A stretch of DNA of 64,000 nucleotides from positions 10,624-74,623 of the forward strand of contig JACQSK010000015.1 of the NCBI GenBank assembly GCA_016205975.1, written 5' to 3'. This DNA comes from Candidatus Uhrbacteria bacterium. GTDB lineage: Bacteria > Patescibacteriota > Patescibacteriia > UBA9934 > GWF2-40-263. Of this stretch, positions 1 to 64,000 are shown in pieces (the first letter of the stretch is position 1; every line of letters starts with the position of its first letter). The notes under the pieces are model-generated. The model was not told where the DNA came from. It did not search any database and saw only the letters and a list, made by a program, of their open reading frames with translations. The position numbers were made by a program, and so were the translations under genes.

Positions 1-743
1 TGAAAAAAATCAAGTCGACCGATTCGTCCTTGAAGGCGACGGAGGAAGTGGCGTCTATAAAGGTAACAAAGAGCGCAGAAGGCGCAGAGGGCGCAGAGGG
101 AGGAAAGGAAATTGTGAATTTGATTATCCGCGCGGACGTGCTGGGATCCTTGGAGGCCATCTTGGGCATGCTCGACAAGATTCATCACGAGGCCGTGGGG
201 GTGCGTGTGATCCAGAAAGGCTTGGGGAACATCACGGACGCAGACGTGAATACGGCTGAAGCGAGTCAGGCGATTCTGATGGGCTTCAATGTGAAGCCCA
301 GCGGCGGCGCGCAGGACTTGGCGCGCGACAAGGGCGTGGACGTGCGCGAGTACAAAATTATCTATAAACTGTTTGAGGACGTCGTGGAGGAGCTCAAGAA
401 GCGCGTGCCCTCCGAGACGGTCATCCATGAGCAGGGGCACTTCGTGGTCATGAAGAACTTCCGCAAGAGCGATCACGGATGGATCATCGGCGGGCGCGTG
501 AAGGGTGAGAAGATTTTGCCGGGGGCGAAACTTCGCTTGTCGCGTGGCGGCGAGTATATCGGCGAGGGAGTCGTGAAATCGCTACAGCTTGGGAAGGCCG
601 AGATGAAAGACGCACAGCCGGGACAGGAATGCGGGATGCTCTATGACGGCAAGATCAAACCGGAGGAAGGAGACATCTTGGAGGCGTACAGCGAAGAGCG
701 TAAAATACAATCATTCAAAATTGAAGGCGTCCATTTGCGATAA
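1..743 (+). CDS. infB: Translation initiation factor IF-2, C-terminal ~247 aa; 5' end lies outside the window (frame is open back to nt 1)
   Basis: Translation matches IF-2 C-terminal beta-barrel domains (GSLEAI...VGVRVI...GNITDADV...ECGM). No in-frame stop upstream to the window edge. Confidence 0.85.
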   Translation, partial: KKIKSTDSSLKATEEVASIKVTKSAEGAEGAEGGKEIVNLIIRADVLGSLEAILGMLDKIHHEAVGVRVIQKGLGNITDADVNTAEASQAILMGFNVKPSGGAQDLARDKGVDVREYKIIYKLFEDVVEELKKRVPSETVIHEQGHFVVMKNFRKSDHGWIIGGRVKGEKILPGAKLRLSRGGEYIGEGVVKSLQLGKAEMKDAQPGQECGMLYDGKIKPEEGDILEAYSEERKIQSFKIEGVHLR

Positions 744-746
744 CCT

Positions 747-1064
747 ATGAGCGAGCTCACTCTGACCAATGATAATTTTGAAGCCGCCGTTCTTCAGGCG
801 CACAAGCCTGTGCTAGTCGATTTTTGGGCACCCTGGTGCGGACCGTGCAAGGTCATGGGCCCAGTGGTCGAAGCACTGGCTCGCGACGTCGAAGAGATCG
901 TCGTGGGCAAGGTGAACGTGGACGAAAATAGCGAGATCGCGCAGAAGTACAACATCCTTTCCATCCCGACGTTTATGATCTTCAAAGGCGGCCAGGTCGT
1001 GGAACAGTTTTCCGGCTCCATGAGCCATGACCAGCTGCGCGCGAAAGTTGAGAAGTATTTGTGA
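747..1064 (+). CDS. trxA: Thioredoxin
   Basis: WCGPC active-site motif in a 105-aa thioredoxin-fold protein. Confidence 0.92.
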   Translation: MSELTLTNDNFEAAVLQAHKPVLVDFWAPWCGPCKVMGPVVEALARDVEEIVVGKVNVDENSEIAQKYNILSIPTFMIFKGGQVVEQFSGSMSHDQLRAKVEKYL

Positions 1065-1999
1065 ACACAGAAAACCTCATTATCATCGGCTCGGGCCCGG
1101 CGGGCTACACGGCGGCGATTTATGCGGCGCGAGCGGAGTTGAAGCCGCTGTTGTTTGAGGGCGAGCGTCTGGGAGGCAATCCCGGGGGCCAGCTCATGCT
1201 CACCACGGACGTTGAAAATTTTCCTGGATTTCCAGACGGCTTGCTTGGGCCTGAGATGATGGAGAAGTTTAAGAAGCAAGCCGAGCGATTTGGCACGCGG
1301 ATTGTTTCCGAGGATGTAACCCGCGTGGATTTTTCAAAGACGCCCCTCAGCGTTCAGACGGCCAGCGGGGCCTATGCGGCTCATGCCGTCATCATTGCCA
1401 CGGGCGCCGGCGCCCTCTGGCTTGGCGTCCCGGGTGAGCAAACCTATCAAGGCCATGGCGTCAGTGCGTGCGCGACTTGCGACGGGTTCTTTTTTAAGGA
1501 TAAGCACGTGCTGGTCGTGGGCGGGGGAGACGCGGCCATGGAGGAGGCGACGTTTCTGACGAAGTTTGCGAGCCGAGTCACCGTCTTGGTACGCAAGGAC
1601 TCGCTGCGCGCTTCCAAGATCATGCAAGAGCGCGCGCAGAAAGACCCGAAGATTTCTTTTGCGTGGAACACGGAAGTGAAAGAAGTCTTGGGGGACGGAA
1701 AAAAGATGACCGGCGTGCGCGTGCTCAACAACAAGACGAACGAAGAAGGCGAGATGACGGCCGACGGTCTGTTTGTCGCGATCGGTCATAAGCCGAACTC
1801 AGAGATTTTTAAGGGTCAGATCGAGCTGGACGCGAAGGGCTATGTGGTGACGAAACCTGGCACGAGTGCCACGAGCGTCGAAGGCGTGTTCGCCGGCGGC
1901 GACGTCGCCGACTACCGCTATCGCCAAGCCGTTACGGCCGCAGGCACCGGCTGCATGGCAGCTCTGGACGCCGAGAAGTGGCTCGCCGCGCGGGAGTGA
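1061..1999 (+). CDS. trxB: Thioredoxin-disulfide reductase
   Basis: GSGPAGYTAA FAD-binding motif, CATCDGFF redox cysteines, GGGDAAMEEA NADPH motif. 4-nt overlap with trxA. Confidence 0.92.
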   Translation: MNTENLIIIGSGPAGYTAAIYAARAELKPLLFEGERLGGNPGGQLMLTTDVENFPGFPDGLLGPEMMEKFKKQAERFGTRIVSEDVTRVDFSKTPLSVQTASGAYAAHAVIIATGAGALWLGVPGEQTYQGHGVSACATCDGFFFKDKHVLVVGGGDAAMEEATFLTKFASRVTVLVRKDSLRASKIMQERAQKDPKISFAWNTEVKEVLGDGKKMTGVRVLNNKTNEEGEMTADGLFVAIGHKPNSEIFKGQIELDAKGYVVTKPGTSATSVEGVFAGGDVADYRYRQAVTAAGTGCMAALDAEKWLAARE

Positions 2000-2000
2000 T

Positions 2001-3191
2001 ATGGCTCTGCACCCGGACGTGAAAAAGTATTATGTCTTCCGTGCGCTCTTGAAGCGTTTCATTCTCCCTATTCTTGTCCTGTACGGACTGGATCGCGGAC
2101 TCACGCTGAGCGAACTGTCGCTCATCGCCGCGGTCGGGTCCGTTCTTTCGTTTGTGCTGGAGGTTCCCAGCGGCGCGCTCGCGGATCGCTTTGGCCACAG
2201 ACGGGCGCTCGTCCTGTCCATGTTCGGCCAGGCGCTCTCGATGTTTCTGTATCTGGGCGGCTCATTTTGGTGGATCCTCCTTGGGACCACAACCTACTTC
2301 GGGTTCAGCACGCTCATGACCGGCACAGCCGAGGCCTTTTTCTATGAACGCGTAAAACAGCTTGACCTCACCGATCAGCACGCCAAGCTCTACGGCGCGG
2401 GGAAAGGGTTCGCCACGGGCGTGAGCATTCTCTCCATGCTCTTGGCCGGCGTTTTTTATGAGATCGCTTGGGAGCTCCCATTTGTGATCGGCATTCTGCA
2501 ATTTCTCGTTGCGGCATGGGTGATTTCCTCCATGGGGAACACGCACGACGAGATCTCGGTTCAAAAAAAGGAGGCGAAGCAGACGACAATCCTCAGGCAC
2601 TTTTCATCGGCGTTTCATGAGGTGTGGAAGCGGCCAGAATTATTTTGGATGATCGTGGCAAGCGCGCTCATCATGGGTCCGCTCTTTGCCGTGGGAGATT
2701 TTCAACAAGCGGTAATGAGCGACGTCGGTCTCTCTGCTTCCTTGATCGGAGTCGTCTATGCCATCAAGCGCGGCCTCTCTGTCCTCGTTCAAGGTTCGAC
2801 GCATCAGCTCATGAGGTTTATGCGTCCTCCCCTATTTCTTTTGGTGAGCGCCATGATCATGGTTGTCCATTACGTCGGAGTCGGCCTCATTGAGGATCCG
2901 TGGCTCATCCAAGCACCGCTCCTCATCGGTTCCCTCGCGTGGGTTGGATTGGAAATAGCCGTCAACGACTACATCAATCGTTCCACAGAAACGTCTTCGC
3001 GCGCCACGCTGCTCTCGATGAATAATTTTTTTCGCAGCCTCGTCTCGGTTTTTACGATCGCGCTGTTTGGCTTCATCACGACTCCTGCCCCTGCCGCGCA
3101 CGGGTTTCTCGTGTTGGGAATCGTCTTCTCCGTCCTGTTGGTCATTCCGCTCGTGATGCTATTCAGGCAGAAAAGAGCGTTCGTAAGTTGA
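2001..3191 (+). CDS. MFS-family transporter (about 12 TM helices)
   Basis: Hydrophobic multi-helix protein. ATG at 2001 directly follows the trxB stop; the longer track ORF from 1866 overlaps trxB and was shortened. Confidence 0.7.
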   Translation: MALHPDVKKYYVFRALLKRFILPILVLYGLDRGLTLSELSLIAAVGSVLSFVLEVPSGALADRFGHRRALVLSMFGQALSMFLYLGGSFWWILLGTTTYFGFSTLMTGTAEAFFYERVKQLDLTDQHAKLYGAGKGFATGVSILSMLLAGVFYEIAWELPFVIGILQFLVAAWVISSMGNTHDEISVQKKEAKQTTILRHFSSAFHEVWKRPELFWMIVASALIMGPLFAVGDFQQAVMSDVGLSASLIGVVYAIKRGLSVLVQGSTHQLMRFMRPPLFLLVSAMIMVVHYVGVGLIEDPWLIQAPLLIGSLAWVGLEIAVNDYINRSTETSSRATLLSMNNFFRSLVSVFTIALFGFITTPAPAAHGFLVLGIVFSVLLVIPLVMLFRQKRAFVS

Positions 3192-3216
3192 CATAGAATT
3201 GAACGTCAAATAATAT
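3188..3216 (+). promoter_or_regulatory. Sigma70-like promoter (TTGACA-17-TAATAT) for TA module 1; near-leaderless ATG at 3225
   Basis: Consensus -35/-10 hexamers with a 17-nt spacer seen directly. Overlapping TTGACAT/ATGTCAG inverted repeat may be the operator. Confidence 0.45.
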
Positions 3217-3224
3217 GTCAGCAT

Positions 3225-3500
3225 ATGTATCCTATTCCACGCACCTTTTCGACCAGGGACCTCCAGAGACAGTATCGTTCCATTATTGATTCAGCCAAGC
3301 AGACAAAAGAGGCCGTCGTGCTCATCAACAACAGCACACCCGAGGCGGTCTTGCTGGATGTAGAAACGTACAACCAGCTTGTCCAGGACGACTATGCGTG
3401 GGACGAATCTTTTGTTCTCAAACAAGTAGCGCAGGCAAACAAATCATCGCGCGGAGGCAAATCCAAAAAACTGACCTCCTGGGGCGATCTTGACGACTAA
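3225..3500 (+). CDS. Phd/YefM-family type II antitoxin
   Basis: N-terminal pattern RTFSTRDLQRQYRSIIDSAKQTKEAVVLINNSTPEAVLLDVETYNQL matches the Phd/YefM fold. Sits 4 nt upstream of a RelE-like toxin gene. Confidence 0.7.
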   Translation: MYPIPRTFSTRDLQRQYRSIIDSAKQTKEAVVLINNSTPEAVLLDVETYNQLVQDDYAWDESFVLKQVAQANKSSRGGKSKKLTSWGDLDD

Positions 3501-3503
3501 GCT

Positions 3504-3773
3504 ATGCCGGTCGTCATTCTATACACGCCGGAGTTTAAACGTGATTACAAAAAACTTTCAGGAGCGTTGCAAGAGTTGCTTAAGAAAAAAGGACGCGTTT
3601 TTGAGATCGAGCCATTTCATCCACTCCTGCGCACGCACAAACTTTCAGGGAAACTCCGTGACCTCTGGTCATTTTCTTTGGATTATCGCTGTCGCGTGAT
3701 TTTTCATTTTCGAGGTCAGGGTGAAGTTGAACTCCTGCGCGTTGGCGACCATTCGATTTATCGAAAGAAGTAG
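3504..3773 (+). CDS. RelE/YafQ-family mRNA-interferase toxin (paralog 1)
   Basis: HKLSGKLRDLWSFSLDYRCRVIFH...LLRVGDHSIY signature. Paralogous to the ORFs at 27645 and 31949. Confidence 0.75.
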   Translation: MPVVILYTPEFKRDYKKLSGALQELLKKKGRVFEIEPFHPLLRTHKLSGKLRDLWSFSLDYRCRVIFHFRGQGEVELLRVGDHSIYRKK

Positions 3774-3814
3774 CGGACGAAAGACGACAGGATCAACTGA
3801 AAGCGGGAGATTTT

Positions 3815-4378
3815 TTGGCCACGCGTGCGTCTCTTGCTTTTTTTTCAGATGAGGTGTATCACAGGCTCACAGAGTCATCCTCTCTGTTCCACCATTTCCT
3901 TCCGAGGTCAACCGTGTCTTCACAAGACGACCGTGTGTCACCAGACACGTGGCTCGATCGGTGGGGACACCCTATCCTCTGGATGGGTCCCTACATCGCG
4001 ATCGTGTCACTCCTTGCTTGGACCCCGCGCTTGGCGCCTCTGCTCCTGGGCGTCGAGCTCGTGCAGTTCACCGTGCACGTGCAAGCTCGCCATGTGTCCC
4101 ACCCCATGGCTCCTGTCTCGTTTCTGTTCATGGCCCTAGGAGCCGCGATCGTCGTCCTGGGATCGCTCGTGTTCCCTCTCATCTGGGCGAGCGCCCTGCT
4201 CGTCGTGAGCCAGGTGCTGTTCAGCCAGAGCGTGCACGTGAACACCCATGGTCCCGCACCCCGATGGCTCTGGTACCAGCCCGTCATGTATACACTCGTC
4301 AGCCTCTACGCTCTTTGGGGCATGGCCGGCACGACCTACGTCCCTGGTCACCCATCCCTGCGAGGCTTCCTGCTCTAG
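3815..4378 (+). CDS. Possible small integral membrane protein (3-4 TM helices); coding status uncertain
   Basis: Only the C-terminal ~130 aa are hydrophobic. Very GC-rich region with several overlapping ORFs on both strands and no recognisable family. Confidence 0.2.
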   Translation: MATRASLAFFSDEVYHRLTESSSLFHHFLPRSTVSSQDDRVSPDTWLDRWGHPILWMGPYIAIVSLLAWTPRLAPLLLGVELVQFTVHVQARHVSHPMAPVSFLFMALGAAIVVLGSLVFPLIWASALLVVSQVLFSQSVHVNTHGPAPRWLWYQPVMYTLVSLYALWGMAGTTYVPGHPSLRGFLL

Positions 4379-4423
4379 ACCGAGCAGGATTTTTTTGCAA
4401 AATGGAAACGGAAGCCCTATCCT

Positions 4424-5653
4424 ATGAGCACTATGCCAACGCCATTTGAACACGCCATGCATCAGCTCGCACGCGCCGCGTCGCTCGCTTCCTTCTCTCA
4501 AGATTTTCTTGAACGCGTCGCGCACCCCAACCGTCAGATCCGTGTTTCGATTCCGGTGAAGATGGACGACGGAAGCCTGAAGGTCTATGAGGGGTATCGC
4601 GTGCAGTTCAACAATGCGCGCGGGCCCTACAAGGGCGGCATCCGCTATCATCAAGAGACCGACATCGAGGAAGTGAAGGCGCTCGCGTTTTGGATGGCGC
4701 TCAAGTGCGCGGTCGTGAATATTCCGATGGGTGGAGGCAAGGGCGGCGTGAATGTAGATCCCAAGGGGCTCTCCAAGCGCGAGCTCGAGGCACTGTCGCG
4801 AGGGTGGATGCGCGCGCTCGTGGACGTCGTGGGACCGCAAAAAGATGTCCCCGCGCCCGACGTGAACACGACGCCTGAGATCATGGCGTGGATGGCCGAC
4901 GAGTTTGGCAAGGCAACAGGGGATACAAGCGGCGCGGTCATCACGGGGAAACCGTTGGAGGCTGGAGGGTCAGAAGGCCGTGGGACCGCGACCGCGCAAG
5001 GAGGGTTCTATGTGTTTGAAGCTCTGAGGGAGAGGCTCGGCCTTCCGGCGTCGTGTCGCGTGGCGATTCATGGATTCGGCAACGCGGGAGAGCACGCGGC
5101 TGACATTTGGAGCAAGGCCGGGCGCAAGGTCGTGGCCGTGTCGGACTCGAAGGCGTGCGTGCGTAACGATGATGGTTTGGATGTCGTCGCACTTGCTCGG
5201 CATAAAAAAGCAACAGGATCTGTCGGCGGGTTTGTCGGCGCCACGACGCTCGCTCCGGAAGAGGTCTTGTACGTCCCATGCGACCTCTTGATTCCAGCCG
5301 CTCTAGAAAATCAAATCCGCGCGGACAACGTTGCGCGTATCCAAGCCAAAGCGATCCTTGAACTTGCCAATGGTCCCACGACTCCGGAGGCAGACGACGC
5401 GCTTTTCGCGCGCGGTGTTCCCGTGGTGCCCGACATTCTGGCCAACTCCGGCGGCGTGACCGTCTCGACGTTTGAGTGGGAACAGAATCTCAAGGGCGAG
5501 CACTGGAGCGAGGCAGATGTTTTTGAGAAGTTAAAGGCGATCATGGTGCGCGAGGCCGACGGCATTTTTGTTCGCGCGCAGTCGCTCCAGAGTGATCTGC
5601 GCCGCGCCGCGTTCGTGGTTGCCCTTGAGCGGATCGAGTCGGCTATGGTTTAA
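4424..5653 (+). CDS. gdh: Glutamate dehydrogenase (Glu/Leu/Phe/Val dehydrogenase family)
   Basis: KGGIRYH and PMGGGKGG motifs and a C-terminal NAD(P) Rossmann fold. Confidence 0.9.
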   Translation: MSTMPTPFEHAMHQLARAASLASFSQDFLERVAHPNRQIRVSIPVKMDDGSLKVYEGYRVQFNNARGPYKGGIRYHQETDIEEVKALAFWMALKCAVVNIPMGGGKGGVNVDPKGLSKRELEALSRGWMRALVDVVGPQKDVPAPDVNTTPEIMAWMADEFGKATGDTSGAVITGKPLEAGGSEGRGTATAQGGFYVFEALRERLGLPASCRVAIHGFGNAGEHAADIWSKAGRKVVAVSDSKACVRNDDGLDVVALARHKKATGSVGGFVGATTLAPEEVLYVPCDLLIPAALENQIRADNVARIQAKAILELANGPTTPEADDALFARGVPVVPDILANSGGVTVSTFEWEQNLKGEHWSEADVFEKLKAIMVREADGIFVRAQSLQSDLRRAAFVVALERIESAMV

Positions 5654-5663
5654 TTGATCCGTT

Positions 5664-7979
5664 ATGCCCTACAACCATCAAGAGATTGAAAAGAAATGGC
5701 AGGATCGCTGGGAAGCGAGCGGGATTTTTCATGCGCATGACGGAGGCGAGAAACAGAAGTTTTACTGTTTGATCGAGTTTCCCTATCCGTCTGGTGCCGG
5801 CCTGCACATCGGGCATCCGCGCAGTTACACGGCGCTCGATGTCGTTGCGCGCAAGAGGCGTCATCAGGGGTATAACGTCTTGTACCCGATCGGTTGGGAT
5901 GCGTTTGGACTCCCGACCGAAAATTACGCGATCAAGCACAAACGCAAGCCGCAGGAGGTGACGCTCGAGAACGTCGCAACGTTCAGGCGCCAGCTCCAGT
6001 CGCTCGGGTTTTCTTTTGACTGGTCACGCGAAGTGAACACGACGGATCCCAGCTATTACAAGTGGACGCAGTGGATGTTCCTTCAGTTTTTCAAGGCCGG
6101 ACTTGCGTACAAGTCCAAACAGCCGATCAACTGGTGCCTGTCGTGCAAGATCGGACTCGCGAACGAGGAAGTCGTAAACGGGAAGTGCGAGCGCTGCGGG
6201 GGAGAGACGGAGAAGCGCGACAAGGAGCAGTGGATGATCGCGATTACGAAGTATGCGGAGCGACTCCTTGAAGATCTCGACGGGGTTGACTATCTCGAGA
6301 AGATCAAAACGCAGCAGCGCAACTGGATTGGAAAGAGCGAAGGCGCGGAGATTGATTTTGTGCTCAATGTCCCAGGGCAAGAATCAGGCAAACAGAAGGT
6401 GACCGTCTTTACCACGCGCGCGGACACTATTTTTGGCGCGACGTTCTTGGTGATCTCGCCGGAGGTCGCCAAGCAGTGGATCGATGTCGGTTGGGTGGCG
6501 CCAGCGTCCGTGCGTGAGTATGTGCAGGAGGCGCTCTCTCGCGCCGAGATGGAACGTGCAGCCGAAGGCAAAGAGAAGACAGGCGTGGACACTCAAATCG
6601 TCGCGATCCATCCTGCCAACGGAAAAGCAATCCCCGTGTGGGTCGCCGATTACGTCTTAGGGAGTTACGGGACAGGGGCGATCATGGCTGTCCCTCAGCA
6701 CGACGAGCGTGACCGAGCGTTTGCCGAGCAGTTCCGTTTACCGATCGCGGACGAGCCGCTTGCGGCTGTTGATGAAGTCGTGGAGAAAGTCGGTGGAAAA
6801 AAAACCGTGAAGTACAAACTCCGCGACTGGGTGTTTTCGCGACAGCGCTACTGGGGTGAACCGATCCCGCTTGTGTGGTGTGAGAAACATCAGTGGGTCG
6901 CGGTACCCGATGAGCAACTTCCTGTTGTCCTGCCAGAGGTCGAGAAGTACGAACCGACCGATACGGGAGAGTCACCGCTTGCCGCGATGACCGACTGGGT
7001 CAACACGACCTGTCCGACGTGTGGCGGGCCAGCCCGTCGAGAGACGGACACGATGCCTAACTGGGCTGGTTCGAGTTGGTACTTTTTGCGCTACATCGAT
7101 GCACACAACGATCAGGCGTTCGCGTCGCGGGACAAGCTCAAGTATTGGATGCCGGTGGATCTCTACAACGGCGGCAATGAGCACACGACACTTCACCTGC
7201 TGTACTCCCGATTCTGGAACAAGTTTTTATTCGACCAAGGCCACGTCCCAACCAGTGAGCCGTATGCGCGCCGCCACAGCCACGGACTCGTGCTTGCAAG
7301 CGACGGGATCAAGATGAGCAAGTCCAAAGGAAACGGTGTGGATCCAGATGAGATCATCACCCAGTATGGCGCCGACGCCCTGCGCATGTATATCCTTTTC
7401 ATGGGTCCGTTTGAGGAGCCGGTGCCGTGGAGTTTGAACGGGCTTATCGGCGTGCGCCGATTTTTGGATAAGGTTGAGCGGTATGTACAAGCATGGGTCC
7501 CATCGGACCATGATGGCCTATCTGGCGCAGGTCTCTTAGAGCGCAGTCTTAAGAAAATCTCCGACGACATCGAAAGTTTTAAGTTCAACACAGCCGTGTC
7601 CGCCTTCATGTCGCTCTTCAATGCGATCGCCGTGAGTCACATCACGCGCGAGCAGCTCAAAAAGATTCTCGTCGTGCTTGGACCGTTCGCTCCGCACCTC
7701 GCCAACGAGTGCTGGGAGAAAATAGGCGAGGGCGGACTCGTCGAGGAACAGGCCTGGCCAGAGTTCGACGCGCGCCTTTTGGTTCAAGACGAAATCGAAA
7801 TAGCGGTGCAGGTGAACGGCAAAGCGCGCGCAACGATTCAAATCTCACCCAACGCTGACGAAGCCGCGGCCAAACAACTCGCGCTCGCACAAGAGAAAGT
7901 CCAGAAGCACCTGGAAGGCAGGGAGATCGTGCAGATCATCTACGTGCCAGGTCGGATTTTGAACATCGTCATCAAGTGA
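5664..7979 (+). CDS. leuS: Leucyl-tRNA synthetase (compact, 771 aa)
   Basis: HIGH-type motif (HIGHPRSY) and KMSKS motif. Overall class I LeuRS architecture. Confidence 0.92.
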   Translation: MPYNHQEIEKKWQDRWEASGIFHAHDGGEKQKFYCLIEFPYPSGAGLHIGHPRSYTALDVVARKRRHQGYNVLYPIGWDAFGLPTENYAIKHKRKPQEVTLENVATFRRQLQSLGFSFDWSREVNTTDPSYYKWTQWMFLQFFKAGLAYKSKQPINWCLSCKIGLANEEVVNGKCERCGGETEKRDKEQWMIAITKYAERLLEDLDGVDYLEKIKTQQRNWIGKSEGAEIDFVLNVPGQESGKQKVTVFTTRADTIFGATFLVISPEVAKQWIDVGWVAPASVREYVQEALSRAEMERAAEGKEKTGVDTQIVAIHPANGKAIPVWVADYVLGSYGTGAIMAVPQHDERDRAFAEQFRLPIADEPLAAVDEVVEKVGGKKTVKYKLRDWVFSRQRYWGEPIPLVWCEKHQWVAVPDEQLPVVLPEVEKYEPTDTGESPLAAMTDWVNTTCPTCGGPARRETDTMPNWAGSSWYFLRYIDAHNDQAFASRDKLKYWMPVDLYNGGNEHTTLHLLYSRFWNKFLFDQGHVPTSEPYARRHSHGLVLASDGIKMSKSKGNGVDPDEIITQYGADALRMYILFMGPFEEPVPWSLNGLIGVRRFLDKVERYVQAWVPSDHDGLSGAGLLERSLKKISDDIESFKFNTAVSAFMSLFNAIAVSHITREQLKKILVVLGPFAPHLANECWEKIGEGGLVEEQAWPEFDARLLVQDEIEIAVQVNGKARATIQISPNADEAAAKQLALAQEKVQKHLEGREIVQIIYVPGRILNIVIK

Positions 7980-7980
7980 T

Positions 7981-8589
7981 ATGTCTGAGCAGCCACGCTC
8001 GTTTCAGGAATACCATACGAAGCGGTTTGCCGCGCCCGAGCTTCCATTGCCGGAGCGCCAACCGGTCCGCGAGGAGTCGGATGGAATGAAGGTCTTTCAG
8101 GCGCATCCTCCTGAGGCGTATATCGCGCATCTTGAGCGCGTGCAGGGAGAAGGGGCGGTTGAGGCCTTTCAACAAGTTCTCTCCGTGGCTCGTAGCATTC
8201 AAGGAGCCGGTGGGCGGGCGCTGCTTGTCGGTGGGTCTGTTCGCGACGAGGTGCTCGGGATGCCTTCAAAAGATTTCGACATCGAAGTCTACGGGATCGA
8301 GCCGTCCAAGCTTGAGTTGCTTTTGGCGCGATGTGGCCGCGTGGATTCTGTGGGCCGGGCGTTCGGGATCCTCAAGTTGGTTTCAACGGATGGGTTAGAT
8401 TTGGACTTCTCCATTCCCCGTCGTGATTCTAAAGTGGCGGAAGGTCATAAGGGTTTTGACGTGAACATGGATCCAGACATGAGTATCCTGGAAGCCGCCC
8501 GAAGGAGAGACTTAAGGGGTTCGTCATCGCCATCTCATGTACGCCGCGCTCTGCCACGATCTCGGCAAACCTCTCACGACGAAGTTTGA
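7981..8589 (+). CDS. cca: CCA tRNA nucleotidyltransferase, head (pol-beta nucleotidyltransferase) domain ORF
   Basis: GGSVRDEVLG...DFDIEV nucleotidyltransferase motif and RRD motif, preceded by a ~70-aa N-terminal extension. The ORF runs out of homology right after RRDL. Confidence 0.65.
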   Translation: MSEQPRSFQEYHTKRFAAPELPLPERQPVREESDGMKVFQAHPPEAYIAHLERVQGEGAVEAFQQVLSVARSIQGAGGRALLVGGSVRDEVLGMPSKDFDIEVYGIEPSKLELLLARCGRVDSVGRAFGILKLVSTDGLDLDFSIPRRDSKVAEGHKGFDVNMDPDMSILEAARRRDLRGSSSPSHVRRALPRSRQTSHDEV

Positions 8590-9175
8590 AGACGGACGAT
8601 TGCGTTCCAAGGCGCACGAGCCTGCCGGGGAGGAGCCGACCCGAACGCTATTGGCGCGGTTGGGAGTGAAAAAAGAAGAGATCGATGGGATCGTTGGTTT
8701 GGTGAAAGAACATCTCTGGCCGGGAGTGACCTACCGCGCGTTCCAGAAAGGGGAAAAGGTGACCGAAGGCGCTTTCCATCGTCTTGCCAAGCGTCTTGCT
8801 CCCGCCACCATTGAAGATCTGACGTACGTCATGGAGGCGGACGCCGGAGGACGCGGCCCGTTTCTTCATCCAGATTTGCCAGACCAACTTCTGCTGCCGT
8901 TCCCAGACCAAGCGGGCGCGTGGACGCGAGAGCAAGCTCGAGCGTTTGGCGTAGACCGGACAAAGCCGGCGCCCGTCCTTCAGGGTCGAGATCTATTAGG
9001 ACTCGGGTTGAAAGCGGGAACGGCGTTTGGTGAGATCATCGCCCTTGCAGAAGAGCTTCGCGATCGTGGGGTCACAAGAGAACAGATTTTGTTGCGGCTC
9101 GATGGGGTGGCTGGGAGTGACGAAGCGAAACAACGCTTAACGAAAGAGTATGAGCAAAGTGCCGATCAAGGCTAA
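8537..9175 (+). CDS. cca: CCA-enzyme HD (phosphohydrolase) domain ORF; different frame, overlaps the head ORF by 53 nt
   Basis: Starts at the LCHDLGKP HD motif and aligns to the C-terminal half of class II CCA enzymes. Frame 2 opens at a TAA at 8513-8515. Confidence 0.6.
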   Translation: MYAALCHDLGKPLTTKFEDGRLRSKAHEPAGEEPTRTLLARLGVKKEEIDGIVGLVKEHLWPGVTYRAFQKGEKVTEGAFHRLAKRLAPATIEDLTYVMEADAGGRGPFLHPDLPDQLLLPFPDQAGAWTREQARAFGVDRTKPAPVLQGRDLLGLGLKAGTAFGEIIALAEELRDRGVTREQILLRLDGVAGSDEAKQRLTKEYEQSADQG

Positions 9176-9719
9176 AAAAGTTTTTGACGGCGTGATCTTC
9201 GACGTCTACCAGTGGCCTCAGAAAATGTTCGACGGGACTGAGCAGACGTTCGAGCGGCTCAAACGTCAGGACACGGCAGAGATGATCGTCACCCAGGGTG
9301 ATCGCATCTTGATTCAGGCGGAAGAGCAGCCGGATCGCGCGCCGTTCCTCACGTTTCCCGGCGGGAGAGTCGAGGACAGGGAAGAGCCGCTTGCGGCCGC
9401 CAAGCGGGAACTCCTGGAGGAGACGGGTTTTGTTTCAGATGCATGGACATTGCATCAGGCCGTGATGCCCTTGGTAAAAATCGACTGGACGGTTTATCTG
9501 TTCATCGCCCAAGAAGCGCGTCAGGTGCAAGAACCGCATCTGGACGCGGGGGAAAAGATTTCTGTGCGGTGGGTGACGTTCGATGCATTTCTCGATCTCG
9601 CTGACTCGGGGGAGCTCACGTACTTTCTCGAACCGTTCCGCACCGAGCTCGTCCGCGCCAAGTATCACGCCCCGAGTCGGGAGGCGTTGCGGCGAAAATT
9701 ATTCACAGAATCGCCTTGA
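9150..9719 (+). CDS. NUDIX hydrolase
   Basis: Nudix box GGRVEDREEPLAAAKRELLEETG. Confidence 0.8.
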   Translation: MSKVPIKAKKVFDGVIFDVYQWPQKMFDGTEQTFERLKRQDTAEMIVTQGDRILIQAEEQPDRAPFLTFPGGRVEDREEPLAAAKRELLEETGFVSDAWTLHQAVMPLVKIDWTVYLFIAQEARQVQEPHLDAGEKISVRWVTFDAFLDLADSGELTYFLEPFRTELVRAKYHAPSREALRRKLFTESP

Positions 9720-9855
9720 CGCTCAATTCGTTTTGTGATGGAATAGGTCTAGGCAGGTGAGGGTTTCCCTTCATTCTGTTGTCAAATAAATTCCTCCAAC
9801 TAAAAGGCCGCTTGGTCTTTGGCGTTGGGGGTTTTTATTTATCCCGGATCAACAC

Positions 9856-9931
9856 GGGCTCGTGGAGGTAATGGTAACCTCACCTGCTTTGACAACAGAA
9901 GTTGCCGGTTCGAATCCGGTCGGGTCCACCA
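9856..9931 (+). tRNA. tRNA-like gene with encoded CCA; canonical acceptor, D and T arms but a weak anticodon stem (nominal anticodon loop UUUGACA)
   Basis: Acceptor GGGCTCG/CGGGTCC (two G.U pairs), D stem GAGG/CCTC, T arm GCCGG-TTCGAAT-CCGGT, then discriminator A + CCA. The anticodon stem has C.A mismatches at both ends, so identity is unresolved. Confidence 0.5.
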
Positions 9932-9943
9932 TGATCCGGGTCC

Positions 9944-9994
9944 ACACCAAATCCGTCTCACGCGGACGGTTTGGTGTTTCTGGAGTTTTCTTTC
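9944..9994 (+). terminator. Intrinsic terminator after the tRNA-like gene
   Basis: 13-bp stem ACACCAAATCCGTC/GACGGTTTGGTGT, followed by a tandemly duplicated 14-nt T-rich unit TTTCTGGAGTTTTC. Confidence 0.55.
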
Positions 9995-10032
9995 TGGAGT
10001 TTTCTTTTCGACTTTGTTAAGCTCTCCCCACT

Positions 10033-11361
10033 ATGAATCTCGTCATGATAGGAACCGGCTATGTGGGGCTTACCACCGGCGTTGGGTTTGCCACGCTTGG
10101 GCACCAGGTGGCCTGCGTGGATATTGATGCGGGGAAAGTCGCGCGGCTGGATCGCGGGGAGGTCCCCTTTTATGAGCCGGGCCTTCAGGAGGCTCTGAAA
10201 CACGTCCAGGAAAAAGGACGCATCTTATTTACGTCTGATTTGAAAAGCGTCATCGGCGGCGCCGAGGTCGTGATGATCGCGGTGGGCACGCCGCCCAAGA
10301 GTTCGGGCGAGGCGGATTTGACCGCGCTATTTGCCGTGGCAGACCAGATCGGGAGCGTGTTGGATCATGAGGCCGTCATCGCGACCAAGAGCACCGTGCC
10401 CGTGGGCACCAACCGGATCGTCCTTGCGCGTGTGCGCGAAGCGATGCGCGCGGCCGGACGCGAGGAGCTTACGAGTCTTATCAACATCGTGTCCATTCCC
10501 GAGTTCCTGCGCGAGGGCTCGGCGTTTGAAGATTTTCTGCAGCCGGACCGCCTGGTGATCGGCTCGGACGATCGCGTCGCGGCACAGATCACCGAGCGCT
10601 TGCATCGTGACATCATCGCGCCCAGGGTGATGACCTCGCTTGAATCTGCGGAGCTCATCAAGTACGCGGCCAACGCGTTTCTCGCCACCAAGATTTCCTT
10701 CATCAATGAAATCGCCAACCTCGCCGACCGCGTGGGCGCGGATGTGCGCCACGTCGCCGAGGGTCTCGGGCATGACCACCGCATCGGTCCGCATTTTTTG
10801 AAAGCGGGCGTGGGATACGGCGGGTCGTGTTTTCCCAAAGACGTTTCCGCGCTCGAGCAAATCTCCGGCGCTCATGGGTATGCCTTCAAGCTGCTCTCCG
10901 CAGTGATCGAAGTGAATAATCGCCAGCGCGAGATGTTTTTTAAGCGCCTGGTGGAAGAGCTTGGTGGCGTGAGAGGGCGGCGCGTGGCCGTATGGGGGTT
11001 GGCCTTCAAAGCGCAGACGGACGATATTCGCGAGTCGGCGGGAATTGAGATCGCCCAGCGGCTGCACGCCACGGGAGCGGAGCTGTGCGTCTATGACCCG
11101 CAAGCGATGAACAACGCGCGCGCGGTCCTGTCGCCGCACGTTGAGTTCGCGCCCACGGCCATGGACGCCGCAGAGGGCGCGGACGCGCTGGTGGTCCTCA
11201 CCGAGTGGCCGGAGTTCCGCGAAGTGTCTTTTTCCACGCTGCACGACCGCATGCTCGAACCCAGGATTTTTGACGGCCGCAACCATCTTGCGGACCTGCA
11301 TCTGGAGAACCAAGGATTTATCTATCGCGGCGTGGGCTTGGGGAGCTATGCGTCTGCATGA
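10033..11361 (+). CDS. ugd: UDP-glucose 6-dehydrogenase
   Basis: N-terminal GTGYVGL Rossmann motif and GGSCFPKD catalytic-Cys motif. Confidence 0.9.
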   Translation: MNLVMIGTGYVGLTTGVGFATLGHQVACVDIDAGKVARLDRGEVPFYEPGLQEALKHVQEKGRILFTSDLKSVIGGAEVVMIAVGTPPKSSGEADLTALFAVADQIGSVLDHEAVIATKSTVPVGTNRIVLARVREAMRAAGREELTSLINIVSIPEFLREGSAFEDFLQPDRLVIGSDDRVAAQITERLHRDIIAPRVMTSLESAELIKYAANAFLATKISFINEIANLADRVGADVRHVAEGLGHDHRIGPHFLKAGVGYGGSCFPKDVSALEQISGAHGYAFKLLSAVIEVNNRQREMFFKRLVEELGGVRGRRVAVWGLAFKAQTDDIRESAGIEIAQRLHATGAELCVYDPQAMNNARAVLSPHVEFAPTAMDAAEGADALVVLTEWPEFREVSFSTLHDRMLEPRIFDGRNHLADLHLENQGFIYRGVGLGSYASA

Positions 11362-12820
11362 GGTGCTCAGCTCTCCCTCTAAGACACTCGCCATTTCGTT
11401 GGCGGTGTTTTGTTTTGGCATCCTGCTCGCCCGCGCGGTTCCCGTCTCCTGGTGGCAGGCGTTCTTTCTCTTGGCGGTTGTGCTGTGTGCGCTGTGTCTG
11501 ATCGTGAGACGCCGCGAGCTCCGGTTCCTCTTCGCGCTCGCCGCGATTTTTTTCTTCGCCCTGTTCCGCTTCACCTCCGCCATGACACCGTCCATGGTCC
11601 TCTCGCTCGCCGATGTCCCGAGCGCAGCCGCACGCGTGGAAGGCGTTGTCGCGGGACAGGTCGAGCGACGCGCGAACACGACTCGGGTCGTGCTCGAACA
11701 AGTCGTGGTCGGTCGTGATGCGCGTGCGGGCAAACTGCTCGTGTGGGCGCCGCTGTATCCGGAGATTCCTTTTGGCGCGCGCCTGGTGTTCAACTGCCGC
11801 ATCGCTCCGCCCGAGCCGATCGAAGGATTTGCCTATGACCGGTATCTGGAGAGCCAAGGGATTTTGGCCGTGTGTCTGCGGCCCGAGTATATCGACGTGA
11901 TCCCCTCGGAGTCGTTTTCTGTCGTGGGCGCGCTGCTCATGGTGAGAGACGCTGCCGTGCATCGCCTAGAACAGTCGGTGCCCGAACCGCACGCTTCGTT
12001 TCTGACGGGTCTCTTGTTGGGAGGGAGCTCGTCGCTCTCGCGTGAGCTGAAAGACGACTTTGCCGCGACGGGGACCTCGCACATCCTCGCCGCGTCCGGG
12101 TTCAACGTCTCTCTGTTCTCGCTCACGTTCCTTTCGTGGATCCTCACCACCCGCATCGGCCGCCGGCGCGGACTGCTCTTGGCGACCTTTCTGATCGTGA
12201 GCTATGTCCTCATGGCCGGGGCGACGCCCGCGGTGGTGCGTGCCGGGATCATGGGCGGCGTGGTGATCGTGTCCAAGTGGATTTCGCGCAAAGCGTACCT
12301 CGTGAACGTCTTGCTCGCGACCGCGAGCGTGATGCTCCTCATAGACCCGCTCGTCCTGAGCGACGTCGGGTTCCAGCTTTCGTTTGCGGCGACCGCGGGG
12401 ATCATCGCCCTGACCGACCGCGTGAGCGAGCGCCTCTCGTTTATTCCAGACCTGTTCGCGCTACGCACATCCTTTGCCGCGTCGCTGTGTGCCATCCTCG
12501 TTACGCTTCCAATCGTGCTCTGGCAGTTCGGCACCGTATCCTTGGTGGCACCATTCGTGAATCTCCTCGTCCTTCCGCTGGTTCCCTATGCAATGTGGCT
12601 GACCCTGCTCGCACTGGGAGCTGTGACTGTTTTTGGAACGCTAGTTCAGGCTGTGTTCATCCCTGCATGGGCCCTGTCCTCCTTCATGCTCTTTGTCATC
12701 TCCGCCTTCGGCGCGCTTCCGTTTGCCCTTGTGGAACCTGCCTATGCACAGATCCTCGCGGCTTTCGTGGCCGCGGTGCTCGTCGCATTTTTTCTCCGTC
12801 ATCGCTATGCCTCGCGTTAA
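11348..12820 (+). CDS. comEC: ComEC/Rec2 competence channel, membrane (DUF4131 + competence) part
   Basis: Polytopic membrane protein with the GLLLGG...ELKDDFAATGTSHILAASGFNVSL competence-domain signature. Start moved to ATG 11348; the track ORF from 11141 overlaps ugd. Confidence 0.8.
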   Translation: MRLHEVLSSPSKTLAISLAVFCFGILLARAVPVSWWQAFFLLAVVLCALCLIVRRRELRFLFALAAIFFFALFRFTSAMTPSMVLSLADVPSAAARVEGVVAGQVERRANTTRVVLEQVVVGRDARAGKLLVWAPLYPEIPFGARLVFNCRIAPPEPIEGFAYDRYLESQGILAVCLRPEYIDVIPSESFSVVGALLMVRDAAVHRLEQSVPEPHASFLTGLLLGGSSSLSRELKDDFAATGTSHILAASGFNVSLFSLTFLSWILTTRIGRRRGLLLATFLIVSYVLMAGATPAVVRAGIMGGVVIVSKWISRKAYLVNVLLATASVMLLIDPLVLSDVGFQLSFAATAGIIALTDRVSERLSFIPDLFALRTSFAASLCAILVTLPIVLWQFGTVSLVAPFVNLLVLPLVPYAMWLTLLALGAVTVFGTLVQAVFIPAWALSSFMLFVISAFGALPFALVEPAYAQILAAFVAAVLVAFFLRHRYASR

Positions 12821-13712
12821 GCCGCATCACCCCCTCATCGACGCGCGCAGCGTGCACGGCGTGCTGCTCGTCAGCGCCACGCTGTTGTTTTCTTTTGGCC
12901 TCTGGATCGTGCACAGCGCGCAGCCGTTTCCCTGGCAAGAGTGGCCGCTCAAAGTTTGGATGTTGGACGTGGGCCAAGGCGATGCGCTCTTCATCGAGTT
13001 TCCCACGGGCGAGCAGATGCTCGTGGACGGCGGACCCGACAACGCCGTGCTCGAGCGCCTCGGAAGCGTGCTTGCGCCCTGGGATCGCACGCTCAACGCC
13101 GTCGTCCTCACGCACCCGGATGCCGATCATGTGACGGGCATCATCGCCGTTCTCGACCGCTACCGTGTGGGCACGGTTTACGAGAGTGGCGTGGGGGCGC
13201 ACACGCCGTTTGGGGCTGCGTACGAGGCGCGCAAAGAAGGCGCGGGGAGGCTCGAGCAGATCGCCTTGGGCGACGTCATTGCGGTGGGCGAGGTGACACT
13301 CACGGTGTTGTGGCCGGAGGAAACGCAGGAGGGGCGCTACCCGGAAACGCGCAATAACCTCTCGGTGAACTTCCTGCTCGAGTACGGCGACACGTCCATG
13401 CTCTTCACAGGCGACGCCGAGCAGGACGTCGAGGCTTTCGTGGCTCCGCGCGCAAAGGACATCGACGTCTTGAAGGTCGGCCATCACGGCAGTCTCACCT
13501 CTACAAGCTGGAAGCTCCTCGAACTCACGCAGCCGGAGATCGCGCTCATCTCGGCGGGGAAGGATAATGCCTATGGCCATCCTCATCCCGTCGTGCTTGA
13601 TCGCCTTGAGAGGTTCGGCGCGCAGATTTTCCGAACGGACATGGACGGCGACATCTTGCTGACATCCTTTGGCGGCGAGCCCAGCGTTGACGCTCGCACC
13701 TTGCCGTTCTAG
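12807..13712 (+). CDS. comEC: ComEC C-terminal metallo-beta-lactamase domain, encoded as a separate overlapping ORF
   Basis: THPDADHVTG (HxHxDH) MBL motif and LKVGHHGS. ATG at 12807 overlaps the upstream stop (12818-12820) by 14 nt in another frame. Confidence 0.75.
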   Translation: MPRVKPHHPLIDARSVHGVLLVSATLLFSFGLWIVHSAQPFPWQEWPLKVWMLDVGQGDALFIEFPTGEQMLVDGGPDNAVLERLGSVLAPWDRTLNAVVLTHPDADHVTGIIAVLDRYRVGTVYESGVGAHTPFGAAYEARKEGAGRLEQIALGDVIAVGEVTLTVLWPEETQEGRYPETRNNLSVNFLLEYGDTSMLFTGDAEQDVEAFVAPRAKDIDVLKVGHHGSLTSTSWKLLELTQPEIALISAGKDNAYGHPHPVVLDRLERFGAQIFRTDMDGDILLTSFGGEPSVDARTLPF

Positions 13713-13744
13713 TGGAGTCGTGATAGTTTTTGTGCAACAAATCT

Positions 13745-14212
13745 ATGCCAGACAAACAACAGACACTCGTCTTACTCAAACCCGATGCGCTCCAGCGCGA
13801 TCTCTTGGGTGAGATTATTCGCCGCTTTGAAATGAAGGGACTCAAAATCGTTGGTCTCAAGTTCGTGCGTCTGACTGAGGCACTCCTGGAGGAGCATTAT
13901 GCACACCTTGCCGACAAGCCGTTTTTTGCGAGCTTGAAACAGTTCATGATGCAGACGCCCGTGGTGGGCCTTGTCTTGGAAGGTTATGACGCGGTTGCCG
14001 AAATCCGTAAAGTCGTCGGCTCAACAAACCCCCGCGCGGCCGACGCCGGTACGATCCGCGCGGACTTCTCCATGAACATGCCTTCCAACCTGATTCACGC
14101 ATCCGACTCTCCCGAGTCGGCCGAGACGGAGATCAAACGATTCTTCAAGGACGACGAGCTCTTTTCCTACGAGAAAATCACGGATCGCTATATTTTTGGA
14201 GAAGGCGTCTAA
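13745..14212 (+). CDS. ndk: Nucleoside diphosphate kinase
   Basis: NLIHASDSPESAE active-site His region and typical Ndk length. Confidence 0.9.
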   Translation: MPDKQQTLVLLKPDALQRDLLGEIIRRFEMKGLKIVGLKFVRLTEALLEEHYAHLADKPFFASLKQFMMQTPVVGLVLEGYDAVAEIRKVVGSTNPRAADAGTIRADFSMNMPSNLIHASDSPESAETEIKRFFKDDELFSYEKITDRYIFGEGV

Positions 14213-14235
14213 CTGTGTAAAACTTCTGGATGAAC

Positions 14236-14590
14236 GAGGGATAACGTACCCTTGCGCGGCTTGCGGCATTTTGAGAGCATGGTACATTTAGATTGCCTTA
14301 CGGTCAGATGGGTGTGTCCCATGAACAAACCTTACCCACGGTCCGGGAATGCCAAGCTTCGGCAGGGCAATAGGACCTTACGGTTTGAACCCACTGTTGA
14401 CGTCGACATGGTGGATACGACAAGCTGCCATCATCGCGCAACAACAGGACTGATACGGAACCCGAGGAAACGGCTAAGAGGGTTATCCGTCGCAACCGCA
14501 CTCTGCACCAACCTTATCTGGGCCACCCATTTTTCCGTAGGGCGCCAAAAATGAAACCACTCTTCGAACCATTCGGAGAGTGGTTTTGTG
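14236..14590 (+). ncRNA. Candidate structured ncRNA with faint RNase P RNA-like motifs, ending in a strong intrinsic terminator; identity unproven
   Basis: No credible ORF. GGUCCGGG (14345) and ACGGAACCCG...GGCUAAG (14455) resemble P4 strands. GGGATAAC (14238) can pair with GTTATCC (14482). A 15-bp hairpin plus U-run sits at 14554-14590. Confidence 0.25.
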
Positions 14591-14635
14591 TGAGGCGTCT
14601 TTTCAATCGCTCTCATTTCAGGCAATCTGTGACGT

Positions 14636-14669
14636 AATGAGCCATCAATTCCAATGAGCCATCGATTCA
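14636..14669 (+). repeat. Tandem 17-nt direct repeat (AATGAGCCATCRATTCM x2) inside the non-coding stretch
   Basis: Seen directly in the sequence. Confidence 0.6.
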
Positions 14670-15053
14670 AAGGACCTTTCAAAGACTAGCCATAGCTTCA
14701 GCGATGGCTGGCAGGGGCGTTCCTGAGGTGAGCGCGTACTTCGTCTCTCGGGTAGACCCAAAGGCCTCATCCTAGACTGCGCCAACGCTTTCCGTCATCC
14801 TAACGACGAGTCCTCGAAAAGTAAGGATCCCATTTCCGAGCGTGCGATCCACAACGCGATCCCTCACTCCCTACGAGATAACGGACAATGAACCATAGCC
14901 CACCATGTCTCCTATGCGCCCCTTTCTTGAAAACCCATTCACCCCAGAACCCAAGACCCCACGCCGCATCGGTACCCTGGCCGCGTGCGGCGGGCGAACG
15001 CATCGACCTCGGCCGCGCATGGGGCTTGTTCTCAATTAAAACAGTTCACCACG

Positions 15054-15077
15054 AAAGGCTGATACAGCCTTTTTTCT
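15054..15077 (+). terminator. Intrinsic terminator closing the 14.2-15.1 kb non-coding stretch
   Basis: Stem AAGGCTG / CAGCCTT with loop ATA, followed by TTTTTT. Confidence 0.55.
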
Positions 15078-15125
15078 TATCGCAAAAAACCGCCCACGGG
15101 ATGTGAGCGGTCGAAGGTGACTACG

Positions 15126-17051
15126 CTATGACCGCATCCACGACCGGTCTTGCACGACCGGCAGTTGCAAGGCGCGTTCGCGGTCCAGGTCGAGGCTGCC
15201 CAGGTGGGCGCACAGCGGCGTCTGCACCCACTTGAAAATGGAGTTCAGGAACAGCCGTGCGAAGCGGTCGACCCACTCGGGGATCCGGGGTTCATCGCTC
15301 CACATCTGTTGGAGCACGACCTTGACCTCCTCGATGGTCATTTTCTCGCCCACGAACAGGGCGAAGCAGGCATCGAGGATCGGGAAGGGCATGAGGTCGT
15401 TTTCATCCGACTGGCCGTCCTGCAGTTCGGCCGATGCCGTGCTCGTGTCCAGAACCGAGAGGATCCACAGGCCTGTCTTCTCATACCACCAGCGGAGGAA
15501 TTCGATCACGACCGTCTTGGGCAGGTTCGCGATGAGACCGTAGGCACCCATCATGTCCCCGCCGATGGTCGTATAGCCGACAGCCTTCTCGCTCATATTG
15601 GACGTCTGCAGCCACAGACCCTGGCACTCGTTGGCTAGGTTCCACATCCGCTCGCCGCGCACGCGCGCTTGGATGTTCTGTTCCACCTGGGGGCTGAGCG
15701 TTTGTGTGTTGAGAGTCGCCATGAGGGCTGCGCGTTCTTGCTGCACGGCTTCGTGGATGGGGGAGACGAGGAGCGTTACGCCCAGGTCGTCGCAGACCCG
15801 GCGCGAGATTGAGCGTGTTTCCTGCGAGTTGTGGACGCTTGGCATGTCCACGCACCAAATCATCTCGCGCAGGAATGCAGAGCGCTCTTCACCCACAAGT
15901 CCGCGCCGCGCCGCCTCTTGCTCTACGGCTCGATGGACAAGCAGGAGCGTCAGGCAGGAATCCTTCCCGCCCGAGAGGGCGATGAGGAACCGCTTGAACG
16001 CGCCGGACTTTTCAAAGTAGTCCCAGGCGGCTAGGGGGATGACGAGAGCGAGGTCCTCGAAGTAGCGATCGCGCGCGCTTGTGGGCTTCTCTGATTCCGG
16101 AAGGAAGAAGCTCTTGTGTGCGGGGGCGGGGTAGGGGAGACTCGAGTCGGGAACGGCCACGGCCTTGAGGGCGTCATCGGTGATGAGAGCGGTGCGCTTG
16201 TGGAGCGCCAAGTATTGCTGGGCGCTGCGCCGCCAGGTTGTGTTCTCGTTTCTCATGCGTCGTACGCGGTCGAGGTCGACCACGCACGCTTCCCAGCCCA
16301 CGCGGCCGCGCGTGGCGTCCATGCACAGTCGGCCGCACTGGTTCACACAGCCGCCGCCGTCGAAGACGAGGCTGTCCTGCGCGCCCACGAGGTTGGCGTA
16401 GACGACCGTCGCACAGTTGTCGCTGGCGCGCGTGGCGATCATCTCGCGGCGCGTGTTCGTGATGCCGATATGAAACGGCGAGGCACTGATGTTGACGACG
16501 ACCTCCGCGCCGGAAAACGCGCGACGCACCATAGGGCCATCTGGGCGCCAGAGGTCTTCGCAGACTTCCAGCGCGAGCTTGCCAAACCCCAGCTCGAAGA
16601 TCATGTCGCCGATAGGGATCGCGCCTACGCTTTCACGCATACCGATCGAGCCGGACGTGACCGTGCGTCCTTCGTAGAAGACGTTGTAGTCGGGGAGGTT
16701 CTCCTTGGGGACCAGTCCTACCACGCGTCCGTCAGCCAAGAGCGCGGCGACGTTGTAGAGATGGCCGTCCAGGGGAACCGTGAGGCCGACCACTACGGCC
16801 ATGTCTTTCGTAACACTCTCTCCCAGCGTGCGGGCAAGCCGCTCGAGCTCGACGCCTTGCTGGTCAACGAAGCTCGACCACTGCACAAGGTCCTCGCAGG
16901 GATATCCTGAAACCGACAGCTCGCCGAAGGCCGCAATCTGACAGCCCGTTTGGGCCATATCGTGTGCCTGTCCGAGGATGGCGTCGACGTTCTTCCTGAA
17001 CGCGCCGACCGTTGGGTTCACGTTGCCGATGCCGATTTGGACGAGGCGCAT
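15126..17051 (-). CDS. nadE: Glutamine-dependent NAD+ synthetase (CN-hydrolase domain + NAD-synthase domain)
   Basis: N-terminal nitrilase-type domain and the SGGKDS PP-loop of NAD synthetase. Confidence 0.9.
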   Translation of the reverse strand: MRLVQIGIGNVNPTVGAFRKNVDAILGQAHDMAQTGCQIAAFGELSVSGYPCEDLVQWSSFVDQQGVELERLARTLGESVTKDMAVVVGLTVPLDGHLYNVAALLADGRVVGLVPKENLPDYNVFYEGRTVTSGSIGMRESVGAIPIGDMIFELGFGKLALEVCEDLWRPDGPMVRRAFSGAEVVVNISASPFHIGITNTRREMIATRASDNCATVVYANLVGAQDSLVFDGGGCVNQCGRLCMDATRGRVGWEACVVDLDRVRRMRNENTTWRRSAQQYLALHKRTALITDDALKAVAVPDSSLPYPAPAHKSFFLPESEKPTSARDRYFEDLALVIPLAAWDYFEKSGAFKRFLIALSGGKDSCLTLLLVHRAVEQEAARRGLVGEERSAFLREMIWCVDMPSVHNSQETRSISRRVCDDLGVTLLVSPIHEAVQQERAALMATLNTQTLSPQVEQNIQARVRGERMWNLANECQGLWLQTSNMSEKAVGYTTIGGDMMGAYGLIANLPKTVVIEFLRWWYEKTGLWILSVLDTSTASAELQDGQSDENDLMPFPILDACFALFVGEKMTIEEVKVVLQQMWSDEPRIPEWVDRFARLFLNSIFKWVQTPLCAHLGSLDLDRERALQLPVVQDRSWMRS

Positions 17052-17185
17052 AGGAGACTCCTAAAGAAGTTCAATTTCGAACAAGGGCCGAGGAAGGAGA
17101 GGGCCGCGAGGTTCATCATGGGCGTGGGGGACGCGTCCTGTCAAATCGAAGTCATTTGAGACCTACGCGAAAAGCAGATCGCCAT

Positions 17186-17240
17186 TTGAAAACCACCCTG
17201 AGCGAGCTCGGTTCAGGGACCGAGTCGAAGGGTGGTGTGT
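17186..17240 (-). terminator. Intrinsic terminator (minus strand) after the 17248-17880 membrane-protein gene
   Basis: On the minus strand: CACCACCCT...AGGGTGG hairpin with a nested CTCGG/CCGAG stem, followed by TTTTCAAAT. Confidence 0.5.
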
Positions 17241-17247
17241 TGTCGTG

Positions 17248-17880
17248 TCAGGCGGCGCGGGCGCGGTGGTAGTCCAGCTCGGCATCACGAGCCACGCGGC
17301 GGGCGGTGGAACGGATGATGAGCGCGGTGGTTGCGATCCCTCCGATGACCGCGCCGATCACGAGCAGGATCACGAGGAGCTTGCCCTTGTCGTCGCCCTT
17401 GAAGAAGGACGACACGCCCGAGAAGGCGCTGGGTACGTTGCGCAGGCCCGAGCCGATGTTGTAGATCTGGGCGAAGGTGTTCCACCCGGCGATGGCGCCG
17501 TTCTTGAGCGAGCGCTCCCGGTAGAAGTGCGCCCAGCTCTGGAGCGTGATCGCGAGGCCCGAACCGACGATCGGGAAGTAGACCACGAGGTATCCGAGCT
17601 CCAAGGACGCCTTGGCCATCGCCTCGCTCACGAGCGGGGCCGTGACGGCTTGCACCCCTTCCCCGTCGGTGATGGGGATGAAGGTTCCCCCTACGACGAG
17701 CACGATCAGGTAGCACCAGGTGAACCCCGATGCCGACATGATGGCGCCCATCCAGTTCATGAAGTGGGCGAACCCTCCGACCGCCCTGGTTTCGTTCCAG
17801 GCGCGGCCGCAGCTCCAGGCGTTGAACCAGGAGATGGCGAAGTTGAGCACGAACATGAATGCAACGAGGGCCAAGACCAT
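17248..17880 (-). CDS. Hypothetical integral membrane protein (210 aa)
   Basis: Sensible hydrophobic multi-TM composition. The overlapping + strand ORFs (17245-17964 etc.) are Arg/Gly/Asp-rich antisense artefacts. Confidence 0.6.
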   Translation of the reverse strand: MVLALVAFMFVLNFAISWFNAWSCGRAWNETRAVGGFAHFMNWMGAIMSASGFTWCYLIVLVVGGTFIPITDGEGVQAVTAPLVSEAMAKASLELGYLVVYFPIVGSGLAITLQSWAHFYRERSLKNGAIAGWNTFAQIYNIGSGLRNVPSAFSGVSSFFKGDDKGKLLVILLVIGAVIGGIATTALIIRSTARRVARDAELDYHRARAA

Positions 17881-17979
17881 GGGATCTCCCAGCCGTTGAT
17901 TTCGGCGCCGACATCATGCTCGTTTTTTGGAAAATTGTCAATGGCCTTTTGGAAGATTGTTTGACGTGCGCGGCAGAAC

Positions 17980-18441
17980 GTGATAGCCTGGCCCCTCGTT
18001 TCTCAAGGAGTCGAGATGGAAGAGGTACTGACCAAACCGTTCTACGTCGTCCGTGTTTCGGCCGATGCGAAGTTCGTTCTCGTAGCGCAGTATGCGAAGG
18101 GCACTCCGCTCAAGGAGCGAACCTACTACCGTTGCACGTATGCGGACAACAGGTTCCGTAGGTGCACCTGGGAAGCCGCTCTGCAGTCAAGCAGCGGGAT
18201 CGCCAGCGGGATGGGCTACGGGGAGTTGCCGGACGCTCCGTTCGATTCGATGAAAGCCGTCCGTGCTTGGAGGACGCGCGCGCGACTGGTGGCGCAGATC
18301 GCGTCGTGCCGGGAGATCATCGGGTTCTACGAGGGTGAGCCTCGCACGCAAGCCCAGATGCGAGCCCGGGTCAAGTCTCTCGAAAAGAAACTCGCGAAGC
18401 TGGACGCGCAGGCGGCGGCCCATTCTCCCCTCGGATCCTGA
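17980..18441 (+). CDS. Hypothetical protein (possible true start at the MEEVLTKPF ATG near 18016)
   Basis: ORF with ordinary composition lying between divergent genes. No recognisable family. Confidence 0.45.
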   Translation: MIAWPLVSQGVEMEEVLTKPFYVVRVSADAKFVLVAQYAKGTPLKERTYYRCTYADNRFRRCTWEAALQSSSGIASGMGYGELPDAPFDSMKAVRAWRTRARLVAQIASCREIIGFYEGEPRTQAQMRARVKSLEKKLAKLDAQAAAHSPLGS

Positions 18442-18483
18442 CCCGCGAGTTCAAACGAGCAACCACGCACTGGTTGCTTTTTT

Positions 18484-19845
18484 ATGACAGCATCGGTCTT
18501 GCCCGATGCGCTCGGGAAGGATAGAGTGTCACACGATATGTCCGACGTTTTCAAAATTACGGGCGGCGCGCCGCTCAAGGGAGAGATGGCGGTTTCGGGC
18601 GCGAAGAACGCGGCGTCTAAAATGATGATCGCTTCGCTCCTCACCGACGAGCCTGTCGTGCTCACGAACGTTCCGCGCCAGCAGGAGACGGAGATCACCC
18701 ATGAGATCATTTCAACCGTCGGCGCCAAGGGGCACTGGCAGGACGAACATACGCTGGTTGTGCGCACGTCGTCGATCGCGTCCAATCACGTGGCCGAGCT
18801 CAGCCGCAAGAACAGGATCAGCGTGCTGGCGATCGCGCCTCTCTTGCATCGCACGGGCGAGGCGTTCGTGCCGCTCTTGGGCGGCGACAAGATCGGCGCG
18901 CGACCAGTCAACTTTCACATCCAGGCGCTCCAGACTCTGGGCGCCGTGATCGAAGAAACGCCTGACGGTTACCGCGCCACCTCGAAGGGGAGGCTCAGGG
19001 GCGGGCTGATCGAGTTTCCGTATCCGTCGGTGATGGCGACCGAGACCGCGATTCTCGGGGGCGTACTGGCTGAAGGCCGCACCGTCATTCGCAACGCCGC
19101 GGGCGAGCCGGAGGTGAAGGCGCTCATCATGATGCTGCAGAACATGGGCGCGATCATCCAGATCAACTCTGGGCGCTTGATTGAAATCATCGGCGTGGAA
19201 AAATTGCATGGCACCAGCGCGCGCATCATGCCCGACCGCATCGAGGCGGCTTCCTACGGCGCGATGGCCGTGGGCACGCGCGGCGAGATTTTTGTGCGCG
19301 GGGCAGAGCACGAGCACATGATCACGTTTTTGAATGCCGTGCGAAAAATTGGCGGCAGCTACGAAGTGCAGACGGACGGCATTGTGTTTCGCGGAGCAGA
19401 ATCGTTGAAAGGCATCGAGCTGGAGACAGACACGCATCCGGGATTTATGACCGACTGGCAACAGCCGTTTGTGGTGTGCCTGACTCAAGCGCGCGGCACG
19501 AGCGTCGTGCACGAGACGGTCTATGAGGAACGCTTCGGCTACACGAGCGCCCTCAAAAACATGGGCGCAGATATCACCCTCTTCAGCAACTGCCTGGGCG
19601 AGATGGCTTGCCGCTTCCGCGGGCAAAATTATAAACACTCGGCCGTGATTACGGGACCGGCCAAACTTCGCGCGGCCGAAGTCGAAGTCCCCGACATCCG
19701 TGCCGGCCTCGCCTTTGTGGTCGCGGCGCTCGTCGCAGAAGGGACGTCCACCCTTACCGGTATTCATCATCTCGAACGCGGGTACGAGCGGCTGGAGGAG
19801 AAATTGAAAGGCGTTGGCGCGAGGATTGAACGCGTGGTAGAGTAA
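18484..19845 (+). CDS. murA: UDP-N-acetylglucosamine 1-carboxyvinyltransferase
   Basis: EPSP-synthase fold with a MurA-type N-terminus (KITGG...LKGEMAVSGAKNAA). Alternative start MSDVFKI at about 18538. Confidence 0.9.
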   Translation: MTASVLPDALGKDRVSHDMSDVFKITGGAPLKGEMAVSGAKNAASKMMIASLLTDEPVVLTNVPRQQETEITHEIISTVGAKGHWQDEHTLVVRTSSIASNHVAELSRKNRISVLAIAPLLHRTGEAFVPLLGGDKIGARPVNFHIQALQTLGAVIEETPDGYRATSKGRLRGGLIEFPYPSVMATETAILGGVLAEGRTVIRNAAGEPEVKALIMMLQNMGAIIQINSGRLIEIIGVEKLHGTSARIMPDRIEAASYGAMAVGTRGEIFVRGAEHEHMITFLNAVRKIGGSYEVQTDGIVFRGAESLKGIELETDTHPGFMTDWQQPFVVCLTQARGTSVVHETVYEERFGYTSALKNMGADITLFSNCLGEMACRFRGQNYKHSAVITGPAKLRAAEVEVPDIRAGLAFVVAALVAEGTSTLTGIHHLERGYERLEEKLKGVGARIERVVE

Positions 19846-19864
19846 CAGCACTAACCTTATTTTT

Positions 19865-20413
19865 ATGGCAAAAGGCGATACAAGAGGGACTCATGATTTT
19901 TATTCTGGGCGCTTGAACGAACGGGACGTCTTGGGAGAGTTTAGGGGCACGTCTGAGTATGGGGCGGCTTTCCGTGAAGCGGCGAACGAGCGAGGGTATG
20001 TGACCTACGACAGAGCCATGGAGCTGGTGCGCCGGTACAGCTCAGAGGATCCTCTCAATCCCAAAAAGCCGTTTGCCCGAGAGCTGCGCTTGGCCGTTTT
20101 GGATGAACTCGGTTTTGAAGAGGATGCGGACACGGATCGCGTGAAGTTTTATTCAGCCGTCGGAACGCCGCTGGACGTGTTTCACGGCGTGGACGCTTGG
20201 ATCGAGCTCGTGACGCAAAGGGGGAGACGCCATGCCGTGACGCTGGACGTCACGATGAATCCTGGCAAAGAAACTCACAAAGCGGACGTGATCGTCCAGG
20301 CCATTCCTGATCCCAGTGAAGATGAAAAAGGATTCCTCGACGCGGTCTACCAGATCTACGGCCCTGAGGTGGCGCAGAGACTTCGGGATGCAGAAATTCA
20401 AAAAAGCGCTTAG
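19865..20413 (+). CDS. Hypothetical protein (182 aa)
   Basis: ORF ends within a palindromic terminator. No family recognised. Confidence 0.5.
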   Translation: MAKGDTRGTHDFYSGRLNERDVLGEFRGTSEYGAAFREAANERGYVTYDRAMELVRRYSSEDPLNPKKPFARELRLAVLDELGFEEDADTDRVKFYSAVGTPLDVFHGVDAWIELVTQRGRRHAVTLDVTMNPGKETHKADVIVQAIPDPSEDEKGFLDAVYQIYGPEVAQRLRDAEIQKSA

Positions 20414-20424
20414 CGCTTTTTTTG
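20397..20424. terminator. Bidirectional-type terminator palindrome AAAAAAGCGC-TTA-GCGCTTTTTT
   Basis: GCGC stem extended by complementary A/T runs on both sides. Confidence 0.45.
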
Positions 20425-20489
20425 GTAGGAGCCATTGACAAAGGTCTTCGATTCAATTATGGTCTCGCGTCATTGCCGTGGAGGTCGAC

Positions 20490-20822
20490 ATGGGACGAAT
20501 GATCCGCTCAGGGCGGCGAGCGCAGGCTCCTCCGCTGTGCTCGGTGTGCGATGCGCGAGGGAAGCAGGAGCCGATCCTGTTGTGCGTGGATTGTGCGCAT
20601 CCGGATCGGGTGCGGACCTACTGCGCCGCTTGCCATGGGCGTTTGGACTTGTCGCTCGGGCAGGCACAGGAATTGTTTCTGCGCGCCGGACTCACGGTGC
20701 GACGGACTGGAGTCGTCTTCTTCTATGCGGACGGCTGTCCGGAGTGTTGCCCGGACGCAGGGTCGGACCCGGACGTCTATGTACTCAATACGGAGGAAGA
20801 ACTTCTCGACGGCGCCGCGTAG
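20490..20822 (+). CDS. Small Cys-rich (zinc-ribbon-like) hypothetical protein
   Basis: Four CxxC pairs (CSVC...CVDC...CAAC...CPEC). ATG at 20490 chosen over the upstream GTG at 20478. Confidence 0.45.
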   Translation: MGRMIRSGRRAQAPPLCSVCDARGKQEPILLCVDCAHPDRVRTYCAACHGRLDLSLGQAQELFLRAGLTVRRTGVVFFYADGCPECCPDAGSDPDVYVLNTEEELLDGAA

Positions 20823-20848
20823 CCTGAGGCTGCGCGGTTTTTTTGTTT
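20806..20848 (+). terminator. Intrinsic terminator overlapping the stop of the Cys-rich ORF
   Basis: 10-bp stem CCGCGTAGCC/GGCTGCGCGG with loop TGA, then TTTTTTTG. Confidence 0.55.
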
Positions 20849-20849
20849 C

Positions 20850-21557
20850 ATGCTAAACTATAGTCATCACACTATGTTTCTCAACCTTTTTTTCGGCGCG
20901 CCGGCGGTCGGACTTGCGTGGCTTGTGGCCATTCTCTTGTCGCTGACGATTCATGAGTTTTCCCACGCGGCCGTAGGCAAGCTCGTCGGAGACAAGACGG
21001 CCGAGCGGGAAGGGCGGCTCACGCTCAATCCTGTCGCGCACATTGATCCCATGGGATTCATCTTGCTCTTGTTGTTTGGGTTCGGCTGGGCCAAGCCCGT
21101 GCCGTACAACCCCTACAACCTCAAGGACCCGAAGTGGGACTCGGTAAAGATTGCGCTGGCGGGTCCGCTCTCGAATCTCGCGGTTGCGGTGGTGGCGGGC
21201 GTGATGTTCCGTCTGTTGGTTGGCGGCGGCGCAATCGAGAGCTTAAATCTGCTCGCGGTTTTTTTGTTCCTGACGATTCTCCTCAATCTGTTCCTTCTGT
21301 TCTTCAATGTGATTCCCGTGCACCCGCTGGATGGTTCCAAACTTTTTTTCGCGCTGTTTGATCAGCCAAAGCATGCCGCCCTGCGCGCGGCTGTTGCCCA
21401 GCAGGGCCCGCGCGTGCTCATGATCGCGGTTCTCCTCTCCGCCTTCACCTCGCTCAACGTCTTCTTTTTTGTGAGCGGCCCGGCATTCGTGACCTGCAAC
21501 GCGCTGCTTGGCCAAAGCTGCGGCGGCTACTTTTCGTCGATTTTTTCCTTACTCTAA
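20850..21557 (+). CDS. Site-2 protease family (peptidase M50) membrane metalloprotease
   Basis: HEFSH (HExxH) motif in TM1 and a downstream LDG motif. Alternative start MFLNLFF at 20874. Confidence 0.75.
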   Translation: MLNYSHHTMFLNLFFGAPAVGLAWLVAILLSLTIHEFSHAAVGKLVGDKTAEREGRLTLNPVAHIDPMGFILLLLFGFGWAKPVPYNPYNLKDPKWDSVKIALAGPLSNLAVAVVAGVMFRLLVGGGAIESLNLLAVFLFLTILLNLFLLFFNVIPVHPLDGSKLFFALFDQPKHAALRAAVAQQGPRVLMIAVLLSAFTSLNVFFFVSGPAFVTCNALLGQSCGGYFSSIFSLL

Positions 21558-21624
21558 CGCCCCTAAAGGGGCTTTGGACTCAGCTTCAGTTCAGCCTCAA
21601 TTCAAAGGGCCTTTAGGCCCGTTC
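21556..21624. repeat. Intergenic palindromic element, copy A: GCCCCTAAAGGGGC ... CTCAATTCAAAG ... GGGCCTTTAGGCCC
   Basis: Two 5-bp GC hairpins with TAAA/TTTA loops flank a core shared with the element at 57897-57960. Confidence 0.6.
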
Positions 21625-21626
21625 CT

Positions 21627-22004
21627 GTGAACTCCGACGACCCAAAACACAACCTCACCCCTGCGCAATACAACATCTGTTTCCTCAAGGGAACCGAGCC
21701 GCCGTTCTCGGGCAAGTATGACGATTTCCATGAGGACGGGATGTACGTCTGCGTTGCCTGTGGCACGCCGCTGTTTTCGTCGGAGGCAAAATTTGATTCC
21801 GGCACGGGCTGGCCGAGTTTTACTGACGTTGTGCAGAAGGGGAACGTGAAGCTCGTCGAGGACTCCACTCTCGGGATGCGTCGCACCGAAGTCCAGTGCG
21901 CCACGTGCGGCGCGCACATGGGTCATGTGTTCGACGACGGCCTCGCGCCCACAGGCAAGCGGTACTGCATCAATTCCCTCGCGCTTGATTTTCAGAAAAA
22001 ATAA
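21627..22004 (+). CDS. msrB: Peptide-methionine (R)-S-oxide reductase
   Basis: SelR-domain motifs CVACGTPLF...GWPSF...RTEVQCATCGAHMGHVF. Confidence 0.9.
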   Translation: MNSDDPKHNLTPAQYNICFLKGTEPPFSGKYDDFHEDGMYVCVACGTPLFSSEAKFDSGTGWPSFTDVVQKGNVKLVEDSTLGMRRTEVQCATCGAHMGHVFDDGLAPTGKRYCINSLALDFQKK

Positions 22005-22028
22005 ATGGTATCCATTCATGCGAAAAGA

Positions 22029-22062
22029 AAAAGCCCTCGACTCTGTCGAAGGGCATGAGGGC
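22029..22062 (-). terminator. Intrinsic terminator (minus strand) for the 22074-22931 gene
   Basis: Minus-strand hairpin GCCCTTCGAC...GTCGAGGGC followed by TTTTTCTTTT. Confidence 0.5.
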
Positions 22063-22073
22063 GTCCGTGGACG

Positions 22074-22931
22074 CTAGCGGGGCGCGAGCCAGGAGCGCAG
22101 GTTCGCCGTGACGCTGTCCGCGCGCTGGATGAACGCCTCGGCGATCACGGGAGCGCGCTCGCGCAGGAGGTCATTGCCGGCCTCCTCCATGAGCTGCACG
22201 CACAGGTCGAAGAACGGGTGGGCGTGGGTGATCCCCGCGCTCAGGAGGAACTCGTTCGCGCGCAGCGGCGGGGCGTTGATCAGGGAGAGGATCTCGGCAT
22301 GCAGCTTCGTGCTCTCGTCATCGCGCAGTGCACAGCCATGAGCCTTGAGCTCTTGGATCGCGCGATCGAGTGCCGTCGCGAGACCTTCCTTGGCTCCAGG
22401 CGCTTGCATCGAGGACGGCATCTGGACGTGCCTGGGACAGCGCACCACCAAGCGCAACTCGCGCGGGTCGATCGTCTGGCCGTCGTGCACCATCCTGAGC
22501 AGCTTCGCGTGCACGCCGCGGTCGACGGCGTCCTGGAGTTGTGCCCGGGTGGGCAGCGCGCGTAGCAGATCCTCGAGCTCTTCGAACACGACGCCCAGGT
22601 CGCGGCGCATCAGGCTGAAGAGGAATCGCGCGGCATCCTTGTCCTGTGCGAGCGTCACCAGGTCGCCGAACTGGTGCACCTTCCAGATGTAGGAGCCGGG
22701 CACCTTGGGCGCCGGGTTTTCTTTCAGGCGCTCGCGCAGAACCGCGGTGAGCGGGCCGTCGTTGCCGTCGCTGGGCACGAGGAAGAGCTGCGGGTCTTCA
22801 CCGTCCTTGATCTGCAGACGCACGGTCAGGACCGGGTCGCTGGGATCGGTGAGGCCGGAGTGCGCGAGCAGGGCAGGGGAAATGAGACTCAGCATGGGCT
22901 GGCTCCTGTGGAAGTTCCAGTTGAATGACAC
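22074..22931 (-). CDS. Hypothetical protein (285 aa; probable start MLSLISPALL at 22893)
   Basis: Long ORF of ordinary composition. Overlapping + strand ORFs are Arg-rich artefacts. Confidence 0.55.
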   Translation of the reverse strand: MSFNWNFHRSQPMLSLISPALLAHSGLTDPSDPVLTVRLQIKDGEDPQLFLVPSDGNDGPLTAVLRERLKENPAPKVPGSYIWKVHQFGDLVTLAQDKDAARFLFSLMRRDLGVVFEELEDLLRALPTRAQLQDAVDRGVHAKLLRMVHDGQTIDPRELRLVVRCPRHVQMPSSMQAPGAKEGLATALDRAIQELKAHGCALRDDESTKLHAEILSLINAPPLRANEFLLSAGITHAHPFFDLCVQLMEEAGNDLLRERAPVIAEAFIQRADSVTANLRSWLAPR

Positions 22932-23048
22932 GCCTCAGGATAAGGCCAAGTCGAGGTCAGGGTAGCCAAAACCTCGAAAGACGTCAAGATCACCACTCAG
23001 TGTTATCCTCACTTCCATTCCACCATTCTTGACCTTTTTTGACTCTCC

Positions 23049-23077
23049 GTGATAATCTCCAGGCGCTTTTCTTTTCG
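23049..23077 (+). promoter_or_regulatory. Candidate sigma70-like promoter of the str operon (TTGACC-17-GATAAT)
   Basis: Hexamers and spacing seen directly, 35 nt upstream of the rpsL ATG. Confidence 0.35.
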
Positions 23078-23111
23078 ACTCCTTATTTCCAACCTCCAAC
23101 AACCACTATTT

Positions 23112-23540
23112 ATGCCAACCGTAAACCAACTCATCCGAAAAGGACGACACCCTAAGTCGTACAAGAGTAAGTCGCCAGCGCTGCAATATACGCTCGACTC
23201 TTTGCATCGCAAGCGCACCCCGCTTGCCCATGGCAGCTCTTTCAAGCGCGGCGTGTGCGTGAAGGTGACGACCATGACGCCAAAGAAACCGAACTCCGCC
23301 ATCCGCAAAATCGCGCGCGTGCGCCTTTCCAACGGCACGGAAGTTAACGCGTACATTCCCGGTGAGGGACATAACCTCCAAGAGCACTCCATCGTGATGC
23401 TCCGCGGCGGGCGCGTGAAAGATTTGCCTGGCGTGCGCTATCACATCGTGCGCGGCGTGTTCGACACCCAAGGCGTGGACGGCCGCCGTCGCGGTCGGTC
23501 GAAGTATGGCATGAAGAAGCCGAAGGAGAAGAAAAAATAG
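23112..23540 (+). CDS. rpsL: 30S ribosomal protein S12
   Basis: [13 protein letters not shown]-terminus and PKKPNSA motif. The track ORF was trimmed to the conserved ATG. Confidence 0.95.
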
Positions 23541-23686
23541 CAGAGATCTCAGTAGCAAGTAGCTAGTAGTTGGAAGCAAGTATACTTGCTACACGCTACT
23601 AACTACCGACGACCTTATTTATTAACATCAACCGTCGGAGTACCTCACGCATGGGGGAAGCCAACCGATGAGATAACGTCAAAATT
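23541..23686 (+). promoter_or_regulatory. Nested palindromic structure in the rpsL-rpsG spacer; possible S7 autoregulatory target
   Basis: GTAGCAAGTA...TACTTGCTAC 10-bp inverted repeat, a 16-nt perfect palindrome AGCAAGTATACTTGCT, and a GTAGTT/AACTAC pair, all seen directly. The S7 role is by analogy with E. coli str mRNA feedback. Confidence 0.35.
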
Positions 23687-24157
23687 ATGCGAGGTAAGCA
23701 AGCGCCAAAGCGGGAGATCGATCCCGACCCGAAGTTCGGAAACATTCATGTCGCCAAATTGATTAACAGCATCATGCACGACGGAAAGAAATCCGTCGCG
23801 CGTTCGGTTGTCTACGACGCCTTTGATCTGATGGCCGAGAAGACGAAACTCGAACCGCTCGAGGTCTTCGAGCGCGCCATCAAGAACGTCATGCCCAGCT
23901 TGGAAGTGAAGAGCCGCCGCGTGGGCGGAGCCAACTACCAGGTGCCAATGTCCGTGCGCGGCGAGCGCCGGTATCTGTTGTCGTTCCGTTGGATCATCAC
24001 CGCCGCGCGTTCCAAGAAAGGCCGTGGGATGGCGGAACGCCTGTCCGATGAACTCGTCGCCGCTTCCAATAACGAAGGCGATGCGGTGAAAAAGAAACTC
24101 GACGTGCAGCGCATGGCAGAAGCCAACCGCGCGTTTGCTCATTTTGCTAAGCGCTAG
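23687..24157 (+). CDS. rpsG: 30S ribosomal protein S7
   Basis: Full-length S7 homology. Confidence 0.95.
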
Positions 24158-24160
24158 CCT

Positions 24161-26254
24161 ATGCCACGAGAATATCCGCTTGCCGCCACAAGGAACTTTG
24201 GAATCTTCGCGCATATCGACGCGGGGAAGACGACCGTGTCTGAGCGCATTCTTTTTTACACGGGAAAAAAGCACAAGATCGGCGAGGTACACGAAGGCGC
24301 CGCCACCATGGACTGGATGGAACAGGAGCGCGAGCGCGGCATCACCATCACCGCGGCGGCGACGACCTGCTTTTGGAAAGACCATCGCTTGAACCTGATC
24401 GATACGCCTGGGCACATTGACTTTACCGTTGAGGTGAAGCGCTCCATGCGCGTGCTGGATGGCGGCGTGGCTGTGTTCGACGGCGTCGCGGGCGTGGAAC
24501 CGCAGTCGGAAACCAACTGGCGCTACGCGGACGACTTCAAGGTCCCGCGCATTGCCTTTGTGAACAAGCTCGACCGCACGGGCGCAGATTTTTATAAGGA
24601 CCTCGACTCCATCCACCGCCGACTGACCAAAAATGCGCATCCGATCCAGCTTCCCATAGGCACAGAAGCAAACTTTGCCGGCGTGATTGACTTGCTGCAC
24701 ATGAAGGCGCACATCTACAAAGATGATTTGGGGAAAGACGTGGAGGTCGGGGAGATTCCCGCCGAGTACCTGGACCGCGCCAAGGAATATCGCGCCAAGC
24801 TCGTGGAGGCCGTTGCCGAGAACGACGAGGCGCTCATGAACAAGTATGTGGGTGGCGAGGAGATCAGCATTGAAGAGATGAAGCCGGTGATCCGCAAGGC
24901 AACCATTGCCAACACATTCGTGCCGGTCATGTGCGGTTCGGCTTTGAAGAACAAAGGCGTGCAGCTCTTGCTCGATGCCGTCGTGGACTATCTGCCCAAT
25001 CCGCTGGAGGTGCCTCCTGTGATCGGACATGATCCAGACGACATGGAGAAAGAACTCGTGCGCCATGCCTCTGACGAAGAGCCGTTTTCGGCGCTCGCCT
25101 TCAAGATCGCGGCAGACCCGTTCGTAGGTAAGCTCGCGTTCTTTCGCGTGTACTCCGGCATGGTCAAGGCGGGTTCGTATATTTTGAACTCCTCCACGGG
25201 AAACAAGGAACGCGTCGGCCGCATCGTGCGCCTGCACGCCAACACGCGCGAGGAAGTGGGAGAGGTCTATGCCGGGGAGATCGCCGCCATGGTGGGCTTG
25301 AAGGAAACCTTCACCGGTCACACGCTGTGCGATCCAGATCACCCAATCGTGCTGGAGGCGATCAGCTTTCCCGAGCCGGTTATTTCCATTGCGATTGAAC
25401 CCAAGACCAAAGCCGACCAGGAAAAGATGGCCATCGCCCTGCAGAAGTTGTCTGAGGAAGATCCGACGTTCCGCGTGCGGACGGATGAGGAGACCAACCA
25501 GGTCATCATCTCGGGCATGGGCGAGCTGCACTTGGATATTATCGTCGATCGCATGAAGCGCGAGTTTTCGGTCGAGTGCAACGTCGGCCAGCCGCAGGTC
25601 AGCTACCGTGAGACCGTGAAAGGAAGCGCGGAAGGGGAAGGCAAGTACATCCGTCAGACCGGCGGGCGAGGACAGTATGGCCACTGTTTGGTGCGTATTG
25701 AAAAGCTGCCGCCTGGTTCCGGCGTCCAGTTTGAAGAGGAGGTCAAGGGCGGCACGATTCCTCGCGAGTACTTCAACCCGATCGAGAAAGGCATTCGCGA
25801 GGCGGCTGATCGCGGGGTCATGGCCGGGTATCCTCTGCTGGATTTGAAAGTGACGCTCACCGACGGGTCCTACCACGAGGTTGACTCCTCAGAAGCGGCC
25901 TTCAAGATCGCCGGGTCCATGGCGTTCCAGGACGCGGCAAAGAAAGCCGGCGTGGATCTCTTGGAGCCGATGATGAAAGCGGAAGTGTCCACGCCAGAGG
26001 ACTTCATGGGATCGGTCGTGGGAGATTTGAATGCCAAGCGCGGACAGATTCAAGAGATGTCGGACCGCAGCGGCGCCAAGATCATCACCGCGTTCGTGCC
26101 ACTGGCTGAGATGTTCGGCTATGCGACGAGCTTGCGCTCGATGACGCAGGGCCGTGCCAGCTATTCGATGGAGTTTGATCATTACGATGTGGTGCCTGGG
26201 AACGTCGCGAAAGAGATCGTTGAGAAACGCGGAAGCGGACCCACGCGAGCGTAA
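24161..26254 (+). CDS. fusA: Elongation factor G
   Basis: [10 protein letters not shown]1 motif, DTPGHIDF motif, 697 aa. Confidence 0.95.
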
Positions 26255-26261
26255 AATACAA

Positions 26262-26285
26262 AACAGAGCTTCGGCTCTGTTTTTG
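26262..26285 (+). terminator. Intrinsic terminator immediately after fusA
   Basis: AACAGAGC-TTCG-GCTCTGTT hairpin followed by TTTT, starting 8 nt after the stop. Confidence 0.6.
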
Positions 26286-26308
26286 GTTGTGCTAAAATCT
26301 ACCCGTCT

Positions 26309-27340
26309 ATGAAAACTGTTCCGAAAAGCGTCCTTGGCGCCTACGCGATTGGGGCCGTCCAGTCGATCACGCAGGTGACGGCAGGGCTGGTCCACGAGAC
26401 GTTCGCGGTCAAGACCGATCAGGGACGCTACATCATCCAAAAACTCCATCCAGTGCTCGCGAGCAAAGCGATCGGAGAGGACTTCTTCGCCGTGACCGAG
26501 TTTTTGCGATCGCAGAAATTCTTGTCGCCTGTGTGCGTCCGCACAAAAAAGGGAGAGGTGCTTTCCGTGGACCAGACAGACGTCTGGCGGATGCAGACGC
26601 TGTTGCCTGGACGGACGATTCACGTAATCGAGAGTCTTATCATGGCTCGAGAGGCTGGGCAGATCTATGCCAGGTTCCACAAAGTCATGGACAAGATGGA
26701 CTATCGGTTTAAGTCAAAGAAGATTTTGCACGAGACGGAGAAGGTGTACGAGGCACTAGGGAAGGCGACAAAGGGGGCAGAGGGCGCAAAGGGAGCTGAG
26801 GTCGCACAGGAGGTTGCGTTCATCCGTCGGAATCTGCCGGAGTTTTTCCTACCTGCGGATCTCCCGCTGCGCGTCATCCATGGTGATCCAAAGATTTCCA
26901 ATATTTTGTTTGACCGCCACGGCAGGGCCAAGGCCATTATTGATCTTGATACCTGCAATCGTCGTCCGCTCCTTGTAGAACTTGGGGACGCGTTCCGTTC
27001 GTGGTGCGGTGGGCGAGAGGACGATCCGAGCAATACGTTCTCGCTTTCACGATTCCGCGCTGCGTGGAAGGGCTATGAGGCTGGCGCACAGGGATTTCTG
27101 ACCCGACGCGAGCGTCAGCTCGTGCCCCGCGCGATCGGTACGATTACGCTTGAGCTCGCTGCACGCTTCCTTACCGATTACTTTACCGACAACTACTTCG
27201 GTTGGGATGCCTCTCGTTATCCGTCTCGAGCTTCTCATAATCTCGCACGAGCCCGCGGCCAAATCGCAGAGTTTAAGGATTATCAAAAGAAGCTTCCGCA
27301 GATCAAGAAGATCGTGGAAGTACAGCCCACGGTAAGATGA
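26309..27340 (+). CDS. Phosphotransferase-family (APH/choline-kinase-like) small-molecule or protein kinase
   Basis: Brenner motif HGDPKISNILF and IDLDTCNRRP (DFG-equivalent) in a 343-aa protein. Confidence 0.7.
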   Translation: MKTVPKSVLGAYAIGAVQSITQVTAGLVHETFAVKTDQGRYIIQKLHPVLASKAIGEDFFAVTEFLRSQKFLSPVCVRTKKGEVLSVDQTDVWRMQTLLPGRTIHVIESLIMAREAGQIYARFHKVMDKMDYRFKSKKILHETEKVYEALGKATKGAEGAKGAEVAQEVAFIRRNLPEFFLPADLPLRVIHGDPKISNILFDRHGRAKAIIDLDTCNRRPLLVELGDAFRSWCGGREDDPSNTFSLSRFRAAWKGYEAGAQGFLTRRERQLVPRAIGTITLELAARFLTDYFTDNYFGWDASRYPSRASHNLARARGQIAEFKDYQKKLPQIKKIVEVQPTVR

Positions 27341-27362
27341 ATATCTACACGTGCGGTTAATG

Positions 27363-27391
27363 TTGACGGTAGGTGAAAGATATCGTATGAT
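27363..27391 (+). promoter_or_regulatory. Sigma70-like promoter (TTGACG-17-TATGAT) for TA module 2 and the downstream genes
   Basis: Hexamers and spacing seen directly. A palindromic ATGATAA...TTAATCAT candidate operator lies between -10 and the ATG. Confidence 0.4.
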
Positions 27392-27418
27392 AATTTCATA
27401 CTTAATCATCACTACCCT

Positions 27419-27640
27419 ATGTCCACCATCTCCGTGCCGCTTACAGGACCTCTCGAGCAGTTTATCGATGACATGATTCGTCGGGGGGCTGCGCCTAATA
27501 AAGCCGAAGTTGTCCGACAGGCGCTTGTTCGTTTTGCAGAGGATCAGGCGGTTGAGGCGGTTCTTCGTTCTGAACAAGAAGCGCGAGATGGAAAAGTTTT
27601 GCGCGGCGATTTACGTGACCTCATAAAACAGGTGACGTAG
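27419..27640 (+). CDS. Ribbon-helix-helix (ParD/CopG-like) type II antitoxin
   Basis: Small RHH-like protein sitting 4 nt upstream of a RelE-family toxin. Confidence 0.65.
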   Translation: MSTISVPLTGPLEQFIDDMIRRGAAPNKAEVVRQALVRFAEDQAVEAVLRSEQEARDGKVLRGDLRDLIKQVT

Positions 27641-27644
27641 ACTT

Positions 27645-27908
27645 ATGGACGTTTCCTACACGCCGTCCTTTATTCGCATGTTGAAATCGCTCCCAGACGT
27701 ACTGATTGATGAAGCGTTAGAGAAAATAGCATTGTTTCGAGATCCGACGAACCACAAACAACTGAAAGTTCACAAGCTCAGTGGTCGCTTGAAAGGTCGT
27801 TACAGTTTTTCCGTGAACTACAAAATTCGAATCGTTTTTAATTATCTCCCTACAGATCCTAAACAAGCACGACTCGACGCGATAGGTGATCATCGTGTTT
27901 ATGATTAG
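27645..27908 (+). CDS. RelE/YafQ-family toxin (paralog 2)
   Basis: HKLSGRLKGRYSFSVNYKIRIVF...AIGDHRVYD. Confidence 0.75.
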   Translation: MDVSYTPSFIRMLKSLPDVLIDEALEKIALFRDPTNHKQLKVHKLSGRLKGRYSFSVNYKIRIVFNYLPTDPKQARLDAIGDHRVYD

Positions 27909-27940
27909 GATGAGTCTCCAAACACAACTCTGCAAATGCG

Positions 27941-29749
27941 GTGCGATGTGATATGAGCATCTTCTCTCGCGGTACAGATCATCGTCTTTATCTATTCTGC
28001 ACTCTGTTGGTGCTGATTTTTTTGTTGGGCATAGTGATCGGTGGTTCAACGCAAGAAAAGGGAGCCTCTCAAACCGAGCTGGTAAGTGGTCCGGTTTTTT
28101 CGTATGGTTACGCCGCCGCGTCGTTTTATGAGAGAGCCAACGGGACGGCAGAGGCGATCGGGAGAACGAGAGCGCACTCGGCGATTGTGGCACATCATCT
28201 TCTCGTCGCAGACAAGATCGCGCAAGTGTTTGCTGCGCTGGGAGACGGGAAGGAGAAGACGGTCGTAATTCTTTCGCCGAATCATTTTTTTGCTGGACGT
28301 TCTGCCCTGCAGACGACGACAGGATCCTGGACAACGCCGTTTGGGGAGGTGGAGGTTGATCGTGAGAGTGTCGGCGCGCTCCTGGCGGCCGTGCCGGAGC
28401 TGTCCCTCGAGCCTGGGACGTTCAAAGAGGAACACGGCGTGGCTTCGCTCACGCCATTTGTGAAAACGTGGTTTCCCGAATCTAAGCTCGTGCCGCTTGT
28501 GATTCATGACAAGGCAACCGATGAAGAAGTCGCGGCGCTCGCTCGAGCGATTGAAGACGAACTTCCCGACGCTCTCGTGATTGCCTCGATCGACATGTCG
28601 CATTATCTTCCCGAGCACATTCAAGAGTATCACGATGCGGTGACGATGCGATCGATCGCGCAGGGCGCGGCGGACTTCGATCTCGAGATCGATGCCAATG
28701 ATGTGTTGCAGACACTGTTTGAAGTGAATCGTCTGCGCGGGGACCAGCAGTGGGTACAGACGCATCACGGAAGCTCGCTCGCGATGGAGGCAACGGACGA
28801 CTGGCGAGAGAATACCAGTCACATCCTTGGATATTTTATGGATGGCGAACCCGTGCCGGATCCGTTCGTGAGTTTGCAGTTTGTCGGCGACGTCATGCTC
28901 GATCGCGGCGTTCGTATCAAGATGGAAGAACACGGAGCGGCTTATCCATGGGAGAACGTCCAGCGTTTCCTGCAAGGATCGCATCTGCGCATTGCCAATC
29001 TTGAAGGGACGGTGAGTGAGAAGGAGATCCCCATGACCTACGAGTCGCCGTTCACCTTCACCTTTGCGCCGGAGTTCATAGAGGCGATGAAGCCGTTCAT
29101 CGACGCGGTGAGTCTTGCAAATAATCACTCAGACGACTTTGGCGCAGAAGGTGAACAGGAGACGCGGGATCGCCTCGCCATCGATCTCGGGATCGATTGG
29201 TTCGGAGGCTCCTCACGTTCTGATGATATTTACCGATACGACCTCTGTGACCAATCGGGGTGCTCTCTTGGGATCAGTCTGATCGGCTTCAATCAGTTCG
29301 GATTCCCGATTCCCGACCTGACCCCCATTATTGAGGCTGAGGATCAGGCTGGGCGGTTTGTCATCGTCGTGCCGCACTGGGGCGAGGAATATGTCACGGA
29401 GCCACAGGAGAGCCAGCGCGAGCTGGCGACGGCGATGATCGCGGCTGGCGCGGACTTCATCGTCGGCGCGCACCCCCACGTCGTCCAGGGGATCGAAGTC
29501 ATTGACAACGTCCCTGTCGTTTACTCGCTCGGGAACTTTGTCTTCGATCAAGGCTTTGATGAGACCGCGCGTGGCCTGACGCTTGGTGTGATTCTGGACG
29601 ATAGAAGTGCTACACTTTACCTGTCACCGATCTCGACCCTGGACGGACAGCCAACGCCCATGTCAGACGAGGAAGCCGCACAGCTGCTTCTTGATCGAAA
29701 CATTTCAGCAAACTCTCTAACCATTTTTTATGATGAACCTTCATCCTGA
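27941..29749 (+). CDS. Membrane-anchored fusion protein: MEMO1-family domain (res ~60-300) + CapA/PGA_cap metallophosphatase-like domain (res ~305-602)
   Basis: N-terminal signal-anchor TM helix. MEMO1 landmarks: AIVAHHLL, ILSPNHF, EEHGVASLTPF, PLVIHD, IASIDMSHY. CapA landmarks: FVGDVMLDRG, ANLEG, SLANNHSDDFG, VVPHWGEEY, GADFIVGAHPHVVQG, YSLGNFVFDQ. Confidence 0.8.
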   Translation: MRCDMSIFSRGTDHRLYLFCTLLVLIFLLGIVIGGSTQEKGASQTELVSGPVFSYGYAAASFYERANGTAEAIGRTRAHSAIVAHHLLVADKIAQVFAALGDGKEKTVVILSPNHFFAGRSALQTTTGSWTTPFGEVEVDRESVGALLAAVPELSLEPGTFKEEHGVASLTPFVKTWFPESKLVPLVIHDKATDEEVAALARAIEDELPDALVIASIDMSHYLPEHIQEYHDAVTMRSIAQGAADFDLEIDANDVLQTLFEVNRLRGDQQWVQTHHGSSLAMEATDDWRENTSHILGYFMDGEPVPDPFVSLQFVGDVMLDRGVRIKMEEHGAAYPWENVQRFLQGSHLRIANLEGTVSEKEIPMTYESPFTFTFAPEFIEAMKPFIDAVSLANNHSDDFGAEGEQETRDRLAIDLGIDWFGGSSRSDDIYRYDLCDQSGCSLGISLIGFNQFGFPIPDLTPIIEAEDQAGRFVIVVPHWGEEYVTEPQESQRELATAMIAAGADFIVGAHPHVVQGIEVIDNVPVVYSLGNFVFDQGFDETARGLTLGVILDDRSATLYLSPISTLDGQPTPMSDEEAAQLLLDRNISANSLTIFYDEPSS

Positions 29750-31622
29750 GGACAATGAGTCTCGATCTGTGCGACCATGGCTTCTCTATTTGATCGGCGG
29801 AGCTCTTATCGTCGTCGCGTTTGCGACGGGCGTTTTTTTCTCTGATGTGATGGAGAGGCGTGCTGGCGATGTGTACCCGATTGTCGACGAAGAAGCCCTC
29901 GAGGAGGAGGGAGCTCCAGGATTCACTCAGGACGAGGAAGGAGAACCCGTCAAGTACACCGCCACCGGGACGCTCACGATCGATTGGATCGCTCCTGACG
30001 AGCAGCCGAGTTATCCGGACGATGGCGTGTTCGATCGAGCGATGTGCTACGACGTGTACGATGGAGAGATGGGCAATAGCTGTGCCGAAGACCCCGACGG
30101 AGGGCCTCGTTGGTCCTACAAACTTGGAACCGTGGAGGGCGGCGCCTATGACGGACGAGATGTGGTCATGACAAGCGTGCCGATGTCCGGCATGGGAGTT
30201 TATTACGAGACGTTCTATCTTCTCTATGATCCTGCGAGAGAACAGGCGCCGGTGATTATTGATTCCCAGACACGAGGGGAAGGGTGGACTCTTGGCGACG
30301 GGAACGCGATCACCGCTACGGAGCTGATCGGCGAGACTCGTCTTGCAAAACTTTCAGGCTATGTGATCGACACCGAAGCGCTGATTCCCGAGCTTGCGAT
30401 CGACAGGGCGCTGGTGGAACCACCACCCGGGAACGAATTTGCTTTTGTCGGCTCTTGGAGGCGTTTGTATTCTGACGAGGCGATTTCGCTCACAGGGGCA
30501 ACCGCGTCGACGACGCTTTCAGATGGGAGGACTTTGTATCTCTGGGAGCCGAAAGTGGACGCCGATGGAATGATCCTGGAAGGTCAGACAGGGGTCGGTA
30601 AGAACTTGTTTTACCTGGTCGATGAAGATGGTCGGGTGCTGTTCTATGATCTCATCGTTCCGTTTTTTGCTAACGAGGTCGATCAGGAAGGATATACAAA
30701 CCAGGCCATAGGCATTCCCAACGTGGAGTGGAAAGATGGATCGACCAACGACGCAACGTATCTGAAAGGGGACGTGGGTGGATGCGGGTTCACGACCGTG
30801 ACGCATGTCATCTCTCCTGCGGTTGTCACGTCTCTCGATTTGCAGTATGCCGGCGTAGGTGTCATGCCAGGAAGGGGAACGGAATACCCCGTGTACGAGC
30901 CCGAGAGCTACGAGAACGCGTATTACGAAGACGCGTTCAACGCCGTGACCTTTGGGGGCGAGGGCACAGAGCCCAAGACGTACGACGATTACTCTCATCC
31001 CTATTTTTACTTCCAGGATTCTTTTGGCCGATGGATCGAGTTCATGAGCAACGAGCTGATCCCACCGGTGGAATGTGGCAAGCCGGTGGTCTATCTCTAT
31101 CCTGAGCAGGAAACGGACCTGGAGGTCTTCGTGCATCCGCGCGGCGGGTTCTCCTCTACCGAGCCTGAGTACGGCGATGGGTGGGACGTGACGGCCTATC
31201 CCGACGGCCACCTTGTGAACCGAGCGGACGGCATCGGCTATCCGTACCTGTTCTGGGAAGGTCGTGGTGGACTGTATGCGCCGCCGAGTTCGTATTGGGT
31301 CATGGCTCGGTCGGATGTTGAATCATTCTTGAGAGCCACGCTCACAAAAATGAATCTGAGCGGAAACGAAACGGACGACTTCATCGAGTTCTGGCTGCCG
31401 CGCATGCAAGAGGCGTCGTACTACAAGATCGGTTTCCACGACACGCGGGTGATGGATGCACTTGCTCCACTCAGCTTCTCGGTCGCACCTGATCACGTCT
31501 TCCGCATCCTGATGGATTACTCCGAGCTTCAAACTCCCGAGCCGTCCAAGCCACCGGCACGTCTGCCTCGCGCCAACCGCGAAGGGTTCGATGTGCTTGA
31601 ATGGGGCGGCGTGCTTCGCTAG
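29730..31622 (+). CDS. Hypothetical exported/membrane-anchored protein (630 aa) translationally coupled to the MEMO1-CapA gene
   Basis: N-terminal TM anchor and an acidic, aromatic-rich extracytoplasmic body. 20-nt overlap with the upstream gene. No family recognised. Confidence 0.6.
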   Translation: MMNLHPEDNESRSVRPWLLYLIGGALIVVAFATGVFFSDVMERRAGDVYPIVDEEALEEEGAPGFTQDEEGEPVKYTATGTLTIDWIAPDEQPSYPDDGVFDRAMCYDVYDGEMGNSCAEDPDGGPRWSYKLGTVEGGAYDGRDVVMTSVPMSGMGVYYETFYLLYDPAREQAPVIIDSQTRGEGWTLGDGNAITATELIGETRLAKLSGYVIDTEALIPELAIDRALVEPPPGNEFAFVGSWRRLYSDEAISLTGATASTTLSDGRTLYLWEPKVDADGMILEGQTGVGKNLFYLVDEDGRVLFYDLIVPFFANEVDQEGYTNQAIGIPNVEWKDGSTNDATYLKGDVGGCGFTTVTHVISPAVVTSLDLQYAGVGVMPGRGTEYPVYEPESYENAYYEDAFNAVTFGGEGTEPKTYDDYSHPYFYFQDSFGRWIEFMSNELIPPVECGKPVVYLYPEQETDLEVFVHPRGGFSSTEPEYGDGWDVTAYPDGHLVNRADGIGYPYLFWEGRGGLYAPPSSYWVMARSDVESFLRATLTKMNLSGNETDDFIEFWLPRMQEASYYKIGFHDTRVMDALAPLSFSVAPDHVFRILMDYSELQTPEPSKPPARLPRANREGFDVLEWGGVLR

Positions 31623-31626
31623 ACAA

Positions 31627-31668
31627 ACAAAAAACACTCGGGTCAATGACTCGGGTGTTTTTTATGGA
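31627..31668 (+). terminator. Intrinsic terminator, which is also copy 1 of a 30-nt direct repeat: AAAAAACACTCGGGTCAATGACTCGGGTGTTTTTT
   Basis: 13-bp stem (with G.U pairs) plus U-run, 5 nt after the stop of the 630-aa gene. Near-identical copy at 32317-32355. Confidence 0.6.
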
Positions 31669-31725
31669 GCATTTGACCACTCGTCTTGAGGATGATAGAG
31701 TAACAAAAATTGTTACAGTTTATCT

Positions 31726-31944
31726 ATGCGCAACATCGTCAACATTTCCCTACCAGGCAGTCTTACAAAAGAAGTCGAACGTGGAGTCAAAGAATTCCAT
31801 TTTGCTTCCAAGAGTGAATTTTTTCGGCATCTGGTCCGAGAGTGGCTCACAGGACACTTGGTTTTGGACTTGGCTCAGAGTCGTCGTGAGTACGCCCAGG
31901 GGAAAGCCAAAGTTTTGTCGAACGTAAAAGATCTTTGGAAGTAG
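31726..31944 (+). CDS. Ribbon-helix-helix (CopG-like) antitoxin
   Basis: Small RHH protein sitting 4 nt upstream of a RelE paralog. Confidence 0.65.
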   Translation: MRNIVNISLPGSLTKEVERGVKEFHFASKSEFFRHLVREWLTGHLVLDLAQSRREYAQGKAKVLSNVKDLWK

Positions 31945-31948
31945 TGTT

Positions 31949-32209
31949 ATGGCGGAAGTTCTCTACACGCCGCATTTCAAGCGTGACGCAAAACGCTTGC
32001 CGGTTTCTCTGCGCAAACTTATTGAGGATCGGCTCAAGCGTTTCAAAACAGATCCGTTCGATCCCTTACTCAAGACTCACAAGTTAGACGGGAAGCTGCG
32101 CGGACACTGGTCGTTTTCCATCGACCACAAGATTCGTGCGATCTTTAGCATCGAGGACAAATCAGTGTTTGTCCTTCATGCGATCGGTGATCATTCCATC
32201 TACGATTAG
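31949..32209 (+). CDS. RelE/YafQ-family toxin (paralog 3)
   Basis: HKLDGKLRGHWSFSIDHKIRAIF...AIGDHSIYD. Confidence 0.75.
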   Translation: MAEVLYTPHFKRDAKRLPVSLRKLIEDRLKRFKTDPFDPLLKTHKLDGKLRGHWSFSIDHKIRAIFSIEDKSVFVLHAIGDHSIYD

Positions 32210-32316
32210 GAACAAATAACCTATGCCTCCAGAAGACAGAGCTTCCTTCTGTCCATCCTGTGGCTATCCTGCTCATGCTGGTCACGCGCCGAAATGCTCG
32301 GTTGTTGCAGGAAAGA

Positions 32317-32355
32317 AAAAACACTCGGGTCATAGACTCGGGTGCTTTTATATCT
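32317..32355 (+). repeat. Copy 2 of the 30-nt repeat/terminator hairpin (AAAAAACACTCGGGTCATAGACTCGGGTGCTTTTAT)
   Basis: 27 of 30 core positions match copy 1. Together the two copies bracket TA module 3. Confidence 0.6.
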
Positions 32356-32599
32356 GGGGTGGAAGTGCTGTTTCTGGCTTGCCGTGTGACTTATTCCAGT
32401 TCATCTACCTCTTTTCCTGTGCGGTCAATTCCCAGATGATTTCCGTCGAAGGACAAGCCAGGACGGGGTTCTTGCCCACCGAGACCTCAGTGGTATTGGC
32501 GAGACACGATACTGCACAAGAGGACAGGCTACCAGAAGGTCAGGTTTCTGTCAAACGATCGTGGGCTTTTCCCTGTAAAAGCAGCTGATTACTCATTTC

Positions 32600-32627
32600 T
32601 TGACACAGCCCTCTCATCGGCTAAAAT
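32600..32627 (+). promoter_or_regulatory. Sigma70-like promoter (TTGACA-16-TAAAAT) for the 137-aa ORF
   Basis: Consensus hexamers. The ATG lies 10 nt after the -10. Confidence 0.45.
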
Positions 32628-32636
32628 GCGCTCACT

Positions 32637-33050
32637 ATGAGCAACCACTTACAGCGTATCCTCGACCTCGTCCGCCGAACGGGAAACACCATGGTTGTCG
32701 TTGAAAAGGATCAAGATCAGGGATTTGTCGTCATGGACTTGGATCAGTATGAGGTTCTCCTAGATTCTCAGATCATTTCACCCACTCGTCCAGAATCCTC
32801 GACTCCCAACATCTGGGACGTGATGCCGGAGGCTAAGGAACAAGGGGAAACATGGGATCCAGACAGTCTATCCGAGGCAGAGATGGCCGAGTTGGAGAAG
32901 CAATACGAGCAGTTTGCCAAGAGAAACGTGAAGGTGGCGATACAAGAGACACAGACTGGGCCAACACCGGTTGAGCCTCCAAAGCCGCCAGAAACCAAAA
33001 AAGACGAGGACTTTGGCGAAGAAGAGTTCTATCTTGAACCTGTGGACTAA
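32637..33050 (+). CDS. Hypothetical protein with a Phd/YefM-like N-terminus and an acidic C-terminal tail (orphan antitoxin-like)
   Basis: QRILDLVRRTGNTMVVVEKDQDQGFVVMDLDQYEVLL resembles the Phd/YefM fold. No toxin partner is adjacent. Confidence 0.45.
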   Translation: MSNHLQRILDLVRRTGNTMVVVEKDQDQGFVVMDLDQYEVLLDSQIISPTRPESSTPNIWDVMPEAKEQGETWDPDSLSEAEMAELEKQYEQFAKRNVKVAIQETQTGPTPVEPPKPPETKKDEDFGEEEFYLEPVD

Positions 33051-33067
33051 GAGGGGAACCCAGAGAC

Positions 33068-33096
33068 TTGCGCGATTTCAGGCCCTTTGTTATACT
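33068..33096 (+). promoter_or_regulatory. Candidate independent promoter for tuf (TTGCGC-17-TATACT)
   Basis: Hexamers seen 80 nt upstream of the tuf ATG. Confidence 0.4.
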
Positions 33097-33176
33097 TTCG
33101 CACGTCTTCAAAAAAGGAGGCACGGATCAAAAATCATAAATAATTTTGGGTAAAAATTGCCCTTACTTTCAATCGT

Positions 33177-34370
33177 ATGGCTGAAGTCTTTCAGCGCACT
33201 AAGCCGCACGTGAACGTCGGTACCATTGGTCACGTTGACCATGGCAAGACCACGACCACGGCCGCCCTGCTCGCCGTTTTGAACGCGAAGGGCATGACTG
33301 CCCAGAAAAAGGGCGTGGATGATTTGGATAAGGCTCCTGAGTCCAAGGCGCGTGGAATCACGATCGCCACGGCTCACTGTGAGTATGAGTCCGACAAGCG
33401 TCATTATGCGCACGTCGACTGCCCAGGTCACGCCGACTACATTAAGAACATGATCACCGGTGCCGCCCAGATGGACGGAGCCATTTTGGTCGTGTCGGCC
33501 GCTGATGGTCCCATGCCTCAGACTCGTGAGCACATTCTGCTCGCTCGTCAGGTTGGCGTTCCAGCCGTTGTCGTGTTTTTGAACAAAGTCGATCAAGTGG
33601 ATGACCCAGAGCTGATTGATTTGGTTGAGGAAGAAGTCCGCGACCTGTTGAAGAAGTATGAGTTCCCAGGCGATGAAGTGCCCGTGATCCGTGGCTCAGC
33701 GCTCAAGGCGCTTGAGAACCCGACAGACGATGCGGCGACCAAGTGCATCATGGATCTCGTGAACGCCTTGGACACCTACATCCCAGAGCCCGTGCGTCAG
33801 ACCGACAAACCCTTCTTGATGCCAATCGAAGACGTGTTTTCGATCGAGGGTCGAGGAACCGTGGTGACAGGTCGCATCGAGCGCGGCATGGTCAAGATCA
33901 ACGAGGAGCTCCAGATCGTCGGTATGCGTCCAGAGGCCATGAAGACGGTCGTGACCGGTATTGAAATGTTCAACAAGCAGCTTTCTGAAGGGCGCGCTGG
34001 CGACAACGCAGGTTTGCTCTTGCGCGGAACGAAGAAAGAGGAAGTCGAGCGCGGCATGGTTTTGGCCGCTCCTGGTTCCATCACCCCTCACACCGAGTTT
34101 GAGGCCGAGACGTATGCACTCACCAAAGAGGAAGGCGGCCGCCATAAGCCATTCTTCAAAGGCTACAAGCCACAGTTTTACATTCGCACCACGGACGTGA
34201 CGGGCGAGGTGACACTGCCTGAGGGAACAGAGATGGTCATGCCGGGCGATACCGTGAACCTGACCATCAAGCTCATCCAGCCTGTGGCTCTTGAAGAGAA
34301 GATGTCTTTCGCGATCCGCGAAGGAGGTCACACGGTTGGCGCTGGTGTGGTAACAAAGATTATCAATTAA
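33177..34370 (+). CDS. tuf: Elongation factor Tu
   Basis: [21 protein letters not shown] motifs; 397 aa. Confidence 0.96.
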
Positions 34371-34377
34371 CCCATGA

Positions 34378-34420
34378 GGAGCTCCGGCGCGTTGCGTCGG
34401 GGCTCCTTATTCGTTCTTTT
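34378..34420 (+). terminator. Intrinsic terminator after tuf
   Basis: 13-bp GGAGCTCCGGCGC/GCGTCGGGGCTCC stem (two G.U pairs) followed by a T-rich tract. Confidence 0.55.
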
Positions 34421-34762
34421 TTGAAGCTTGTGACTGATCAGAACAAACAACCAGACGAGAAAGCGCGCATCCGCATCAAGATTCGTGCCTACGATCACAA
34501 GGTCATCGACTCCGCTACTCAGACCATCATGAAGACGGCTGAGCGGTCAGGGGCGGTGGTGATCGGCCCGGTTCCTCTTCCCACCGAGAAGCGGAAGTAC
34601 ACCGTGAACCGTTCCACGTTCGTCCATAAGGACTCACGGGACCAGTATGAGATGCGCGTCCACAAGCGCATCATCGACATCACGGATCCTACCGAGAAGA
34701 CGATCGACTCACTCATGAGTCTCAATCTTCCGGCAGGAGTAGACGTTGAGATTAAAACCTAG
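34421..34762 (+). CDS. rpsJ: 30S ribosomal protein S10
   Basis: [11 protein letters not shown] core. Non-ATG start (TTG 34421 or GTG 34430). Confidence 0.9.
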
Positions 34763-34918
34763 CGACGTTTGAACAAGGAAGAAAGATCTCGGGCAACAGT
34801 CAGATCTTGGAGAAAACCTTCCTCGTGCTTTGAACGCCGCTCTCGGGAGACGCGTATCCTCACAACTCACATTCCTCACGCTTGGAACCAACGGCCAACG
34901 CCGTTTTCGATCATGAGG

Positions 34919-34961
34919 CTAGAAGCCAGAAAAGAATCAAGGATTCTGTTCTGACTTCTAG
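34919..34961 (+). other. Long imperfect hairpin (20-bp stem, 2 mismatches, AAG loop) in an unusual 240-bp rpsJ-rplC spacer
   Basis: CTAGAAGCCAGAAAAGAATC-AAG-GATTCTGTTCTGACTTCTAG seen directly. Confidence 0.5.
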
Positions 34962-35004
34962 CTTTTACAGTTGGAAGTTAGAGATTGGAGGTTGGATAGA
35001 CATT

Positions 35005-35631
35005 ATGGCATTCATCATCGGACGCAAAATTGAAATGACGCAGAAGTTCAAGGACGATGGAACCGTGGTTCCTGTGACGTTGATTCTGGCTGAACCAAAC
35101 GTAGTGACGCAGGTGAAGAGCGAGGAAGCCGACGGCTATAAGGCCGTGCAAATCGGTACAGAGGTTCGCGATGCGCTCTCCAAACCTCGGACAGGACATC
35201 TGAAGGATATCCCTCTGGTTTCCCTCTTGCGCGAGTTTCGTGCGAGCCCGGGCGAGCTCAAGCGCGGAGACGCGATCACGGTTGAGGCGTTTGCTCCCGG
35301 AGTGCACGTCGATGTGGTGGGAATCTCCAAAGGACGCGGCTATGCGGGCGTCATGAAGCGACACCACTTCCATGGAAAGAAAGCCACGCACGGAACCAAA
35401 GACCAGGAACGCATGCCAGGGTCTATCGCCTCACAGCGTCAGGGGAAAGTGATCAAGGGCCAGCGCATGTCAGGACACATGGGCACCGATCGCGTCACGG
35501 TTAAAAACTTGGAAGTCATTTCTGTCGATCCCCAAACGAACGTCATCGCGCTAAAAGGCGCCATTCCAGGAGCGCGCGGGGGACTGGTGATGATTAAAAC
35601 CAGAACAGGCAACACGGTATGGCAAGTGTAG
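35005..35631 (+). CDS. rplC: 50S ribosomal protein L3
   Basis: L3 homology; start trimmed to MAFIIGRK. Confidence 0.93.
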   Translation: MAFIIGRKIEMTQKFKDDGTVVPVTLILAEPNVVTQVKSEEADGYKAVQIGTEVRDALSKPRTGHLKDIPLVSLLREFRASPGELKRGDAITVEAFAPGVHVDVVGISKGRGYAGVMKRHHFHGKKATHGTKDQERMPGSIASQRQGKVIKGQRMSGHMGTDRVTVKNLEVISVDPQTNVIALKGAIPGARGGLVMIKTRTGNTVWQV

Positions 35632-36254
35632 AACTCTACTCCGAACAAGGGGAGGCAAAGGGCACGCTCGCATTGGACGATCGTCTGTTTGGCGTGACCG
35701 TCACTCCGGCGCTGGTCCACCAGGCCGTCGTCACCCAAGCCGCGAACGGTCGCGCGTCCATTGCGCACACGAAGACGCGAGGCGAAGTGCAGGGCACGAC
35801 CAAGAAGCCTTGGAAGCAGAAGGGAACAGGACGCGCCCGACATGGATCCCGCCGCTCGCCGATTTGGATCGGCGGAGGCATCACCTTCGGTCCGCGCTCC
35901 GAACGGAACTTCAGTTTGAAGATGAACAAGCGCGCGCGCCAGAAGGCGCTCGCGATGGTGCTGAGTGACAAGGTCGCCAATGGCAGGGTTGTGGCCATTG
36001 AGCAGCTGACACTGACGGAAGGAAAGACAAAGTCCCTCATGAGCCTCTTGAAGAAGCTGCCACTGACCGGACGCAAGACGCTTGTGGTTTCCGAACCCGA
36101 CAACAAGAGCGTGGCACGCGCGGCGCGCAATCTGCGCGGCGTCGAGACGATCCCGGCCAATGCTCTGAACGTCGTGGATCTTCTGCGCGTAGATCAAATC
36201 GTCGTCACCGTGCCGGCGGTTGCGGTCATGACCCATCTCTTTAAGCGTATCTGA
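35619..36254 (+). CDS. rplD: 50S ribosomal protein L4
   Basis: L4 homology (KPWKQKGTGRAR). Confidence 0.93.
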   Translation: MASVELYSEQGEAKGTLALDDRLFGVTVTPALVHQAVVTQAANGRASIAHTKTRGEVQGTTKKPWKQKGTGRARHGSRRSPIWIGGGITFGPRSERNFSLKMNKRARQKALAMVLSDKVANGRVVAIEQLTLTEGKTKSLMSLLKKLPLTGRKTLVVSEPDNKSVARAARNLRGVETIPANALNVVDLLRVDQIVVTVPAVAVMTHLFKRI

Positions 36255-36255
36255 T

Positions 36256-36648
36256 ATGGGGATTTTTAACCGATTCAAGAAAACCAAGCACGAGCCGGAG
36301 GCGGCTCAAGAGAAGGCGACGGTGGTGATCCCCACGGCTCAGGGTTCGGTCACGATCCAAAAGCGCGCGACCTCCGACGTCATTGTGCGTCCTCTGGTCA
36401 CCGAAAAGGCCGCCATTCTTTCAAGCGGCAACACATATGTCTTTGTGGTGCGCAAGGATGCCAACCGCATCCAGGTGCGCTCGGCCATCAAAGAGATGTA
36501 CGGCATCACCCCGGTGCGCGTGAACATCCAAAACGTGCCAGGCAAGTGGGTACGTTTTGGACGCTCACAAGGCAAACGGTCAGACTGGAAAAAGGCTTTG
36601 GTGACGCTGCCTGCAGGCAAGACGATTAACGTCCACGAAGGAGTCTAA
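36256..36648 (+). CDS. rplW: 50S ribosomal protein L23 (with ~35-aa N-terminal extension)
   Basis: L23 core [11 protein letters not shown]...[12 protein letters not shown]. Confidence 0.88.
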
Positions 36649-36650
36649 GT

Positions 36651-37499
36651 ATGGGAGTGAAACACTACAGACCGACGACCAATGCACGGCGCCTCTCAAG
36701 CGTGGACGATTTTTCTGATGTCACGAAACATTCGCCAGAAAAGAAACTTACGCTCAAGAAGAAAAAGTTTGCCGGCCGCACGAAGGGCAAGATCACCGTC
36801 CGCCATCAGGGCGGCGGCGCCAAACAGCGCATTCGCATCATCGATTCCCGCCGAGAGAAGTTCGACATCCCCGCCCGCGTGGTGGCGATCGAGTATGATC
36901 CAAACCGCGGCGCGCGCCTGGCGCTCCTGCAGTATGCCGATGGCGAGAAGCGATACATCATCGCACCTCTGGGTCTTGGGGTAGGGGCATCCATCATCTC
37001 ATCCATGCAAAAGGGCGAGATTCAAACAGGCAACCGTTTTCAGTTGCAGCACATTCCCGTGGGCATGCAGGTGTATGACATTGAGCTGAAGCCCGGCAAA
37101 GGCGGACAGATGGTCCGCGGCGCCGGCACGACAGCTCAGCTCATGGCCGTGGAAGGCGCCTACGCCACGCTGCGTTTGCCTTCGGGGGAAGTGCGCATGG
37201 TCGCCAAAGAATGCCAGGCGACGCTGGGACAGTCATCCAATCCGGATCGGCGCCTCATCCGATGGGGCAAGGCAGGACGCACGCGTCATCGCGGCATCCG
37301 TCCCACGGTTCGTGGAAAAGTGATGAATCCCGTTGACCACCCCCACGGCGGTGGAGAGGGGAGAAACCCGATCGGACTCAAGCGTCCGAAGACCCCGACA
37401 GGCAAACCTGCCCTGGGCGTGAAGACACGCAAGCGCCAGGCGTCAGACGCGCTGATTGTTACGCGCCGTAAGCGCGGACGGTTCGTCGGTAGCTCGTAA
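36651..37499 (+). CDS. rplB: 50S ribosomal protein L2
   Basis: L2 homology ([11 protein letters not shown]). Confidence 0.95.
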
Positions 37500-37503
37500 T
37501 CTT

Positions 37504-37821
37504 ATGTCACGAAGCATTAAAAAAGGATCCTACGTCCACCCGAAACTCTTGAAGAAACTCGCGACGCGCAAACCAGGCGTCGGGGGCCCGATCAAGACCT
37601 GGGCGCGTTCCTCCACGATCACTCCGGAAATGGTTGGATTCATCTTCGCTGTCCATAACGGTCGCGATTTTCTCCAAGTGCGCGTGGTGGAAAACATGGT
37701 CGGTCACAAACTCGGAGAGTTTTCTCCGACGCGGAAATTTGTGAAACACGGTGGGACCACCCAGAAGCCAGAGGAAGGCGGAACTCCTGCTTCTTCTCCC
37801 GCTCCGGCCGCTAAAAAATAA
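37504..37821 (+). CDS. rpsS: 30S ribosomal protein S19 (with Pro/Ala-rich C-terminal tail)
   Basis: [18 protein letters not shown] start; S19 core. Confidence 0.92.
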
Positions 37822-37826
37822 GATGT

Positions 37827-38219
37827 ATGGAAGTCCAAGCGAAAGCACGCTACCTGCGCATGTCTCCGACCAAAGTTCGGCTGGTGATTGATATTGTCCG
37901 CGGGATGAAGGTGCGCGAGGCCCAGGCTCAGCTTGCTTTCATGAAAAAGGCCGCGGCCGAGCCGGTCCTCAAACTCTTGAACTCGGCGATCGCCAACGCG
38001 ACGCACAATTTCCAGATGGACAAGGACGGGCTCTACATTAAGTCGATCGTCGCAGATGGGGGACCGATGCTTGGACGCTTCCGCGCGCGCGCCATGGGAC
38101 GAGCGGCTCCGATCCGAAAGCGCAGCACGCACATCTCGATTGTCCTGGACGAGGTGAAGAATCGCACAAAGGCAAAAGCTCAAAAGAAACAACAGACGCT
38201 TAGCACGCAACCAGCATAA
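37827..38219 (+). CDS. rplV: 50S ribosomal protein L22
   Basis: L22 homology. Confidence 0.92.
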   Translation: MEVQAKARYLRMSPTKVRLVIDIVRGMKVREAQAQLAFMKKAAAEPVLKLLNSAIANATHNFQMDKDGLYIKSIVADGGPMLGRFRARAMGRAAPIRKRSTHISIVLDEVKNRTKAKAQKKQQTLSTQPA

Positions 38220-38227
38220 TCAATCCT

Positions 38228-38872
38228 ATGGGAAACAAGGTACATCCAAATGCATTCCGCATTGGCGTCATCCGAGGATGGGACGGGGTTTGGTTTGCCA
38301 ATCGCCAGCAGTTTAAGACGTTCCTCAAAGAAGACGTCGCGATTCGGGACGAGCTCAAGAAAATGCTCAAAGAGGCGTTGGTGGATCGGATTGAAATTGA
38401 GCGCGCGCGGGGGGAGATCCGTCTCACGATCTACTCGGCCAAGCCCGGCATCATCATCGGCCGCGGCGGCGCGGGCATTGAGGATCTTACGAAAAAATTG
38501 CGCACGAAGTTTTTTCCCGGACGGCGCGTGAAGATGAGCGTGAACGTCAAAGAAATTCAGAAACCGTCTTTGAGCTCTCAGGTCATCGGCCAGCAGATTG
38601 CGGCCGACATTGAAAAGCGTATGCCGTTCCGACGCGTGATGAAAATGGCGATTGAGCGCGCAAAGAAAGCGGGCGCGCTGGGCGTGAAAGTGACGATTGG
38701 CGGGCGCTTGAACGGTTCAGACATTGCCCGCAAAGAGACGATCGCTGACGGAAAAATCCCTCTGCACAACCTGCGTTCCGATATCGACTTTGCGTCCGTG
38801 AAGGCACAGACGATCTGGGGATCGATCGGCGTGAAGGTGTGGATTAATCGCGGAGAGGTTTTCGAGCCATAG
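38228..38872 (+). CDS. rpsC: 30S ribosomal protein S3
   Basis: KH domain + S3 C-terminal domain. Confidence 0.94.
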
Positions 38873-38873
38873 T

Positions 38874-39293
38874 ATGTTGATGCCCAAGAAGGTCAAACAT
38901 CGCAAGTGGCACAAGGGCCGCCGTCTCGGCCGCCGCATTGCCACCACCAAGACGATGCTCGCGTTTGGATCGTTTGGTTTGAAAGCGACCAGCGAGTCCT
39001 GGGTCACCTCTCGGCAGATTGAGGCCGCCCGCCGCGCCATGACGCGCGCCGTGGCCCGCGGAGGGAAAATTTGGATTCGCATTTTTCCCGATAAGCCTGT
39101 CACGACCAAGGGGTCGGAGATGCCGATGGGAAAAGGAAAAGGCGCGGTGGATCATTATGTGGCGATCGTGCGGCCCGGCACCATCATGTTTGAGATGGGC
39201 GGCATCGACGAGGCGCTCGCGCGTTCTGCCTTGACGCTCGCTTCCCACAAGCTGCCGGTCACCACCAAAATCGTGACGCGCGAAGTCGTGTAA
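38874..39293 (+). CDS. rplP: 50S ribosomal protein L16
   Basis: [16 protein letters not shown] start. Confidence 0.94.
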
Positions 39294-39297
39294 CCCT

Positions 39298-39498
39298 ATG
39301 GATATCAAGTCGATCCGATCAAAATCTCAAGAGGTTCTCGCACAAGAACTCGCGCAAGCGCAGACGCACCTGAAGTCTCTGGACTTTAAGCTTGCGGCCA
39401 ACCAGTTAAAGAACGTCCGTGAGAGCCGCAAGACCAAGCGTTTGGTCGCGCGCCTGCAGACGGTGCTGCGCGAAAAGCGAAACGTCTCAACCCCATAA
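39298..39498 (+). CDS. rpmC: 50S ribosomal protein L29
   Basis: L29 homology, 66 aa. Confidence 0.9.
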   Translation: MDIKSIRSKSQEVLAQELAQAQTHLKSLDFKLAANQLKNVRESRKTKRLVARLQTVLREKRNVSTP

Positions 39499-39501
39499 GC
39501 T

Positions 39502-39756
39502 ATGAACAAGAAAACCATTCAACGCACGTTTACCGGAGTCGTCGTCGCCGCCAAGATGGCGAAGACGCTTGTGGTACGCGTCGAGCGCACGGTCGTGCAT
39601 CCCAAGTACGGGAAACGCTATGTGCAAAGCAAGAAGTTTCATGTTCATGACGAAGCACAGGCTCACAAGGCGGGGGACACGGTCACCTTCCGGGCGTGCC
39701 GTCCGATTTCCAAGACGAAGTGTTGGAGGGTGTTAACCCAGCCGTCACAGAAGTAA
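39502..39756 (+). CDS. rpsQ: 30S ribosomal protein S17
   Basis: S17 homology. Confidence 0.92.
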
Positions 39757-39757
39757 T

Positions 39758-40129
39758 ATGGTTCAACTTCGATCCATGGTCAAAGTGGCAGACAACACCG
39801 GAGCCCGCAAACTGCAGGTCATTCGTGTGATTGGCGGCTATCAGCAGCGCTATGCCTTCATCGGCGACATTGTGACGGCGGCGGTGAAAGAAGCCGTGCC
39901 GCATGGCACCGTGAAGAAAAGCGATGTTGTCACCGCGGTGATGGTTCGCGCCCGCAAGGAGATTCGACGCAAGGACGGCACCTACATCCGTTTTGACGAG
40001 AACGCGGCCGTGATCATCGATGCCAAGACCAAAGAACCAAAAGGCACGCGTATCTTCGGGCCCGTGGCTCGTGAACTGCGCGCCCTGGGTTTTGGAAAAA
40101 TTATTTCATTGGCCCCCGAGGTCCTCTAG
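39758..40129 (+). CDS. rplN: 50S ribosomal protein L14
   Basis: L14 homology. Confidence 0.94.
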
Positions 40130-40134
40130 ACGCT

Positions 40135-40458
40135 ATGAAGATTAAGACAGGTGACAAAGTCCGTGTCCTCACGGGAAAAGACAAAGGCAAGGAAGGAGCC
40201 GTCCTCCAGGTGTTCCCTGGTCTTCAGCGTGTCGTCGTGGAAGGGGTGAACAAGATGACCAAGCACTTGCGCAAAACCGGACAACGCGCCGGACAGAAAA
40301 TTGAGTTTTCTTCTCCGCTGCATGTTTCCAACGTCGCGCTCGTCTCGCCCAAGAGCGGGAAGACGGGACGCGTGGCCTACAAGAGCATCGAACAAGAAGG
40401 GAAGAAGAAACGCATTCGCGTGATTCGTAAAAAGGGCGTGGTCGAGGACATCGAGTAA
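40135..40458 (+). CDS. rplX: 50S ribosomal protein L24
   Basis: KOW-domain L24. Confidence 0.92.
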   Translation: MKIKTGDKVRVLTGKDKGKEGAVLQVFPGLQRVVVEGVNKMTKHLRKTGQRAGQKIEFSSPLHVSNVALVSPKSGKTGRVAYKSIEQEGKKKRIRVIRKKGVVEDIE

Positions 40459-40462
40459 TCCT

Positions 40463-41005
40463 ATGGCATTTCAAGACACCTATCGCAAAGACGTTGTTCC
40501 CAAATTGCAAGCTGAGTTTGGGTACAAAAATATCCACGCGGTTCCGACCGTCAAGGCCGTGACGTTGAATGTGGGTCTGGGTTCGGGACTCAAGGACGCC
40601 AAGTTTTTGGAAACCGCCGAGAAAACGCTTACGCGCATCTCGGGACAAAAACCCGTCATGACCAAGTCTCGCAAGTCCATTGCCGGCTTCAAGATTCGTG
40701 AGGGGATGGTGGTGGGAATGAAGGTCACGTTGCGCGGGAAGCGGATGTGGAACTTCCTGGAGAAGCTCATCCGCGTTTCTCTGCCGCGCGTGCGGGACTT
40801 CCGAGGCCTGTCGCCGGACGCCTTTGACGGACAGGGCAACTACTCCATCGGGTTTAAAGAGCACATGGCTTTTCCAGAAATCCGCAGCGACGAGATCGAA
40901 TTGATCCACGGCCTTCAGGTCACCATCGCGACCAATGCTGGAAATGATGCCCAAGCCCGCTCTCTGCTTAAACATCTGGGAATGCCTCTCAAGACCGAGA
41001 ACTAA
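40463..41005 (+). CDS. rplE: 50S ribosomal protein L5
   Basis: L5 homology. Confidence 0.94.
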
Positions 41006-41006
41006 T

Positions 41007-41192
41007 ATGGCCACGTCCAATCAAATTGCCAAATCAAAAAAACGCGCCAAGTTTTCGACGCGGATCGTCCACCGTTGCTGGCGGTGCGGACGCGCGCGCG
41101 GGTATATGCGCGTGTTTGGCCTGTGCCGTATCTGTTTTCGAGAGCTCGCCAACCGCGGAGAGATCCCAGGCGTTAAAAAATCAAGTTGGTAG
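41007..41192 (+). CDS. rpsN: 30S ribosomal protein S14 type Z (zinc-binding, 61 aa)
   Basis: CWRCGR...CRIC zinc motif; start trimmed to MATSNQ. Confidence 0.9.
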
Positions 41193-41210
41193 AACGACCC
41201 CACGCTTCCT

Positions 41211-41603
41211 ATGATTACGGATCCTATCTCGGACATGCTTACACGCATTCGTAACGCTCAGCTGGTTCACCTGCCTGAGATCGTTTTGCCATACTCTAAG
41301 ATCAAGTTCGCGATTGCGAAGATCCTTGAGAAGGAAGGCTACGTCGGCCAGGTGCAACAGACACAAGAGCAGAAGCGGCCCACCCTTAAAATGGAGTTGA
41401 TGTATGACGCGGGCCGGCCGAAGATTCAGATGATCGCGCGCGTCAGCCGACCGAGCCGCCGGGTCTATGCCAAGTCCAGCGACCTGCCACGCGTGCTTTC
41501 CGATTTCGGTATCGCGATCATCTCGACGCCGAACGGCATGATGACGAATAAAGAAGCCCGAGCGCGTCACTTGGGTGGAGAAGTGATTTGCGAAATTTCC
41601 TAA
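41211..41603 (+). CDS. rpsH: 30S ribosomal protein S8
   Basis: S8 homology. Confidence 0.94.
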   Translation: MITDPISDMLTRIRNAQLVHLPEIVLPYSKIKFAIAKILEKEGYVGQVQQTQEQKRPTLKMELMYDAGRPKIQMIARVSRPSRRVYAKSSDLPRVLSDFGIAIISTPNGMMTNKEARARHLGGEVICEIS

Positions 41604-41604
41604 T

Positions 41605-42168
41605 ATGTCTCGCGTTGGAAAAAAACCTATTCTCATTCCCGCCGGCGTGGAGGTCCTCGTGGAGGGTCAGACCGTTACGGTGAAAGGCCCGAAGGCCACG
41701 CTCGCCACGCAGATCAATCACGCCGTGCGCGCGGATATCGTTCAAGGCCAAGACGGCCGTGAAGTCGTTTTCCTCGTGGACGAGGCCATGGCTTCAGATA
41801 CCAACACACGCGCGCAGTGGGGGACCGCGCGCGCAAACGTCGCCAATCTGGTGAAAGGCGTGACGACAGGATTCACGAAAAAACTGGAAGTGAACGGCGT
41901 GGGCTATCGCGTGAGCGCGTCCGCCGCTGGCCTGGTTTTAAACGTCGGCTTCTCCCACGAGGTGAAGGTCGCCATCCCGAAAGGCATCGAAGCGAGCGTG
42001 GAGGGGAACGTCATTACCCTCACGGGCGCTGATACGCAGGCCGTAGGCGAGCTTGCCGCGCAGCTGCGAGCCATCCGCAAACCCGAACCGTATAAAGGAA
42101 AAGGCATTAAGTATGCCGATGAGGTTGTCCGTCGCAAGGCAGGCAAGACTCAGAAGGCAGGAGCATAA
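41605..42168 (+). CDS. rplF: 50S ribosomal protein L6
   Basis: L6 homology. Confidence 0.94.
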   Translation: MSRVGKKPILIPAGVEVLVEGQTVTVKGPKATLATQINHAVRADIVQGQDGREVVFLVDEAMASDTNTRAQWGTARANVANLVKGVTTGFTKKLEVNGVGYRVSASAAGLVLNVGFSHEVKVAIPKGIEASVEGNVITLTGADTQAVGELAAQLRAIRKPEPYKGKGIKYADEVVRRKAGKTQKAGA

Positions 42169-42171
42169 CCT

Positions 42172-42528
42172 ATGAGTGGAGCCACCAAACAAAAACGACA
42201 GCACGCTGCCCTGCGCGCACACCGCACGCGTTCCCGGATTCGCGGAACGGCGGCGTGTCCGCGCCTGAGCGTGAAGCGCAGCCTGAAGCATATCTACGCA
42301 CAGCTCATCGATGACGCGCGCGGCGTGACGCTTGTCAGCGCCTCAGACACAGCCGTAGAAGCCAAAGGCCGTCCGGTTGAGGTTGCCCATGCCGTAGGGA
42401 AAAGGCTCGCAGAAAAGGCCGTTGCGGCCGGAATGACTCAAGCTGTGTTTGATCGCGGGAGCTATCGTTATCACGGCCGCGTGGCCGCGATTGCCGATGG
42501 CGCGCGTGAGGGAGGACTCACCATCTAA
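42172..42528 (+). CDS. rplR: 50S ribosomal protein L18
   Basis: L18 homology. Confidence 0.92.
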   Translation: MSGATKQKRQHAALRAHRTRSRIRGTAACPRLSVKRSLKHIYAQLIDDARGVTLVSASDTAVEAKGRPVEVAHAVGKRLAEKAVAAGMTQAVFDRGSYRYHGRVAAIADGAREGGLTI

Positions 42529-42529
42529 T

Positions 42530-43093
42530 ATGCCAGACCCAAAATATCCATCAAAACCGGCTCGGGGAGGAGGACGCCGCGGCGGGGAAGACGACAAGCG
42601 CGGTCGCGGACGCGGGCGTGGACGCAAAAACGATGAACGAGCTCCTCGCGAGTTCGAGCAGAAGATTTTGGATCTCGCGCGCGTGACGCGCGTGACGGCG
42701 GGAGGGAAGCGCATGACGTTCCGCTGCGCGCTCATCATCGGAGACAAAAAAGGACGCGTGGGTCTTGGGATTGCCAAAGGGGCAGACGTGCAGATTGCCA
42801 TTGAGAAGGCGTACAAGCAAGCCAAGAAAGACGTGCTGGTCGTCCCCATTGTCAACCAGACGCTTCCGCATCCCATTCAGGTGAAGTTCGGTTCCGCGAT
42901 GATCATCTTGAAACCGGCTCCATTGGGAACAGGGCTCAAGAGCGGCGGAGCCATGCGTATGGTTCTTGAATTTGCCGGCGTCCCGAATGCCGTTTCCAAG
43001 ATCGTAAACTCAAGCAACAAAATTAACATTGCTAAGGCGACGCTGGAAGCCATCCGACGTCTGCAACACGCCAAAGCGCCTGTCCGTCTATGA
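42530..43093 (+). CDS. rpsE: 30S ribosomal protein S5 (Arg/Gly-rich N-terminal tail)
   Basis: S5 dsRBD + C-terminal domain; start trimmed to MPDPKYP. Confidence 0.92.
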   Translation: MPDPKYPSKPARGGGRRGGEDDKRGRGRGRGRKNDERAPREFEQKILDLARVTRVTAGGKRMTFRCALIIGDKKGRVGLGIAKGADVQIAIEKAYKQAKKDVLVVPIVNQTLPHPIQVKFGSAMIILKPAPLGTGLKSGGAMRMVLEFAGVPNAVSKIVNSSNKINIAKATLEAIRRLQHAKAPVRL

Positions 43094-43533
43094 CCCTCTC
43101 TCTGCACACCCTGCGACCGCAAAAAGGTTCCGCGAAGTCCAAGAAGCGCGTTGGACGCGGATTAGGTTCGACGGGAACCTATTCAGGACGAGGCGTGAAG
43201 GGTCAGAGCGCCCGCTCCGGTGTCTCCGGCCTCAAGCTCCAAGGTCTGCGCCAGATTATGCTTGCCACGCCAAAGTCGCGCGGGTTTACCAGCGGCTATG
43301 AGCGCGCACAGGCTGTGAACGTCGACGACTTGTCAAAGACGTTTAAGCCAGGCACAAAGGTCACGCCCAAGATGCTTGAGAAGGCGGGTCTCATCGGTCG
43401 CGCCACCTCGCCCGTGAAAGTTCTGGGCGGCGGCGCGATCGCGATCGCCATCACCCTTTCCGGCTGCCGCGTGTCGGCGTCGGCCAAGCAGAAGATCGAG
43501 GCCGCTGGAGGCACGATCGTTGACCGAGTATAA
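43090..43533 (+). CDS. rplO: 50S ribosomal protein L15
   Basis: L15 homology. Overlaps the rpsE stop, so no L30 gene intervenes. Confidence 0.93.
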   Translation: MTLSLHTLRPQKGSAKSKKRVGRGLGSTGTYSGRGVKGQSARSGVSGLKLQGLRQIMLATPKSRGFTSGYERAQAVNVDDLSKTFKPGTKVTPKMLEKAGLIGRATSPVKVLGGGAIAIAITLSGCRVSASAKQKIEAAGGTIVDRV

Positions 43534-43542
43534 TGGAGTGAT

Positions 43543-44805
43543 ATGAATACGCTCCTTCGCATTTGGAAAACCAAAGACATCCGCAACAGTCTCCTGTTCA
43601 TTGGAGCCATGCTCGTGGTCTTCCGTCTGACGGCGCACATTCCGGTCCCCGGCGTCGATACCTCCGTGCTCGGCTCTATTTTTTCCGGCAACCAATTTTT
43701 TGGACTCCTGAATATTTTCTCAGGGGGCACGCTTGAGAACTTTTCCGTTGTGGCCATGGGGGTCATGCCCTACATCACCTCCTCCATCATCTTCCAGCTC
43801 TTGGGCATGATCTTGCCATCCGTGGAGGAGATGCAGAAGGAAGAGCAAGGACGGCAGCGGCTCAATCAGTGGACGCGCCTGGCCACAGTGCCGCTGGCGA
43901 TTGTCCAGGGGTATGGACTGATTTTGCTCCTCTCCCAGCAAGGGCAGTTTTTTACCACGGCCGGCTTCCAAACCATGGCGTTTGCCATTTTGAGCATGAC
44001 CGCCGGGACGATGTTCCTCATGTGGCTGGGAGAATTGATTACAGAGAAAAACATCGGTAACGGTATTTCGATCGTGATCTTGGCGGGCATTTTGGCTGGA
44101 TTGCCTACGACGCTCAGCCAGTCGCTCTCCGTGTTTGACCGCAGCCAGCTGGTGACGCTTATCTTGTTTGTGGCGGCGACCGTCGTGACCGTGGTCGCGA
44201 TCGTGGTGATGCACGAAGCGCAGAGGAACATCCCGGTGCAGTATGCGCGCCAGGTGCACGGCGCACGGCTCTCCGGAGCCGTGAGCTCGCACATCCCGCT
44301 GCGCCTGAACATGAGCGGCGTGATCCCCATCATCTTCGCGATCTCTATCGTCCTGTTCCCCACCGTGCTCGCGCAGTTTTTCTTGAACGCAAAGACGGAA
44401 GTCCTGCGCGCGGCGGCCAACTGGGTTTTGCAGGTCTTCCAAAACCAGATCGTCTATGGGGTGATCTACTTCGTGCTCGTGTTTTTCTTCTCCTATTTCT
44501 ATACCGCCGTCATTTTCCATCCCGACCGTGTGGCCGAGAACATCCAAAAGCAAGGCGGGTTCATTCCTGGCATCCGTCCCGGCAAACAAACGGCCGAGTA
44601 TCTTGGGTGGATCGTGAACCGCATCCTCCTGGTAGGTGCCACCTTCCTTGCCGTGATCGCCGTCTTGCCGCTAGTGGTCCAGAGTCTGACGGGCAACGCT
44701 GCCCTCTCGCTTGGGGGAACCTCCATCTTGATCACGGTTGCCGTGATCGTCGAGAGCGTGAAACAGATCCAGGCGCAGCTGACGATGCGCGAGTACGAAA
44801 TCTAA
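43543..44805 (+). CDS. secY: Preprotein translocase subunit SecY
   Basis: 10-TM SecY homology. Confidence 0.95.
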   Translation: MNTLLRIWKTKDIRNSLLFIGAMLVVFRLTAHIPVPGVDTSVLGSIFSGNQFFGLLNIFSGGTLENFSVVAMGVMPYITSSIIFQLLGMILPSVEEMQKEEQGRQRLNQWTRLATVPLAIVQGYGLILLLSQQGQFFTTAGFQTMAFAILSMTAGTMFLMWLGELITEKNIGNGISIVILAGILAGLPTTLSQSLSVFDRSQLVTLILFVAATVVTVVAIVVMHEAQRNIPVQYARQVHGARLSGAVSSHIPLRLNMSGVIPIIFAISIVLFPTVLAQFFLNAKTEVLRAAANWVLQVFQNQIVYGVIYFVLVFFFSYFYTAVIFHPDRVAENIQKQGGFIPGIRPGKQTAEYLGWIVNRILLVGATFLAVIAVLPLVVQSLTGNAALSLGGTSILITVAVIVESVKQIQAQLTMREYEI

Positions 44806-44869
44806 TCAGGATCTCAACCAAAAGAGGTCGCCCTAGTCGGGTGCCTCTTTTTTGATATACTGGCATGGT

Positions 44870-45484
44870 ATGACATACAAGATATTGCTCATGGGACCCC
44901 AAGGGAGCGGGAAAGGCACGCAGGCCGAGAAGCTCGCCGCACATTTGGGGGTCCCCGCCTTTGGCATGGGACAGCTTCTGCGCGATGAGATCGCCAGCGG
45001 GTCGGAACTGGGGGAGAAGTTTGATGTGATTTTGAAGCGAGGCGATCTGGTCAGCGACAGGGATGCGGCAGAGATGCTCAAGCGCCGCCTCTTAAAACCC
45101 GACACCCAGAACGGCTATATCCTCGACGGCTATCCACGCAACCTCTCCCAGTACGCCGCGTTTGATTTTGACACGCCCACGCACGTCCTCGTGATCGACG
45201 TGCCGCGCGATGAATCGCTGAAGCGCTTGGGAGGACGTCTCACGTGCCGAGCCTGCAACAAGGTTGGTTCCATGGACGACGGAATCAAGCCTGGCGACCG
45301 ATGTGCGTGCGGGGGAGAGTGGTACCAGCGCACGGACGACACGCCCGCGGCTATCGCGCGCCGGCTCGAGATTTATGAAAACGACACGCAGCCGGTCATC
45401 CAAAAGTACGAGGCGCTGGTTGTTCACGTGGATGGCGTCGGATCGGTGGAAGAGGTGGCGGAGCGAATAAAAGCCGTCTTGTAA
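44870..45484 (+). CDS. adk: Adenylate kinase (zinc-lid type)
   Basis: GPQGSGKGTQ P-loop and CRACNKV...CACGG lid cysteines. Confidence 0.93.
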   Translation: MTYKILLMGPQGSGKGTQAEKLAAHLGVPAFGMGQLLRDEIASGSELGEKFDVILKRGDLVSDRDAAEMLKRRLLKPDTQNGYILDGYPRNLSQYAAFDFDTPTHVLVIDVPRDESLKRLGGRLTCRACNKVGSMDDGIKPGDRCACGGEWYQRTDDTPAAIARRLEIYENDTQPVIQKYEALVVHVDGVGSVEEVAERIKAVL

Positions 45485-45487
45485 CGT

Positions 45488-46267
45488 ATGGCCCTTACCA
45501 AATCACAAGAGGAGATCGAGAAGATGCGCCGAGGGGGACACCTGCTTTCTCGCGCCCTGAAGGCCGCCGTCGATGCGGTCGCTCCAGGCGTGAGCTTGCG
45601 TGAGCTGGACACGATTGCCGAGCGTGTCATTGTCGAGGGCGGCGGCGAACCATCGTTCAAAGGATATCGTTCAAAACCCTCTGACGTGCCGTTTCCCAGT
45701 ACGTTGTGTGTTTCTGTGAATGAAGAGATCGTCCATGGGCTTGGGAATCGTGAACGCCCATTGAAGAAAGGCGATATCGTGGGACTCGACATCGGGTGCT
45801 GGTTTGAGGGGCTGTGCACGGACATGGCCGTCACCGTCCCGGTCGGGGAGGTGAGCGATGACGCCAAGAAGTTGATCCAGGTCACAAAGGACTCCCTCAT
45901 GGCGGGCGTGCGCGCCGCAAGAATCGGGGGAGAGATTAAAGACATCAGCACGGCTGTTGAGGCGTACGTGAAGCCCTACGGCTACGGCATTGTCCGCGCC
46001 CTGGTGGGCCATGGCGTTGGCCACGCCGTCCACGAAGACCCGCACGTGCCCAACTACGTGTCTGACCGCTACCCGAAGGTCGTGATCGAAGAGGGGATGT
46101 GCTTGGCCCTTGAGCCGATGCTGGGCATGGGAGGCGACTATCATGTCGAGACAGCGAAAGACGGATGGAGCATCGTGATGGCCGACGGCTCACTCGGCGG
46201 GCATTTTGAAGTCACGATCGCCGTAACAAAAAAAGGCACGGAGATTTTGACGCCTCTGCCGGTATGA
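45488..46267 (+). CDS. map: Methionine aminopeptidase type I
   Basis: Pita-bread fold with metal ligands (D..D..H..E..E pattern). Confidence 0.93.
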   Translation: MALTKSQEEIEKMRRGGHLLSRALKAAVDAVAPGVSLRELDTIAERVIVEGGGEPSFKGYRSKPSDVPFPSTLCVSVNEEIVHGLGNRERPLKKGDIVGLDIGCWFEGLCTDMAVTVPVGEVSDDAKKLIQVTKDSLMAGVRAARIGGEIKDISTAVEAYVKPYGYGIVRALVGHGVGHAVHEDPHVPNYVSDRYPKVVIEEGMCLALEPMLGMGGDYHVETAKDGWSIVMADGSLGGHFEVTIAVTKKGTEILTPLPV

Positions 46268-46656
46268 GAATCCTCGGCGTCGATTACGGCGACAAAAAAA
46301 TCGGGCTCGCATTCGGGGACTCTGTTGCGCATGTGGCTGTGCCGTTGGACGTTGTTCCCAATTTGGGCGCGGAGACGCTGCAGGTCTTTGCCAAAAAGGT
46401 CTCGGCAGAAGACATTGATCTGATCGTGGTGGGCGTGCCGTTGTCCACGGGCGCGCATCATTCATCCGTCCAGCTCGAGAAGACTCGCGCATTCATCCAA
46501 GCGCTCCAGGGTGCTGTGGCCGTGCCGGTCGTAGAGGAAGACGAGTCCTATACGAGCGCGGAGAGCATCCGGTTGCAACGCGAGGAGGGTGCGCAGGCGT
46601 ATGAGGATGCGCTCTCGGCTATGCTTATCGTTCAAGCGTACTTAGAACATCTATGA
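46264..46656 (+). CDS. ruvX: Holliday-junction resolvase-like YqgF/RuvX (pre-16S rRNA nuclease)
   Basis: ILGVDYGDKKIGLAFGD N-terminal RNase H-like motif. Confidence 0.85.
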   Translation: MRILGVDYGDKKIGLAFGDSVAHVAVPLDVVPNLGAETLQVFAKKVSAEDIDLIVVGVPLSTGAHHSSVQLEKTRAFIQALQGAVAVPVVEEDESYTSAESIRLQREEGAQAYEDALSAMLIVQAYLEHL

Positions 46657-47093
46657 ATCATCTTACACGTGTGTTCTTCGTTCTTTTGGTCCTGGTTGGC
46701 GTGTATTGGTTATGGCAGGATGCGGAGGAGCCCGTCGAAGCGCCGTCGACGGAGTTTGTTTCAGAGGGTGGCGTGATCCTGCGTGTCACTTCGCCTCTGA
46801 AAGAGGCGCTCGTGATCTCGCCTCTCATGCTCACAGGAGAAGCGCCGGGCACATGGTACTTTGAGGCGAGCTTTCCTATCGTGCTTGTGGACTGGGATGG
46901 ACGCATCATTGCGCAGGGACACGCGGAAGCTCAAGCGGACTGGATGACAGAGATCCTCGTCCCGTTTGTAGCGACGCTTGAGTTTACGAAGCCCGACTAC
47001 GGCACGACCGGCGCCTTGATTTTGCAGCGCGATAATCCATCGGGGCTTCCCGAGAACGATGATGCCGTGGAGGTTCCTATTCGATTTGAATAA
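46653..47093 (+). CDS. Hypothetical exported protein (N-terminal TM/signal, 146 aa)
   Basis: Signal-anchor plus a beta-rich body; no firm family. Confidence 0.55.
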   Translation: MNHLTRVFFVLLVLVGVYWLWQDAEEPVEAPSTEFVSEGGVILRVTSPLKEALVISPLMLTGEAPGTWYFEASFPIVLVDWDGRIIAQGHAEAQADWMTEILVPFVATLEFTKPDYGTTGALILQRDNPSGLPENDDAVEVPIRFE

Positions 47094-47096
47094 CCT

Positions 47097-47753
47097 ATGC
47101 GTATCTCTCCCTTAGCCGCGTTTGCCCTCCTGCCCCTCTTGGGTGCTGGATGTGTCTCGTCCATTGCCACCCATCCCATGCCCGATGAGTTTTGGGGTTC
47201 TGGTTCCTGGAGGTTCGATTCTCAAGAAGAGCGTTTGCACGATGGCGCAAGCGGCGTGGCGCTCGTGGTCCTGAAGTTCACACGCATCACGGGCGACCAG
47301 TACGAGATTTTCGGCGACGTGACTTACGTTGAGGACGAAATGCGCTGCGACGAAGCGCAGCCTTCCGGCCGTATCTGTCCCCTGAACACCTGCAGCTATG
47401 TGAATGCGGACCCCGGCACCATCGCCGGCACAGCCGAGGTGACAAATGGCGTGCTGACGCTCAAGCCGGTCTGGAACGGCGACGATCTGCCGATGGAGCG
47501 CGTGCGTTTCTCCTGTAGAACGGACGGCGACATGGAGCACGACACCGCGGCGGTACGTTCGACCATGGATGTCTATGGTGCGGGGTTTGTGGACACCGTC
47601 TGGACGATGGACGTGGACGGCATCACATTCATCGACGATTTGCCAGGCGGCGAGGTGACGGACACGAAGACCGCGTCCAAGAGTTTTGAGACGGAAGTCG
47701 GGCTGGTCAAAGCGGAGGGGTTGTTTGCCTTGTATCGGAATGAACCGGAGTAG
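47097..47753 (+). CDS. Putative lipoprotein (lipobox LLGAGC)
   Basis: Signal peptide with an L-x-G-C lipobox, seen directly. Confidence 0.6.
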   Translation: MRISPLAAFALLPLLGAGCVSSIATHPMPDEFWGSGSWRFDSQEERLHDGASGVALVVLKFTRITGDQYEIFGDVTYVEDEMRCDEAQPSGRICPLNTCSYVNADPGTIAGTAEVTNGVLTLKPVWNGDDLPMERVRFSCRTDGDMEHDTAAVRSTMDVYGAGFVDTVWTMDVDGITFIDDLPGGEVTDTKTASKSFETEVGLVKAEGLFALYRNEPE

Positions 47754-47873
47754 AGAACGCTGGGTTTTGTCCCCTTGACTTGCGTTTTTTAGGTGTATAC
47801 TTAGGACACTGGAGTCATAATTCATCTCATTAAATAACGTACGGTAAAGTCTAACCTATCTTAGTCTCATCCT

Positions 47874-48239
47874 ATGCAGACACTCTTTCTCATCGGCCAG
47901 GTCGTGCTTGGCGTCTACTTCATCCAAGCCGGCCTTACACATCTCACCAAGCTCGACATGCTGAGCGGCTACGCAGCATCGAAAAACGTGCCAGCGCCCA
48001 AGCTCGCCGTGGGCGTGACAGGGCTCATGCTGCTGTTGGGCGGCGTGGGCGTGCTGTTCCAGTATCAACTCGTCTGGGCCTACGGATTTCTCGTCGCGTT
48101 TCTCGTCCTGGCCGCCTTTACTATGCATCGGTACTGGGCTGACCAAGACCCGAACATGAAAATGTCGAACCGCGTGAATTTCCAAAAAAATCTGGCTCTC
48201 GCCGCCGCGCTTATCATGCTACTCGCACTGCAAGCATAG
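47874..48239 (+). CDS. DoxX-family membrane protein
   Basis: Four TM helices in the DoxX pattern. Confidence 0.65.
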   Translation: MQTLFLIGQVVLGVYFIQAGLTHLTKLDMLSGYAASKNVPAPKLAVGVTGLMLLLGGVGVLFQYQLVWAYGFLVAFLVLAAFTMHRYWADQDPNMKMSNRVNFQKNLALAAALIMLLALQA

Positions 48240-48275
48240 AACAGGAGTATGAACACGCCGTAAAGGAATTGTCTC

Positions 48276-48830
48276 GTGATACATGGCTGTCCTGAGAGCG
48301 CAGAGTCTCGCATGGATTTAAGTGAGCGGACGTACACGAAGCACTGGATCCCCTGGATCCGACGCGAGTTGAACGCGCGAGGGATTCCCACACAAGTGCC
48401 GCTTCTCCCGGAACCGTGGGCGCCGGTGTATGAGAACTTTAAGGCCGAGTTTGAGAAGTATCCCGTAAACGAGTCGACGATCTTGATCGGTCATTCTTGT
48501 GGTGGAGCGTTCCTGGTGCGATGGCTCGGCGACACGAAACAAAAAATCGACACGCTCATCCTCGTCGCACCATGGAAGATCCCCGATCCCGACAAGGTGG
48601 GACGCGATGCCTACTACGAGTACCCCATCGACGAGACGATCAAGGAGCGCGTCGGTCGTATTGTGATGTTCATTGCCGACGATGAAGAAGAGGACGGGAA
48701 GAAAAGCGTCGAGATTTTTCACAACGCCCTGGGCGGTAAGCTCATCGAACTCCACGGTCGCGGCCACTTCACCATGGACTCCATGAGGACGGATGCGTTT
48801 CCGGAGTTGCTGGATGAGGTTCTTGCATAA
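48276..48830 (+). CDS. Alpha/beta hydrolase, YdeN/RBBP9-like serine hydrolase
   Basis: GHSCGG nucleophile elbow. Confidence 0.65.
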   Translation: MIHGCPESAESRMDLSERTYTKHWIPWIRRELNARGIPTQVPLLPEPWAPVYENFKAEFEKYPVNESTILIGHSCGGAFLVRWLGDTKQKIDTLILVAPWKIPDPDKVGRDAYYEYPIDETIKERVGRIVMFIADDEEEDGKKSVEIFHNALGGKLIELHGRGHFTMDSMRTDAFPELLDEVLA

Positions 48831-48872
48831 TCGTGAAAATTGATGATTTAACAGACTTTTTCACGATTATGG

Positions 48873-48902
48873 TTGACATAAACGTGAAAATTGGCGTATA
48901 AT
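48873..48902 (+). promoter_or_regulatory. Strong sigma70-like promoter (TTGACA-18-TATAAT) for the fic gene in an AT-rich patch
   Basis: Perfect consensus hexamers seen directly. Confidence 0.5.
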
Positions 48903-48917
48903 GTGGAAACTAACGAT

Positions 48918-49799
48918 ATGGCACGCATTCCACAGACATTCTCCGTCATCCAGTCGCTTCGCGATCGCTATTACCAAGCCCTCCCCGGTAAGGAGGCTTT
49001 AGTTAAGCTTATTACCGAGGCAGAGATTCCTGAGCAGGTTTATAACTCCAACGCCATTGAGAACAGCACGTTGACCCTTCAGGAGACAGAAAAAATTCTT
49101 CTTCAGATGGATCTTGATCGTTTTGTCAGTGAGCGAGAAATTTTTGAAGCCAAGAATCTTGCGCGTGTCGCGCAGTACATAGAAGCCAAGGCAAAAGAGG
49201 CCGAGATTTCGCTTCCCCTGATGCTCCTGCTTCACAAGATGCTCATTGCCAATATTCGCGATGAGATCGCCGGTCGTTTTAGAAAGGACGATGAGTGGGT
49301 GCGTGTAGGTACGCATTTAGGTGCGGACCCCAAACAGGTCGAGTCATTACTCACCGACATGCTCACGCAATACCACGCAAGCGCGAGCGAACATATTGTA
49401 AAGCGTATTGCACGCCTGCATCTGACCTTCGAGAATATCCATCCATTTTGTGATGGGAATGGACGTATTGGCCGCGTGCTGAATAATTACGCGCTTATCC
49501 GTGAAGGCTATGTCCCGATCAACATCGCGTTCATCAACCGTTCCAGATATTACGACGCGTTCAGAGAGTTTGAGACAACAAACAAGACAGCCATTATGGA
49601 GGAGCTGGTCGGACGAGCACTGACCATGAGTTATCATAAGCGCCTCGCGTACCTGGAAGGCAAACGCATTGTCCCATTGATCCAATACGCGAAGGAGCGC
49701 AAGGAGTCGCACTCGAACCTCATTAACAAAGCCCATCGACAAACCATTTCTGCATTCATGGAAAAAGGAGAATGGAAAATCGCCTATGACCGACTTTGA
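48918..49799 (+). CDS. Fic-family protein (AMPylator type) with intramolecular inhibitory motif
   Basis: Fic motif HPFCDGNGRIGR. Upstream SNAIEN matches the (S/T)xxxE(G/N) inhibitory helix. Start taken at the MARIPQ ATG (48918). Confidence 0.8.
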   Translation: MARIPQTFSVIQSLRDRYYQALPGKEALVKLITEAEIPEQVYNSNAIENSTLTLQETEKILLQMDLDRFVSEREIFEAKNLARVAQYIEAKAKEAEISLPLMLLLHKMLIANIRDEIAGRFRKDDEWVRVGTHLGADPKQVESLLTDMLTQYHASASEHIVKRIARLHLTFENIHPFCDGNGRIGRVLNNYALIREGYVPINIAFINRSRYYDAFREFETTNKTAIMEELVGRALTMSYHKRLAYLEGKRIVPLIQYAKERKESHSNLINKAHRQTISAFMEKGEWKIAYDRL

Positions 49800-50136
49800 A
49801 CAACTCACACAAGCGATCCAGCAGTTTATTGAGGAGCGCGACTGGAAACAGTTTCACAAGCCCAAAGACTGCGCGATCTCGCTCACGCTTGAAGCCGCAG
49901 AAGTGGCCGAGCTCTTCCAATGGAAAACCGACGAGCAGATGGAGGCGATGAAGACCGGCGACAAACAAGAGGAACTCGCCGACGAATTCTCCGACGTCCT
50001 CTTCTGGGTCCTCGCCATGGCGCACGACTTCAACATCGACATCAAATCCGCCTTCCTGCGCAAGCTCGAGAAGTCTGCGGCGAAGTATCCGGTTGAGAAG
50101 GCGAAGGGGAATAATAAGAAGTATACGGAGTACTAG
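49786..50136 (+). CDS. MazG-like nucleotide pyrophosphohydrolase (all-alpha NTP-PPase)
   Basis: EAAEVAE...DEFSDVLFWV MazG-domain signature. Confidence 0.7.
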   Translation: MTDFEQLTQAIQQFIEERDWKQFHKPKDCAISLTLEAAEVAELFQWKTDEQMEAMKTGDKQEELADEFSDVLFWVLAMAHDFNIDIKSAFLRKLEKSAAKYPVEKAKGNNKKYTEY

Positions 50137-50149
50137 GTATTATGTTTTT

Positions 50150-50793
50150 GTACAAGGATTATACTGTTGCAGAGTTCCAGTTACCGGAGCAGAAGGATAT
50201 ATCAACTGGCTCAACGACGTGTTGCACATCAAGCAGACAGCCAACTTTGACGGATGGGATAAGGGAGCATTTGATTTCAAGATTTTCAATGATCCTAACA
50301 AATTACGAGAGGCCATAAAAAAGAAGCATGAGGAAGGGCAGAAGGCGCGCATCCTTGCTGGTTACGCATGGAACCGGACAAGTGCCAAAGATGGAAATGC
50401 AGACGCTCAAGCAACGGACGTCGAGATTGCCGAGTACGATTTTCGGATGCCATGGAATTCGCGACGTGTTGGAACTACCTGGGCCATCGACCCATCAGGT
50501 GTCGATCAGGTCGGTTGCATCCACACCTCACAGGGGCTAGAGTTCGACTACGTCGGCGTCATTGTCGGCCCCGACCTTCGTTCAATCCTGAGACAATGAA
50601 GTACTTCACGAACTGGAGCGAGTACAAAGACGCAAGCGGAAAGAAAGGCCTCAAAGACGATCCAGAAAAGATGAACCAGTTCGTGCGGAACATTTACAAG
50701 GTGCTAATGACGCGGGGAAAGAAAGTGACAGTATCATATTTGACACAGAGTTATTTGACAACCGCAAAAAAATCTTGTACGCTCTTCTTATAA
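50150..50793 (+). pseudogene. 3' remnant of a DUF2075 (Schlafen-like ATPase/helicase) gene; N-terminal ATPase region absent and frameshifted near 50590
   Basis: ARILAGYAWNRTS and GCIHTSQGLEFDYVGVIVGPDL in one frame; the downstream NIYKVLMTRGKK tail in another frame. Confidence 0.6.
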
Positions 50794-50831
50794 GCGAACG
50801 AGAAGCACTCAGCCATGGGCTGAATTTTTTT

Positions 50832-52343
50832 ATGCTGGATCATCTTAAGACCCATTTTGGATTCGATGCGTTCCGGCCACTGCAGGAGGAAATCGTGACC
50901 ACGGTTCTGGCGCGCCAGGACACGCTCGTGCTGATGCCTACAGGGGGCGGGAAGTCGATGTGTTATCAATTGCCGGCGTTGTTGTTGGATGGGGTCACGC
51001 TGGTCGTGTCTCCGCTCATCGCGCTCATGAAGGATCAGGTGGATGCGCTCAACGGGAGCGGCGTACCGGCGGCGTATCTCAACAGCTCCCTCTGTGCGAA
51101 GGACGCCGCGGGCGTGCAAGAAGACGCGCTTGCGGGGAAGGTGAAACTTTTGTATGTGGCGCCTGAGCGGCTTGCGAGCTTCAGTTTTCGGCCGTTTTTT
51201 AAGCGTTTGAACGTGAGCCTGGTGGCGATTGACGAGGCCCATTGCATCTCACAATGGGGGCATGACTTCAGGCCAGAGTATGGCAACCTGCGCGACGTGC
51301 GCGCCCTGTTTCCAGAGGTGCCTCTCATCGCCCTGACCGCCACAGCCACGCCGCAGGTGCGGGAGGATATCGTAGCCTCGCTTGGGTTGCGCGACGTGAA
51401 GACGTTTGTCTCCAGCTTCAACCGTCCCAATCTCCACTATCGCGTGCAGCCAAAGTACAACACCTTTGCCGCGCTGTCCGTCCTCCTTGCACAGCACAAG
51501 CACCAATCCGTTATCATCTACTGCTTCTCACGCAAGGACACGGAAGAGCTTGCATGGGATCTTTCCCGCGCCGGATTTACGGCGCTCCCGTATCACGCGG
51601 GCCTGCCGCGAGAGGTGCGCGCGCACACGCAAGAGCAATTCATCCGCGATGAGGTGAAAATTATTGTGGCGACCATTGCCTTTGGGATGGGGATCGACAA
51701 GCCGGATGTGCGTCTGGTGGTGCACATGGACTTGCCAAAGGCTATGGAGTCGTACTATCAGGAGACCGGCCGCGCTGGCCGTGACGGGTTGCAGAGTGAC
51801 TGCGTGTTGTTTTATTCGGTGGCGGATCGGCGCAAGCAGGAGTACTTCATCAATCAGATTCCAGACGAACCAGAACGCGCGCGGGCGCGGCACAAGCTCA
51901 GGCAGATGCTGGAGTATTGTGAGGGCTCGTCCTGCCGCCGGCGTTTTGTACTTGGGTATTTTGGAGAGGCATACGCGCAACCCTCCTGTGACGCGTGCGA
52001 CAACTGCGTGAAACCCACGGACAGTCAACCTCGCGATGTCACCATGACGCAAAAAATCTTGAGTGCCGTTCTGCGCACAGGCGAACGATTCGGCATGGGA
52101 TACATTTGTGACGTGTTGCGCGGCTCCCGCAAAAAGCGCGTGCTTGAAAATAAACACGACCGCCTTTCCGTCCACGGTCTGTTGCGCAGCGTCCCCGAAG
52201 CAGACCTGCGCGGTCACATCTCCTCCCTTGTGCGCACCGGCGAACTGGAGAAAGTCGCGGGCGAGTATCCGACGCTGCGCGTGAGCAAGGCTGGGAGGGA
52301 GTCGTTGAAGCAGGCCGTTCCTCCGGAGACTCCATCGGTGTGA
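50832..52343 (+). CDS. recQ: ATP-dependent DNA helicase RecQ (compact form with zinc-binding domain)
   Basis: FRPLQEE, PTGGGKS (motif I), DEAH-box region, RecQ-C zinc cysteines CRR...CDACDNC. Confidence 0.9.
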   Translation: MLDHLKTHFGFDAFRPLQEEIVTTVLARQDTLVLMPTGGGKSMCYQLPALLLDGVTLVVSPLIALMKDQVDALNGSGVPAAYLNSSLCAKDAAGVQEDALAGKVKLLYVAPERLASFSFRPFFKRLNVSLVAIDEAHCISQWGHDFRPEYGNLRDVRALFPEVPLIALTATATPQVREDIVASLGLRDVKTFVSSFNRPNLHYRVQPKYNTFAALSVLLAQHKHQSVIIYCFSRKDTEELAWDLSRAGFTALPYHAGLPREVRAHTQEQFIRDEVKIIVATIAFGMGIDKPDVRLVVHMDLPKAMESYYQETGRAGRDGLQSDCVLFYSVADRRKQEYFINQIPDEPERARARHKLRQMLEYCEGSSCRRRFVLGYFGEAYAQPSCDACDNCVKPTDSQPRDVTMTQKILSAVLRTGERFGMGYICDVLRGSRKKRVLENKHDRLSVHGLLRSVPEADLRGHISSLVRTGELEKVAGEYPTLRVSKAGRESLKQAVPPETPSV

Positions 52344-52355
52344 AGACGAGAGGAT

Positions 52356-52667
52356 ATGGAAATCCGTTTCTTTCATACAGAGATCGAACAGTTTATCGCC
52401 ACACTCGAAAAGTCAACGATTGCAAAAGTCTTGCGGACGTTCGATTTGTTGGAGACGTTTGGATACCGACTCGGCATGCCTCATTCTAAAAAGATTGACA
52501 CGAGTCTTTTTGAGTTGCGGATTCGTGGTGTCCAAGAGGTTCGATTTTTGTATACGTTTCGAAAAGGAGAGATCGTGATCGTCTTGCATGGTTTTGTGAA
52601 AAAATCTCAAAAACTTGCACTGAAGGAGAGAAAGCTCGCACAACAGAGGAAAATTTCGTTGACCTAG
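52356..52667 (+). CDS. HigB/Gp49-like (RelE/ParE superfamily) toxin
   Basis: LFELRIRGVQEVRFLYTFRKGEIVIVLHGFVKKSQK signature. Confidence 0.7.
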   Translation: MEIRFFHTEIEQFIATLEKSTIAKVLRTFDLLETFGYRLGMPHSKKIDTSLFELRIRGVQEVRFLYTFRKGEIVIVLHGFVKKSQKLALKERKLAQQRKISLT

Positions 52668-52695
52668 TATAACAGATGTGTTATATTTTTTTTGT

Positions 52696-52968
52696 ATGAA
52701 ATCTTACCGCGTCCTCAGAGAGAGCTTTTTGGCTGATAGGGAAGTACGAAAAGCCTACGACGAACTTGGTCCGGAGTTTGTCATTATTGAGAAACTTATC
52801 CAAAGACGATTGCACAGAGGCGTGACACAAGGACAGCTGGCTGAGATGATCGGAACAAAGCAGGCGGCCATTTCTCGTTTCGAGTCTGGAAAATATAATC
52901 CCACGGTTGGTTTTCTGTATAAGGTTGCCGATGCTCTTGATGTCAAATTGAAAGTGACCATTTCCTAG
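52696..52968 (+). CDS. HTH XRE-family antitoxin (HigA-like)
   Basis: LAEMIGTKQAAISRFESG helix-turn-helix, immediately downstream of the toxin gene. Confidence 0.7.
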   Translation: MKSYRVLRESFLADREVRKAYDELGPEFVIIEKLIQRRLHRGVTQGQLAEMIGTKQAAISRFESGKYNPTVGFLYKVADALDVKLKVTIS

Positions 52969-52982
52969 CCTGCTGAATCTCT

Positions 52983-53513
52983 ATGACCTGGCGAACCCAT
53001 GCCGTCGTTGGCGCCAATGCCGTTTGGATCACTGCGTTTTTTTCGTCCGTGGACGCAACCGCGTTCGGGCTCCTGGTGGCGGGCGCGTTTGCGGGTCTTT
53101 TGCCCGATATTGACGCGAGCGCGCGCGGGGCAAAAATCCACTACGTCGCAGAAGGGACGTTCGGCATGTTCAAGGGCGTGTTCCAACATCGCGGATTTTT
53201 TCACTCGCTCCTGGCCGTGGCGACCGTATTCCTCTTGAGTTTCTGGTTTCTGCGCGCTTATCACCCGTTCCTTCCTGCGATCCTCGCGCTCGGCTACGCG
53301 AGTCATCCGATCATCGACGGCTTTAACACGGTGGGCGTGCGCTATCTGTTTCCCAAACGCGAGAGGTACAACCTCATTCCAAAATTATTCCGCACGCCCG
53401 TTCACGGCTTTGCCGATCAGCTTTTCTTTATCGCAGGGAGCTTGGGCATCGCCCTGTTTGTTCTCTCCTACGCTGTTAATTTTTCTTTCTCGTTTGGCAC
53501 GATTGCTTTGTAA
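52983..53513 (+). CDS. Membrane-bound metal-dependent hydrolase (DUF457/YdjM family)
   Basis: TM segments with conserved His/Asp pattern (HSLLA...HPIIDGF). Confidence 0.6.
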   Translation: MTWRTHAVVGANAVWITAFFSSVDATAFGLLVAGAFAGLLPDIDASARGAKIHYVAEGTFGMFKGVFQHRGFFHSLLAVATVFLLSFWFLRAYHPFLPAILALGYASHPIIDGFNTVGVRYLFPKRERYNLIPKLFRTPVHGFADQLFFIAGSLGIALFVLSYAVNFSFSFGTIAL

Positions 53514-53521
53514 CCACAGCT

Positions 53522-54238
53522 ATGACGCTTTTTCTCCTGGCTCTCTTGGCCCTCCTGGCCTCTATGATCGGGACCGTCACGGGATTTGGCGTCTCGATGG
53601 TTATGGTTCCTGTGCTCCTTCTTTTTTTTCCTCTCCCGACCACGCTGCTGCTTGTGGGAGTCATCCACTGGTTTGAGGACGTCTGGAAACTGGTGTTGTT
53701 CCGCGAGGGCGTGCGATGGAAGTTGCTACTGCTGTTTAGCGTTCCCGGTAGCGTGTTTACCCTTTTGGGTGCGCGCATCGTTCTGGCTTCCTCTGGCGAG
53801 CAGATGCTCCCATGGCTTGCCTGGTTTCTTATCGCCTACGTCTTCTTTCTGTTCCTCCATCCGTCCTTCAAGATCCGTCCGCGCCCTGCCGTGGCCGCCG
53901 TCGGTGGAGCGCTTTCGGGATTTGCAGCCGGCCTCTTGGGTATCGGCGGCGCGATTCGCGGCGCGTTCTTGAGCGCGTTTGATTTACCCAAGGCCGTCTA
54001 TTTGGCGACGGGAGGCGCGGTCGGACTCATCGTCGACTCGGTGCGGCTGGGTGCCTATGTGCAAGGAGGCTTTGTGCTCCCCTCGACGCTCCTGTTTGGC
54101 TTGGGGCTTTTTATTCCTGCCTCATTCTTGGGCGCGTTCTTGGGGAGGCGTCTGGTGGCTCGGATCCCGCAAAAACAATTCCGCACCGTCGTGGCCGTAT
54201 TCCTGCTCGCCGTCGCCGTGCGGTTGCTGTTGGTTTGA
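53522..54238 (+). CDS. TauE/SafE-family (DUF81) anion exporter
   Basis: Two repeated 4-TM halves with GxGGG-type motifs. Confidence 0.7.
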   Translation: MTLFLLALLALLASMIGTVTGFGVSMVMVPVLLLFFPLPTTLLLVGVIHWFEDVWKLVLFREGVRWKLLLLFSVPGSVFTLLGARIVLASSGEQMLPWLAWFLIAYVFFLFLHPSFKIRPRPAVAAVGGALSGFAAGLLGIGGAIRGAFLSAFDLPKAVYLATGGAVGLIVDSVRLGAYVQGGFVLPSTLLFGLGLFIPASFLGAFLGRRLVARIPQKQFRTVVAVFLLAVAVRLLLV

Positions 54239-54281
54239 CAGCCCATGGACCGCAACGCATCGACTTTTCTAGAGATCTCTT

Positions 54282-54923
54282 ATGAAAGAAAGCATCACCC
54301 TCACAACCTCCGACCGAATCGAACTGGCGGCGATCTATCGGCATACGGGCCAAGACAGGATCGCCATCTTGTTGCACATGATGCCCTCGACCAAGGAAAG
54401 CTGGGACGCGATCGCGGAGGCGTTGCTCGAGCGCGGGGTTGCGTCACTCGCGTTTGATCAGCGCGGGCACGGGGGAAGCACGATGGGCGGCACGCTCGAT
54501 TACAAAACATTCACGCCCGAGCAGCAACAGCATAAGCGTCTCGATCTGGAGGCCGCGCTTGCCTGGGCGCGCGAACAGGGATTCGACGAAGCGCGCACGA
54601 TCCTCATCGGCGCCTCGATCGGCGCGAACCTCGCGATCCGCGCGCTCGCGCAGCACCGCGGCTTGCCGCTCGCGATCGCCCTCTCGCCCGGCCTCGATTA
54701 CCGCGGGGTTAAAACCAACGAGGCGATCCAGACCCTGGGGTCCAATCAAAAAGTCGTGCTTGTTGCCAGCGATGATGATGACCGCCCGTCCTGGGACAGC
54801 GTGCATGAACTGCATCGTCTTAACCCGTCTACCGTTTTGATAGAGCGCCATGGCCTGGGCCACGGCACGGACATGACCGACCGTGACCCAACGCTCGTTG
54901 CCGAGCTTCTAGCCTTTTTATAA
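54282..54923 (+). CDS. Alpha/beta hydrolase (dienelactone-hydrolase-like)
   Basis: GASIG nucleophile motif. Confidence 0.6.
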   Translation: MKESITLTTSDRIELAAIYRHTGQDRIAILLHMMPSTKESWDAIAEALLERGVASLAFDQRGHGGSTMGGTLDYKTFTPEQQQHKRLDLEAALAWAREQGFDEARTILIGASIGANLAIRALAQHRGLPLAIALSPGLDYRGVKTNEAIQTLGSNQKVVLVASDDDDRPSWDSVHELHRLNPSTVLIERHGLGHGTDMTDRDPTLVAELLAFL

Positions 54924-54969
54924 GTTTGCGTGTGGCTGCACGAGTCGCCGTGCGCTATACTGAAGTCAT

Positions 54970-55335
54970 ATGATCAACGTCAATATCGTAAACGCCGCGG
55001 TGTTTATCACTGTGGCCGTGCTCCATGTCGTGAGGCTTCTCACCGGAGCCGATGCCGTAATCGGCGGCATCGAAATCGCCCCTTGGCTCTCGGCCGTCGC
55101 GGTCGCGGGCGCGGTGGTGCTCGCCTGGTGGAATCTAAAATCTCTCCCCGCCATCGGCAAGAGAGAGATTCTGCGGCTCATCCAGGCACTCGTCGCAATC
55201 GACGCCGTTATCTGTTTTTATTCTTGGGTTGCCGGACTTTCTTATTGGGGATTCTCTGGGAACCTATTCCTCTGGGGCGTCGCCTTTGACGTGGTCGTGA
55301 TTCTCGTGATCGCTCAGGCGCTCAAGAAGTCCTAG
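54970..55335 (+). CDS. Small hypothetical membrane protein
   Basis: Four predicted TM helices. Confidence 0.5.
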   Translation: MINVNIVNAAVFITVAVLHVVRLLTGADAVIGGIEIAPWLSAVAVAGAVVLAWWNLKSLPAIGKREILRLIQALVAIDAVICFYSWVAGLSYWGFSGNLFLWGVAFDVVVILVIAQALKKS

Positions 55336-55690
55336 GTCGGCGGTGAGGTTTATTCGCCCACACGAGTGCGAGGCTGGCGGCGAGGAGCCCGATGTCGCGC
55401 ACAGTCGTCGCGTCAATGCCCACAAGCGTGAGCACCAGCACCAAGTGGATACTGGCGATCAAGGCAGCGATCCAGGTAAAAAGATCTACGAGGAGAAAGA
55501 GACCTACCAGGACATCCAAGACGGCCGTGCCGACCATGGCCGCAGTCTGCGATAAGGGGAGGAGATCGACGGCCCAGGGCTGCAGCAGACCGCCCCAGGC
55601 TTCTGGGTCGCGGAAGATGAGGACACCGATCCACAGGAACGTGATGCCAACGCCTACGCGCACGAGGTGCATGGCTTGATTAGTTTGCAT
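55322..55690 (-). CDS. DoxX-like membrane protein (minus strand)
   Basis: Hydrophobic 4-TM protein. The opposite-strand ORFs here are Arg-rich artefacts. Confidence 0.5.
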   Translation of the reverse strand: MQTNQAMHLVRVGVGITFLWIGVLIFRDPEAWGGLLQPWAVDLLPLSQTAAMVGTAVLDVLVGLFLLVDLFTWIAALIASIHLVLVLTLVGIDATTVRDIGLLAASLALVWANKPHRRPRTS

Positions 55691-56108
55691 AGGGAGTGAG
55701 GATGAAGGCGTGAGTGAGCAAGATGATGGACATGATGAGGATGGTGAGGCTTGAGAGCAAGCACCAGAAACACCAGGCGCGGATGACGCGCCACTGCAAA
55801 TAGAAAAATCGCACGGAGAGAAGGAGCGCGACCAAGGTCGCCGCGCTCACAATCTGGTTCAAGAGCGGCAGGGGACCGATGCCCACGACGATGATCGCCG
55901 AGAGGGTGCTCACGCCCAGGTAGAAGACCAAACCGAGCACGTCGTTGTAGACGCCCAGGAGCTTGTTGTACTTGCTTTCGAGGACTTGTGCACACCCTCC
56001 ACCAATAGGACAGATCGGTTTTCGGCTAGCATAGCGCTCGCCAATGAGATAGGCCGTTTCGGCAATGCCGATTGCCGCCATCGTAAAGAACAGGGAAGAA
56101 GCCGTCAT
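55680..56108 (-). CDS. Vitamin K epoxide reductase (VKOR) family protein
   Basis: CPIGGGC loop cysteines and a CFWC active-site motif in a TM helix. Confidence 0.7.
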   Translation of the reverse strand: MTASSLFFTMAAIGIAETAYLIGERYASRKPICPIGGGCAQVLESKYNKLLGVYNDVLGLVFYLGVSTLSAIIVVGIGPLPLLNQIVSAATLVALLLSVRFFYLQWRVIRAWCFWCLLSSLTILIMSIILLTHAFILTPYAN

Positions 56109-56152
56109 AAGCCGCTCGATAAAATACGCCGTTCACGTTATACTCCTAGTAT

Positions 56153-57115
56153 ATGACAACACCCCTCTCATCGAAAAGCACCGCTCGGGACGTCTTTTCG
56201 TATCTGCTCATGATCATCATGCTCTATGTGGGCGTGGTGAGTTTTATTACGCTCCTGTTCCAGTACGTGAACGTGAGTTTTCCCGACGCGCTCGACTCCT
56301 GGATGATGTTCAGTGCCGGCGAGATTATGCGCCGCGCGATCTCGGCCCTCCTCATCGTGTGGCCGGTGTACGTGCTCATGTCTTGGTTTATCGGTAAGGA
56401 CCTACGAGCCGACCAAACCAAGCAAGGGCTCTGGGTGCGCAAGTGGCTGTTGTACCTCACGCTGTTCGTGGCCTCGCTCACCGTCATCATTGATCTTATC
56501 ACGCTCGTGAATACGTTTTTGAGCGGAGAGATTACCACGCGTTTTATCTTGAAGGTCCTGGTCGTGCTGGTGGTGGCCGTCGCCGTGTTTGCCTATTACC
56601 TCTGGGAGCTTCGGCGCGATCCAAGCGTCCGCACAAAACTTCCCCTACACGCCGCGGTGGCCACGTCGGTGGTGATCGCAGGCGCGATCGTGGCGAGCTT
56701 TATCATCGTGGGGAGCCCTGCCAAGCAGCGCGCCGTGCGCATGGACGAGCAGCGCGTCTGGGACTTGCAGTCGATCCAAAACGAGACGCTGAGCTACTGG
56801 ATCCAGAAAGAGGCACTGCCCGCAACGCTGCAAGATTTGAAAGATCCTTTCAGCGGCTATGACGCGCCGACCGATCCTTTGACCGGGGAGCCGTATGTCT
56901 ACACCGTAAAAGGAGACCTTGAGTTTGAAGTCTGCGCCGTATTTGAGACGGAAGTGGCATCGGACGTACAGGGCACGGGAGCCAAGCCCACGATGTATTA
57001 CAGCTATCGCGATTCTTCTTTCGACGTGTGGGCGCACGGCATGGGCATGACCTGTTTCTCACGCACCATCGATCCCGAACTCTACGATGACCAAGGAGGA
57101 GCAATCGTCCCATGA
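56153..57115 (+). CDS. Hypothetical membrane protein (N-terminal 4-5 TM + C-terminal soluble domain)
   Basis: Hydropathy only; no family assigned. Confidence 0.55.
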   Translation: MTTPLSSKSTARDVFSYLLMIIMLYVGVVSFITLLFQYVNVSFPDALDSWMMFSAGEIMRRAISALLIVWPVYVLMSWFIGKDLRADQTKQGLWVRKWLLYLTLFVASLTVIIDLITLVNTFLSGEITTRFILKVLVVLVVAVAVFAYYLWELRRDPSVRTKLPLHAAVATSVVIAGAIVASFIIVGSPAKQRAVRMDEQRVWDLQSIQNETLSYWIQKEALPATLQDLKDPFSGYDAPTDPLTGEPYVYTVKGDLEFEVCAVFETEVASDVQGTGAKPTMYYSYRDSSFDVWAHGMGMTCFSRTIDPELYDDQGGAIVP

Positions 57116-57888
57116 GCACCGTCCTCTCGCAGACCACCGGTATCGTTCTTTCCCACAGAGACCACCGGGAAGCGGACCGGTGGTATTCGGTTTTCACGCC
57201 TGACCGCGGTAAGGTGGAGTTCCTCGCGCGCGGGGGGCACAAGCCGCTGGCGAAGCTCACGCCGCACTTGGAGATGGTCGCGGTGGTTGAGCTCATGCTC
57301 GTGCACGGACGCGCGTATCAGATTGTAGCGGGCGTGGAGCGGCGGCGGGCGTTTGCTCGCATCTACGACGACTTGCAAAAACTGACGCTCGCGCAAAATG
57401 GGTTGCACCTGGTGGATATCGGCACGCGCGAGCAGGAGGCGGATCCGCACCTATTCGAGCTGCTCGTAAGCTGGCTTTCCTTTCTCAACGACCAAGCGTC
57501 CATGACGACCGAGCGTGCCGGGTTCCTGCTGGGCGCATTTGCCCTGAAGCTCATGGCGCTCATCGGGTACCGGCCGGAGCTTGCCCTGTGCCTTTCGTGC
57601 CGCGCGGTAATCGTGGAGGCGCAGTATCGCTGGCACGCGCTTAAGGGCGGCGTCGTGTGTCAGGCGTGTGTTGCGCGAGATCAGGAACAGTGGTTTGCCG
57701 CCAGAGCCATGGGGGACGGCACGCTTAAGCTCCTGCGGTTGGGGCTGGAGGAACCGTTCGTGGTCCACCTGCGGCCTCACCTGCTCGGAGTGGATCTCGC
57801 CGGTTTCCACGAGGCCCTGGAATCGCTGATGATCTCGCACTTTCCGACGATCCCCGCGTCGTCGTTGAGGGCGGCGTGCGCGGTGTGA
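57112..57888 (+). CDS. recO: DNA repair protein RecO
   Basis: OB-fold N-terminus and CLSC...CQAC zinc motif. Confidence 0.85.
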   Translation: MSTVLSQTTGIVLSHRDHREADRWYSVFTPDRGKVEFLARGGHKPLAKLTPHLEMVAVVELMLVHGRAYQIVAGVERRRAFARIYDDLQKLTLAQNGLHLVDIGTREQEADPHLFELLVSWLSFLNDQASMTTERAGFLLGAFALKLMALIGYRPELALCLSCRAVIVEAQYRWHALKGGVVCQACVARDQEQWFAARAMGDGTLKLLRLGLEEPFVVHLRPHLLGVDLAGFHEALESLMISHFPTIPASSLRAACAV

Positions 57889-57896
57889 TAGAGTTT

Positions 57897-57960
57897 CACG
57901 AACGGGCCTAAAGGCCCTAAGAATTTCATTCTCAATTCAAAGCCCCTTTAGGGGCGTTCA
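57897..57960. repeat. Intergenic palindromic element, copy B: GGGCCTAAAGGCCC ... CTCAATTCAAAG ... GCCCCTTTAGGGGC
   Basis: Same hairpin pair and core as the element at 21556-21624, with the stems swapped. Confidence 0.6.
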
Positions 57961-57969
57961 TCCAGACGT

Positions 57970-59352
57970 ATGCTGACAACCGTCTCTCATATCCACGAAC
58001 ACCTTGGCGAAACCGTCGAGCTTAAAGGCTGGTGCTACAACTTCCGTTCCAGCGGAAAGATTTTTTTCTTGCAGCTCCGCGACGGCACCGGCCGCGTGCA
58101 AGTGGTGTACTCGAAGGCAGAATTGCCATCAGGCCAATGGGACCTATTGGACGCATTGCGACTTGAGTCTTCTGTGGTAGTCACGGGTGTTGTGAAAACC
58201 GAGCCGCGCGCGCCGTCGGGGTTTGAACTCGCCGGTCTGTCGGTTCAGGTTGTTCATCTCGCCCACGAAGGCTACCCCATCGGCAAAAAAGAACACGGCC
58301 CCGAGTTCCTTCTGGACAACCGTCACCTGTGGCTGCGTGCCGAGAGTCAGTGGGCGGTGCAGCGCGTGCGTGATCGCATCATCACCTCTACGTACGAGTG
58401 GTTTCACGAAAACGGCTTTATCAAGTTCGACACGCCGATTCTGACACCGACGTCGTGCGAGGGGACGACGGAATTGTTTGAGATGGAGTATTTTTCGGAG
58501 GAGGACAAAGGGGGACAAAGGTCGGCAGAGGACGGCAAAGGGCGGTTGGGGAAAGGAGAACCAGGGGAAGATGCCGCATCAGCGGGAGGCAAGGCCTACC
58601 TCGCGCAGTCCGGCCAGCTGTACCTCGAGGCGGGCATCATGAGCCTTGGGCGGGCGTTTGATTTTGGTCCGGTGTTCCGCGCGGAGAAGTCCAAGACGCG
58701 TCGTCATCTCACCGAGTTTTGGATGATGGATGCCGAGGCCGCGTTCGTGGAGCACGAAGGGAATATGGCGATCCAGGAGGCGCTTATCTGCCGAATCGTC
58801 GAGGATGTTCTCAAGCACTGTGCCTATGAGTTGAAGGTACTCGAGCGCGATCTCGAACCGCTCAAAAAAGTCCAGGCGCCGTTCGTACACCTGACCCACG
58901 AGGAGGCGACCAAGAAACTTCGCGAGCTCGGGAGCGACATCGGCGAGCGCGCTGACTTGGGAGCCGACGACGAGACGCTGCTGACACAACACTATGACCG
59001 TCCGATCTTCATCGAGAAGTATCCGGCCGAGGTGAAGGCGTTCTACATGAAGCGTGATCCCGACGACGACACACGCGTGCTCAACAACGACCTCTTGGCG
59101 CCAGAAGGCTACGGTGAAATCATCGGCGGCTCACAGCGTGAGGACGATTATGAAACACTTCTGAAACGCATCCGCGACCACGGTCTTGACCCAGAACCCT
59201 TCGACTGGTACCTCGACCTGCGCCGCTATGGTTCGGTTCCACATTCCGGTTTCGGCTACGGCCTTGAGCGCATCGTCGCCTGGACCTGCGGCTTGCACCA
59301 TGTCCGCGAGACGATTCCGTTTCCGAGATTGGTCAATCGGATCCATCCGTAA
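57970..59352 (+). CDS. asnS: Asparaginyl-tRNA synthetase (with a ~30-aa Gly/Glu/Lys-rich insertion)
   Basis: Class IIb motifs: FRAE, GYGEIIGGSQRE, RYGSVPHSGFGYGLERIV. Confidence 0.9.
   Translation: MLTTVSHIHEHLGETVELKGWCYNFRSSGKIFFLQLRDGTGRVQVVYSKAELPSGQWDLLDALRLESSVVVTGVVKTEPRAPSGFELAGLSVQVVHLAHEGYPIGKKEHGPEFLLDNRHLWLRAESQWAVQRVRDRIITSTYEWFHENGFIKFDTPILTPTSCEGTTELFEMEYFSEEDKGGQRSAEDGKGRLGKGEPGEDAASAGGKAYLAQSGQLYLEAGIMSLGRAFDFGPVFRAEKSKTRRHLTEFWMMDAEAAFVEHEGNMAIQEALICRIVEDVLKHCAYELKVLERDLEPLKKVQAPFVHLTHEEATKKLRELGSDIGERADLGADDETLLTQHYDRPIFIEKYPAEVKAFYMKRDPDDDTRVLNNDLLAPEGYGEIIGGSQREDDYETLLKRIRDHGLDPEPFDWYLDLRRYGSVPHSGFGYGLERIVAWTCGLHHVRETIPFPRLVNRIHP
59298..59345 (+). repeat. attL-like direct repeat = native asnS 3' end
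   Basis: About 83% identical to 60729-60776. Core TCCGCGARACGATTCCGTTTCYGAGATTGGT. Confidence 0.65.
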
Positions 59353-59493
59353 ATAGGCAAAGACACAAAAAGAAAAGGGCTCCTTAGGTAGTTAACCGTT
59401 CGGATCCCTTTTCGTATTGATAAAACAATCTATCACAACAAAGCGTTTTCGTCTTGTTTTTCGAAAGACGTTCTTGTAAGATATCTCTGTGAT

Positions 59494-59661
59494 ATGCCAA
59501 TGAATCATCAAACTTCATCGTACGTTGTTCTCCCCCGTCAGCAGGATTCGCTCCGAGCTCCTTTTGTGAGTTTGCAAACGCTTCGCCGTGCGGTTTCAAA
59601 AGCTTGGAAAGGTGTCTCAGCGACTCAAGAGATTCGTCGACAGCGCAAACGCAGTACATAG
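59494..59661 (+). CDS. Small ORF (55 aa) immediately upstream of the PIN toxin; putative VapB-like antitoxin
   Basis: Positional only: stop TAG lies 5 nt before the vapC ATG. Basic C-terminus. Below the track's ORF length cutoff. Confidence 0.35.
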   Translation: MPMNHQTSSYVVLPRQQDSLRAPFVSLQTLRRAVSKAWKGVSATQEIRRQRKRST

Positions 59662-59666
59662 GTGAT

Positions 59667-60086
59667 ATGCAGTTGGTCATAGATAGTTCAGTTTTTGTTG
59701 CGGCGTTTCGTGAGCAGGAAAAAGATTCAGCTGTCTGTTTCCGTCTTCTGACTCAGTTGGAACAGGGAAAGCTGACAGCCATCATTCCTGTGAGTGTGTT
59801 ATTGGAAGTCGTTGCGGCGATCGCGCGTAGAACGTCTGACGTGGAATTAGCAAGACGGGTGGGCGCACGTCTTGTTTCTTTTTCTTCTTTAAGTTTCATT
59901 GACCTCAGTATTTTTCGAACGCTTCAGTATCTCGATCTTACGGCAGAGTTGAAGCTGGCTGGCATGGATGCCATTGTTGTGGGAACAGCAAAAGAGTTCA
60001 ATCTTCCCCTCGTGACACTCGACAAAGAAATTCAACGCCGAGCCTCAGGTACTGTTACATGCGTTTCCGTTCAAGATTTATTCTAA
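59667..60086 (+). CDS. vapC: PIN-domain ribonuclease toxin (VapC-like)
   Basis: N-terminal MQLVIDSSVFVAAF with conserved Asp, an acidic-residue pattern, and a C-terminal LPLVTLD motif. Confidence 0.75.
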   Translation: MQLVIDSSVFVAAFREQEKDSAVCFRLLTQLEQGKLTAIIPVSVLLEVVAAIARRTSDVELARRVGARLVSFSSLSFIDLSIFRTLQYLDLTAELKLAGMDAIVVGTAKEFNLPLVTLDKEIQRRASGTVTCVSVQDLF

Positions 60087-60124
60087 CTCCTTTAACTTGA
60101 GATGGAATCAAGAGTATCTTTTTT

Positions 60125-60715
60125 ATGAAACCATTCCAAACCCTTCTTTTCCTCATCGTGATCGTTCTCATCGGCGGCGTGGCCGTGCTCTATTGGGGTA
60201 CAACCGTTGAGGATGCGACCGTGCCTGTTGAGGTCGTTGAGGAGCCAAGGATTGAACCCAGAGCAGAGGAGAAAGAAAAAATATATGAAGATACGTTTCT
60301 ATCATTTGAGTACCCTCACAATGTAGAGCTTCTATTTGAAAAGCCTATGGGTGGTCGTTCGGATTCTCAGAGTATTAGTTTTCTCGTGTATGATGAAACT
60401 CAAAAAATCTACATTCCCACACATCTTAGATTAAGCTACATGGTATCGCTGGGCGAAAGCGAAGATTCGTCCTTCGAGACGATCGACGATTTATTGAAAA
60501 ACTACGAAGAGTATTCTTTAGAAACCAAAGAATACGCAGTAGATGGTAAGCGTGCGATTCAAATAGTCACTGGTGACATGTCAGGCGAAACTTTTTTTCT
60601 TGTTGTTCAGGCCGATGAACCTGGAGATGCCTATAGATTTAGTGGCTCATATCTGAATGAAACAGTTGATGAGATTTTGGGATTATTCATGGAAACAGCA
60701 AAGTTGAATCAATAA
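60125..60715 (+). CDS. Hypothetical membrane-anchored protein (196 aa), AT-rich gene
   Basis: N-terminal TM anchor and an acidic body. Low-GC codon usage unlike the core genes. Confidence 0.55.
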   Translation: MKPFQTLLFLIVIVLIGGVAVLYWGTTVEDATVPVEVVEEPRIEPRAEEKEKIYEDTFLSFEYPHNVELLFEKPMGGRSDSQSISFLVYDETQKIYIPTHLRLSYMVSLGESEDSSFETIDDLLKNYEEYSLETKEYAVDGKRAIQIVTGDMSGETFFLVVQADEPGDAYRFSGSYLNETVDEILGLFMETAKLNQ

Positions 60716-60728
60716 ATGAAGTGAAGTT

Positions 60729-60776
60729 TTGTGACTACATCATATCCGCGAAACGATTCCGTTTCTGAGATTGGTA
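60729..60776 (+). repeat. attR-like direct repeat = degenerate second copy of the asnS 3' end (would encode ..RETIPFLRLVNRI..)
   Basis: Aligned base by base to 59298-59345. Confidence 0.65.
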
Positions 60777-60812
60777 AACCGGATCAATTCATTGAAAGGG
60801 AAAAAGTGATCT

Positions 60813-61907
60813 ATGCAAAAAATAAACGTTGGGGTCATATTTGGTGGCAGGTCGGCAGAGCATGAAATTTCCTTGCTGTCGGCCTACAACATCATCGCTG
60901 CGATCCCAAAAAAGAAATATAACATCGTCCCGATCGGTGTGCGCAAGGACGGTTCGTATGTGTATTTTTCAAAAGGCGATTTTATCCTCCATTCTGGTGA
61001 TGCAAAAAAAGTTCGTCTAGCAGCTCGTGGTGTTCCTGTGACATTTGAGTTTGGTGAGGAAGGCCGCATTGTTTCACTGAAAGGAGGCGGTACGAAAAAA
61101 AAACTCGACGTTGTTTTTCCCGTTTTGCACGGAACGTATGGCGAAGATGGAACGATGCAGGGACTTCTGAGTCTCGCCAACATTCCGTTTGTTGGTTCAG
61201 GAGTTTTGGGCTCAGCCGTTGGCATGGATAAGGATGTTGCTAAACGGTTGTGGCGTGACGCAGGTTTGCCGATGGCTGACTTTATTGTTTTTCGAAAATC
61301 TGATCTGAGGAAGATTCAGTTTCGTTCGATTGTGCGCAAACTCGGTCTGCCATTTTTTATAAAGCCTGCCGTCGCAGGCTCGTCTGTCGGCGTTCATAAA
61401 GTGACGAGTGCGAAACAGTTTACAGCGGCTCTGCGCGATTCGTTCTCGTACAGTCACAAAGTATTGATTGAACGAATGATTGTCGGTAAAGAAATCGAGT
61501 GCTCTGTTTTAGGTAACGAGCACCCGATTGTCTCTCTTCCAGGTGCGGTGATTCCCACCCACGGTTTTTATTCTTACGAGGCAAAGTATCTTGATGAGGA
61601 TGGCGCGCATTTTGAAATTCCTGCTCCATTGCCAACGACTGTTGTAAAAAAAATTCATCGAATTGTGTTAGAGGCGTTTCAGGTTCTCGAGCTTGAAGGC
61701 ATGGCGCGTGTTGATGGATTTTTGACGCCTAAAGGTGTGTTCATCCTGAACGAAGTGAATACCATCCCAGGTTTTACCAAGATCAGTATGTATCCAAAAC
61801 TGTGGGAGGTGAGTGGTGTGAGTTATTCTGAGCTTATCGATCGACTTCTTCAGCTCGCAATTGCGCGTCATTACAGGGAACATGCCTTGAAAACCGTCCG
61901 ACAATGA
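60813..61907 (+). CDS. ddl: D-alanine--D-alanine ligase (compositionally atypical, ~47% GC)
   Basis: ATP-grasp ligase with the Ddl N-terminus (VGVIFGGRSAEHEISLLSA) and C-terminal motifs. Confidence 0.88.
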   Translation: MQKINVGVIFGGRSAEHEISLLSAYNIIAAIPKKKYNIVPIGVRKDGSYVYFSKGDFILHSGDAKKVRLAARGVPVTFEFGEEGRIVSLKGGGTKKKLDVVFPVLHGTYGEDGTMQGLLSLANIPFVGSGVLGSAVGMDKDVAKRLWRDAGLPMADFIVFRKSDLRKIQFRSIVRKLGLPFFIKPAVAGSSVGVHKVTSAKQFTAALRDSFSYSHKVLIERMIVGKEIECSVLGNEHPIVSLPGAVIPTHGFYSYEAKYLDEDGAHFEIPAPLPTTVVKKIHRIVLEAFQVLELEGMARVDGFLTPKGVFILNEVNTIPGFTKISMYPKLWEVSGVSYSELIDRLLQLAIARHYREHALKTVRQ

Positions 61908-63346
61908 TTTCCAGGTATGATAGACTAATGCTCACTATGACAAGAACATGGATCGATGAAACGACACAAAAAGTAGGCGAGACGGTGGTGCTCAAGGGCT
62001 GGGTGCATCGGCTGCGAAAAATGGGCGATAAGCTCGTATTTATTGACTTGCGCGATGGATCGGGCTTGGCGCAGGTGGTGTTTTATAAGCCAGATTTGGA
62101 CGAGGCAACGTGTACGGCTGTGGATGAATTAAAGCCCGAGTTCGTCATCGAGGTTGAAGGCGTTGTGAATGATCGAGGAGCCAAGCAGGTGAATCCTGAG
62201 ATGCTCACGGGGACGATTGAGATTGGCGCCAAGACGGTCAACATTTTGAATGCGGCGCTCACACCGCCGTTTCCGATCGATCAAGATTCCGCGAACGTCG
62301 CCGAGCACGTGCGCATGAAGTATCGGTACTTGGATTTACGCACGGAGCGCCTCCAGCATCATCTGCGCTTGCGCAGCCGGTGGGTGCAGGCGTGCCGAGA
62401 GTATTTGTTCCAGAATCGTTTCGTTGAAATCGAAACGCCGCTGCTCACCAAAGCCACGCCGGAAGGCTCGCGCGACTTTGTCGTGCCTTCGCGTCTGCAG
62501 CCGGGAAAATTTTTTGCGCTCCCGCAGAGCCCGCAGCAGTACAAGCAGCTCCTCATGTGCTCGGCCTTCGAGCGGTACTTCCAGACCGCGCGCGCCTTGC
62601 GCGATGAAGACCCGCGCGCCGACCGCGGGTTCGAGCACACGCAAGTGGACCTTGAGATGAGTTTTGTCGAGCGCGAGGACGTCATGCAGATGGTTGAGGG
62701 CATGGTGATCTCGGCTGCGGAGAAACTCGGTTTCACGATTCGCGAGAAGCCATTCCCGCGCATCAGCTACAAGGACGCGATGGCGAAGTACGGCGCGGAC
62801 AAGTTTGATATGCGTACGGATGAAGAGAAGGCGGCGGGAGTGTTGGCGTACGCTTGGGTAGTTGACTTTCCATTTTTTGAGCGCGATACGAAGAGCGGCC
62901 GATGGACGTTCACACACAACCCCTTCTCCAATCCTCTGCCGGAGTTCCGCGACGACCTCTTGGCCGGCCGCAACATCGAGAACATCTTGACCTCGCAGTA
63001 CGACCTGGTGTGCAACGGCTATGAGTCAGGCGGCGGCAGTATTCGCGCGCACGAGGCGGAAGTGCTGGAGGCGACGTATCGGGTTATGGGTTACAGCAAG
63101 GATGAGCTTACGGCGTCTGTCGGACACATGCTGGAGGCGTTCCGCTACGGTGCGCCACCGCATGGCGGGATCGCTCTGGGCGTGGAGCGCAACCTCATGA
63201 ACCTCACGGGCGAGTCCGCGCTGCGCGAAGTGGTCGCGTTCCCGATGACGGCCTCAGGCACGACATCGGTGATGGAGGCGCCAACGTCCCTGGACGTCGA
63301 AACGTTGCTGGAACTCTCGATTAAAACCACAGAGAAAAAAAGCTGA
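61904..63346 (+). CDS. aspS: Aspartyl-tRNA synthetase, bacterial-type but lacking the GAD insertion domain (480 aa)
   Basis: QSPQQYKQLLM motif 1, FRDED motif 2, GGGSIR, PPHGGIALGVERNLM motif 3. Alternative start at 61934. Confidence 0.9.
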   Translation: MISRYDRLMLTMTRTWIDETTQKVGETVVLKGWVHRLRKMGDKLVFIDLRDGSGLAQVVFYKPDLDEATCTAVDELKPEFVIEVEGVVNDRGAKQVNPEMLTGTIEIGAKTVNILNAALTPPFPIDQDSANVAEHVRMKYRYLDLRTERLQHHLRLRSRWVQACREYLFQNRFVEIETPLLTKATPEGSRDFVVPSRLQPGKFFALPQSPQQYKQLLMCSAFERYFQTARALRDEDPRADRGFEHTQVDLEMSFVEREDVMQMVEGMVISAAEKLGFTIREKPFPRISYKDAMAKYGADKFDMRTDEEKAAGVLAYAWVVDFPFFERDTKSGRWTFTHNPFSNPLPEFRDDLLAGRNIENILTSQYDLVCNGYESGGGSIRAHEAEVLEATYRVMGYSKDELTASVGHMLEAFRYGAPPHGGIALGVERNLMNLTGESALREVVAFPMTASGTTSVMEAPTSLDVETLLELSIKTTEKKS

Positions 63347-63351
63347 CGCGT

Positions 63352-64000
63352 ATGTCTTTTGAGGTGAGGCTTGAGACGTTCGATGGGCCGCTGCACGTGC
63401 TGTTGGAATTGATCCAAACGTCCAAGCTCCCCATCACCGAAGTCTCGCTTTCGAAAGTTACGGACGACTACTTGCGTTACATCGACGCGCATGATGTGCC
63501 CGCTTCCGAGCTTGCGGACTTTCTCGTGATCGCCACGCGTCTCTTGCTCATCAAGTCTCAAGCGATTCTTCCCGGCCCCCTGGACGACGAACAGGAAGAC
63601 GCCACCACGCTCGCGCTCCAGCTGCGTCTGTACCAAGAGTTCGTGGAGGCGTCCAAACATTTGGAGACGCTGTTCGATCGCGCGCAGCGATCGTTTGAAC
63701 GAGCGCGCTGTGACGTGGTGAAACCCTCTCACATGGAGATTCCCCCAGGCGTGCATGCGGCCGCCTTGCGCGAGGCGTTCGCCGGACTTCTGCGCAGACT
63801 CGAACCGTTTTTCCGTTTGCAGGAAGCGGCGATCGAGCGCGTGGTCTCCGTGCAGGAGCGTCTGCGGGAGATCCATGAGGCCATTTTGAGCAAAGCGAAA
63901 CTGACCTTTGCGCACTTCGCCGGCCACGGCCGTTCGCGCGTGGATGTGGTGGTCAGTTTTCTGGCGCTGTTGGAACTCGTGAAACAGCGAGTCGTGCGCG
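63352..64000 (+). CDS. scpA: Segregation and condensation protein A; 3' end beyond the window
   Basis: N-terminal FDGPLHVLLELIQTSKLPI ScpA signature. Open frame to the window end, so not in the ORF track. Confidence 0.75.
   Translation, partial: MSFEVRLETFDGPLHVLLELIQTSKLPITEVSLSKVTDDYLRYIDAHDVPASELADFLVIATRLLLIKSQAILPGPLDDEQEDATTLALQLRLYQEFVEASKHLETLFDRAQRSFERARCDVVKPSHMEIPPGVHAAALREAFAGLLRRLEPFFRLQEAAIERVVSVQERLREIHEAILSKAKLTFAHFAGHGRSRVDVVVSFLALLELVKQRVVR

Follow-up and report, generated by a model that had tools for sequence, protein, structure and literature searches.

Three related toxin genes lie close together in one bacterial chromosome, and each is preceded by a different kind of antitoxin gene. 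This arrangement raises the question of whether the partners were exchanged in place and, if there was an exchange, whether it involved the whole antitoxin or only a part of it. Here, we address this question for a stretch of 64,000 nucleotides, referred to as the window, from Candidatus Uhrbacteria (Patescibacteria), a small uncultured bacterium. The modules are chromosomal, and they occupy variable slots in an otherwise conserved region with genes for translation factors and ribosomal proteins.

Organization of the three modules

Six open reading frames, all on the plus strand, were confirmed and constitute three antitoxin–toxin pairs:

3225 to 3500, plus strand: antitoxin A1 of module 1 (91 aa)
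3504 to 3773, plus strand: toxin T1 of module 1 (89 aa), a putative mRNA endonuclease of the RelE superfamily (YafQ/YoeB-like)
27419 to 27640, plus strand: antitoxin A2 of module 2 (73 aa), with a ParD-like ribbon-helix-helix (RHH) head and the tail ...VLRSEQEARDGKVLRGDLRDLIKQVT
27645 to 27908, plus strand: toxin T2 of module 2 (87 aa), of the T1/T3 subfamily and the most divergent of the three
31726 to 31944, plus strand: antitoxin A3 of module 3 (72 aa), with a CopG-type RHH head and the tail ...LAQSRREYAQGKAKVLSNVKDLWK
31949 to 32209, plus strand: toxin T3 of module 3 (86 aa), with a RelE/YafQ/YoeB fold in a high-confidence model

The antitoxin gene is upstream in each pair, separated from the toxin gene by 3 nt in module 1 and by 4 nt in modules 2 and 3. 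The same order, antitoxin and then toxin, is found at approximately 120 loci of other genomes.

The toxins and their predicted active site

The resemblance among the three toxins is far beyond chance. In BLASTP comparisons, T1 and T3 are 50% identical (E 2e-30), T2 and T3 41% (E 1e-19), and T1 and T2 35% (E 4e-17), while identity to the solved RelE, YoeB, YafQ, and HigB toxins is 16 to 25%. The original prediction that the toxins are paralogous, and closer to each other than to generic RelE proteins, is borne out, and the sequence data support the assignment of T1, T2, and T3 as true paralogues in one distinct subfamily of the RelE superfamily. The core motif said to unite them is present as HKL-x-G-x-L, SFS, R-x-x-F, and GDH-x-x-Y; its (K/R)IR element does not hold for T1, which has RCR.

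Among the curated family models, TIGR02385 (RelE_StbE) recognizes T1 with 28.6 bits, above the cut-off of 27.9, and leaves T3 (25.7 bits) and T2 (14.2 bits) below it. PF06769 (YoeB_toxin; cut-off 27) recognizes T3 with 28.3 bits, with T1 under the cut-off at 14.7 bits and T2 unmatched. Scores of 35.1 and 23.7 bits against TIGR02116 (YoeB/Txe) fall under the cut-off of 51.8. None of the toxins reaches the cut-off of 30 for PF15738, the Pfam YafQ family (T1, 23.4 bits, E 7.5e-5; T3, 27.2 bits; T2 unmatched), and 17.9 and 21.4 bits against TIGR00053 (YafQ) are far under its cut-off of 87.25. T2 clears no curated cut-off in Pfam or NCBIfam.

The AlphaFold2 model of T3 (pLDDT 95.8) was compared with the PDB using Foldseek, which returned 42 matches at E ≤ 1e-3, all of them RelE, YoeB, YafQ, or HigB toxins (TM 0.65–0.80). 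The best matches (TM 0.70–0.80) are HP0894, YafQ of Vibrio cholerae and of Escherichia coli, YoeB, and RelK of Mycobacterium tuberculosis, with a TM of 0.80 for YafQ and 0.75 for YoeB. Moreover, seven columns are invariant in 97 toxin homologues, among them H44, R63, H82, and Y85 (T3 numbering). In HMMER alignments with YoeB-type chains, H44 lines up with the Glu in K-P-E-P/K-L and R63 with the Arg in E-H-R-L-V-Y; work on YoeB has established these two as its catalytic residues Glu46 and Arg65. H82 and Y85 are equated with the C-terminal His and aromatic residues of YoeB/YafQ by position and invariance only. Because these four residues are invariant and the model matches YafQ and YoeB, T1, T2, and T3 are most likely YafQ/YoeB-type ribosome-dependent mRNA endonucleases, in which His44, Arg63, His82, and Tyr85 would form the active site; both RNase activity and toxicity are predictions.

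The RelE fold is shared with ParE, and both T1 (E 3e-4) and T3 (E 2e-3) give weak matches to Pfam ParE_toxin, as might be anticipated if the proteins were ParE-like gyrase poisons or catalytically dead remnants instead of RNases. We consider this very improbable given the invariant His, Arg, His, and Tyr, the first two at YoeB catalytic positions, the best structural matches being YafQ, HP0894, and YoeB and not ParE, and the intact reading frames, which are conserved in many genomes.

The antitoxin heads

The head of A1 belongs to the Phd/YefM family (residues 7 to 59; PF02604, 32.0 bits, cut-off 29.8), and the A1 orthologues at L050 and L051 are annotated with PF02604. A2 has a predicted ParD-like RHH head (TIGR02606, E 2.4e-7, 30.7 bits, under the cut-off of 46.2; 14.8 bits against Pfam ParD, where the cut-off is 21). 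The head of A3 is predicted to be of the CopG type (PF01402, RHH_1, E 1.4e-3, 18.9 bits, just under the cut-off of 20.5), and its orthologue at L007 is above the RHH_1 cut-off with 32.7 bits. A close relative at L020 is above both cut-offs, with 21.8 bits for RHH_1 and 21.1 bits for ParD.

As predicted, the partners differ in their DNA-binding domains, Phd/YefM in A1 and RHH in A2 and A3, which makes the window an example of hybrid pairing. The two RHH antitoxins had also been regarded as unrelated to each other. This view is refuted by profile comparison, as the A2-type and A3-type families align in hhalign over 57 columns (probability 95%, E 2e-8) and merge in one BLAST cluster once the tails are removed. 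Tail-less clustering divided 115 distinct antitoxins into RHH (45), helical (42), Phd (15), and VxLSxxEY (9) groups and four singletons. The helical "...L-x-x-E-D-Q..." and the VxLSxxEY heads match no Pfam or NCBIfam model.

A common tail behind different heads

The C-terminal part of the antitoxins was compared separately from the head. In A1, it corresponds to:

3378 to 3497, plus strand: linker and C-terminal tail of A1 (residues approximately 52 to 91, ...AWDESFVLKQVAQANKSSRGGKSKKLTSWGDLDD), the putative toxin-neutralizing segment

A tail of approximately 25 to 40 residues, with the approximate consensus E-x3-G-K-x-K-x-L-x3-DL, closes the antitoxins of this toxin family at approximately 120 loci in other genomes, where the heads fall into at least four classes. 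When the Phd-type (A1) and CopG-type (A3) antitoxins are aligned using hhalign, the alignment is confined to the C-terminal 35 columns (E 5.7e-5); tail-only comparison of the two types gives z values of 4.9 to 8.2, and the closest non-Phd matches of the A1 tail are CopG-type tails. Judging from these alignments, A1 is a chimera with a Phd/YefM head at its N terminus and a C-terminal tail homologous to those of CopG-type RHH antitoxins. The claim that the antitoxins are non-homologous stands for the head of A1 but fails for the roughly 35 C-terminal residues common to A1 and A3 and for the A2/A3 pair, which is homologous.

Tail HMMs trained on other genomes only were also searched against 969 six-frame segments of the window. 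The A3 tail ranked first (E 9.6e-8 to 0.033), and the A1 tail ranked second, aligned end to end (E 0.0039). The A2 tail likewise ranked second when the HMM was built on helical-type tails of other phyla; among the same segments, A1 was undetected by the HMM of helical-type tails alone.

The tail is short and has many charged residues, and its length makes for modest single-sequence statistics; the tail-only comparison of A2 and A3 gives z = 1.1 and the profile comparison of the Phd type with the ParD type E 0.05. These values would be compatible with unrelated antitoxins that were recruited independently, such that the likeness of the tails reflects convergence on one toxin surface or compositional chance. 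We attach little probability to this explanation: the homology between A2-type and A3-type antitoxins covers the head and linker and reaches into the beginning of the tail, and the orthologue tails of the A1 and A3 types both carry the string GKAKVL-x-N-x-x-DL (z up to 8.2). Furthermore, the tail matches keep the same register and stop at the C terminus, and in an independent metagenome set, a GTDB-trained tail HMM scored 50 of 70 distinct upstream reading frames above the best of 1498 control segments.

Collectively, the sequence comparisons indicate that the antitoxins are modular, with a C-terminal segment that is conserved with the toxin regardless of head type. The part that has been exchanged is the N-terminal head and not the whole antitoxin. 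The tail type tracks the toxin clade rather than the head type; Phd-type tails from Chloroflexota are nearest to the tail of the L013 singleton and to helical-type tails. The order of the head replacements is tentative because the toxin tree is a neighbor-joining tree of proteins of approximately 86 residues without support values.

Age and arrival of the modules

T1 is 79% identical to a syntenic orthologue at L050, and the A1 orthologues (79% and 56% identical) are in each case followed by a T1 orthologue. T2 has an orthologue elsewhere that is 95% identical and T3 one that is 91% identical, in both cases with the same partner type. For A2, an orthologue at L029 is 96% identical, and T2-clade toxins of other genomes always have a ParD-type RHH antitoxin as partner. 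In related Uhrbacteria, L055 and L057 have an empty T2 slot, and L053 has other accessory genes in it; the T3 slot is empty at L057 and occupied by a different RHH/RelE pair at L055.

A cluster of three same-strand toxins that lie within 29 kb and belong to one subfamily could have arisen by local duplication of one ancestral module in the 30-kb stretch, followed by acquisition of new antitoxins in place. However, identity among the toxins in the window is 36 to 49%, far from the values for their orthologues elsewhere, each of which keeps the same partner type, and the synteny of the T1 locus and the empty T2 and T3 slots in related genomes also speak against such an origin, which we regard as extremely improbable. 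The local swapping that had been envisaged for this stretch finds no sign in the data. Since closer orthologues with the same partners exist elsewhere and relatives have T2 and T3 slots that are empty, the swaps are ancient and the modules arrived separately. On this evidence, the modules represent three old and separate lineages and not local duplicates.

Expression signals and the flanks of module 3

Promoter-like sites precede all three modules, and module 3 is flanked by further elements:

3188 to 3216, plus strand: sigma-70-like promoter of module 1 (TTGACA-17-TAATAT; 10/12 matches, a consensus match only)
27363 to 27391, plus strand: sigma-70-like promoter of module 2 (TTGACG-17-TATGAT; 10/12 consensus matches)
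31625 to 31662, no strand: hairpin copy 1, 38 nt, palindromic and terminator-like, directly upstream of module 3
31673 to 31701, plus strand: sigma-70-like promoter of module 3 (TTGACC-17-TAGAGT, extended by TG)
31700 to 31716, no strand: perfect palindrome GTAACAAAAATTGTTAC, between the -10 element and the A3 start
32223 to 32311, plus strand: remnant of a zinc-ribbon gene, approximately its first 25 to 30 codons (the related gene at L053 encodes 303 aa)
32312 to 32349, no strand: hairpin copy 2, 38 nt, terminator-like on the plus strand, closing the module 3 insert

The promoter-like site of module 1 ends 8 nt upstream of the A1 start codon. The palindrome upstream of A3 is unique in the window, where none is expected by chance, and is conserved at L053; it is a candidate operator for A3. 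The two hairpin copies are 89% identical, and the hairpin is present as a single copy at the empty T3 site of L057. The zinc-ribbon remnant reads MPPEDRASFCPSCGYPAHAGHAPKC in the window and MPIEHGSQSCPSCGYPAHAGHAPSC at L053, and the remainder of the 121-aa reading frame that contains it crosses the hairpin and a conserved non-coding block. A speculative and rather unlikely possibility is that terminator hairpins delimit such modules as cassettes that are inserted into CPR genomes at slots between convergent transcription units.

A model for the three operons

The observed gene organization, homologies, and fold, together with the distribution of the modules and their presence or absence in relatives, lead us to a model that we hold to be likely, in which the window carries three independent, old type II toxin–antitoxin operons of one RelE/ParE subfamily whose toxins and tails co-evolve while the heads are exchanged. 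Each operon would run from its own promoter-like site through a small antitoxin gene into the toxin gene 3 to 4 nt downstream. The N-terminal part of the antitoxin would be a dimerizing DNA-binding head, probably acting as repressor of the operon, while the C-terminal tail probably wraps around the toxin and blocks it; we infer both autoregulation and tail–toxin binding. Toxin and tail would evolve as a unit, the head having been replaced several times as the family evolved, and A1 would be a tail of the RHH lineage carrying a Phd head. The modules would have entered variable intergenic slots independently rather than having been duplicated in this genome.

A more speculative extension, which we consider rather unlikely, is that the toxin and its tail of approximately 30 residues form a portable unit onto which at least four different heads were grafted repeatedly. 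In this reading, the close likeness of the A1 and A3 tails and the 49% identity of T1 and T3 suggest that co-resident modules may cross-neutralize as a small network instead of being insulated pairs.

Other toxin–antitoxin loci in the window

The original prediction counted five toxin–antitoxin loci in 64 kb, including:

52356 to 52968, plus strand: fourth module, with a Gp49/HigB-like toxin gene (52356 to 52667) followed by an HTH_3 antitoxin gene (52678 to 52968)
59667 to 60086, plus strand: PIN-domain (VapC-like) gene (PF01850, E 5e-14)

The fourth module, in which the toxin gene comes first, is solid (PF05973, E 1.7e-21; PF01381, E 4e-15), and four modules are confirmed. The fifth locus is a PIN gene without a recognizable antitoxin; its match to NCBIfam VapC (E 5e-4) is far under the cut-off, and the 55-aa reading frame upstream (59494 to 59661) has no match in Pfam or NCBIfam.

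Significance

It is textbook knowledge that RelE-type toxins can pair with Phd or RHH antitoxins, and for this reason our understanding of toxin–antitoxin systems is unchanged; hybrid pairing is already established, and the present modules are a clean but ordinary example. Their value is that of a compact natural experiment, with three lineages of one toxin subfamily in one genome, in which the DNA-binding head has been exchanged and the presumed toxin-binding tail has remained with the toxin. They offer defined constructs for studying cognate specificity and cross-talk of related modules in one cell, and they illustrate that streamlined genomes of Patescibacteria retain several such modules.

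Comparison with known systems

RelE catalysis depends on Lys, Arg, and Tyr and is not known to involve a His, and this constellation differs from that of the present toxins. The structural match to RelE (4fxe, E 1e-3) is also weaker than those to YafQ and YoeB, while a likeness to RelBE is seen in the TIGR02385 score of T1. RelBE of E. coli and archaea shares the RHH type of antitoxin, the C terminus of which is needed to suppress the toxin according to PMC12301738. Ribosome-dependent mRNA cleavage is the activity expected here as well.

The likeness to YafQ and HP0894 is closer, as the top Foldseek matches of T3 include HP0894 (4lsy), V. cholerae YafQ (9lew, TM 0.80), and E. coli YafQ. YafQ-type toxins and the present ones have approximately 90 residues, the His in H-x-L-x-G, and the C-terminal G-x-H...aromatic motif. 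DinJ-YafQ of E. coli and HP0895-HP0894 of Helicobacter pylori resemble modules 2 and 3 in their upstream antitoxin, which combines an RHH head with a toxin-binding region at the C terminus. However, toxin identity to YafQ/HP0894 is only 16 to 24%, the Pfam YafQ_toxin and TIGR00053 scores are below cut-off, and the invariant Arg63, found as in YoeB and RelE, is a difference from YafQ.

Module 1 repeats the pairing of YefM-YoeB in E. coli and Staphylococcus aureus and of RelJK in M. tuberculosis. This combination of a Phd-family antitoxin and a RelE-superfamily toxin is the textbook "hybrid" (PMC4803016, with reference to Leplae 2011 and Arbing 2010). T3 is similar to YoeB and RelK in structure (TM 0.75–0.79), passes the Pfam YoeB_toxin cut-off, and has H44 and R63 aligned with the Glu and Arg, but the first catalytic position is His and not Glu as in YoeB. 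Moreover, it is the RHH-partnered T3 that clears the YoeB threshold, whereas the Phd-partnered T1 fails it (14.7 bits). Since its tail is like those of the RHH antitoxins in this toxin family, A1 seems to be an independent chimera and not an orthologue of YefM.

Organization of the modules

The window (GC content, 56.5%) carries three RelE-superfamily toxin genes, each preceded by the gene of its antitoxin. The six ORFs are present exactly where the original prediction placed them, all on the + strand, and each module has a sigma-70-like site upstream of the antitoxin gene.

3188-3216, sigma-70-like site upstream of A1
3225-3500, + strand, A1, antitoxin of module 1 (91 aa)
3504-3773, + strand, T1, toxin of module 1 (89 aa; gap to A1, 3 nt)
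27363-27391, sigma-70-like site upstream of A2
27419-27640, + strand, A2, antitoxin of module 2 (73 aa)
27645-27908, + strand, T2, toxin of module 2 (87 aa; gap to A2, 4 nt)
31673-31701, sigma-70-like site upstream of A3
31726-31944, + strand, A3, antitoxin of module 3 (72 aa)
31949-32209, + strand, T3, toxin of module 3 (86 aa; gap to A3, 4 nt)

In module 1, only 8 nt separate the end of the promoter-like -10 element from the A1 start codon (3188-3225), so the A1-T1 transcript may have little or no leader. Module 3 has a perfect palindrome with 7-nt arms, GTAACAAAAATTGTTAC (31700-31716), placed between its -10 element and the A3 start codon, first spotted by eye and confirmed by a later search. 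It occurs once in the window and is kept in L053, a comparison locus from another genome; it is a reasonable candidate operator for a ribbon-helix-helix (RHH) repressor. No inverted repeats were detected upstream of A1 and A2 (search seed 6, minimum length 8).

The toxins belong to one subfamily

Pairwise BLASTP gave 50% identity for T1-T3 (E 2e-30), 41% for T2-T3 (E 1e-19), and 35% for T1-T2 (E 4e-17). Curated family models match the three toxins weakly and inconsistently: T1 narrowly passes the TIGR02385 RelE/StbE cut-off and T3 that of Pfam YoeB_toxin, T2 passes no curated family cut-off, and all three fail that of YafQ_toxin. An AlphaFold2 model of T3 (97 homologues; pLDDT 95.8) matched 42 PDB entries at E ≤ 1e-3, all of them RelE-superfamily toxins. 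The leading matches, Helicobacter pylori HP0894, the YafQ proteins of Vibrio cholerae and Escherichia coli, a Streptococcus pneumoniae YoeB-type toxin, E. coli YoeB, and Mycobacterium tuberculosis RelK, have TM scores of 0.70-0.80 at 16-25% identity. T1-T3 are thus much closer to each other (35-50%) than to generic RelE-family members, and the proposal that they are paralogues of one subfamily holds. They fall within the RelE/ParE superfamily and fit neatly into none of the curated YafQ, YoeB, and RelE/StbE families.

Seven residues are invariant in the 97 homologues (F10, H44, L46, G48, R63, H82, and Y85; T3 numbering). In HMMER alignments with YoeB-type chains, H44 is aligned to the Glu of K-P-E-P/K-L and R63 to the Arg of E-H-R-L-V-Y, the catalytic Glu46 and Arg65 of YoeB. 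By position, H82 and Y85 presumably correspond to His83-Tyr84 in YoeB and His87...Phe91 in YafQ. The most likely activity of the three toxins is ribosome-dependent endonucleolytic cleavage of mRNA; in type they would be intermediate between YafQ and YoeB.

Antitoxins with different heads and a common tail

The N-terminal, DNA-binding part of the antitoxins (the head) differs among the modules. A1 has a Phd/YefM domain over the Pfam cut-off (residues 7-59). Pfam and NCBIfam matches below cut-off point to a ParD-like RHH head for A2 and a CopG-like RHH head for A3, and near orthologues of both pass the RHH thresholds. The two RHH antitoxins had been described as unrelated. This description does not survive profile comparison, in which the A2-type and A3-type families align over 57 columns (probability 95%, E 2e-8); moreover, with tails removed they join in one BLAST cluster through intermediates. 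The families are homologous.

Relatives of T1-T3 were collected from GTDB genomes (43 loci) and, with the 3-sequence toxin alignment as the query, from metagenomes (80 loci). A small ORF lies upstream of the toxin in nearly all of the GTDB loci and in all metagenome loci with upstream room. Compared without their tails, the antitoxins (115 distinct sequences) form RHH (45), helical (42), Phd (15), and VxLSxxEY (9) classes, and four remain singletons. Neither the helical nor the VxLSxxEY class matches anything in Pfam or NCBIfam. The helical head is a domain of ~45 residues with the motif ...L-(S/P)-x-E/D-D/E-Q/K...RL...RR, and the 42 antitoxins carrying it are mainly from Cyanobacteria, Chloroflexota, and deltaproteobacterial groups; the nine with the VxLSxxEYxxL domain are from Patescibacteria.

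The C-terminal parts (the tails, which would bind the toxin) end as follows.

A1, ...QANKSSRGGKSKKLTSWGDLDD
A3, ...QSRREYAQGKAKVLSNVKDLWK
A2, ...RSEQEARDGKVLRGDLRDLIKQVT
A1 orthologue in the comparison locus L052, ...QRSYQKGKAKVLKNWDDLDT

The tail of the A1 orthologue in L052 nearly reproduces that of A3, and tail-only local alignments gave z = 4.9 for A1-A3 and z = 8.2 for L052-A3. Profiles of Phd-type (A1-like) and CopG-type (A3-like) antitoxins match only in the last 35 columns (E 5.7e-5), and the match between Phd-type and ParD-type (A2-like) profiles is weak (E 0.05). An HMM of helical-type tails, built from other phyla with no sequence from the window, ranked A3 first (E 0.033) and A2 second (E 0.057) among 969 six-frame window segments. 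A1 was missed by this HMM and detected only when CopG-type and VxLSxxEY-type tails were combined in an HMM, which ranked A3 first and A1 second, the latter aligned end to end at its C-terminus (E 0.0039). In addition, a tail HMM trained on GTDB loci only scored 50 of 70 distinct metagenome upstream ORFs above the best of 1498 control segments. Collectively, the alignments and profiles indicate that A1, A2, and A3 have a C-terminal tail in common and that the antitoxins are modular, not unrelated. Hence, the view that each toxin is paired with a different antitoxin is correct for the heads (Phd/YefM versus RHH) and fails for the tail.

When the toxins are placed in a neighbour-joining tree, partner class goes with toxin clade. 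The T1/Phd clade is the sister of the T3/CopG sub-clade, and outside the Phd class the A1 tail finds its best matches among CopG-type tails. A second Phd-partnered clade, from Chloroflexota, is placed apart among helical-partnered toxins; the tails of these Phd antitoxins best match that of L013, a singleton among the comparison loci, and helical-type tails. Tail similarity is therefore in accord with the toxin tree, and the most economical interpretation is co-evolution of toxin and tail as one unit. In this scenario, the head would have been exchanged more than once, and A1 would be a Phd head joined to a tail of the RHH lineage. The order of the replacements is tentative, as the tree carries no support values.

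Probable separate acquisition in variable slots

Orthologues in other Uhrbacteria are 79% (T1), 95% (T2), and 91% (T3) identical to the window toxins, as against 36-49% among the three window toxins themselves, and have the same types of partner: a 91-aa Phd protein for T1, ParD-type RHH for T2, and CopG-type RHH for T3. The T1 locus is partly syntenic between the window and L050, another comparison locus (IF2, thioredoxin, and TrxB upstream; Glu dehydrogenase and LeuRS downstream). The EF-G to EF-Tu region was compared in four relatives, located via homologues of the 630-aa gene beside module 3. The slot holding A2-T2, between an APH-family kinase and a Memo/PGA_cap gene (window 26309-29749), is closed (5 nt) in L055 and L057 and in L053 holds DUF433, a metallo-beta-lactamase-fold gene, DUF6629, a 64-aa ORF with AbiEii, and RibD_C (regions compared: L053 1-5020, L055 2196-5008, L057 2080-4910). 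Nothing occupies the T3 slot of L057; that of L055 contains an RHH plus RelE/ParE pair other than A3-T3, and that of L053 carries A3-T3 orthologues and a gene for a 303-aa zinc-ribbon protein. Since both slots vary, accessory genes have been inserted within the EF-G to EF-Tu stretch, and the picture suggested by the comparison is one of variable insertion sites rather than local duplication.

Module 3 lies between two hairpins.

31625-31662, 38-nt palindromic terminator-like hairpin, copy 1
32312-32349, 38-nt palindromic terminator-like hairpin, copy 2

The two share 89% identity and are separated by 687 nt. The empty slot of L057 has a single hairpin (6938-6972); in L053 hairpins lie either side of A3-T3 and the 303-aa gene (6884-6920 and 8478-8516), and in L055 they flank the different pair (6925-6955 and 7510-7545). 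These arrangements make the T3 slot look like a repeatedly used site of insertion, with duplication of the terminator as the outcome. Modules 1 and 2 have no convincing flanking repeats.

Duplication of the modules within the genome is rejected in view of the orthologue identities and the empty sites in relatives. The original prediction is confirmed as an observation and supported in part only as an interpretation: antitoxin swapping within one 30-kb stretch gives way to old lineages inserted separately. The best explanation, which we consider likely, is that these are three RelE-type modules that diverged long ago and were acquired separately, and that their antitoxins are modular.

Three further elements lie downstream of T3.

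32223-32588, 121-aa ORF
~32350-32560, minus strand, non-coding block beside hairpin copy 2
32637-33050, 137-aa ORF

The first ~25 codons of the 121-aa ORF (MPPEDRASFCPSCGYPAHAGHAPKC) match the start of the L053 zinc-ribbon protein, and the remainder crosses the hairpin and then the non-coding block; the ORF is a deletion remnant, not a gene. The block itself (~200-250 nt; L057 6935-7166) is kept in four Uhrbacteria though the flanking proteins are just 53-70% identical. On the minus strand of L057 it has a promoter-like site (7166 to 7138) and a terminator (6971 to 6942), which suggests a candidate small RNA gene converging on the 630-aa gene. RNAalifold found a few compensatory pairs, and single-sequence folds gave z = -2.8 (L057) and z = -0.3 (window). 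Rfam had no match at E ≤ 1 in 32200-32700, and over the whole window only tRNA-Ser.

The N-terminus of the 137-aa ORF weakly resembles Phd/YefM (PF02604 E 2e-3, below cut-off), and its C-terminal half is acidic; a reading as a sixth antitoxin, an orphan of the Phd-like kind, was also weighed. It has no adjoining toxin gene, and in L053, L055, and L057 the place before EF-Tu is likewise taken by a gene of comparable length (141-158 aa). Homology is seen for the L053 copy only, with which it shares the start MSNHLQRIL. The ORF is probably a conserved gene and no toxin-antitoxin component.

Other toxin-antitoxin genes

Two further loci had been counted.

52356-52667, Gp49/HigB-like gene
52678-52968, HTH_3 gene
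59667-60086, PIN/VapC-like gene

The first two make up a convincing toxin-first module, the fourth of the window. The sole ORF upstream of the PIN gene (from 59494) encodes a very basic 55-aa protein with no Pfam or NCBIfam match and ends 5 nt ahead of the PIN ATG; the longest PIN ORF starts with TTG at 59604, overlapping it. Hence, of the five loci proposed for the 64 kb, four modules are confirmed and the PIN gene, which has no recognisable antitoxin, counts as possible only.

Comparison with known systems

Our search found no literature specific to toxin-antitoxin systems in Patescibacteria. In the RelB system, the antitoxin C-terminus is needed for toxin suppression (PMC12301738). Pairing across toxin and antitoxin superfamilies is established, with YefM-YoeB as the standard example (PMC4803016, which cites Leplae 2011 and Arbing 2010). 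The hybrid pairing here is a further case of this known type and would not surprise the specialist. The value of the modules is as a tidy set for specificity experiments; among non-cognate pairs, A1/T3 and A3/T1 would be the likeliest to cross-react. Module 1 would work like YefM-YoeB, and modules 2 and 3 like DinJ-YafQ or RelBE.

Follow-up and report, generated by a model that had tools for sequence, protein, structure and literature searches.

A conserved structured RNA gene downstream of ndk in Candidatus Uhrbacteria and its possible relation to 6S-like RNAs

The gene-free stretch between ndk and nadE in a Candidatus Uhrbacteria (CPR) genome begins with a segment (segment 1, 14214-14592) that is almost certainly a genuine, independent gene for a structured RNA of 258 nt. 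This gene is specific to Candidatus Uhrbacteria, and Rfam 15 holds no family for its RNA, whether taken from the window (the whole 64-kb stretch of DNA analyzed here) or from the 15 homologous loci scanned. Our preferred reading, to which we lend slightly less than even credence, is that of an expanded 6S/Ms1-like RNA that would bind RNA polymerase and would represent the Uhrbacterial version of a 6S-like RNA encoded downstream of ndk in several CPR lineages.

The stretch extends over 14213-15125, was 100% identical across three assemblies (the strain is present in the runs SRR12113390, SRR12113401 and SRR12113431), and lies between ndk upstream (13745-14212; Pfam NDK, E = 2e-51) and nadE downstream (15126-17051, minus strand; Pfam NAD_synthase and CN_hydrolase). 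A sequence-only reading of this DNA had described the region as free of genes, lower in GC than its neighbors and composed of two terminator-ended segments, of which the first would be a candidate structured ncRNA closed by a 15-bp hairpin with a U-run (recovered here at 14554-14592) and the second would carry a 17-nt tandem repeat; these descriptions were all borne out. No genes were called within the stretch by gene callers in three independent assemblies, and out of its six small ORFs, four had no Pfam match and two produced chance-level matches (E 0.05-0.08) below the curated cut-offs. Its GC content was 0.50-0.54, compared with 0.60-0.66 in the flanking genes. Both segments end in a plus-strand hairpin followed by a T-run (Table 1), the tandem repeat was retrieved by TRF (1.9 copies, 93% matches, score 59), and a third hairpin with a T-run, on the minus strand at 15084-15110, was assigned to nadE on reading of the sequence.

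Table 1. Features of the stretch between ndk and nadE, in coordinates of the 64-kb window
Feature	Coordinates	Strand	Description
Upstream array	14214..14244	+	Three direct 9-mers phased by 11-12 bp: 14214-22 TGTGTAAAA, 14225-33 TCTGGATGA, 14236-44 GAGGGATAA
Sigma70-type promoter	14261..14288	+	-35 TTGCGG 14261-66; 16-nt spacer; extended -10 TG 14280-81; TACATT 14283-88
RNA body	14294..14551	+	258 nt, from homologues and covariation
Closing stem, 5' strand	14294..14321	+	P1a 14294-98, P1b 14301-03, P2 14306-14, P3 14316 and 14318-21; partner 14519-14544
J5, 5' strand of the central bubble	14322..14339	+	UGAACAAACCUUACCCAC
P4 hairpin	14340..14377	+	Outer stem GGUCC/GGACC; conserved internal loop GGGAAU/AAUA; inner stem; UUCG loop
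P7 (tentative)	14381..14498	+	14381-85 CGGUU with 14494-98 AACCG; encloses P5 and P6
P5 long hairpin	14392..14448	+	Core CGACAUGGUGG-AUACGACAAG-CUGCCAUCAUCG
P6 variable hairpin	14455..14490	+	ACGGAACCC...GGGUUAUCCGU; from individual folds
J3, 3' strand of the central bubble	14499..14518	+	CACUCUGCACCAACCUUAUC
Closing stem, 3' strand, and tail	14519..14551	+	Stem 14519-14544; tail G-CCA-AAAA 14544-51
Intrinsic terminator	14554..14592	+	15-bp hairpin 14554-14586, then UUUUGUGUG
Segment 2	14601..15077	+	Tandem repeat 14636-14668; C-rich, G-poor 3' half; terminator hairpin 15053-15073, then T-run

The promoter of segment 1 displays the extended -10 pattern TGnTAnnnT (14280-88), and its TTG together with the T, A and final T of the -10 element were invariant in 15 of 15 aligned homologues and were also retained in the divergent loci L010, L011 and L035. 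The arrangement CTTG-N16-TGNTANNNT occurs a single time in the 64-kb window, against 0.19 occurrences expected, and the promoter geometry read from the sequence would place the start of transcription at about G14295. At the opposite end, a hairpin with a U-run occupies the terminator position in most homologues, its stem frequently reading CCACYC/GRGUGG. The phased 9-mers located upstream of the promoter are similar to the DnaA box in its complementary form (TGTGNAWAA). Boxes 2 and 3 are degenerate in this window according to their mismatch counts, and the arrays of L008, L011 and L029 are better conserved. Across 23 homologous upstream regions, we observed 35 box matches with up to one mismatch at the fixed offsets -93/-81/-69/-58, compared with 2.7 +/- 1.6 in shuffled sequences and 2 on the opposite strand. 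Among 19 box pairs found in 1.77 Mb of loci, 15 precede the RNA family (12 of the Uhrbacteria type plus those of L035, L061 and the L010 variant), and the RNA of L063 is preceded by three boxes that are recognizable by eye and fail the criterion of at most one mismatch. The array also prompted us to consider an origin of replication, which was rejected in view of a positive GC skew over all 64 kb and non-diverging flanking genes; the absence of dnaA from the eleven neighboring ORFs in a Pfam scan likewise counts against it.

Related loci were gathered via ndk, so that linkage to this gene is the sole context sampled. Homologues of the 258-nt RNA were detected by nhmmer and cmsearch at 20 other loci with scores of 76-254 bits, compared with at most 23 bits on the reverse strand, and the RNA shares its strand with ndk across the Uhrbacteria loci. 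A pattern scan of metagenomes returned mostly one false-positive sequence that is common in human gut assemblies, and only eight of its 120 matching stretches were true homologues by nhmmer, two of these eight being duplicates of others. No further members were found in other CPR loci with the covariance model R1, and a generic scan for a promoter, closing stem and terminator was too noisy in AT-rich loci. The comparison with relatives that the sequence-only reading had proposed revealed segment 1 to be conserved with strong covariation, which along with the 20 homologous loci and its own promoter and terminator supports the suspicion of a structured RNA. In the alignment, 93.3% of the cells were paired, whereas sliding the partners reduced this value to 33-52%; 25 pairs exhibited changes on both sides, compared with 12.1 +/- 1.8 in shuffles, and none of 500 shuffles equaled the observed value on any of five covariation measures. 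The strand of the RNA is fixed by a G-U pair that is invariant in 21 of 21 sequences and by the adjacent U-G/U-A pair. The comparative structure has a predicted energy of -83 to -86 kcal/mol, against a minimum free energy of -92. A protein-coding role of segment 1 was rejected, since homologues differ in their longest stop-free frame and almost every indel has a length not divisible by three.

The fold emerging from this comparison (Table 1) is held together by an interrupted closing stem of about 22 bp (P1a, P1b, P2 and P3), which was 96-99% paired with nine pairs changed on both sides. The two strands that follow it inward are depleted in G. J5 is 17-20 nt long in 20 homologues, variable in sequence and contains 7% G, and J3 measures 16-21 nt with 9% G (20 sequences), whereas the rest of the RNA contains 29%. 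For 19 of 20 sequences, the predicted energy of a J5-J3 duplex lay between 0 and -3.6 kcal/mol, and this lack of mutual pairing, together with the scarcity of G, indicates a permanently open bubble. The apical domain comprises two three-way junctions, with the P4 hairpin and the P7 stem bearing P5 and P6. The P4 helices (helices 3 and 4) were 100% and 91% paired, with eight pairs changed on both sides, and P4 is missing from the compact variants L010 and L032. The P5 core is the best-conserved part of the RNA, with nine columns invariant in 21 of 21 sequences; P5 (helix 6) was 93% paired with six pairs changed on both sides and forms a regular helix, whose loop is variable in length and deleted in five homologues. 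P7 is tentatively proposed from modeled folds, in that most homologues form it when folded to minimum energy under constraints; its pairing in the model alignment reached only 74%, since two subgroups are set off by one column in both MAFFT and the model. Owing to this loss of register between subgroups, both P7 and P6 rest on individual folds, and P6 varies in length, is reduced in L026 and L032 and is missing in L030. The compact L010 variant (about 124 nt) conserves the closing stem and P5; its loop, at 3 x 14 nt, is asymmetric and takes the place of the symmetric bubble.

In 6S RNAs the shape is conserved more than the sequence, and the Rfam 6S models (RF00013 and relatives) gave no match to the window RNA at E <= 10. 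The 258-nt RNA nevertheless shares with 6S RNA (SsrS; RF00013) a stand-alone gene with a strong sigma70-type promoter, ends that form an interrupted closing stem and a large, unpaired central bubble with two facing strands, as in the published rod, in which an unstructured central bubble separates the closing stem from the apical stem (PMC8876501). A further likeness concerns Bacillus subtilis 6S-1, whose product RNA GUUCGGUCAAAACU starts on the template GAAC (PMC8876501); J5 likewise begins with GAAC. Its fifth position, within UGAAC, is a pyrimidine throughout and a C in 14 of 20 sequences. The differences from 6S RNA are the length (258 nt against about 150-200), an apical side that is branched (P4 and P7/P5/P6) rather than a single stem-loop, the high sequence conservation of one helix (P5) and the phased DnaA-box-like sites before the gene. 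We know of no counterpart of either the upstream sites or the conserved P5 module among the known 6S RNAs.

Under the 6S-like reading, the RNA would bind RNA polymerase by mimicking an open promoter. The predicted product RNA, 5'-GUUCAUGGGACACA, would start at C14326 and read into P3 and P2, and its synthesis would unzip the closing stem, leading to release of the enzyme. The P5 module may be a lineage-specific addition that possibly contacts a protein; alternatively, it might serve as a competitor helix for the freed 3' strand of P2, a role suggested by the similarity between AUGGUGG in P5 and AUGGGUG in P2. A comparable RNA is Ms1 of Actinobacteria, a 6S-like RNA from lineages without a detected 6S RNA, which is predicted to form a long hairpin with a central bubble, has homologues traced by synteny rather than by sequence and binds RNA polymerase (PMC4191392, PMC9130861). 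Ms1 differs in that it binds the core enzyme, and it has no known sequence relationship to the 258-nt RNA.

The same position in other CPR lineages yielded ten further RNAs downstream of ndk (L045, L047, L051, L053, L056, L057, two copies in L061, L062 and L063), with one gene intervening in L053. These RNAs are 117-155 nt long, lack P5 and exhibit the standard rod shape of 6S RNA, including its single apical stem. A closing stem, an open bubble and a GGG/CCC internal stem were present in all ten, and a hairpin in the 3' bubble strand in nine; seven have CUAGAAC or CUAGAUC at the start of the 5' bubble strand, and 11 of the 18 predicted pairs exhibit compensatory changes. The Rfam 6S models produced no match to them at E <= 1 or E <= 10, and neither nhmmer nor the covariance model linked this group to the Uhrbacteria type. 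The phased boxes of the Uhrbacteria gene were also found upstream of the genes of L061, L063 and L035, and the orthology of the Uhrbacteria and other-CPR RNAs rests on synteny, these shared boxes and the gene layout.

The strongest competitor is a new kind of trans-acting structural RNA, unrelated to RNA polymerase, that would act as a subunit or scaffold of an unknown RNP, with P5 as the functional site and the junction strands as flexible linkers, a possibility that we take seriously while regarding it with some doubt. The superior conservation of P5 speaks for it, this hairpin being the sole internal element recognizably kept in the compact or divergent L010, L011 and L032 (and present in altered form in L035), as do the two three-way junctions and the conserved internal loop of P4, which are unlike known 6S RNAs, and the lack of an Rfam family. 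Linkers in multi-helix junctions are, however, normally short, whereas the strands in question are about 19 nt long, conserved in length, depleted in G and unable to pair together, which suggests that selection keeps the bubble open; furthermore, the other-CPR relatives at the same position display the plain 6S shape without P5. The tail has also been weighed under this heading. It follows the pattern R-C-N-A; 13 of the 21 aligned sequences have C as the middle base, and the resulting R-CCA after the closing helix in most Uhrbacteria sequences (ACCA also in L010 and L011) might be an acceptor-like end because the single tRNA gene of the window also encodes its CCA. A tRNA-acceptor-like tail was rejected, since it is not kept in the wider family, where AAC, AAG or similar stand in place of CCA, and one extra nucleotide shifts its register in L035.

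A bolder extension of the 6S-like reading, which we consider unlikely, holds that CPR possess their own uncatalogued 6S-like family downstream of ndk, driven in part by promoters with DnaA-box-like arrays, whose putative binder would connect the RNA with the initiator of replication, and that Uhrbacteria gained a branched P5 module of 150 nt with a second partner or activity. If this were true, the Uhrbacteria RNA would constitute a new class of composite regulatory RNA, beyond a long 6S.

Segment 2 had been proposed as another sRNA, an idea that did not survive the comparison, and we regard it as improbable that this site encodes another functional sRNA or a small protein. The good plus-strand intrinsic terminator at its end, ORFs of 44-72 codons and the identity of the three assemblies could be taken in its favor, although the last is uninformative on selection because the assemblies come from one sample series. 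Against a function, searches for homologues by blastn and tblastx across 1.77 Mb of related loci were negative, the 64-kb window contains no further copy, there was no significant Pfam match and no promoter-like site was found. Its fold is no better than that of shuffled sequences (z-score -1.95; 6 of 100 shuffles were as good), and segment 2 is absent from L001, the closest relative, where about 70 nt separate the RNA terminator from nadE. Segment 2 is thus probably a strain-specific, non-functional spacer. It is flanked by a 5-bp direct repeat, ATCGC (14606-10 and 15079-83), and a possible remnant of the 3' end of ndk within it (14863-81 vs 14159-77, 79% identity) found no support in tblastx.

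A cis-acting element is very unlikely, whether a riboswitch or leader for the gene downstream or a structured 3' UTR belonging to ndk. In the window, L005 and L008, the RNA does follow the stop codon of ndk immediately, without an intervening ndk terminator, and, like leaders that attenuate transcription, it has a terminator at its end; yet it has its own invariant promoter, is separated from ndk by one to five genes in other loci and is followed in the window by 480 nt of non-coding DNA. The identity of the downstream gene also changes between loci, with nadE at this place in the window and in L001 and murA or other genes elsewhere, and in many cases that gene is encoded on the opposite strand.

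The sequence-only reading had tentatively suggested RNase P RNA for segment 1, pointing to the motifs GGUCCGGG, ACGGAACCCG...GGCUAAG and GGGAUAAC/GUUAUCC. The motifs are present in the sequence; the pairings proposed for them were not supported by the comparison of homologues. As for the supposed P4 strands, GGUCC forms a local helix with GGACC that shows compensatory changes, and ACGGAACCC sits in the variable P6, and the supposed closing-helix strand GGGAUAAC (14238-45) is located some 50 nt before the transcription start, within the box array, with a partner that exhibits no covariation. A highly diverged RNase P RNA could be argued from the size, which is in the right range, and from the likeness to type A (RF00010) in paired ends, several hairpins and P4-like strings; moreover, CPR forms can escape the Rfam thresholds, as 10 of 35 complete genomes needed a 5-bit cut-off (PMC8172020). 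We nonetheless judge it hardly credible. RF00010 and RF00011 gave no match at the gathering score in the window and 12 homologous loci, at E <= 10 on 1151 nt and 316 nt (on the latter, roughly 12 bits or more), or at E <= 5 on three more homologous loci. CR-I (GAGGAAAGUCC) was found in none of the 21 sequences at up to two substitutions, and CR-V (ACAGAANNCGGCUUA) in a single one (L032), at a non-homologous position, whereas according to Lui et al. diverged CPR forms retain many conserved RNase P features (PMC8172020). In place of the P2/P3/P4 pseudoknot, the 3' strands of P1a, P1b, P2 and P3 pair consecutively with the 5' end; the P4-like strings belong to local hairpins (P4 and P6), of which P6 is dispensable, and the relatives in other CPR are short rods. 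The RNA thus differs from RNase P type A in the P4 pseudoknot, in CR-I to CR-V and in the Rfam match, and the locus should not be annotated as rnpB, which removes a false lead.

A variant of tmRNA or of SRP (4.5S) RNA is the least probable of these readings. In both RNAs the ends are paired and the 3' tail is NCC(A)-like; the 258-nt RNA resembles them in that a purine and CC(A) come after its terminal helix and in having its own promoter and terminator; besides, the P5 loop carries GGAUUCGAC, a string also present in the tmRNA consensus, and the L010 hairpin of 124 nt is near 4.5S RNA in size. That loop is, however, deleted in five homologues. The Rfam check that had been suggested for RNase P, tmRNA, 6S and SRP was run on the window and on homologues, with both gathering and E-value cut-offs, and returned no match, RF00023 and the SRP models included, and ARAGORN was negative on the window. 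There is no family-wide T-arm motif, no tag reading frame and no GGGGNNGA 5' end, the domain-IV motif GGAAGCAGC of SRP RNA is absent at up to one substitution, and L061 carries a canonical tmRNA 5.5 kb from its ndk-downstream RNA. The closing helix (UGCCU.../...AGGCA) resembles helix I of Escherichia coli 5S; 5S rRNA was rejected, as the Rfam scans gave no match with a 5S model and the loop C and loop E motifs were absent by reading. T-box-like binding of a tRNA end by UGGUGG of P5 was likewise rejected, given that no downstream gene is conserved and that this strand is paired in all homologues.

CPR/Patescibacteria comprise a large share of bacterial diversity and have tiny genomes, and to our knowledge almost no regulatory RNAs have been characterized in them; no paper on 6S RNA in CPR was found in the literature library searched. 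With such covariation, an invariant promoter and no Rfam family, the 258-nt RNA represents a well-supported new RNA family with an unusually clean signal. If the ndk-downstream RNAs are 6S equivalents, they would add a stable RNA that is missing from the annotation of CPR genomes and would offer a handle on how growth phase controls transcription in organisms unable to grow alone in culture.

The 14213-15125 gap lies within the order comEC, ndk, gap, nadE (minus strand), two unknown ORFs and murA, in a genome that the relatives of its Ndk protein place in Candidatus Uhrbacteria, of the CPR/Patescibacteria group. The sequence-only reading of this gap as gene-free held up: its ORFs gave no significant Pfam match (the best two, at E 0.05-0.08, fell under curated cut-offs), and gene callers called no gene there in three independent assemblies in which the gap is 100% identical. 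Its lower GC (0.50-0.54 vs 0.60-0.66 in neighbouring genes), the terminator of segment 1 (a 15-bp hairpin with a U-run, ending at 14592), a second intrinsic terminator on the + strand (15053-73) and a 17-nt tandem repeat (14636-68, TRF) were likewise recovered. In the same window, comEC is divided between two ORFs that overlap and differ in frame (11141-12820 with Competence and DUF4131; 12693-13712 with the metallo-beta-lactamase domain), and this split is probably no sequencing error because gene callers called it identically in the independent assemblies L201 and L202. A 76-nt tRNA gene (9856-9931), which encodes its own CCA end, was assigned by ARAGORN to tRNA-Ser(UGA), an isotype call that may be wrong since the gene lacks a long variable arm and, as read from the sequence, has a weak anticodon stem.

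Among 80 related loci gathered through Ndk (1.77 Mb, sampling ndk neighbourhoods only), BLAST and nhmmer revealed that the first ~350 nt of the gap are conserved in 15 Uhrbacteria loci, in every case on the ndk strand and downstream of ndk by 0-6 kb. A metagenome pattern scan, whose matches were mostly false positives from human gut assemblies, added eight homologous loci, two of them duplicating others. The comparison among relatives by which the sequence-only reading proposed to judge the gap showed segment 1 to be conserved in Uhrbacteria loci, with covariation. With R1, a covariance model of the segment-1 RNA, homologue scores ran from 76 to 254 bits for the + strand and never exceeded 23 bits for the reverse strand. 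In the R1 alignment, standard pairs filled 93.3% of cells, against 33-52% when partners were slid by 1-3 columns, and 25 pairs had changed on both sides, against 12.1 +/- 1.8 in shuffles; on each of five measures, 0 of 500 shuffles equalled the observed value. One G-U pair is invariant in 21/21 sequences and the adjacent pair is U-G or U-A, which favours the + strand. Protein coding was rejected, as the longest stop-free frame moves between homologues and nearly all indels are non-multiples of three. A single match to the promoter pattern lies in the 64 kb of the window (0.19 expected). The downstream gene varies among loci and is frequently on the opposite strand, and therefore segment 1 is not a leader or riboswitch.

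Coordinates of the segment-1 RNA gene, its flanking genes, the upstream box arrays and the small RNAs of other CPR lineages (positions are those of the window unless preceded by the handle of a related locus collected through ndk)
Feature	Position	Strand	Remarks
ndk	13745-14212		Pfam NDK, E = 2e-51
nadE	15126-17051	-	NAD_synthase + CN_hydrolase
-35 element	14261-63	+	TTG; invariant/conserved in alignment
Extended -10	14280-88	+	TGnTAnnnT; 16 nt past -35; invariant/conserved in alignment
Putative start site	G14295	+	first base of end-to-end helix of RNA
3' end of gene		+	after closing helix, short A-rich tail then intrinsic terminator, in most homologues
Closing stem P1a/P1b/P2/P3	14294-14321 with 14519-14544	+	about 22 bp, two small internal loops
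J5 (5' junction strand)	14322-39	+	unpaired
P4	14340-77	+	conserved internal loop GGGAAU/AAUA
P7	14381-85 with 14494-98	+	encloses P5 and P6; tentative
P5	14392-14448	+	long hairpin; lower stem tentative
P6	14455-90	+	variable hairpin; tentative
J3 (3' junction strand)	14499-14518	+	unpaired
Box array	14214-14244
Box array	L008:6493-6523
Box array	L011:8903-8934
Box array	L029:11436-11456
Box array	L061:849-880
Box array	L063:~5697-5730
Box array	L035:1501-1521
Small RNA	L047:4602-4757
Small RNA	L051:6485-6620
Small RNA	L057:853-1006
Small RNA	L056:6542-6695
Small RNA	L053:7244-7399
Small RNA	L062:1114-1248
Small RNA	L045:6238-6368
Small RNAs	L061:974-1090, 1155-1283		two tandem copies
Small RNA	L063:~5801-5925

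Helices P1 to P5 are backed by alignment column statistics. For P6, P7 and the lower stem of P5 the support comes from constrained folding of most homologues, and these are marked tentative because the alignment shifts their columns from one subgroup to another. The comparative structure has an energy of -83 to -86 kcal/mol, vs -92 for the MFE. Three alike G-rich strands, GAUGGGUG in P2 (14306-14313), AUGGUGG in P5 (14408-14414) and GAGUGG in the terminator (14578-14583), have three alike C-rich partners, CACCCAUU (14524-14531), CUGCCAU (14425-14431) and CCACUC (14557-14562), and cross-pairing among them might form the basis of a conformational switch.

At the gathering score, Rfam 15 matched no family in the entire window or in twelve homologous loci. 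E-value thresholds gave no match either, at E <= 10 for two stretches of the window (1151 nt and 316 nt) and at E <= 5 for three homologous loci. ARAGORN found no tmRNA, and tmRNA, SRP and 5S were rejected for segment 1. The RNase P models, against which the sequence-only reading wished its proposal checked, were among the silent families; since RNase P RNAs of CPR may score under Rfam cut-offs (Lui et al., PMC8172020), the architecture was inspected directly. The universally conserved CR-I was found in 0/21 sequences and CR-V in 1/21, a chance occurrence. Of the strands formerly likened to helix P4, GGUCC forms local pairs with GGACC, with compensatory changes, and ACGGAACCC forms the 5' side of P6, a hairpin that is dispensable. 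GGGAUAAC, taken for part of the closing helix, sits upstream of the promoter. Strands at the 3' end pair in consecutive order with the 5' end of the RNA, and there is therefore no P4 pseudoknot. With CR-I missing, the P4-like strands in local hairpins and the pseudoknot absent, RNase P RNA was rejected. The assignment of segment 1 to a new RNA family is well supported.

Segment 2 (14601-15077) had been thought a second sRNA, a riboregulator or a decayed gene. The first two found no support: the segment had no match in the 1.77 Mb of related loci and no second copy in the window, its fold does not surpass shuffles (z = -1.95, 6/100 equally good), and neither a promoter-like site nor a significant Pfam match was detected in it. 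It carries its own + strand terminator and is bounded by a 5-bp direct repeat, ATCGC (14606-10, 15079-83). In L001, the closest relative, nadE follows about 70 nt after the RNA terminator; by this comparison, segment 2 looks like an insertion or a lost-gene remnant at a variable spot 3' of the RNA gene. Identity in three assemblies shows that segment 2 is no assembly artefact and is uninformative on selection, because a single sample series yielded all of them. Most likely, segment 2 has no function.

Upstream of the RNA, two to four direct 9-mers that match TGTGNAWAA and resemble DnaA boxes stand at -93, -81, -69 and -58 from RNA nucleotide 1, phased at 11-12 bp; the RNA family as a whole conserves them. 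At <= 1 mismatch, 35 matches were found in 23 upstream regions, compared with 2.7 +/- 1.6 in shuffles and 2 on the opposite strand, and, of 19 pairs of boxes with close spacing in the 1.77 Mb, 15 lie upstream of this RNA family. In the window, the first box alone is intact (box 2 has two mismatches, box 3 three). The complement of the 9-mer gives the relaxed consensus of DnaA boxes, TTWTNCACA, degenerate fifth position included, and DnaA-site arrays in E. coli oriC show 11-bp phasing, two leads that make DnaA a candidate binder. A possible alternative is an OmpR/PhoB-type response regulator, a class that likewise binds phased direct repeats. A replication origin at the RNA locus was rejected, as GC skew is positive over the whole window with no sign switch and dnaA is absent among eleven neighbouring ORFs scanned with Pfam. 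An imperfect 17-nt direct repeat (14194-14210 TTTTGGAGAAGGCGTCT; 14584-14600 TTTTGTGTGAGGCGTCT; 76% identity) flanks the entire module from the boxes to the terminator, promoter and RNA included, and may be chance or the trace of a module insertion.

A scan for upstream boxes, followed by inspection of the DNA 3' of ndk, brought to light ten further RNAs, of 117-155 nt, which form a second group. They lie downstream of ndk in CPR genomes, Nomurabacteria among them (in L053, one gene intervenes). All ten have a promoter with a consensus-like -10, a closing stem of 20-25 bp, a GGG/CCC internal stem (CCCAC being invariant among nine aligned) and an A-rich tail with terminator at the end. The 5' bubble strand starts CUAGAAC/CUAGAUC in 7/10, and the 3' bubble strand contains a small hairpin in 9/10, the first L061 copy being the exception. 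Compensatory changes occur in 11 of the 18 pairs predicted. With closing stem, open bubble and internal stem, these RNAs have the shape of a standard small 6S RNA, and Rfam did not recognise them. Neither nhmmer nor R1 linked them to the Uhrbacteria RNA; since both groups share the ndk-downstream position, gene layout, two-part closing stem and GAAC bubble start, and the phased boxes recur in L061, in L063 and in L035, which is divergent, their orthology is probable, not proven, among the ndk neighbourhoods sampled. At the same position in a Falkowbacteria locus (L043:1300-1640), a consensus promoter (TTGACA, 17 nt, TGTTAATAT) accompanied by box-like repeats precedes an apparent 27-codon hydrophobic ORF and a terminator, with no rod-shaped RNA apparent. 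L061, a CPR genome labelled Saccharibacteria, also holds a canonical tmRNA gene interrupted by the locus end (6654-6836; RF00023, 31 bits, E = 1e-8), 5.5 kb from its ndk-downstream RNAs, which shows that this lineage has a standard tmRNA.

Junction linkers are ordinarily short. Across 20 sequences, J5 measures 17-20 nt and J3 16-21 nt; their sequences differ among homologues, their G content is 7% and 9% (29% in the remainder of the RNA), and the J5-J3 duplex energy is 0 to -3.6 kcal/mol in 19/20. Such long, facing strands kept unpairable match the design of the 6S RNA bubble; 6S RNA has been described as rod-shaped, its unstructured bubble set between closing and apical stems each broken by small loops (PMC8876501), and Ms1 similarly (PMC4191392). 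J5 starts UGAAC, its fifth base always a pyrimidine (C in 14/20), and the B. subtilis 6S-1 template also ends in GAAC, as its product RNA is GUUCGGUCAAAACU. The best-supported mechanism, which we predict tentatively, is a 6S/Ms1-like open-promoter mimic with an added conserved module. P5 holds most of the invariant columns in its core, CGACAUGGUGG...CUGCCAUCAUCG, conserves two wobble pairs, and is the sole internal element retained where the RNA is compact or divergent, as in L010 (about 124 nt), L011 and L032; the main rival, a new ribonucleoprotein RNA with P5 as its centre, is a lesser yet serious possibility. Were the RNA a 6S/Ms1-like mimic, a product RNA would, by analogy, start at C14326 and extend into P3 and P2 as 5'-GUUCAUGGGACACA.

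Follow-up and report, generated by a model that had tools for sequence, protein, structure and literature searches.

In the window analysed here, a stretch of 64,000 nucleotides from an ultra-small bacterium of the Candidatus Uhrbacteria type (Patescibacteria, CPR), the fusA and tuf genes of the str operon are separated by 6,922 bp. Comparison with related loci indicates that this gap is very probably an ancestral split, in which an insulated junction between fusA and a p137-tuf pair was filled stepwise, with two toxin-antitoxin (TA) cassettes, TA1 and TA2, as its newest layer. The str/S10/spc super-operon serves as the textbook case of conserved gene order and is in wide use as a phylogenetic marker string. 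A large group of Patescibacteria appears to have stably rewired the middle of its str part: fusA is followed by a terminator, a new gene precedes tuf, and the promoters are separate. After its insulation, the junction would have gathered genes for envelope and salvage functions over a long period and, more recently, TA cassettes at terminator junctions.

Layout and integrity of the divided str operon

The genes rpsL (about 23112-23540), rpsG (23687-24157), fusA (24161-26254) and tuf (33177-34370) were identified with Pfam and NCBIfam, all on the plus strand and in the order of a str operon; rpsJ (34421-34762), recognized in the same way, comes after tuf and its hairpin. A candidate str promoter (23029-23056, plus strand; TTGACC-16-GATAAT, 10 of 12 matches) lies upstream of rpsL, and the promoter-proximal part rpsL-rpsG-fusA (23112-26254) has an identical order in all related loci. 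Adjacency of fusA and tuf, taken as a gap of at most a few hundred nucleotides, is lost, the interval extending from 26255 to 33176. Among 49 species-representative loci with both genes, the median gap is about 112 nt, and 36 loci have a gap of 426 nt or less. The other 13 have larger gaps (457-5072 nt), and all of them appear to be of Patescibacteria type, as judged from record titles, EF-Tu identity and the presence of p137 rather than by formal classification.

The source is evidently a metagenome-assembled genome and composition is uneven along the interval, which could point to a chimeric contig placing unrelated DNA between the two genes. Against this, 11 Logan assemblies, made independently and from different sequencing runs, agree with the window at 99.9-100% identity. 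One contig (L112) spans 24502-33464, from fusA to tuf, in one piece, and this contig, L113 and L114 each reach from fusA to p137 or tuf. Since these assemblies reproduce the region, one of them across the whole interval, the interval is no chimera; related species have the same gene order, and the probability of an assembly artefact is negligible. The preliminary description had reported the string as physically split by about 6.9 kb and had asked for a chimeric contig to be excluded. The split is real, and every gene named there as lying between fusA and tuf was found. For annotators of CPR genomes, a wide fusA-tuf gap is not to be equated with misassembly.

Operon splitting is an already known kind of event. 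The window shares the gene order of the canonical rpsL-rpsG-fusA-tufA operon. Unlike in that operon, fusA ends in a terminator, 6.9 kb with about ten further elements come before tuf, a minus-strand RNA gene is present (and a minus-strand methyltransferase in relatives), and tuf is stably preceded by a new gene, p137. In Gammaproteobacteria, multigene insertions have been found between concatenated translation operons, e.g., bfd-bfr-hopD between str and S10 in Salmonella (PMC6735719). As in those cases, non-mobile genes sit amid conserved translation units without mobility genes, and the separation appears to begin small and then grow. Whereas those insertions lie between operons, the one described here lies inside an operon that is single elsewhere and is both ancient and conserved in a CPR clade.

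Transcription signals and the conserved neighbour of tuf

The fusA gene is followed by a bidirectional intrinsic terminator (26260-26285; AAAACAGAGC-TTCG-GCTCTGTTTTT), and a hairpin with a T-run 3' of fusA, differing in stem sequence, is present in 14 of 14 related loci examined. The predicted tuf promoter region (33065-33106, plus strand) comprises a -35 box TTGCGC (33068-33073) and an extended -10 TGtTATACT (33088-33096); this candidate promoter (33068-33096) is kept in 13 lineages as AGACTTGCg...TGtTAtACT...CgCaCGTCT. An imperfect inverted repeat around it (GACTTGCG, 33065-33072, and CGCACGTC, 33099-33106, plus strand), likewise conserved in 13 lineages, may serve as an operator. The tuf leader of about 75 nt carries a small hairpin (GGGTAAAAATTGCCC, 33148-33162, plus strand) 15 nt before the ATG, which recurs with altered stem sequences in at least seven relatives, and a 17-bp terminator-like hairpin follows tuf (34374-34410, plus strand). 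Extra tuf-specific promoters within the str operon have been reported for Bacillus stearothermophilus and Streptomyces ramocissimus (cited in PMC6800327). As there, tuf in the window would have its own promoter besides transcription from upstream.

These signals uphold the earlier claims that fusA has an intrinsic terminator and tuf a candidate promoter and a terminator of its own. The fusA terminator, two further terminators, units on the opposite strand and the conserved tuf promoter argue, at the level of sequence signals, against a single four-gene transcript. The string is thus probably also divided into separate transcription units, as had been proposed from the fusA terminator and the dedicated tuf promoter, and the precise starts and stops given for the locus are predictions of the same kind. 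In this arrangement, fusA would stop at its own terminator, p137 would be expressed from a leaderless promoter, and tuf from a second, dedicated extended -10 promoter. Two intervening units had been credited with consensus sigma70 promoters and near-leaderless starts. Promoters close to consensus do occur at 32600-32627 (p137, 11 of 12 matches) and 27363-27391 (TA1, 10 of 12); the near-leaderless start holds for p137, 9 nt from its promoter, but not for the TA1 antitoxin gene AT1, with 27 nt between promoter and ATG.

The p137 unit (32600-33050, plus strand) consists of this promoter, TTGACA-16-TAAAAT, and an ORF (32637-33050) for 137 amino acids; the effectively leaderless promoter is backed by footprinting across relatives. 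The preliminary description called the gene a Phd-like orphan. It is no orphan: its family has at least 577 Patescibacteria proteins, with homologues named Uhrbacteria or Patescibacteria, and in each of the 21 loci extending as far as tuf it is the gene immediately before tuf. None of the 21 has an insertion between p137 and tuf, and every insertion falls between fusA and p137. The minimal form, fusA-(0 or 1 ORF)-p137-tuf, was found in the more distant loci L002, L003, L008, L119 and L121. Two other Patescibacteria loci (L011 and L012) have a short fusA-tuf gap and no p137, so the fusA-p137-tuf arrangement is not universal in Patescibacteria. Across a broad group of Patescibacteria, p137 and tuf form a conserved pair, and the str string there would read rpsL-rpsG-fusA / p137-tuf instead of rpsL-rpsG-fusA-tuf. 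The pairing appears to be undescribed so far, and annotators may take a "hypothetical" or "antitoxin" gene before tuf as a member of a conserved family.

At its N-terminus the protein carries a Phd/YefM-like domain, followed by an acidic linker and, at the C-terminus, the motif GEEEFYLEPVD. About 45 N-terminal residues match the profile of Phd/YefM type II antitoxins (PF02604); for the window protein this match is weak (E 0.002; 18.3 bits against a curated cut-off of 29.8; profile positions 10-50 of 74), and among 47 p137 relatives the domain is found at E 0.01 or better in 32 (best 3.5e-7). An AF2 model has a moderate pLDDT of 67, and its top fold matches are YefM/RelJ antitoxins, at non-significant scores; no sequence match was found in the PDB. 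Unlike Phd/YefM antitoxins, p137 has no cognate toxin gene beside it, the downstream gene being tuf in all 21 loci and the upstream neighbour variable, and it carries the long acidic linker, a predicted helix at residues 80-106 and the FYLEPV motif.

A role in translation might be the reason why the conserved genes of the interval adjoin tuf. On this view p137 could, for example, regulate tuf as a domesticated antitoxin-like protein or bind EF-Tu, the sRNA candidate described below could tune p137-tuf, and a translation factor could be the substrate of the kinase. The constant p137-tuf neighbourhood, distant lineages included, the DNA-binding type of domain in two thirds of the relatives, the conserved inverted repeat at the tuf promoter and the presence of the sRNA always within the interval are consistent with such a module, and Doc, the partner of Phd, phosphorylates EF-Tu. 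The explanation is nevertheless rather unlikely: the kinase is a full-length homologue of sugar kinases and not of protein kinases, Memo-CapA and p630 are predicted to be exported envelope-type proteins, and the p137 model is moderate with non-significant structural matches. Roles in binding and expression are predictions, and linkage can last without functional coupling. A tentative and improbable proposal goes further: a module specific to the group, made up of p137, the divergent sRNA and the tuf promoter together with the inverted repeat around it, would set the supply of EF-Tu independently of EF-G and ribosomal proteins. The domesticated Phd/YefM-type p137 would then act as a tuf transcription factor or, through its conserved acidic FYLEPV tail, as a direct partner of EF-Tu, and its fixation before tuf would have broken the str operon, leaving the junction open to the genes that accrued later. 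Should EF-Tu indeed be controlled by p137 or the sRNA, this would offer a testable handle on growth-rate control in organisms not yet grown alone.

The inherited backbone and the sRNA candidate

Relatives whose EF-G is 81-93% identical to that of the window have the order fusA, NahK-like kinase, (Memo-CapA, p630), p137, tuf. This backbone order is kept in L001, L082-L099 and L105, and the closest genome locus, from Ca. Uhrbacteria, has an EF-G identity of 85%. Identities of the kinase (50-81%), Memo-CapA (57-75%) and p630 (46-72%) drop in step with those of EF-G and EF-Tu. The GC3 of the three genes (0.63-0.65) is near the host value (0.70 +/- 0.08). Pfam and NCBIfam searches found no integrase or transposase in the interval, which also has no tRNA. 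With these genes in place at the same site in relatives, and host-like in codon use, the backbone is ancestral.

The first of these genes encodes a NahK-like sugar kinase of the APH fold (unit 26290-27340, ATG at 26309, ORF 26309-27340, plus strand; PF01636, E 1e-22), with an extended -10 TGcTAAAAT (26290-26298, plus strand) 10 nt before the ATG, and it occupies the same position in 15 or more related lineages. Like N-acetylhexosamine 1-kinase (NahK; PDB 4ocu and 4wh1), with which it aligns over its full length (residues 15-336, E 1e-30), it keeps the catalytic motifs HGDxKxxN and DLD (here HGDPKISN and IDLD), which suggests membership of the NahK family. The earlier label "APH-like kinase" was correct for the family, within which NahK is the more exact match. 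Differences from NahK are a similarity that is only moderate by eye, a context unrelated to the GNB/LNB pathway and a substrate that is only predicted; all biochemical functions of genes in the interval are predictions.

Downstream lies a fusion of Memo (AmmeMemoRadiSam-B-like) and CapA/PGA_cap domains (27953-29749, plus strand; PF01875, PF09587, TIGR04336), with a predicted membrane anchor at the N-terminus. It is present at the same position in L082, L083, L085, L086, L087, L089, L099 and L105. The next gene, p630 (29730-31622, plus strand), overlaps its stop by 20 nt and is always downstream of it in relatives. The 630-aa product has a hydrophobic N-terminal stretch, predicted to span the membrane, and no match in Pfam or NCBIfam searches.

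On the minus strand, a candidate structured sRNA of about 200-205 nt (32312-32520) begins with the conserved CUCUUGUGCA and has a 3' domain of nested helices b, d and c plus a terminator. Its predicted promoter (32526-32554, minus strand) has a -35 TTGACA, a 17-nt spacer and an extended -10 TGgTAGCCT, and is found in 12 of 12 lineages as TTGAC[AG]-N17-TGnTAnnnT. A model of it (R1) detects the 12 lineages at 93-125 bits, the next best match scoring 34 bits. Paired cells make up 86.4% in the pairing analysis and 25-42% in slid controls; both sides vary in 20 of the 28 pairs, which supports covariation, and none of 500 shuffles reached the pairing result. Rfam gave no match at gathering thresholds over the window and none relevant at E up to 1 over 26200-34500, and the candidate appears to be undescribed so far. 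For annotators of CPR genomes, this means that a candidate structured RNA with a strong predicted promoter sits unannotated in the fusA-tuf interval. An ORF at 32223-32588 (p121) was rejected as a gene: it overlies a terminator repeat and conserved sequence of non-coding type, and the closest relative does not have it intact.

Of 13 relatives checked, 12 have a minus-strand methyltransferase gene between fusA and the kinase. L105 has it too; the gene is absent from this place in the window. We infer the order of gains and losses from neighbour-joining trees of single proteins, in which the kinase tree is not fully congruent with that of EF-Tu. The relatives compared are metagenome contigs of unknown completeness. 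A Uhrbacteria-type ancestor would have held the minus-strand membrane methyltransferase, the NahK-like kinase and the minus-strand structured sRNA in the junction. The methyltransferase was probably lost later in the lineage of the window, and a sub-clade would then have gained the exported Memo-CapA and p630 pair. This pair is missing from L088, L090 and L091, which nest among carriers, a pattern that requires either multiple gains or repeated loss. The backbone would have been passed on vertically as a string of separate transcription units, and the fusA/p137 junction would tolerate extra genes owing to the mutual insulation of fusA and p137-tuf, allowing it to be filled stepwise over a long time.

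TA cassettes at two terminator junctions

Two sites of the backbone, slot A between the kinase and Memo-CapA and slot B between p630 and the sRNA terminator, have received unrelated cassettes in different lineages. In the window, slot A holds TA1 (27363-27908, plus strand), with a promoter (27363-27391), a ParD-like antitoxin (AT1, 27419-27640; TIGR02606, E 2e-7, under the cut-off) and a RelE-like toxin (Tox1, 27645-27908), 41% identical to Tox2. Slot B holds TA2 (31673-32209, plus strand), with a promoter (31673-31701), an operator-like palindrome at it (GTAACAAAAATTGTTAC, 31700-31716), an RHH antitoxin (AT2, 31726-31944; RHH_1, E 0.0014, under the cut-off) and a YoeB/YafQ-like toxin (Tox2, 31949-32209; PF06769, 28.3 bits against a cut-off of 27). 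As adjacent small genes with family-level matches and the RHH/ParD-type antitoxin first, both resemble type II TA systems of the RelE/ParE superfamily, TA2 also in its palindrome and in Tox2 passing the Pfam YoeB threshold. The cassettes themselves are ordinary; they differ from the usual systems in their siting at terminator junctions and in the terminator duplicated around TA2.

Neither cassette was detected in relatives, in which slot A is empty or occupied by other genes. The GC3 values of TA1 are 0.47 and 0.43; that of AT2 is 0.51, and all TA genes fall at 0.43-0.61 against the host 0.70 +/- 0.08. TA2 lies between two terminator hairpins (31625-31662 and 32312-32349, the second being also the 3' end of the minus-strand sRNA), which form a direct repeat (D1) of 38 nt with 89% identity and a spacing of 687, giving a 687-bp unit. 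In L105, L089 and L099 the terminator is a single copy and TA2 is absent. L086 has another RHH-RelE pair at the TA2 site, and in both L086 and L087 two terminator copies enclose a cassette at this junction or close to it. Flanking repeats, absence from the nearest relative and atypical composition together mark TA2 as a recent insertion.

The atypical cassettes, the variable slots among close relatives, the repeat around TA2 and low-GC patches at 27-28 kb and 32-33 kb might suggest that the whole 6.9 kb was newly and horizontally inserted into an intact fusA-tuf junction acting as an integration hotspot, as the preliminary description had supposed. This is very unlikely. The kinase, Memo-CapA, p630 and p137 keep their position down to 81% EF-G identity, and thus are not absent at the site in close relatives; the backbone genes co-diverge with EF-G and have host-like codon use, mobility genes and tRNAs are lacking, and the p137-tuf linkage extends over a broad group of Patescibacteria. 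The synteny comparison named in that description therefore refutes a recent insertion of the backbone. Its hotspot claim survives for slots A and B, and for TA1 and TA2, and fails for the four backbone genes. Within the interval, only TA1 and TA2 look like recent insertions, and it is solely for them that the recent-island reading is valid. In the stepwise history preferred here, these two paralogous RelE-superfamily cassettes at terminator-bearing junctions, TA2 with the shared terminator present in duplicate around it, would be the newest layer and the only accessory one. Two of about five TA cassettes of the 64 kb fall in the interval, a mild enrichment only.

Gene content and integrity of the fusA-tuf interval

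The str string rpsL-rpsG-fusA-tuf is physically split in the window, as the preliminary description had reported. According to ORF listing and Pfam/NCBIfam scans, 6,922 bp separate fusA (24161-26254), which follows rpsL and rpsG, from tuf (33177-34370), which is followed by rpsJ. The genes that had been listed between them were all recovered. An APH-fold kinase (26309-27340) is followed by TA1 (27419-27908), a toxin-antitoxin (TA) cassette with a ParD-like antitoxin and a RelE-like toxin (Tox1), and by a Memo and PGA_cap fusion gene, Memo-CapA (27953-29749). Next come p630 (29730-31622), encoding a 630-aa protein that matches no domain and has a hydrophobic, predicted membrane-spanning stretch at its N-terminus, TA2 (31726-32209), with an RHH antitoxin and a YoeB/YafQ-like toxin (Tox2), and p137 (32637-33050), with a weak Phd/YefM match. 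The fusA terminator, the promoter and terminator of tuf, and the consensus promoters before TA1 and p137 were also found. One further ORF, p121 (32223-32588), was rejected as a gene: it has no family match, its frame is not open in the related contig L105, its mismatches show no clear 3-nt periodicity, and it is left uncalled by gene callers in independent contigs. Pfam/NCBIfam scans found no integrase or transposase in the interval, and searches for tRNAs and for Rfam families, as possible integration targets or known RNAs, gave no match there.

A chimeric contig has been ruled out as the source of this arrangement. Exact-protein look-ups gave no match with the EF-G of the window; smaller proteins did match, revealing 11 contigs from independent assemblies of different sequencing runs that are 99.9-100% identical to the window. 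One of them, L112, spans 24502-33464 as a single contig, from fusA through tuf. Groundwater sequencing runs of the SRR12113xxx and SRR43434xx series contain this organism.

A full-length alignment links the kinase to N-acetylhexosamine 1-kinase (PDB 4ocu, 4wh1; E 1e-30), whose catalytic motifs it keeps, and it is most likely an amino-sugar salvage kinase. We rejected the idea that it pairs with p137 as kinase-toxin and antitoxin: it is homologous to NahK, and p137 is widespread in loci that lack it. The genes for Memo-CapA and p630 overlap by 20 nt, and both products have a membrane anchor at the N-terminus; from these sequence features we infer a putative envelope-associated pair. A comparison of p630 and five orthologues with Pfam, at E up to 1, returned no credible match.

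A probably old split and its recent layer

Among 49 representative loci having both genes, the fusA-tuf gap is at most 426 nt in 36 (median about 112). It reaches 457-5072 nt in the other 13, all apparently Patescibacteria-type, a call based on record titles, EF-Tu identity and the presence of p137 and not on formal classification. As wide gaps are apparently confined to such loci, the split can be regarded as a lineage trait. The gap of the window is the largest among the loci examined. A MAG of Candidatus Uhrbacteria has the closest species-representative locus, with 85% identity in EF-G and 93% in EF-Tu. In some other phyla, tuf is absent from the 10 kb downstream of fusA, e.g., in Helicobacter and Campylobacter loci, and tuf-specific promoters are already known (PMC6800327); the split by itself therefore has precedents. 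Split operons, and genes inserted between translation operons, have likewise been described (PMC6735719).

The interval had been described as an accessory insertion hotspot, with the whole block as a recent insertion. Synteny, divergence and codon use bear on this reading. The relatives comprised 23 loci from a metagenome scan with the kinase, onto which the window proteins were mapped, and L105, which was added by exact-protein look-up. Nine of them (L082, L083, L085, L086, L087, L089, L096, L099, and L105), scored in full or up to the contig end, share the order fusA, kinase, slot A, Memo-CapA, p630, slot B, p137, tuf, where slot A is the kinase/Memo-CapA junction and slot B the junction between p630 and the terminator of a candidate sRNA. 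EF-G in these loci is 82-93% identical to that of the window. A shorter order, fusA, kinase, p137, tuf, is found in L001, L088, L090-L095, L098, and L101. Identity to the window is 50-81% for the kinase, 57-75% for Memo-CapA, and 46-72% for p630, and declines alongside that of EF-G and EF-Tu. The three genes have a GC3 of 0.63-0.65, near that of the host (0.70 +/- 0.08). The same genes thus occur in the same order and position in relatives, an outcome that the preliminary description had itself set as refuting a recent insertion of the block.

The hotspot idea holds for the two slots and the TA cassettes. TA1 and TA2 have a GC3 of 0.43-0.61, and neither was detected in any relative when the window proteins were mapped onto the related loci. 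The window matches L105 on either side of TA2. L105 has one copy of a 38-nt segment that forms the p630 terminator, and a single terminator is likewise found in L089 and L099. The window has two copies (31625-31662 and 32312-32349), which are 89% identical, lie 687 bp apart, and flank TA2. At the site of TA2, L086 carries an unrelated RHH-RelE pair between terminator copies at 7265-7294 and 7852-7885, and slot B of L087 holds a 543-aa gene between copies at 6578-6610 and 8235-8264. L086, L087, L089, and L099 have an empty slot A of about 130 nt. The slot is occupied by an AbiEii TA together with RibD_C and DHH genes in two relatives, L082 and L105; L083 to L085 carry other genes there, and the window carries TA1. 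These varied fillings indicate that the two terminator-bearing junctions act as insertion-tolerant slots, which is the surviving part of the hotspot idea. Three lineages have a slot B cassette enclosed by two copies of one terminator hairpin, and its genes differ from lineage to lineage. No remnant of ribH, the slot B occupant in sister lineages, was found in the window.

Gene loss or movement has also shaped the interval. In 12 of 13 relatives examined, and in L105, fusA and the kinase are separated by a minus-strand gene for a membrane SAM-methyltransferase of about 180 aa with a DLGSGDGR motif (e.g., L082 2840-3472 and L001 12094-12671). The corresponding spacing in the window (26255-26308) is only 54 nt, and no copy or homologue was found anywhere in the 64 kb; the lineage of the window has therefore lost this gene from the interval or moved it elsewhere.

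The history that we consider highly probable is that the str operon of a Patescibacteria group was re-partitioned in ancient times and then inherited vertically. The re-partitioning would have left fusA with its own terminator and p137-tuf with their own promoters. Extra genes would then have accreted stepwise at the insulated junction between the two units, the TA cassettes being the only recent layer.

Further TA-like units occur in the window. A third RelE-like toxin paralog (3504-3773), 35-50% identical to Tox1 and Tox2, forms a unit with a Phd-like antitoxin (3225-3773). A possible HigB/HigA-like pair (52356-52968) and a possible PIN-domain gene (59604-60086) were recognized by eye only. 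With these two, the 64 kb hold about five TA loci, so such cassettes appear to be common in this genome. A low-GC patch at 59000-62000 (42-47% vs. 57% overall) includes a 364-aa ORF (60813-61907) with a GC3 of 0.44 vs. 0.70 for the host and, by eye, a D-alanine-D-alanine ligase-like N-terminus; this region may have been horizontally acquired.

In other CPR lineages (L005 12204-13343, L013 2726-5519, L018 2229-7085, L045 12751-16735), the gap between fusA and p137/tuf is filled by different, mostly large genes. By eye, their products resemble type IV pilins, with FTLIELL at the N-terminus, or large repeat proteins that appear to be secreted, which suggests, as far as typing by eye allows, that the junction repeatedly collects envelope genes in CPR lineages. 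Four species-representative MAGs (L003, L005, L009, and L017) are titled 'uncultured Gammaproteobacteria' and carry a p137-family gene at the expected position. Their EF-Tu is 78-80% identical to that of the window, except in L009, which is not assessable because its contig stops before tuf. The taxonomic labels of these four MAGs look wrong.

The p137 family and the predicted promoters of p137 and tuf

The product of p137 had been called a Phd-like orphan. It is in fact a member of a family of at least 577 proteins, retrieved by a profile search of 5.8 billion proteins, and its gene is the conserved core of the locus. Uhrbacteria and Falkowbacteria have homologues directly upstream of tuf, according to BLAST and a small HMM, as do several CPR loci that are unnamed or mislabelled. 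Wherever a family match has a named source, it is Patescibacteria, Uhrbacteria, or Parcubacteria; precomputed PF02604 matches exist for many members. Six further members, including distant ones at 16-20% identity, each lie directly before tuf-rpsJ. In 21 distinct loci no gene separates p137 from tuf, all extra genes being located between fusA and p137; the minimal arrangement, rpsL-rpsG-fusA-p137-tuf, is seen in L121. Literature searches on the p137-tuf pairing found nothing, and it appears to be undescribed.

The N-terminus of p137 is a helix-strand-strand-helix domain of about 45 residues with the motif L..IL.LVRKTGDT.IV.D...D.FVVM.L..YE. It is followed by a variable acidic linker, a confidently predicted helix (80-106), and, in most members, a C-terminal GEEQFYLEPVE motif. 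A Phd/YefM match at E 0.01 or better was obtained for 32 of 47 members. The structure model, based on an alignment of database proteins, has a mean pLDDT of 67; its top Foldseek matches are YefM/RelJ antitoxins, suggestive only, as the best E of 0.24 is not significant. Matches with PDB sequences were at chance level only. The predicted fold appears Phd/YefM-like, and the genomic context indicates that p137 is not a TA antitoxin. Public gene callers start p137 at an internal Met (32691 vs. 32637), giving 117-119 aa and removing the most conserved N-terminal motif. Family conservation and the apparently leaderless promoter support the 137-aa start.

This promoter, TTGACA, 16 to 17 nt, TAAAAT/TACAAT, is followed by exactly 9 nt to the ATG in nine lineages, which implies a leaderless mRNA. 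The near-leaderless starts of the preliminary description are confirmed for p137 and extend to the kinase, whose ATG comes 10 nt after an extended -10 sequence (TGaTAAGAT, then 9 nt, in relatives); TA1 has a leader of about 20 nt and does not conform. Downstream of fusA, a hairpin with a T-run was present in 14 of 14 relatives examined, with unrelated stem sequences.

The tuf promoter, AGACTTGCg...T.TGtTAtACT.t.CgCaCGTCT, is conserved in 13 lineages, and its -10 lies 78-82 nt before the ATG in nine of them. It is bracketed by an imperfect inverted repeat, GACTTGCG / CGCACGTC (33065-33106), conserved in the same number of lineages. Because the -35 is kept far more strictly than a weak -35 beside an extended -10 requires, this repeat could be an operator. 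The tuf leader has a hairpin, GGGnn...nnCCC (33148-33162), about 15 nt before an ATG without a Shine-Dalgarno sequence; the stems are changed in relatives. Leaders of more distant CPR loci (L003, L005, L008, L013) carry a different conserved block, CGGCTGGTTnCC.

A candidate structured RNA on the minus strand

From the second terminator copy to the p137 promoter, a stretch of 250 nt, identity to L105 is 83%, vs. 73% for neighbouring coding DNA, and no frame stays open in both sequences. A candidate structured sRNA of about 150-250 nt is located here on the minus strand (32312-32554, including its promoter), with counterparts in L105 (9582-9864), L001 (13686-13886), L089 (14652-14881), and eight more loci. 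In all 12 lineages a promoter, TTGAC[AG], 17 nt, TGnTAnnnT, is followed by an invariant 5' CUCUUGUGCA and a hairpin region that varies; the 3' domain beyond it is conserved, and the bidirectional terminator after that is shared.

Single-sequence folds gave identical nested helices, and helix b formed in 12 of 12 lineages with differing sequences in duplex predictions. The 5' CUCUUGUGC may pair with GCACAAGAG as a candidate pseudoknot, alternative to helix b. Scores under the covariance model R1 were 93-125 bits for the 12 instances and did not exceed 34 bits for any other sequence. MAFFT alignments put the 3' arm of helix b out of register, and pairs were counted after realignment to the covariance model; as this alignment is fitted to the structure, the counts lean towards the model. 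With that bias, 86.4% of the cells form pairs, vs. 25-42% with slid partners; both sides change in 20 of 28 pairs, helix b covaries in 9 of 9 pairs, and none of 500 shuffles reached these values.

SRP RNA and 6S RNA were considered for a loose likeness in sequence and shape. Neither is supported: Rfam scans gave no match, and the architecture, a 5' hairpin domain, a nested 3' domain, and a terminator, is unlike both. Literature searches on the sRNA found nothing, and it appears to be undescribed; together with the p137-tuf pairing, it is what makes the locus merit follow-up. In each of the 12 lineages the sRNA lies between fusA and tuf and is convergent with the kinase or p630.
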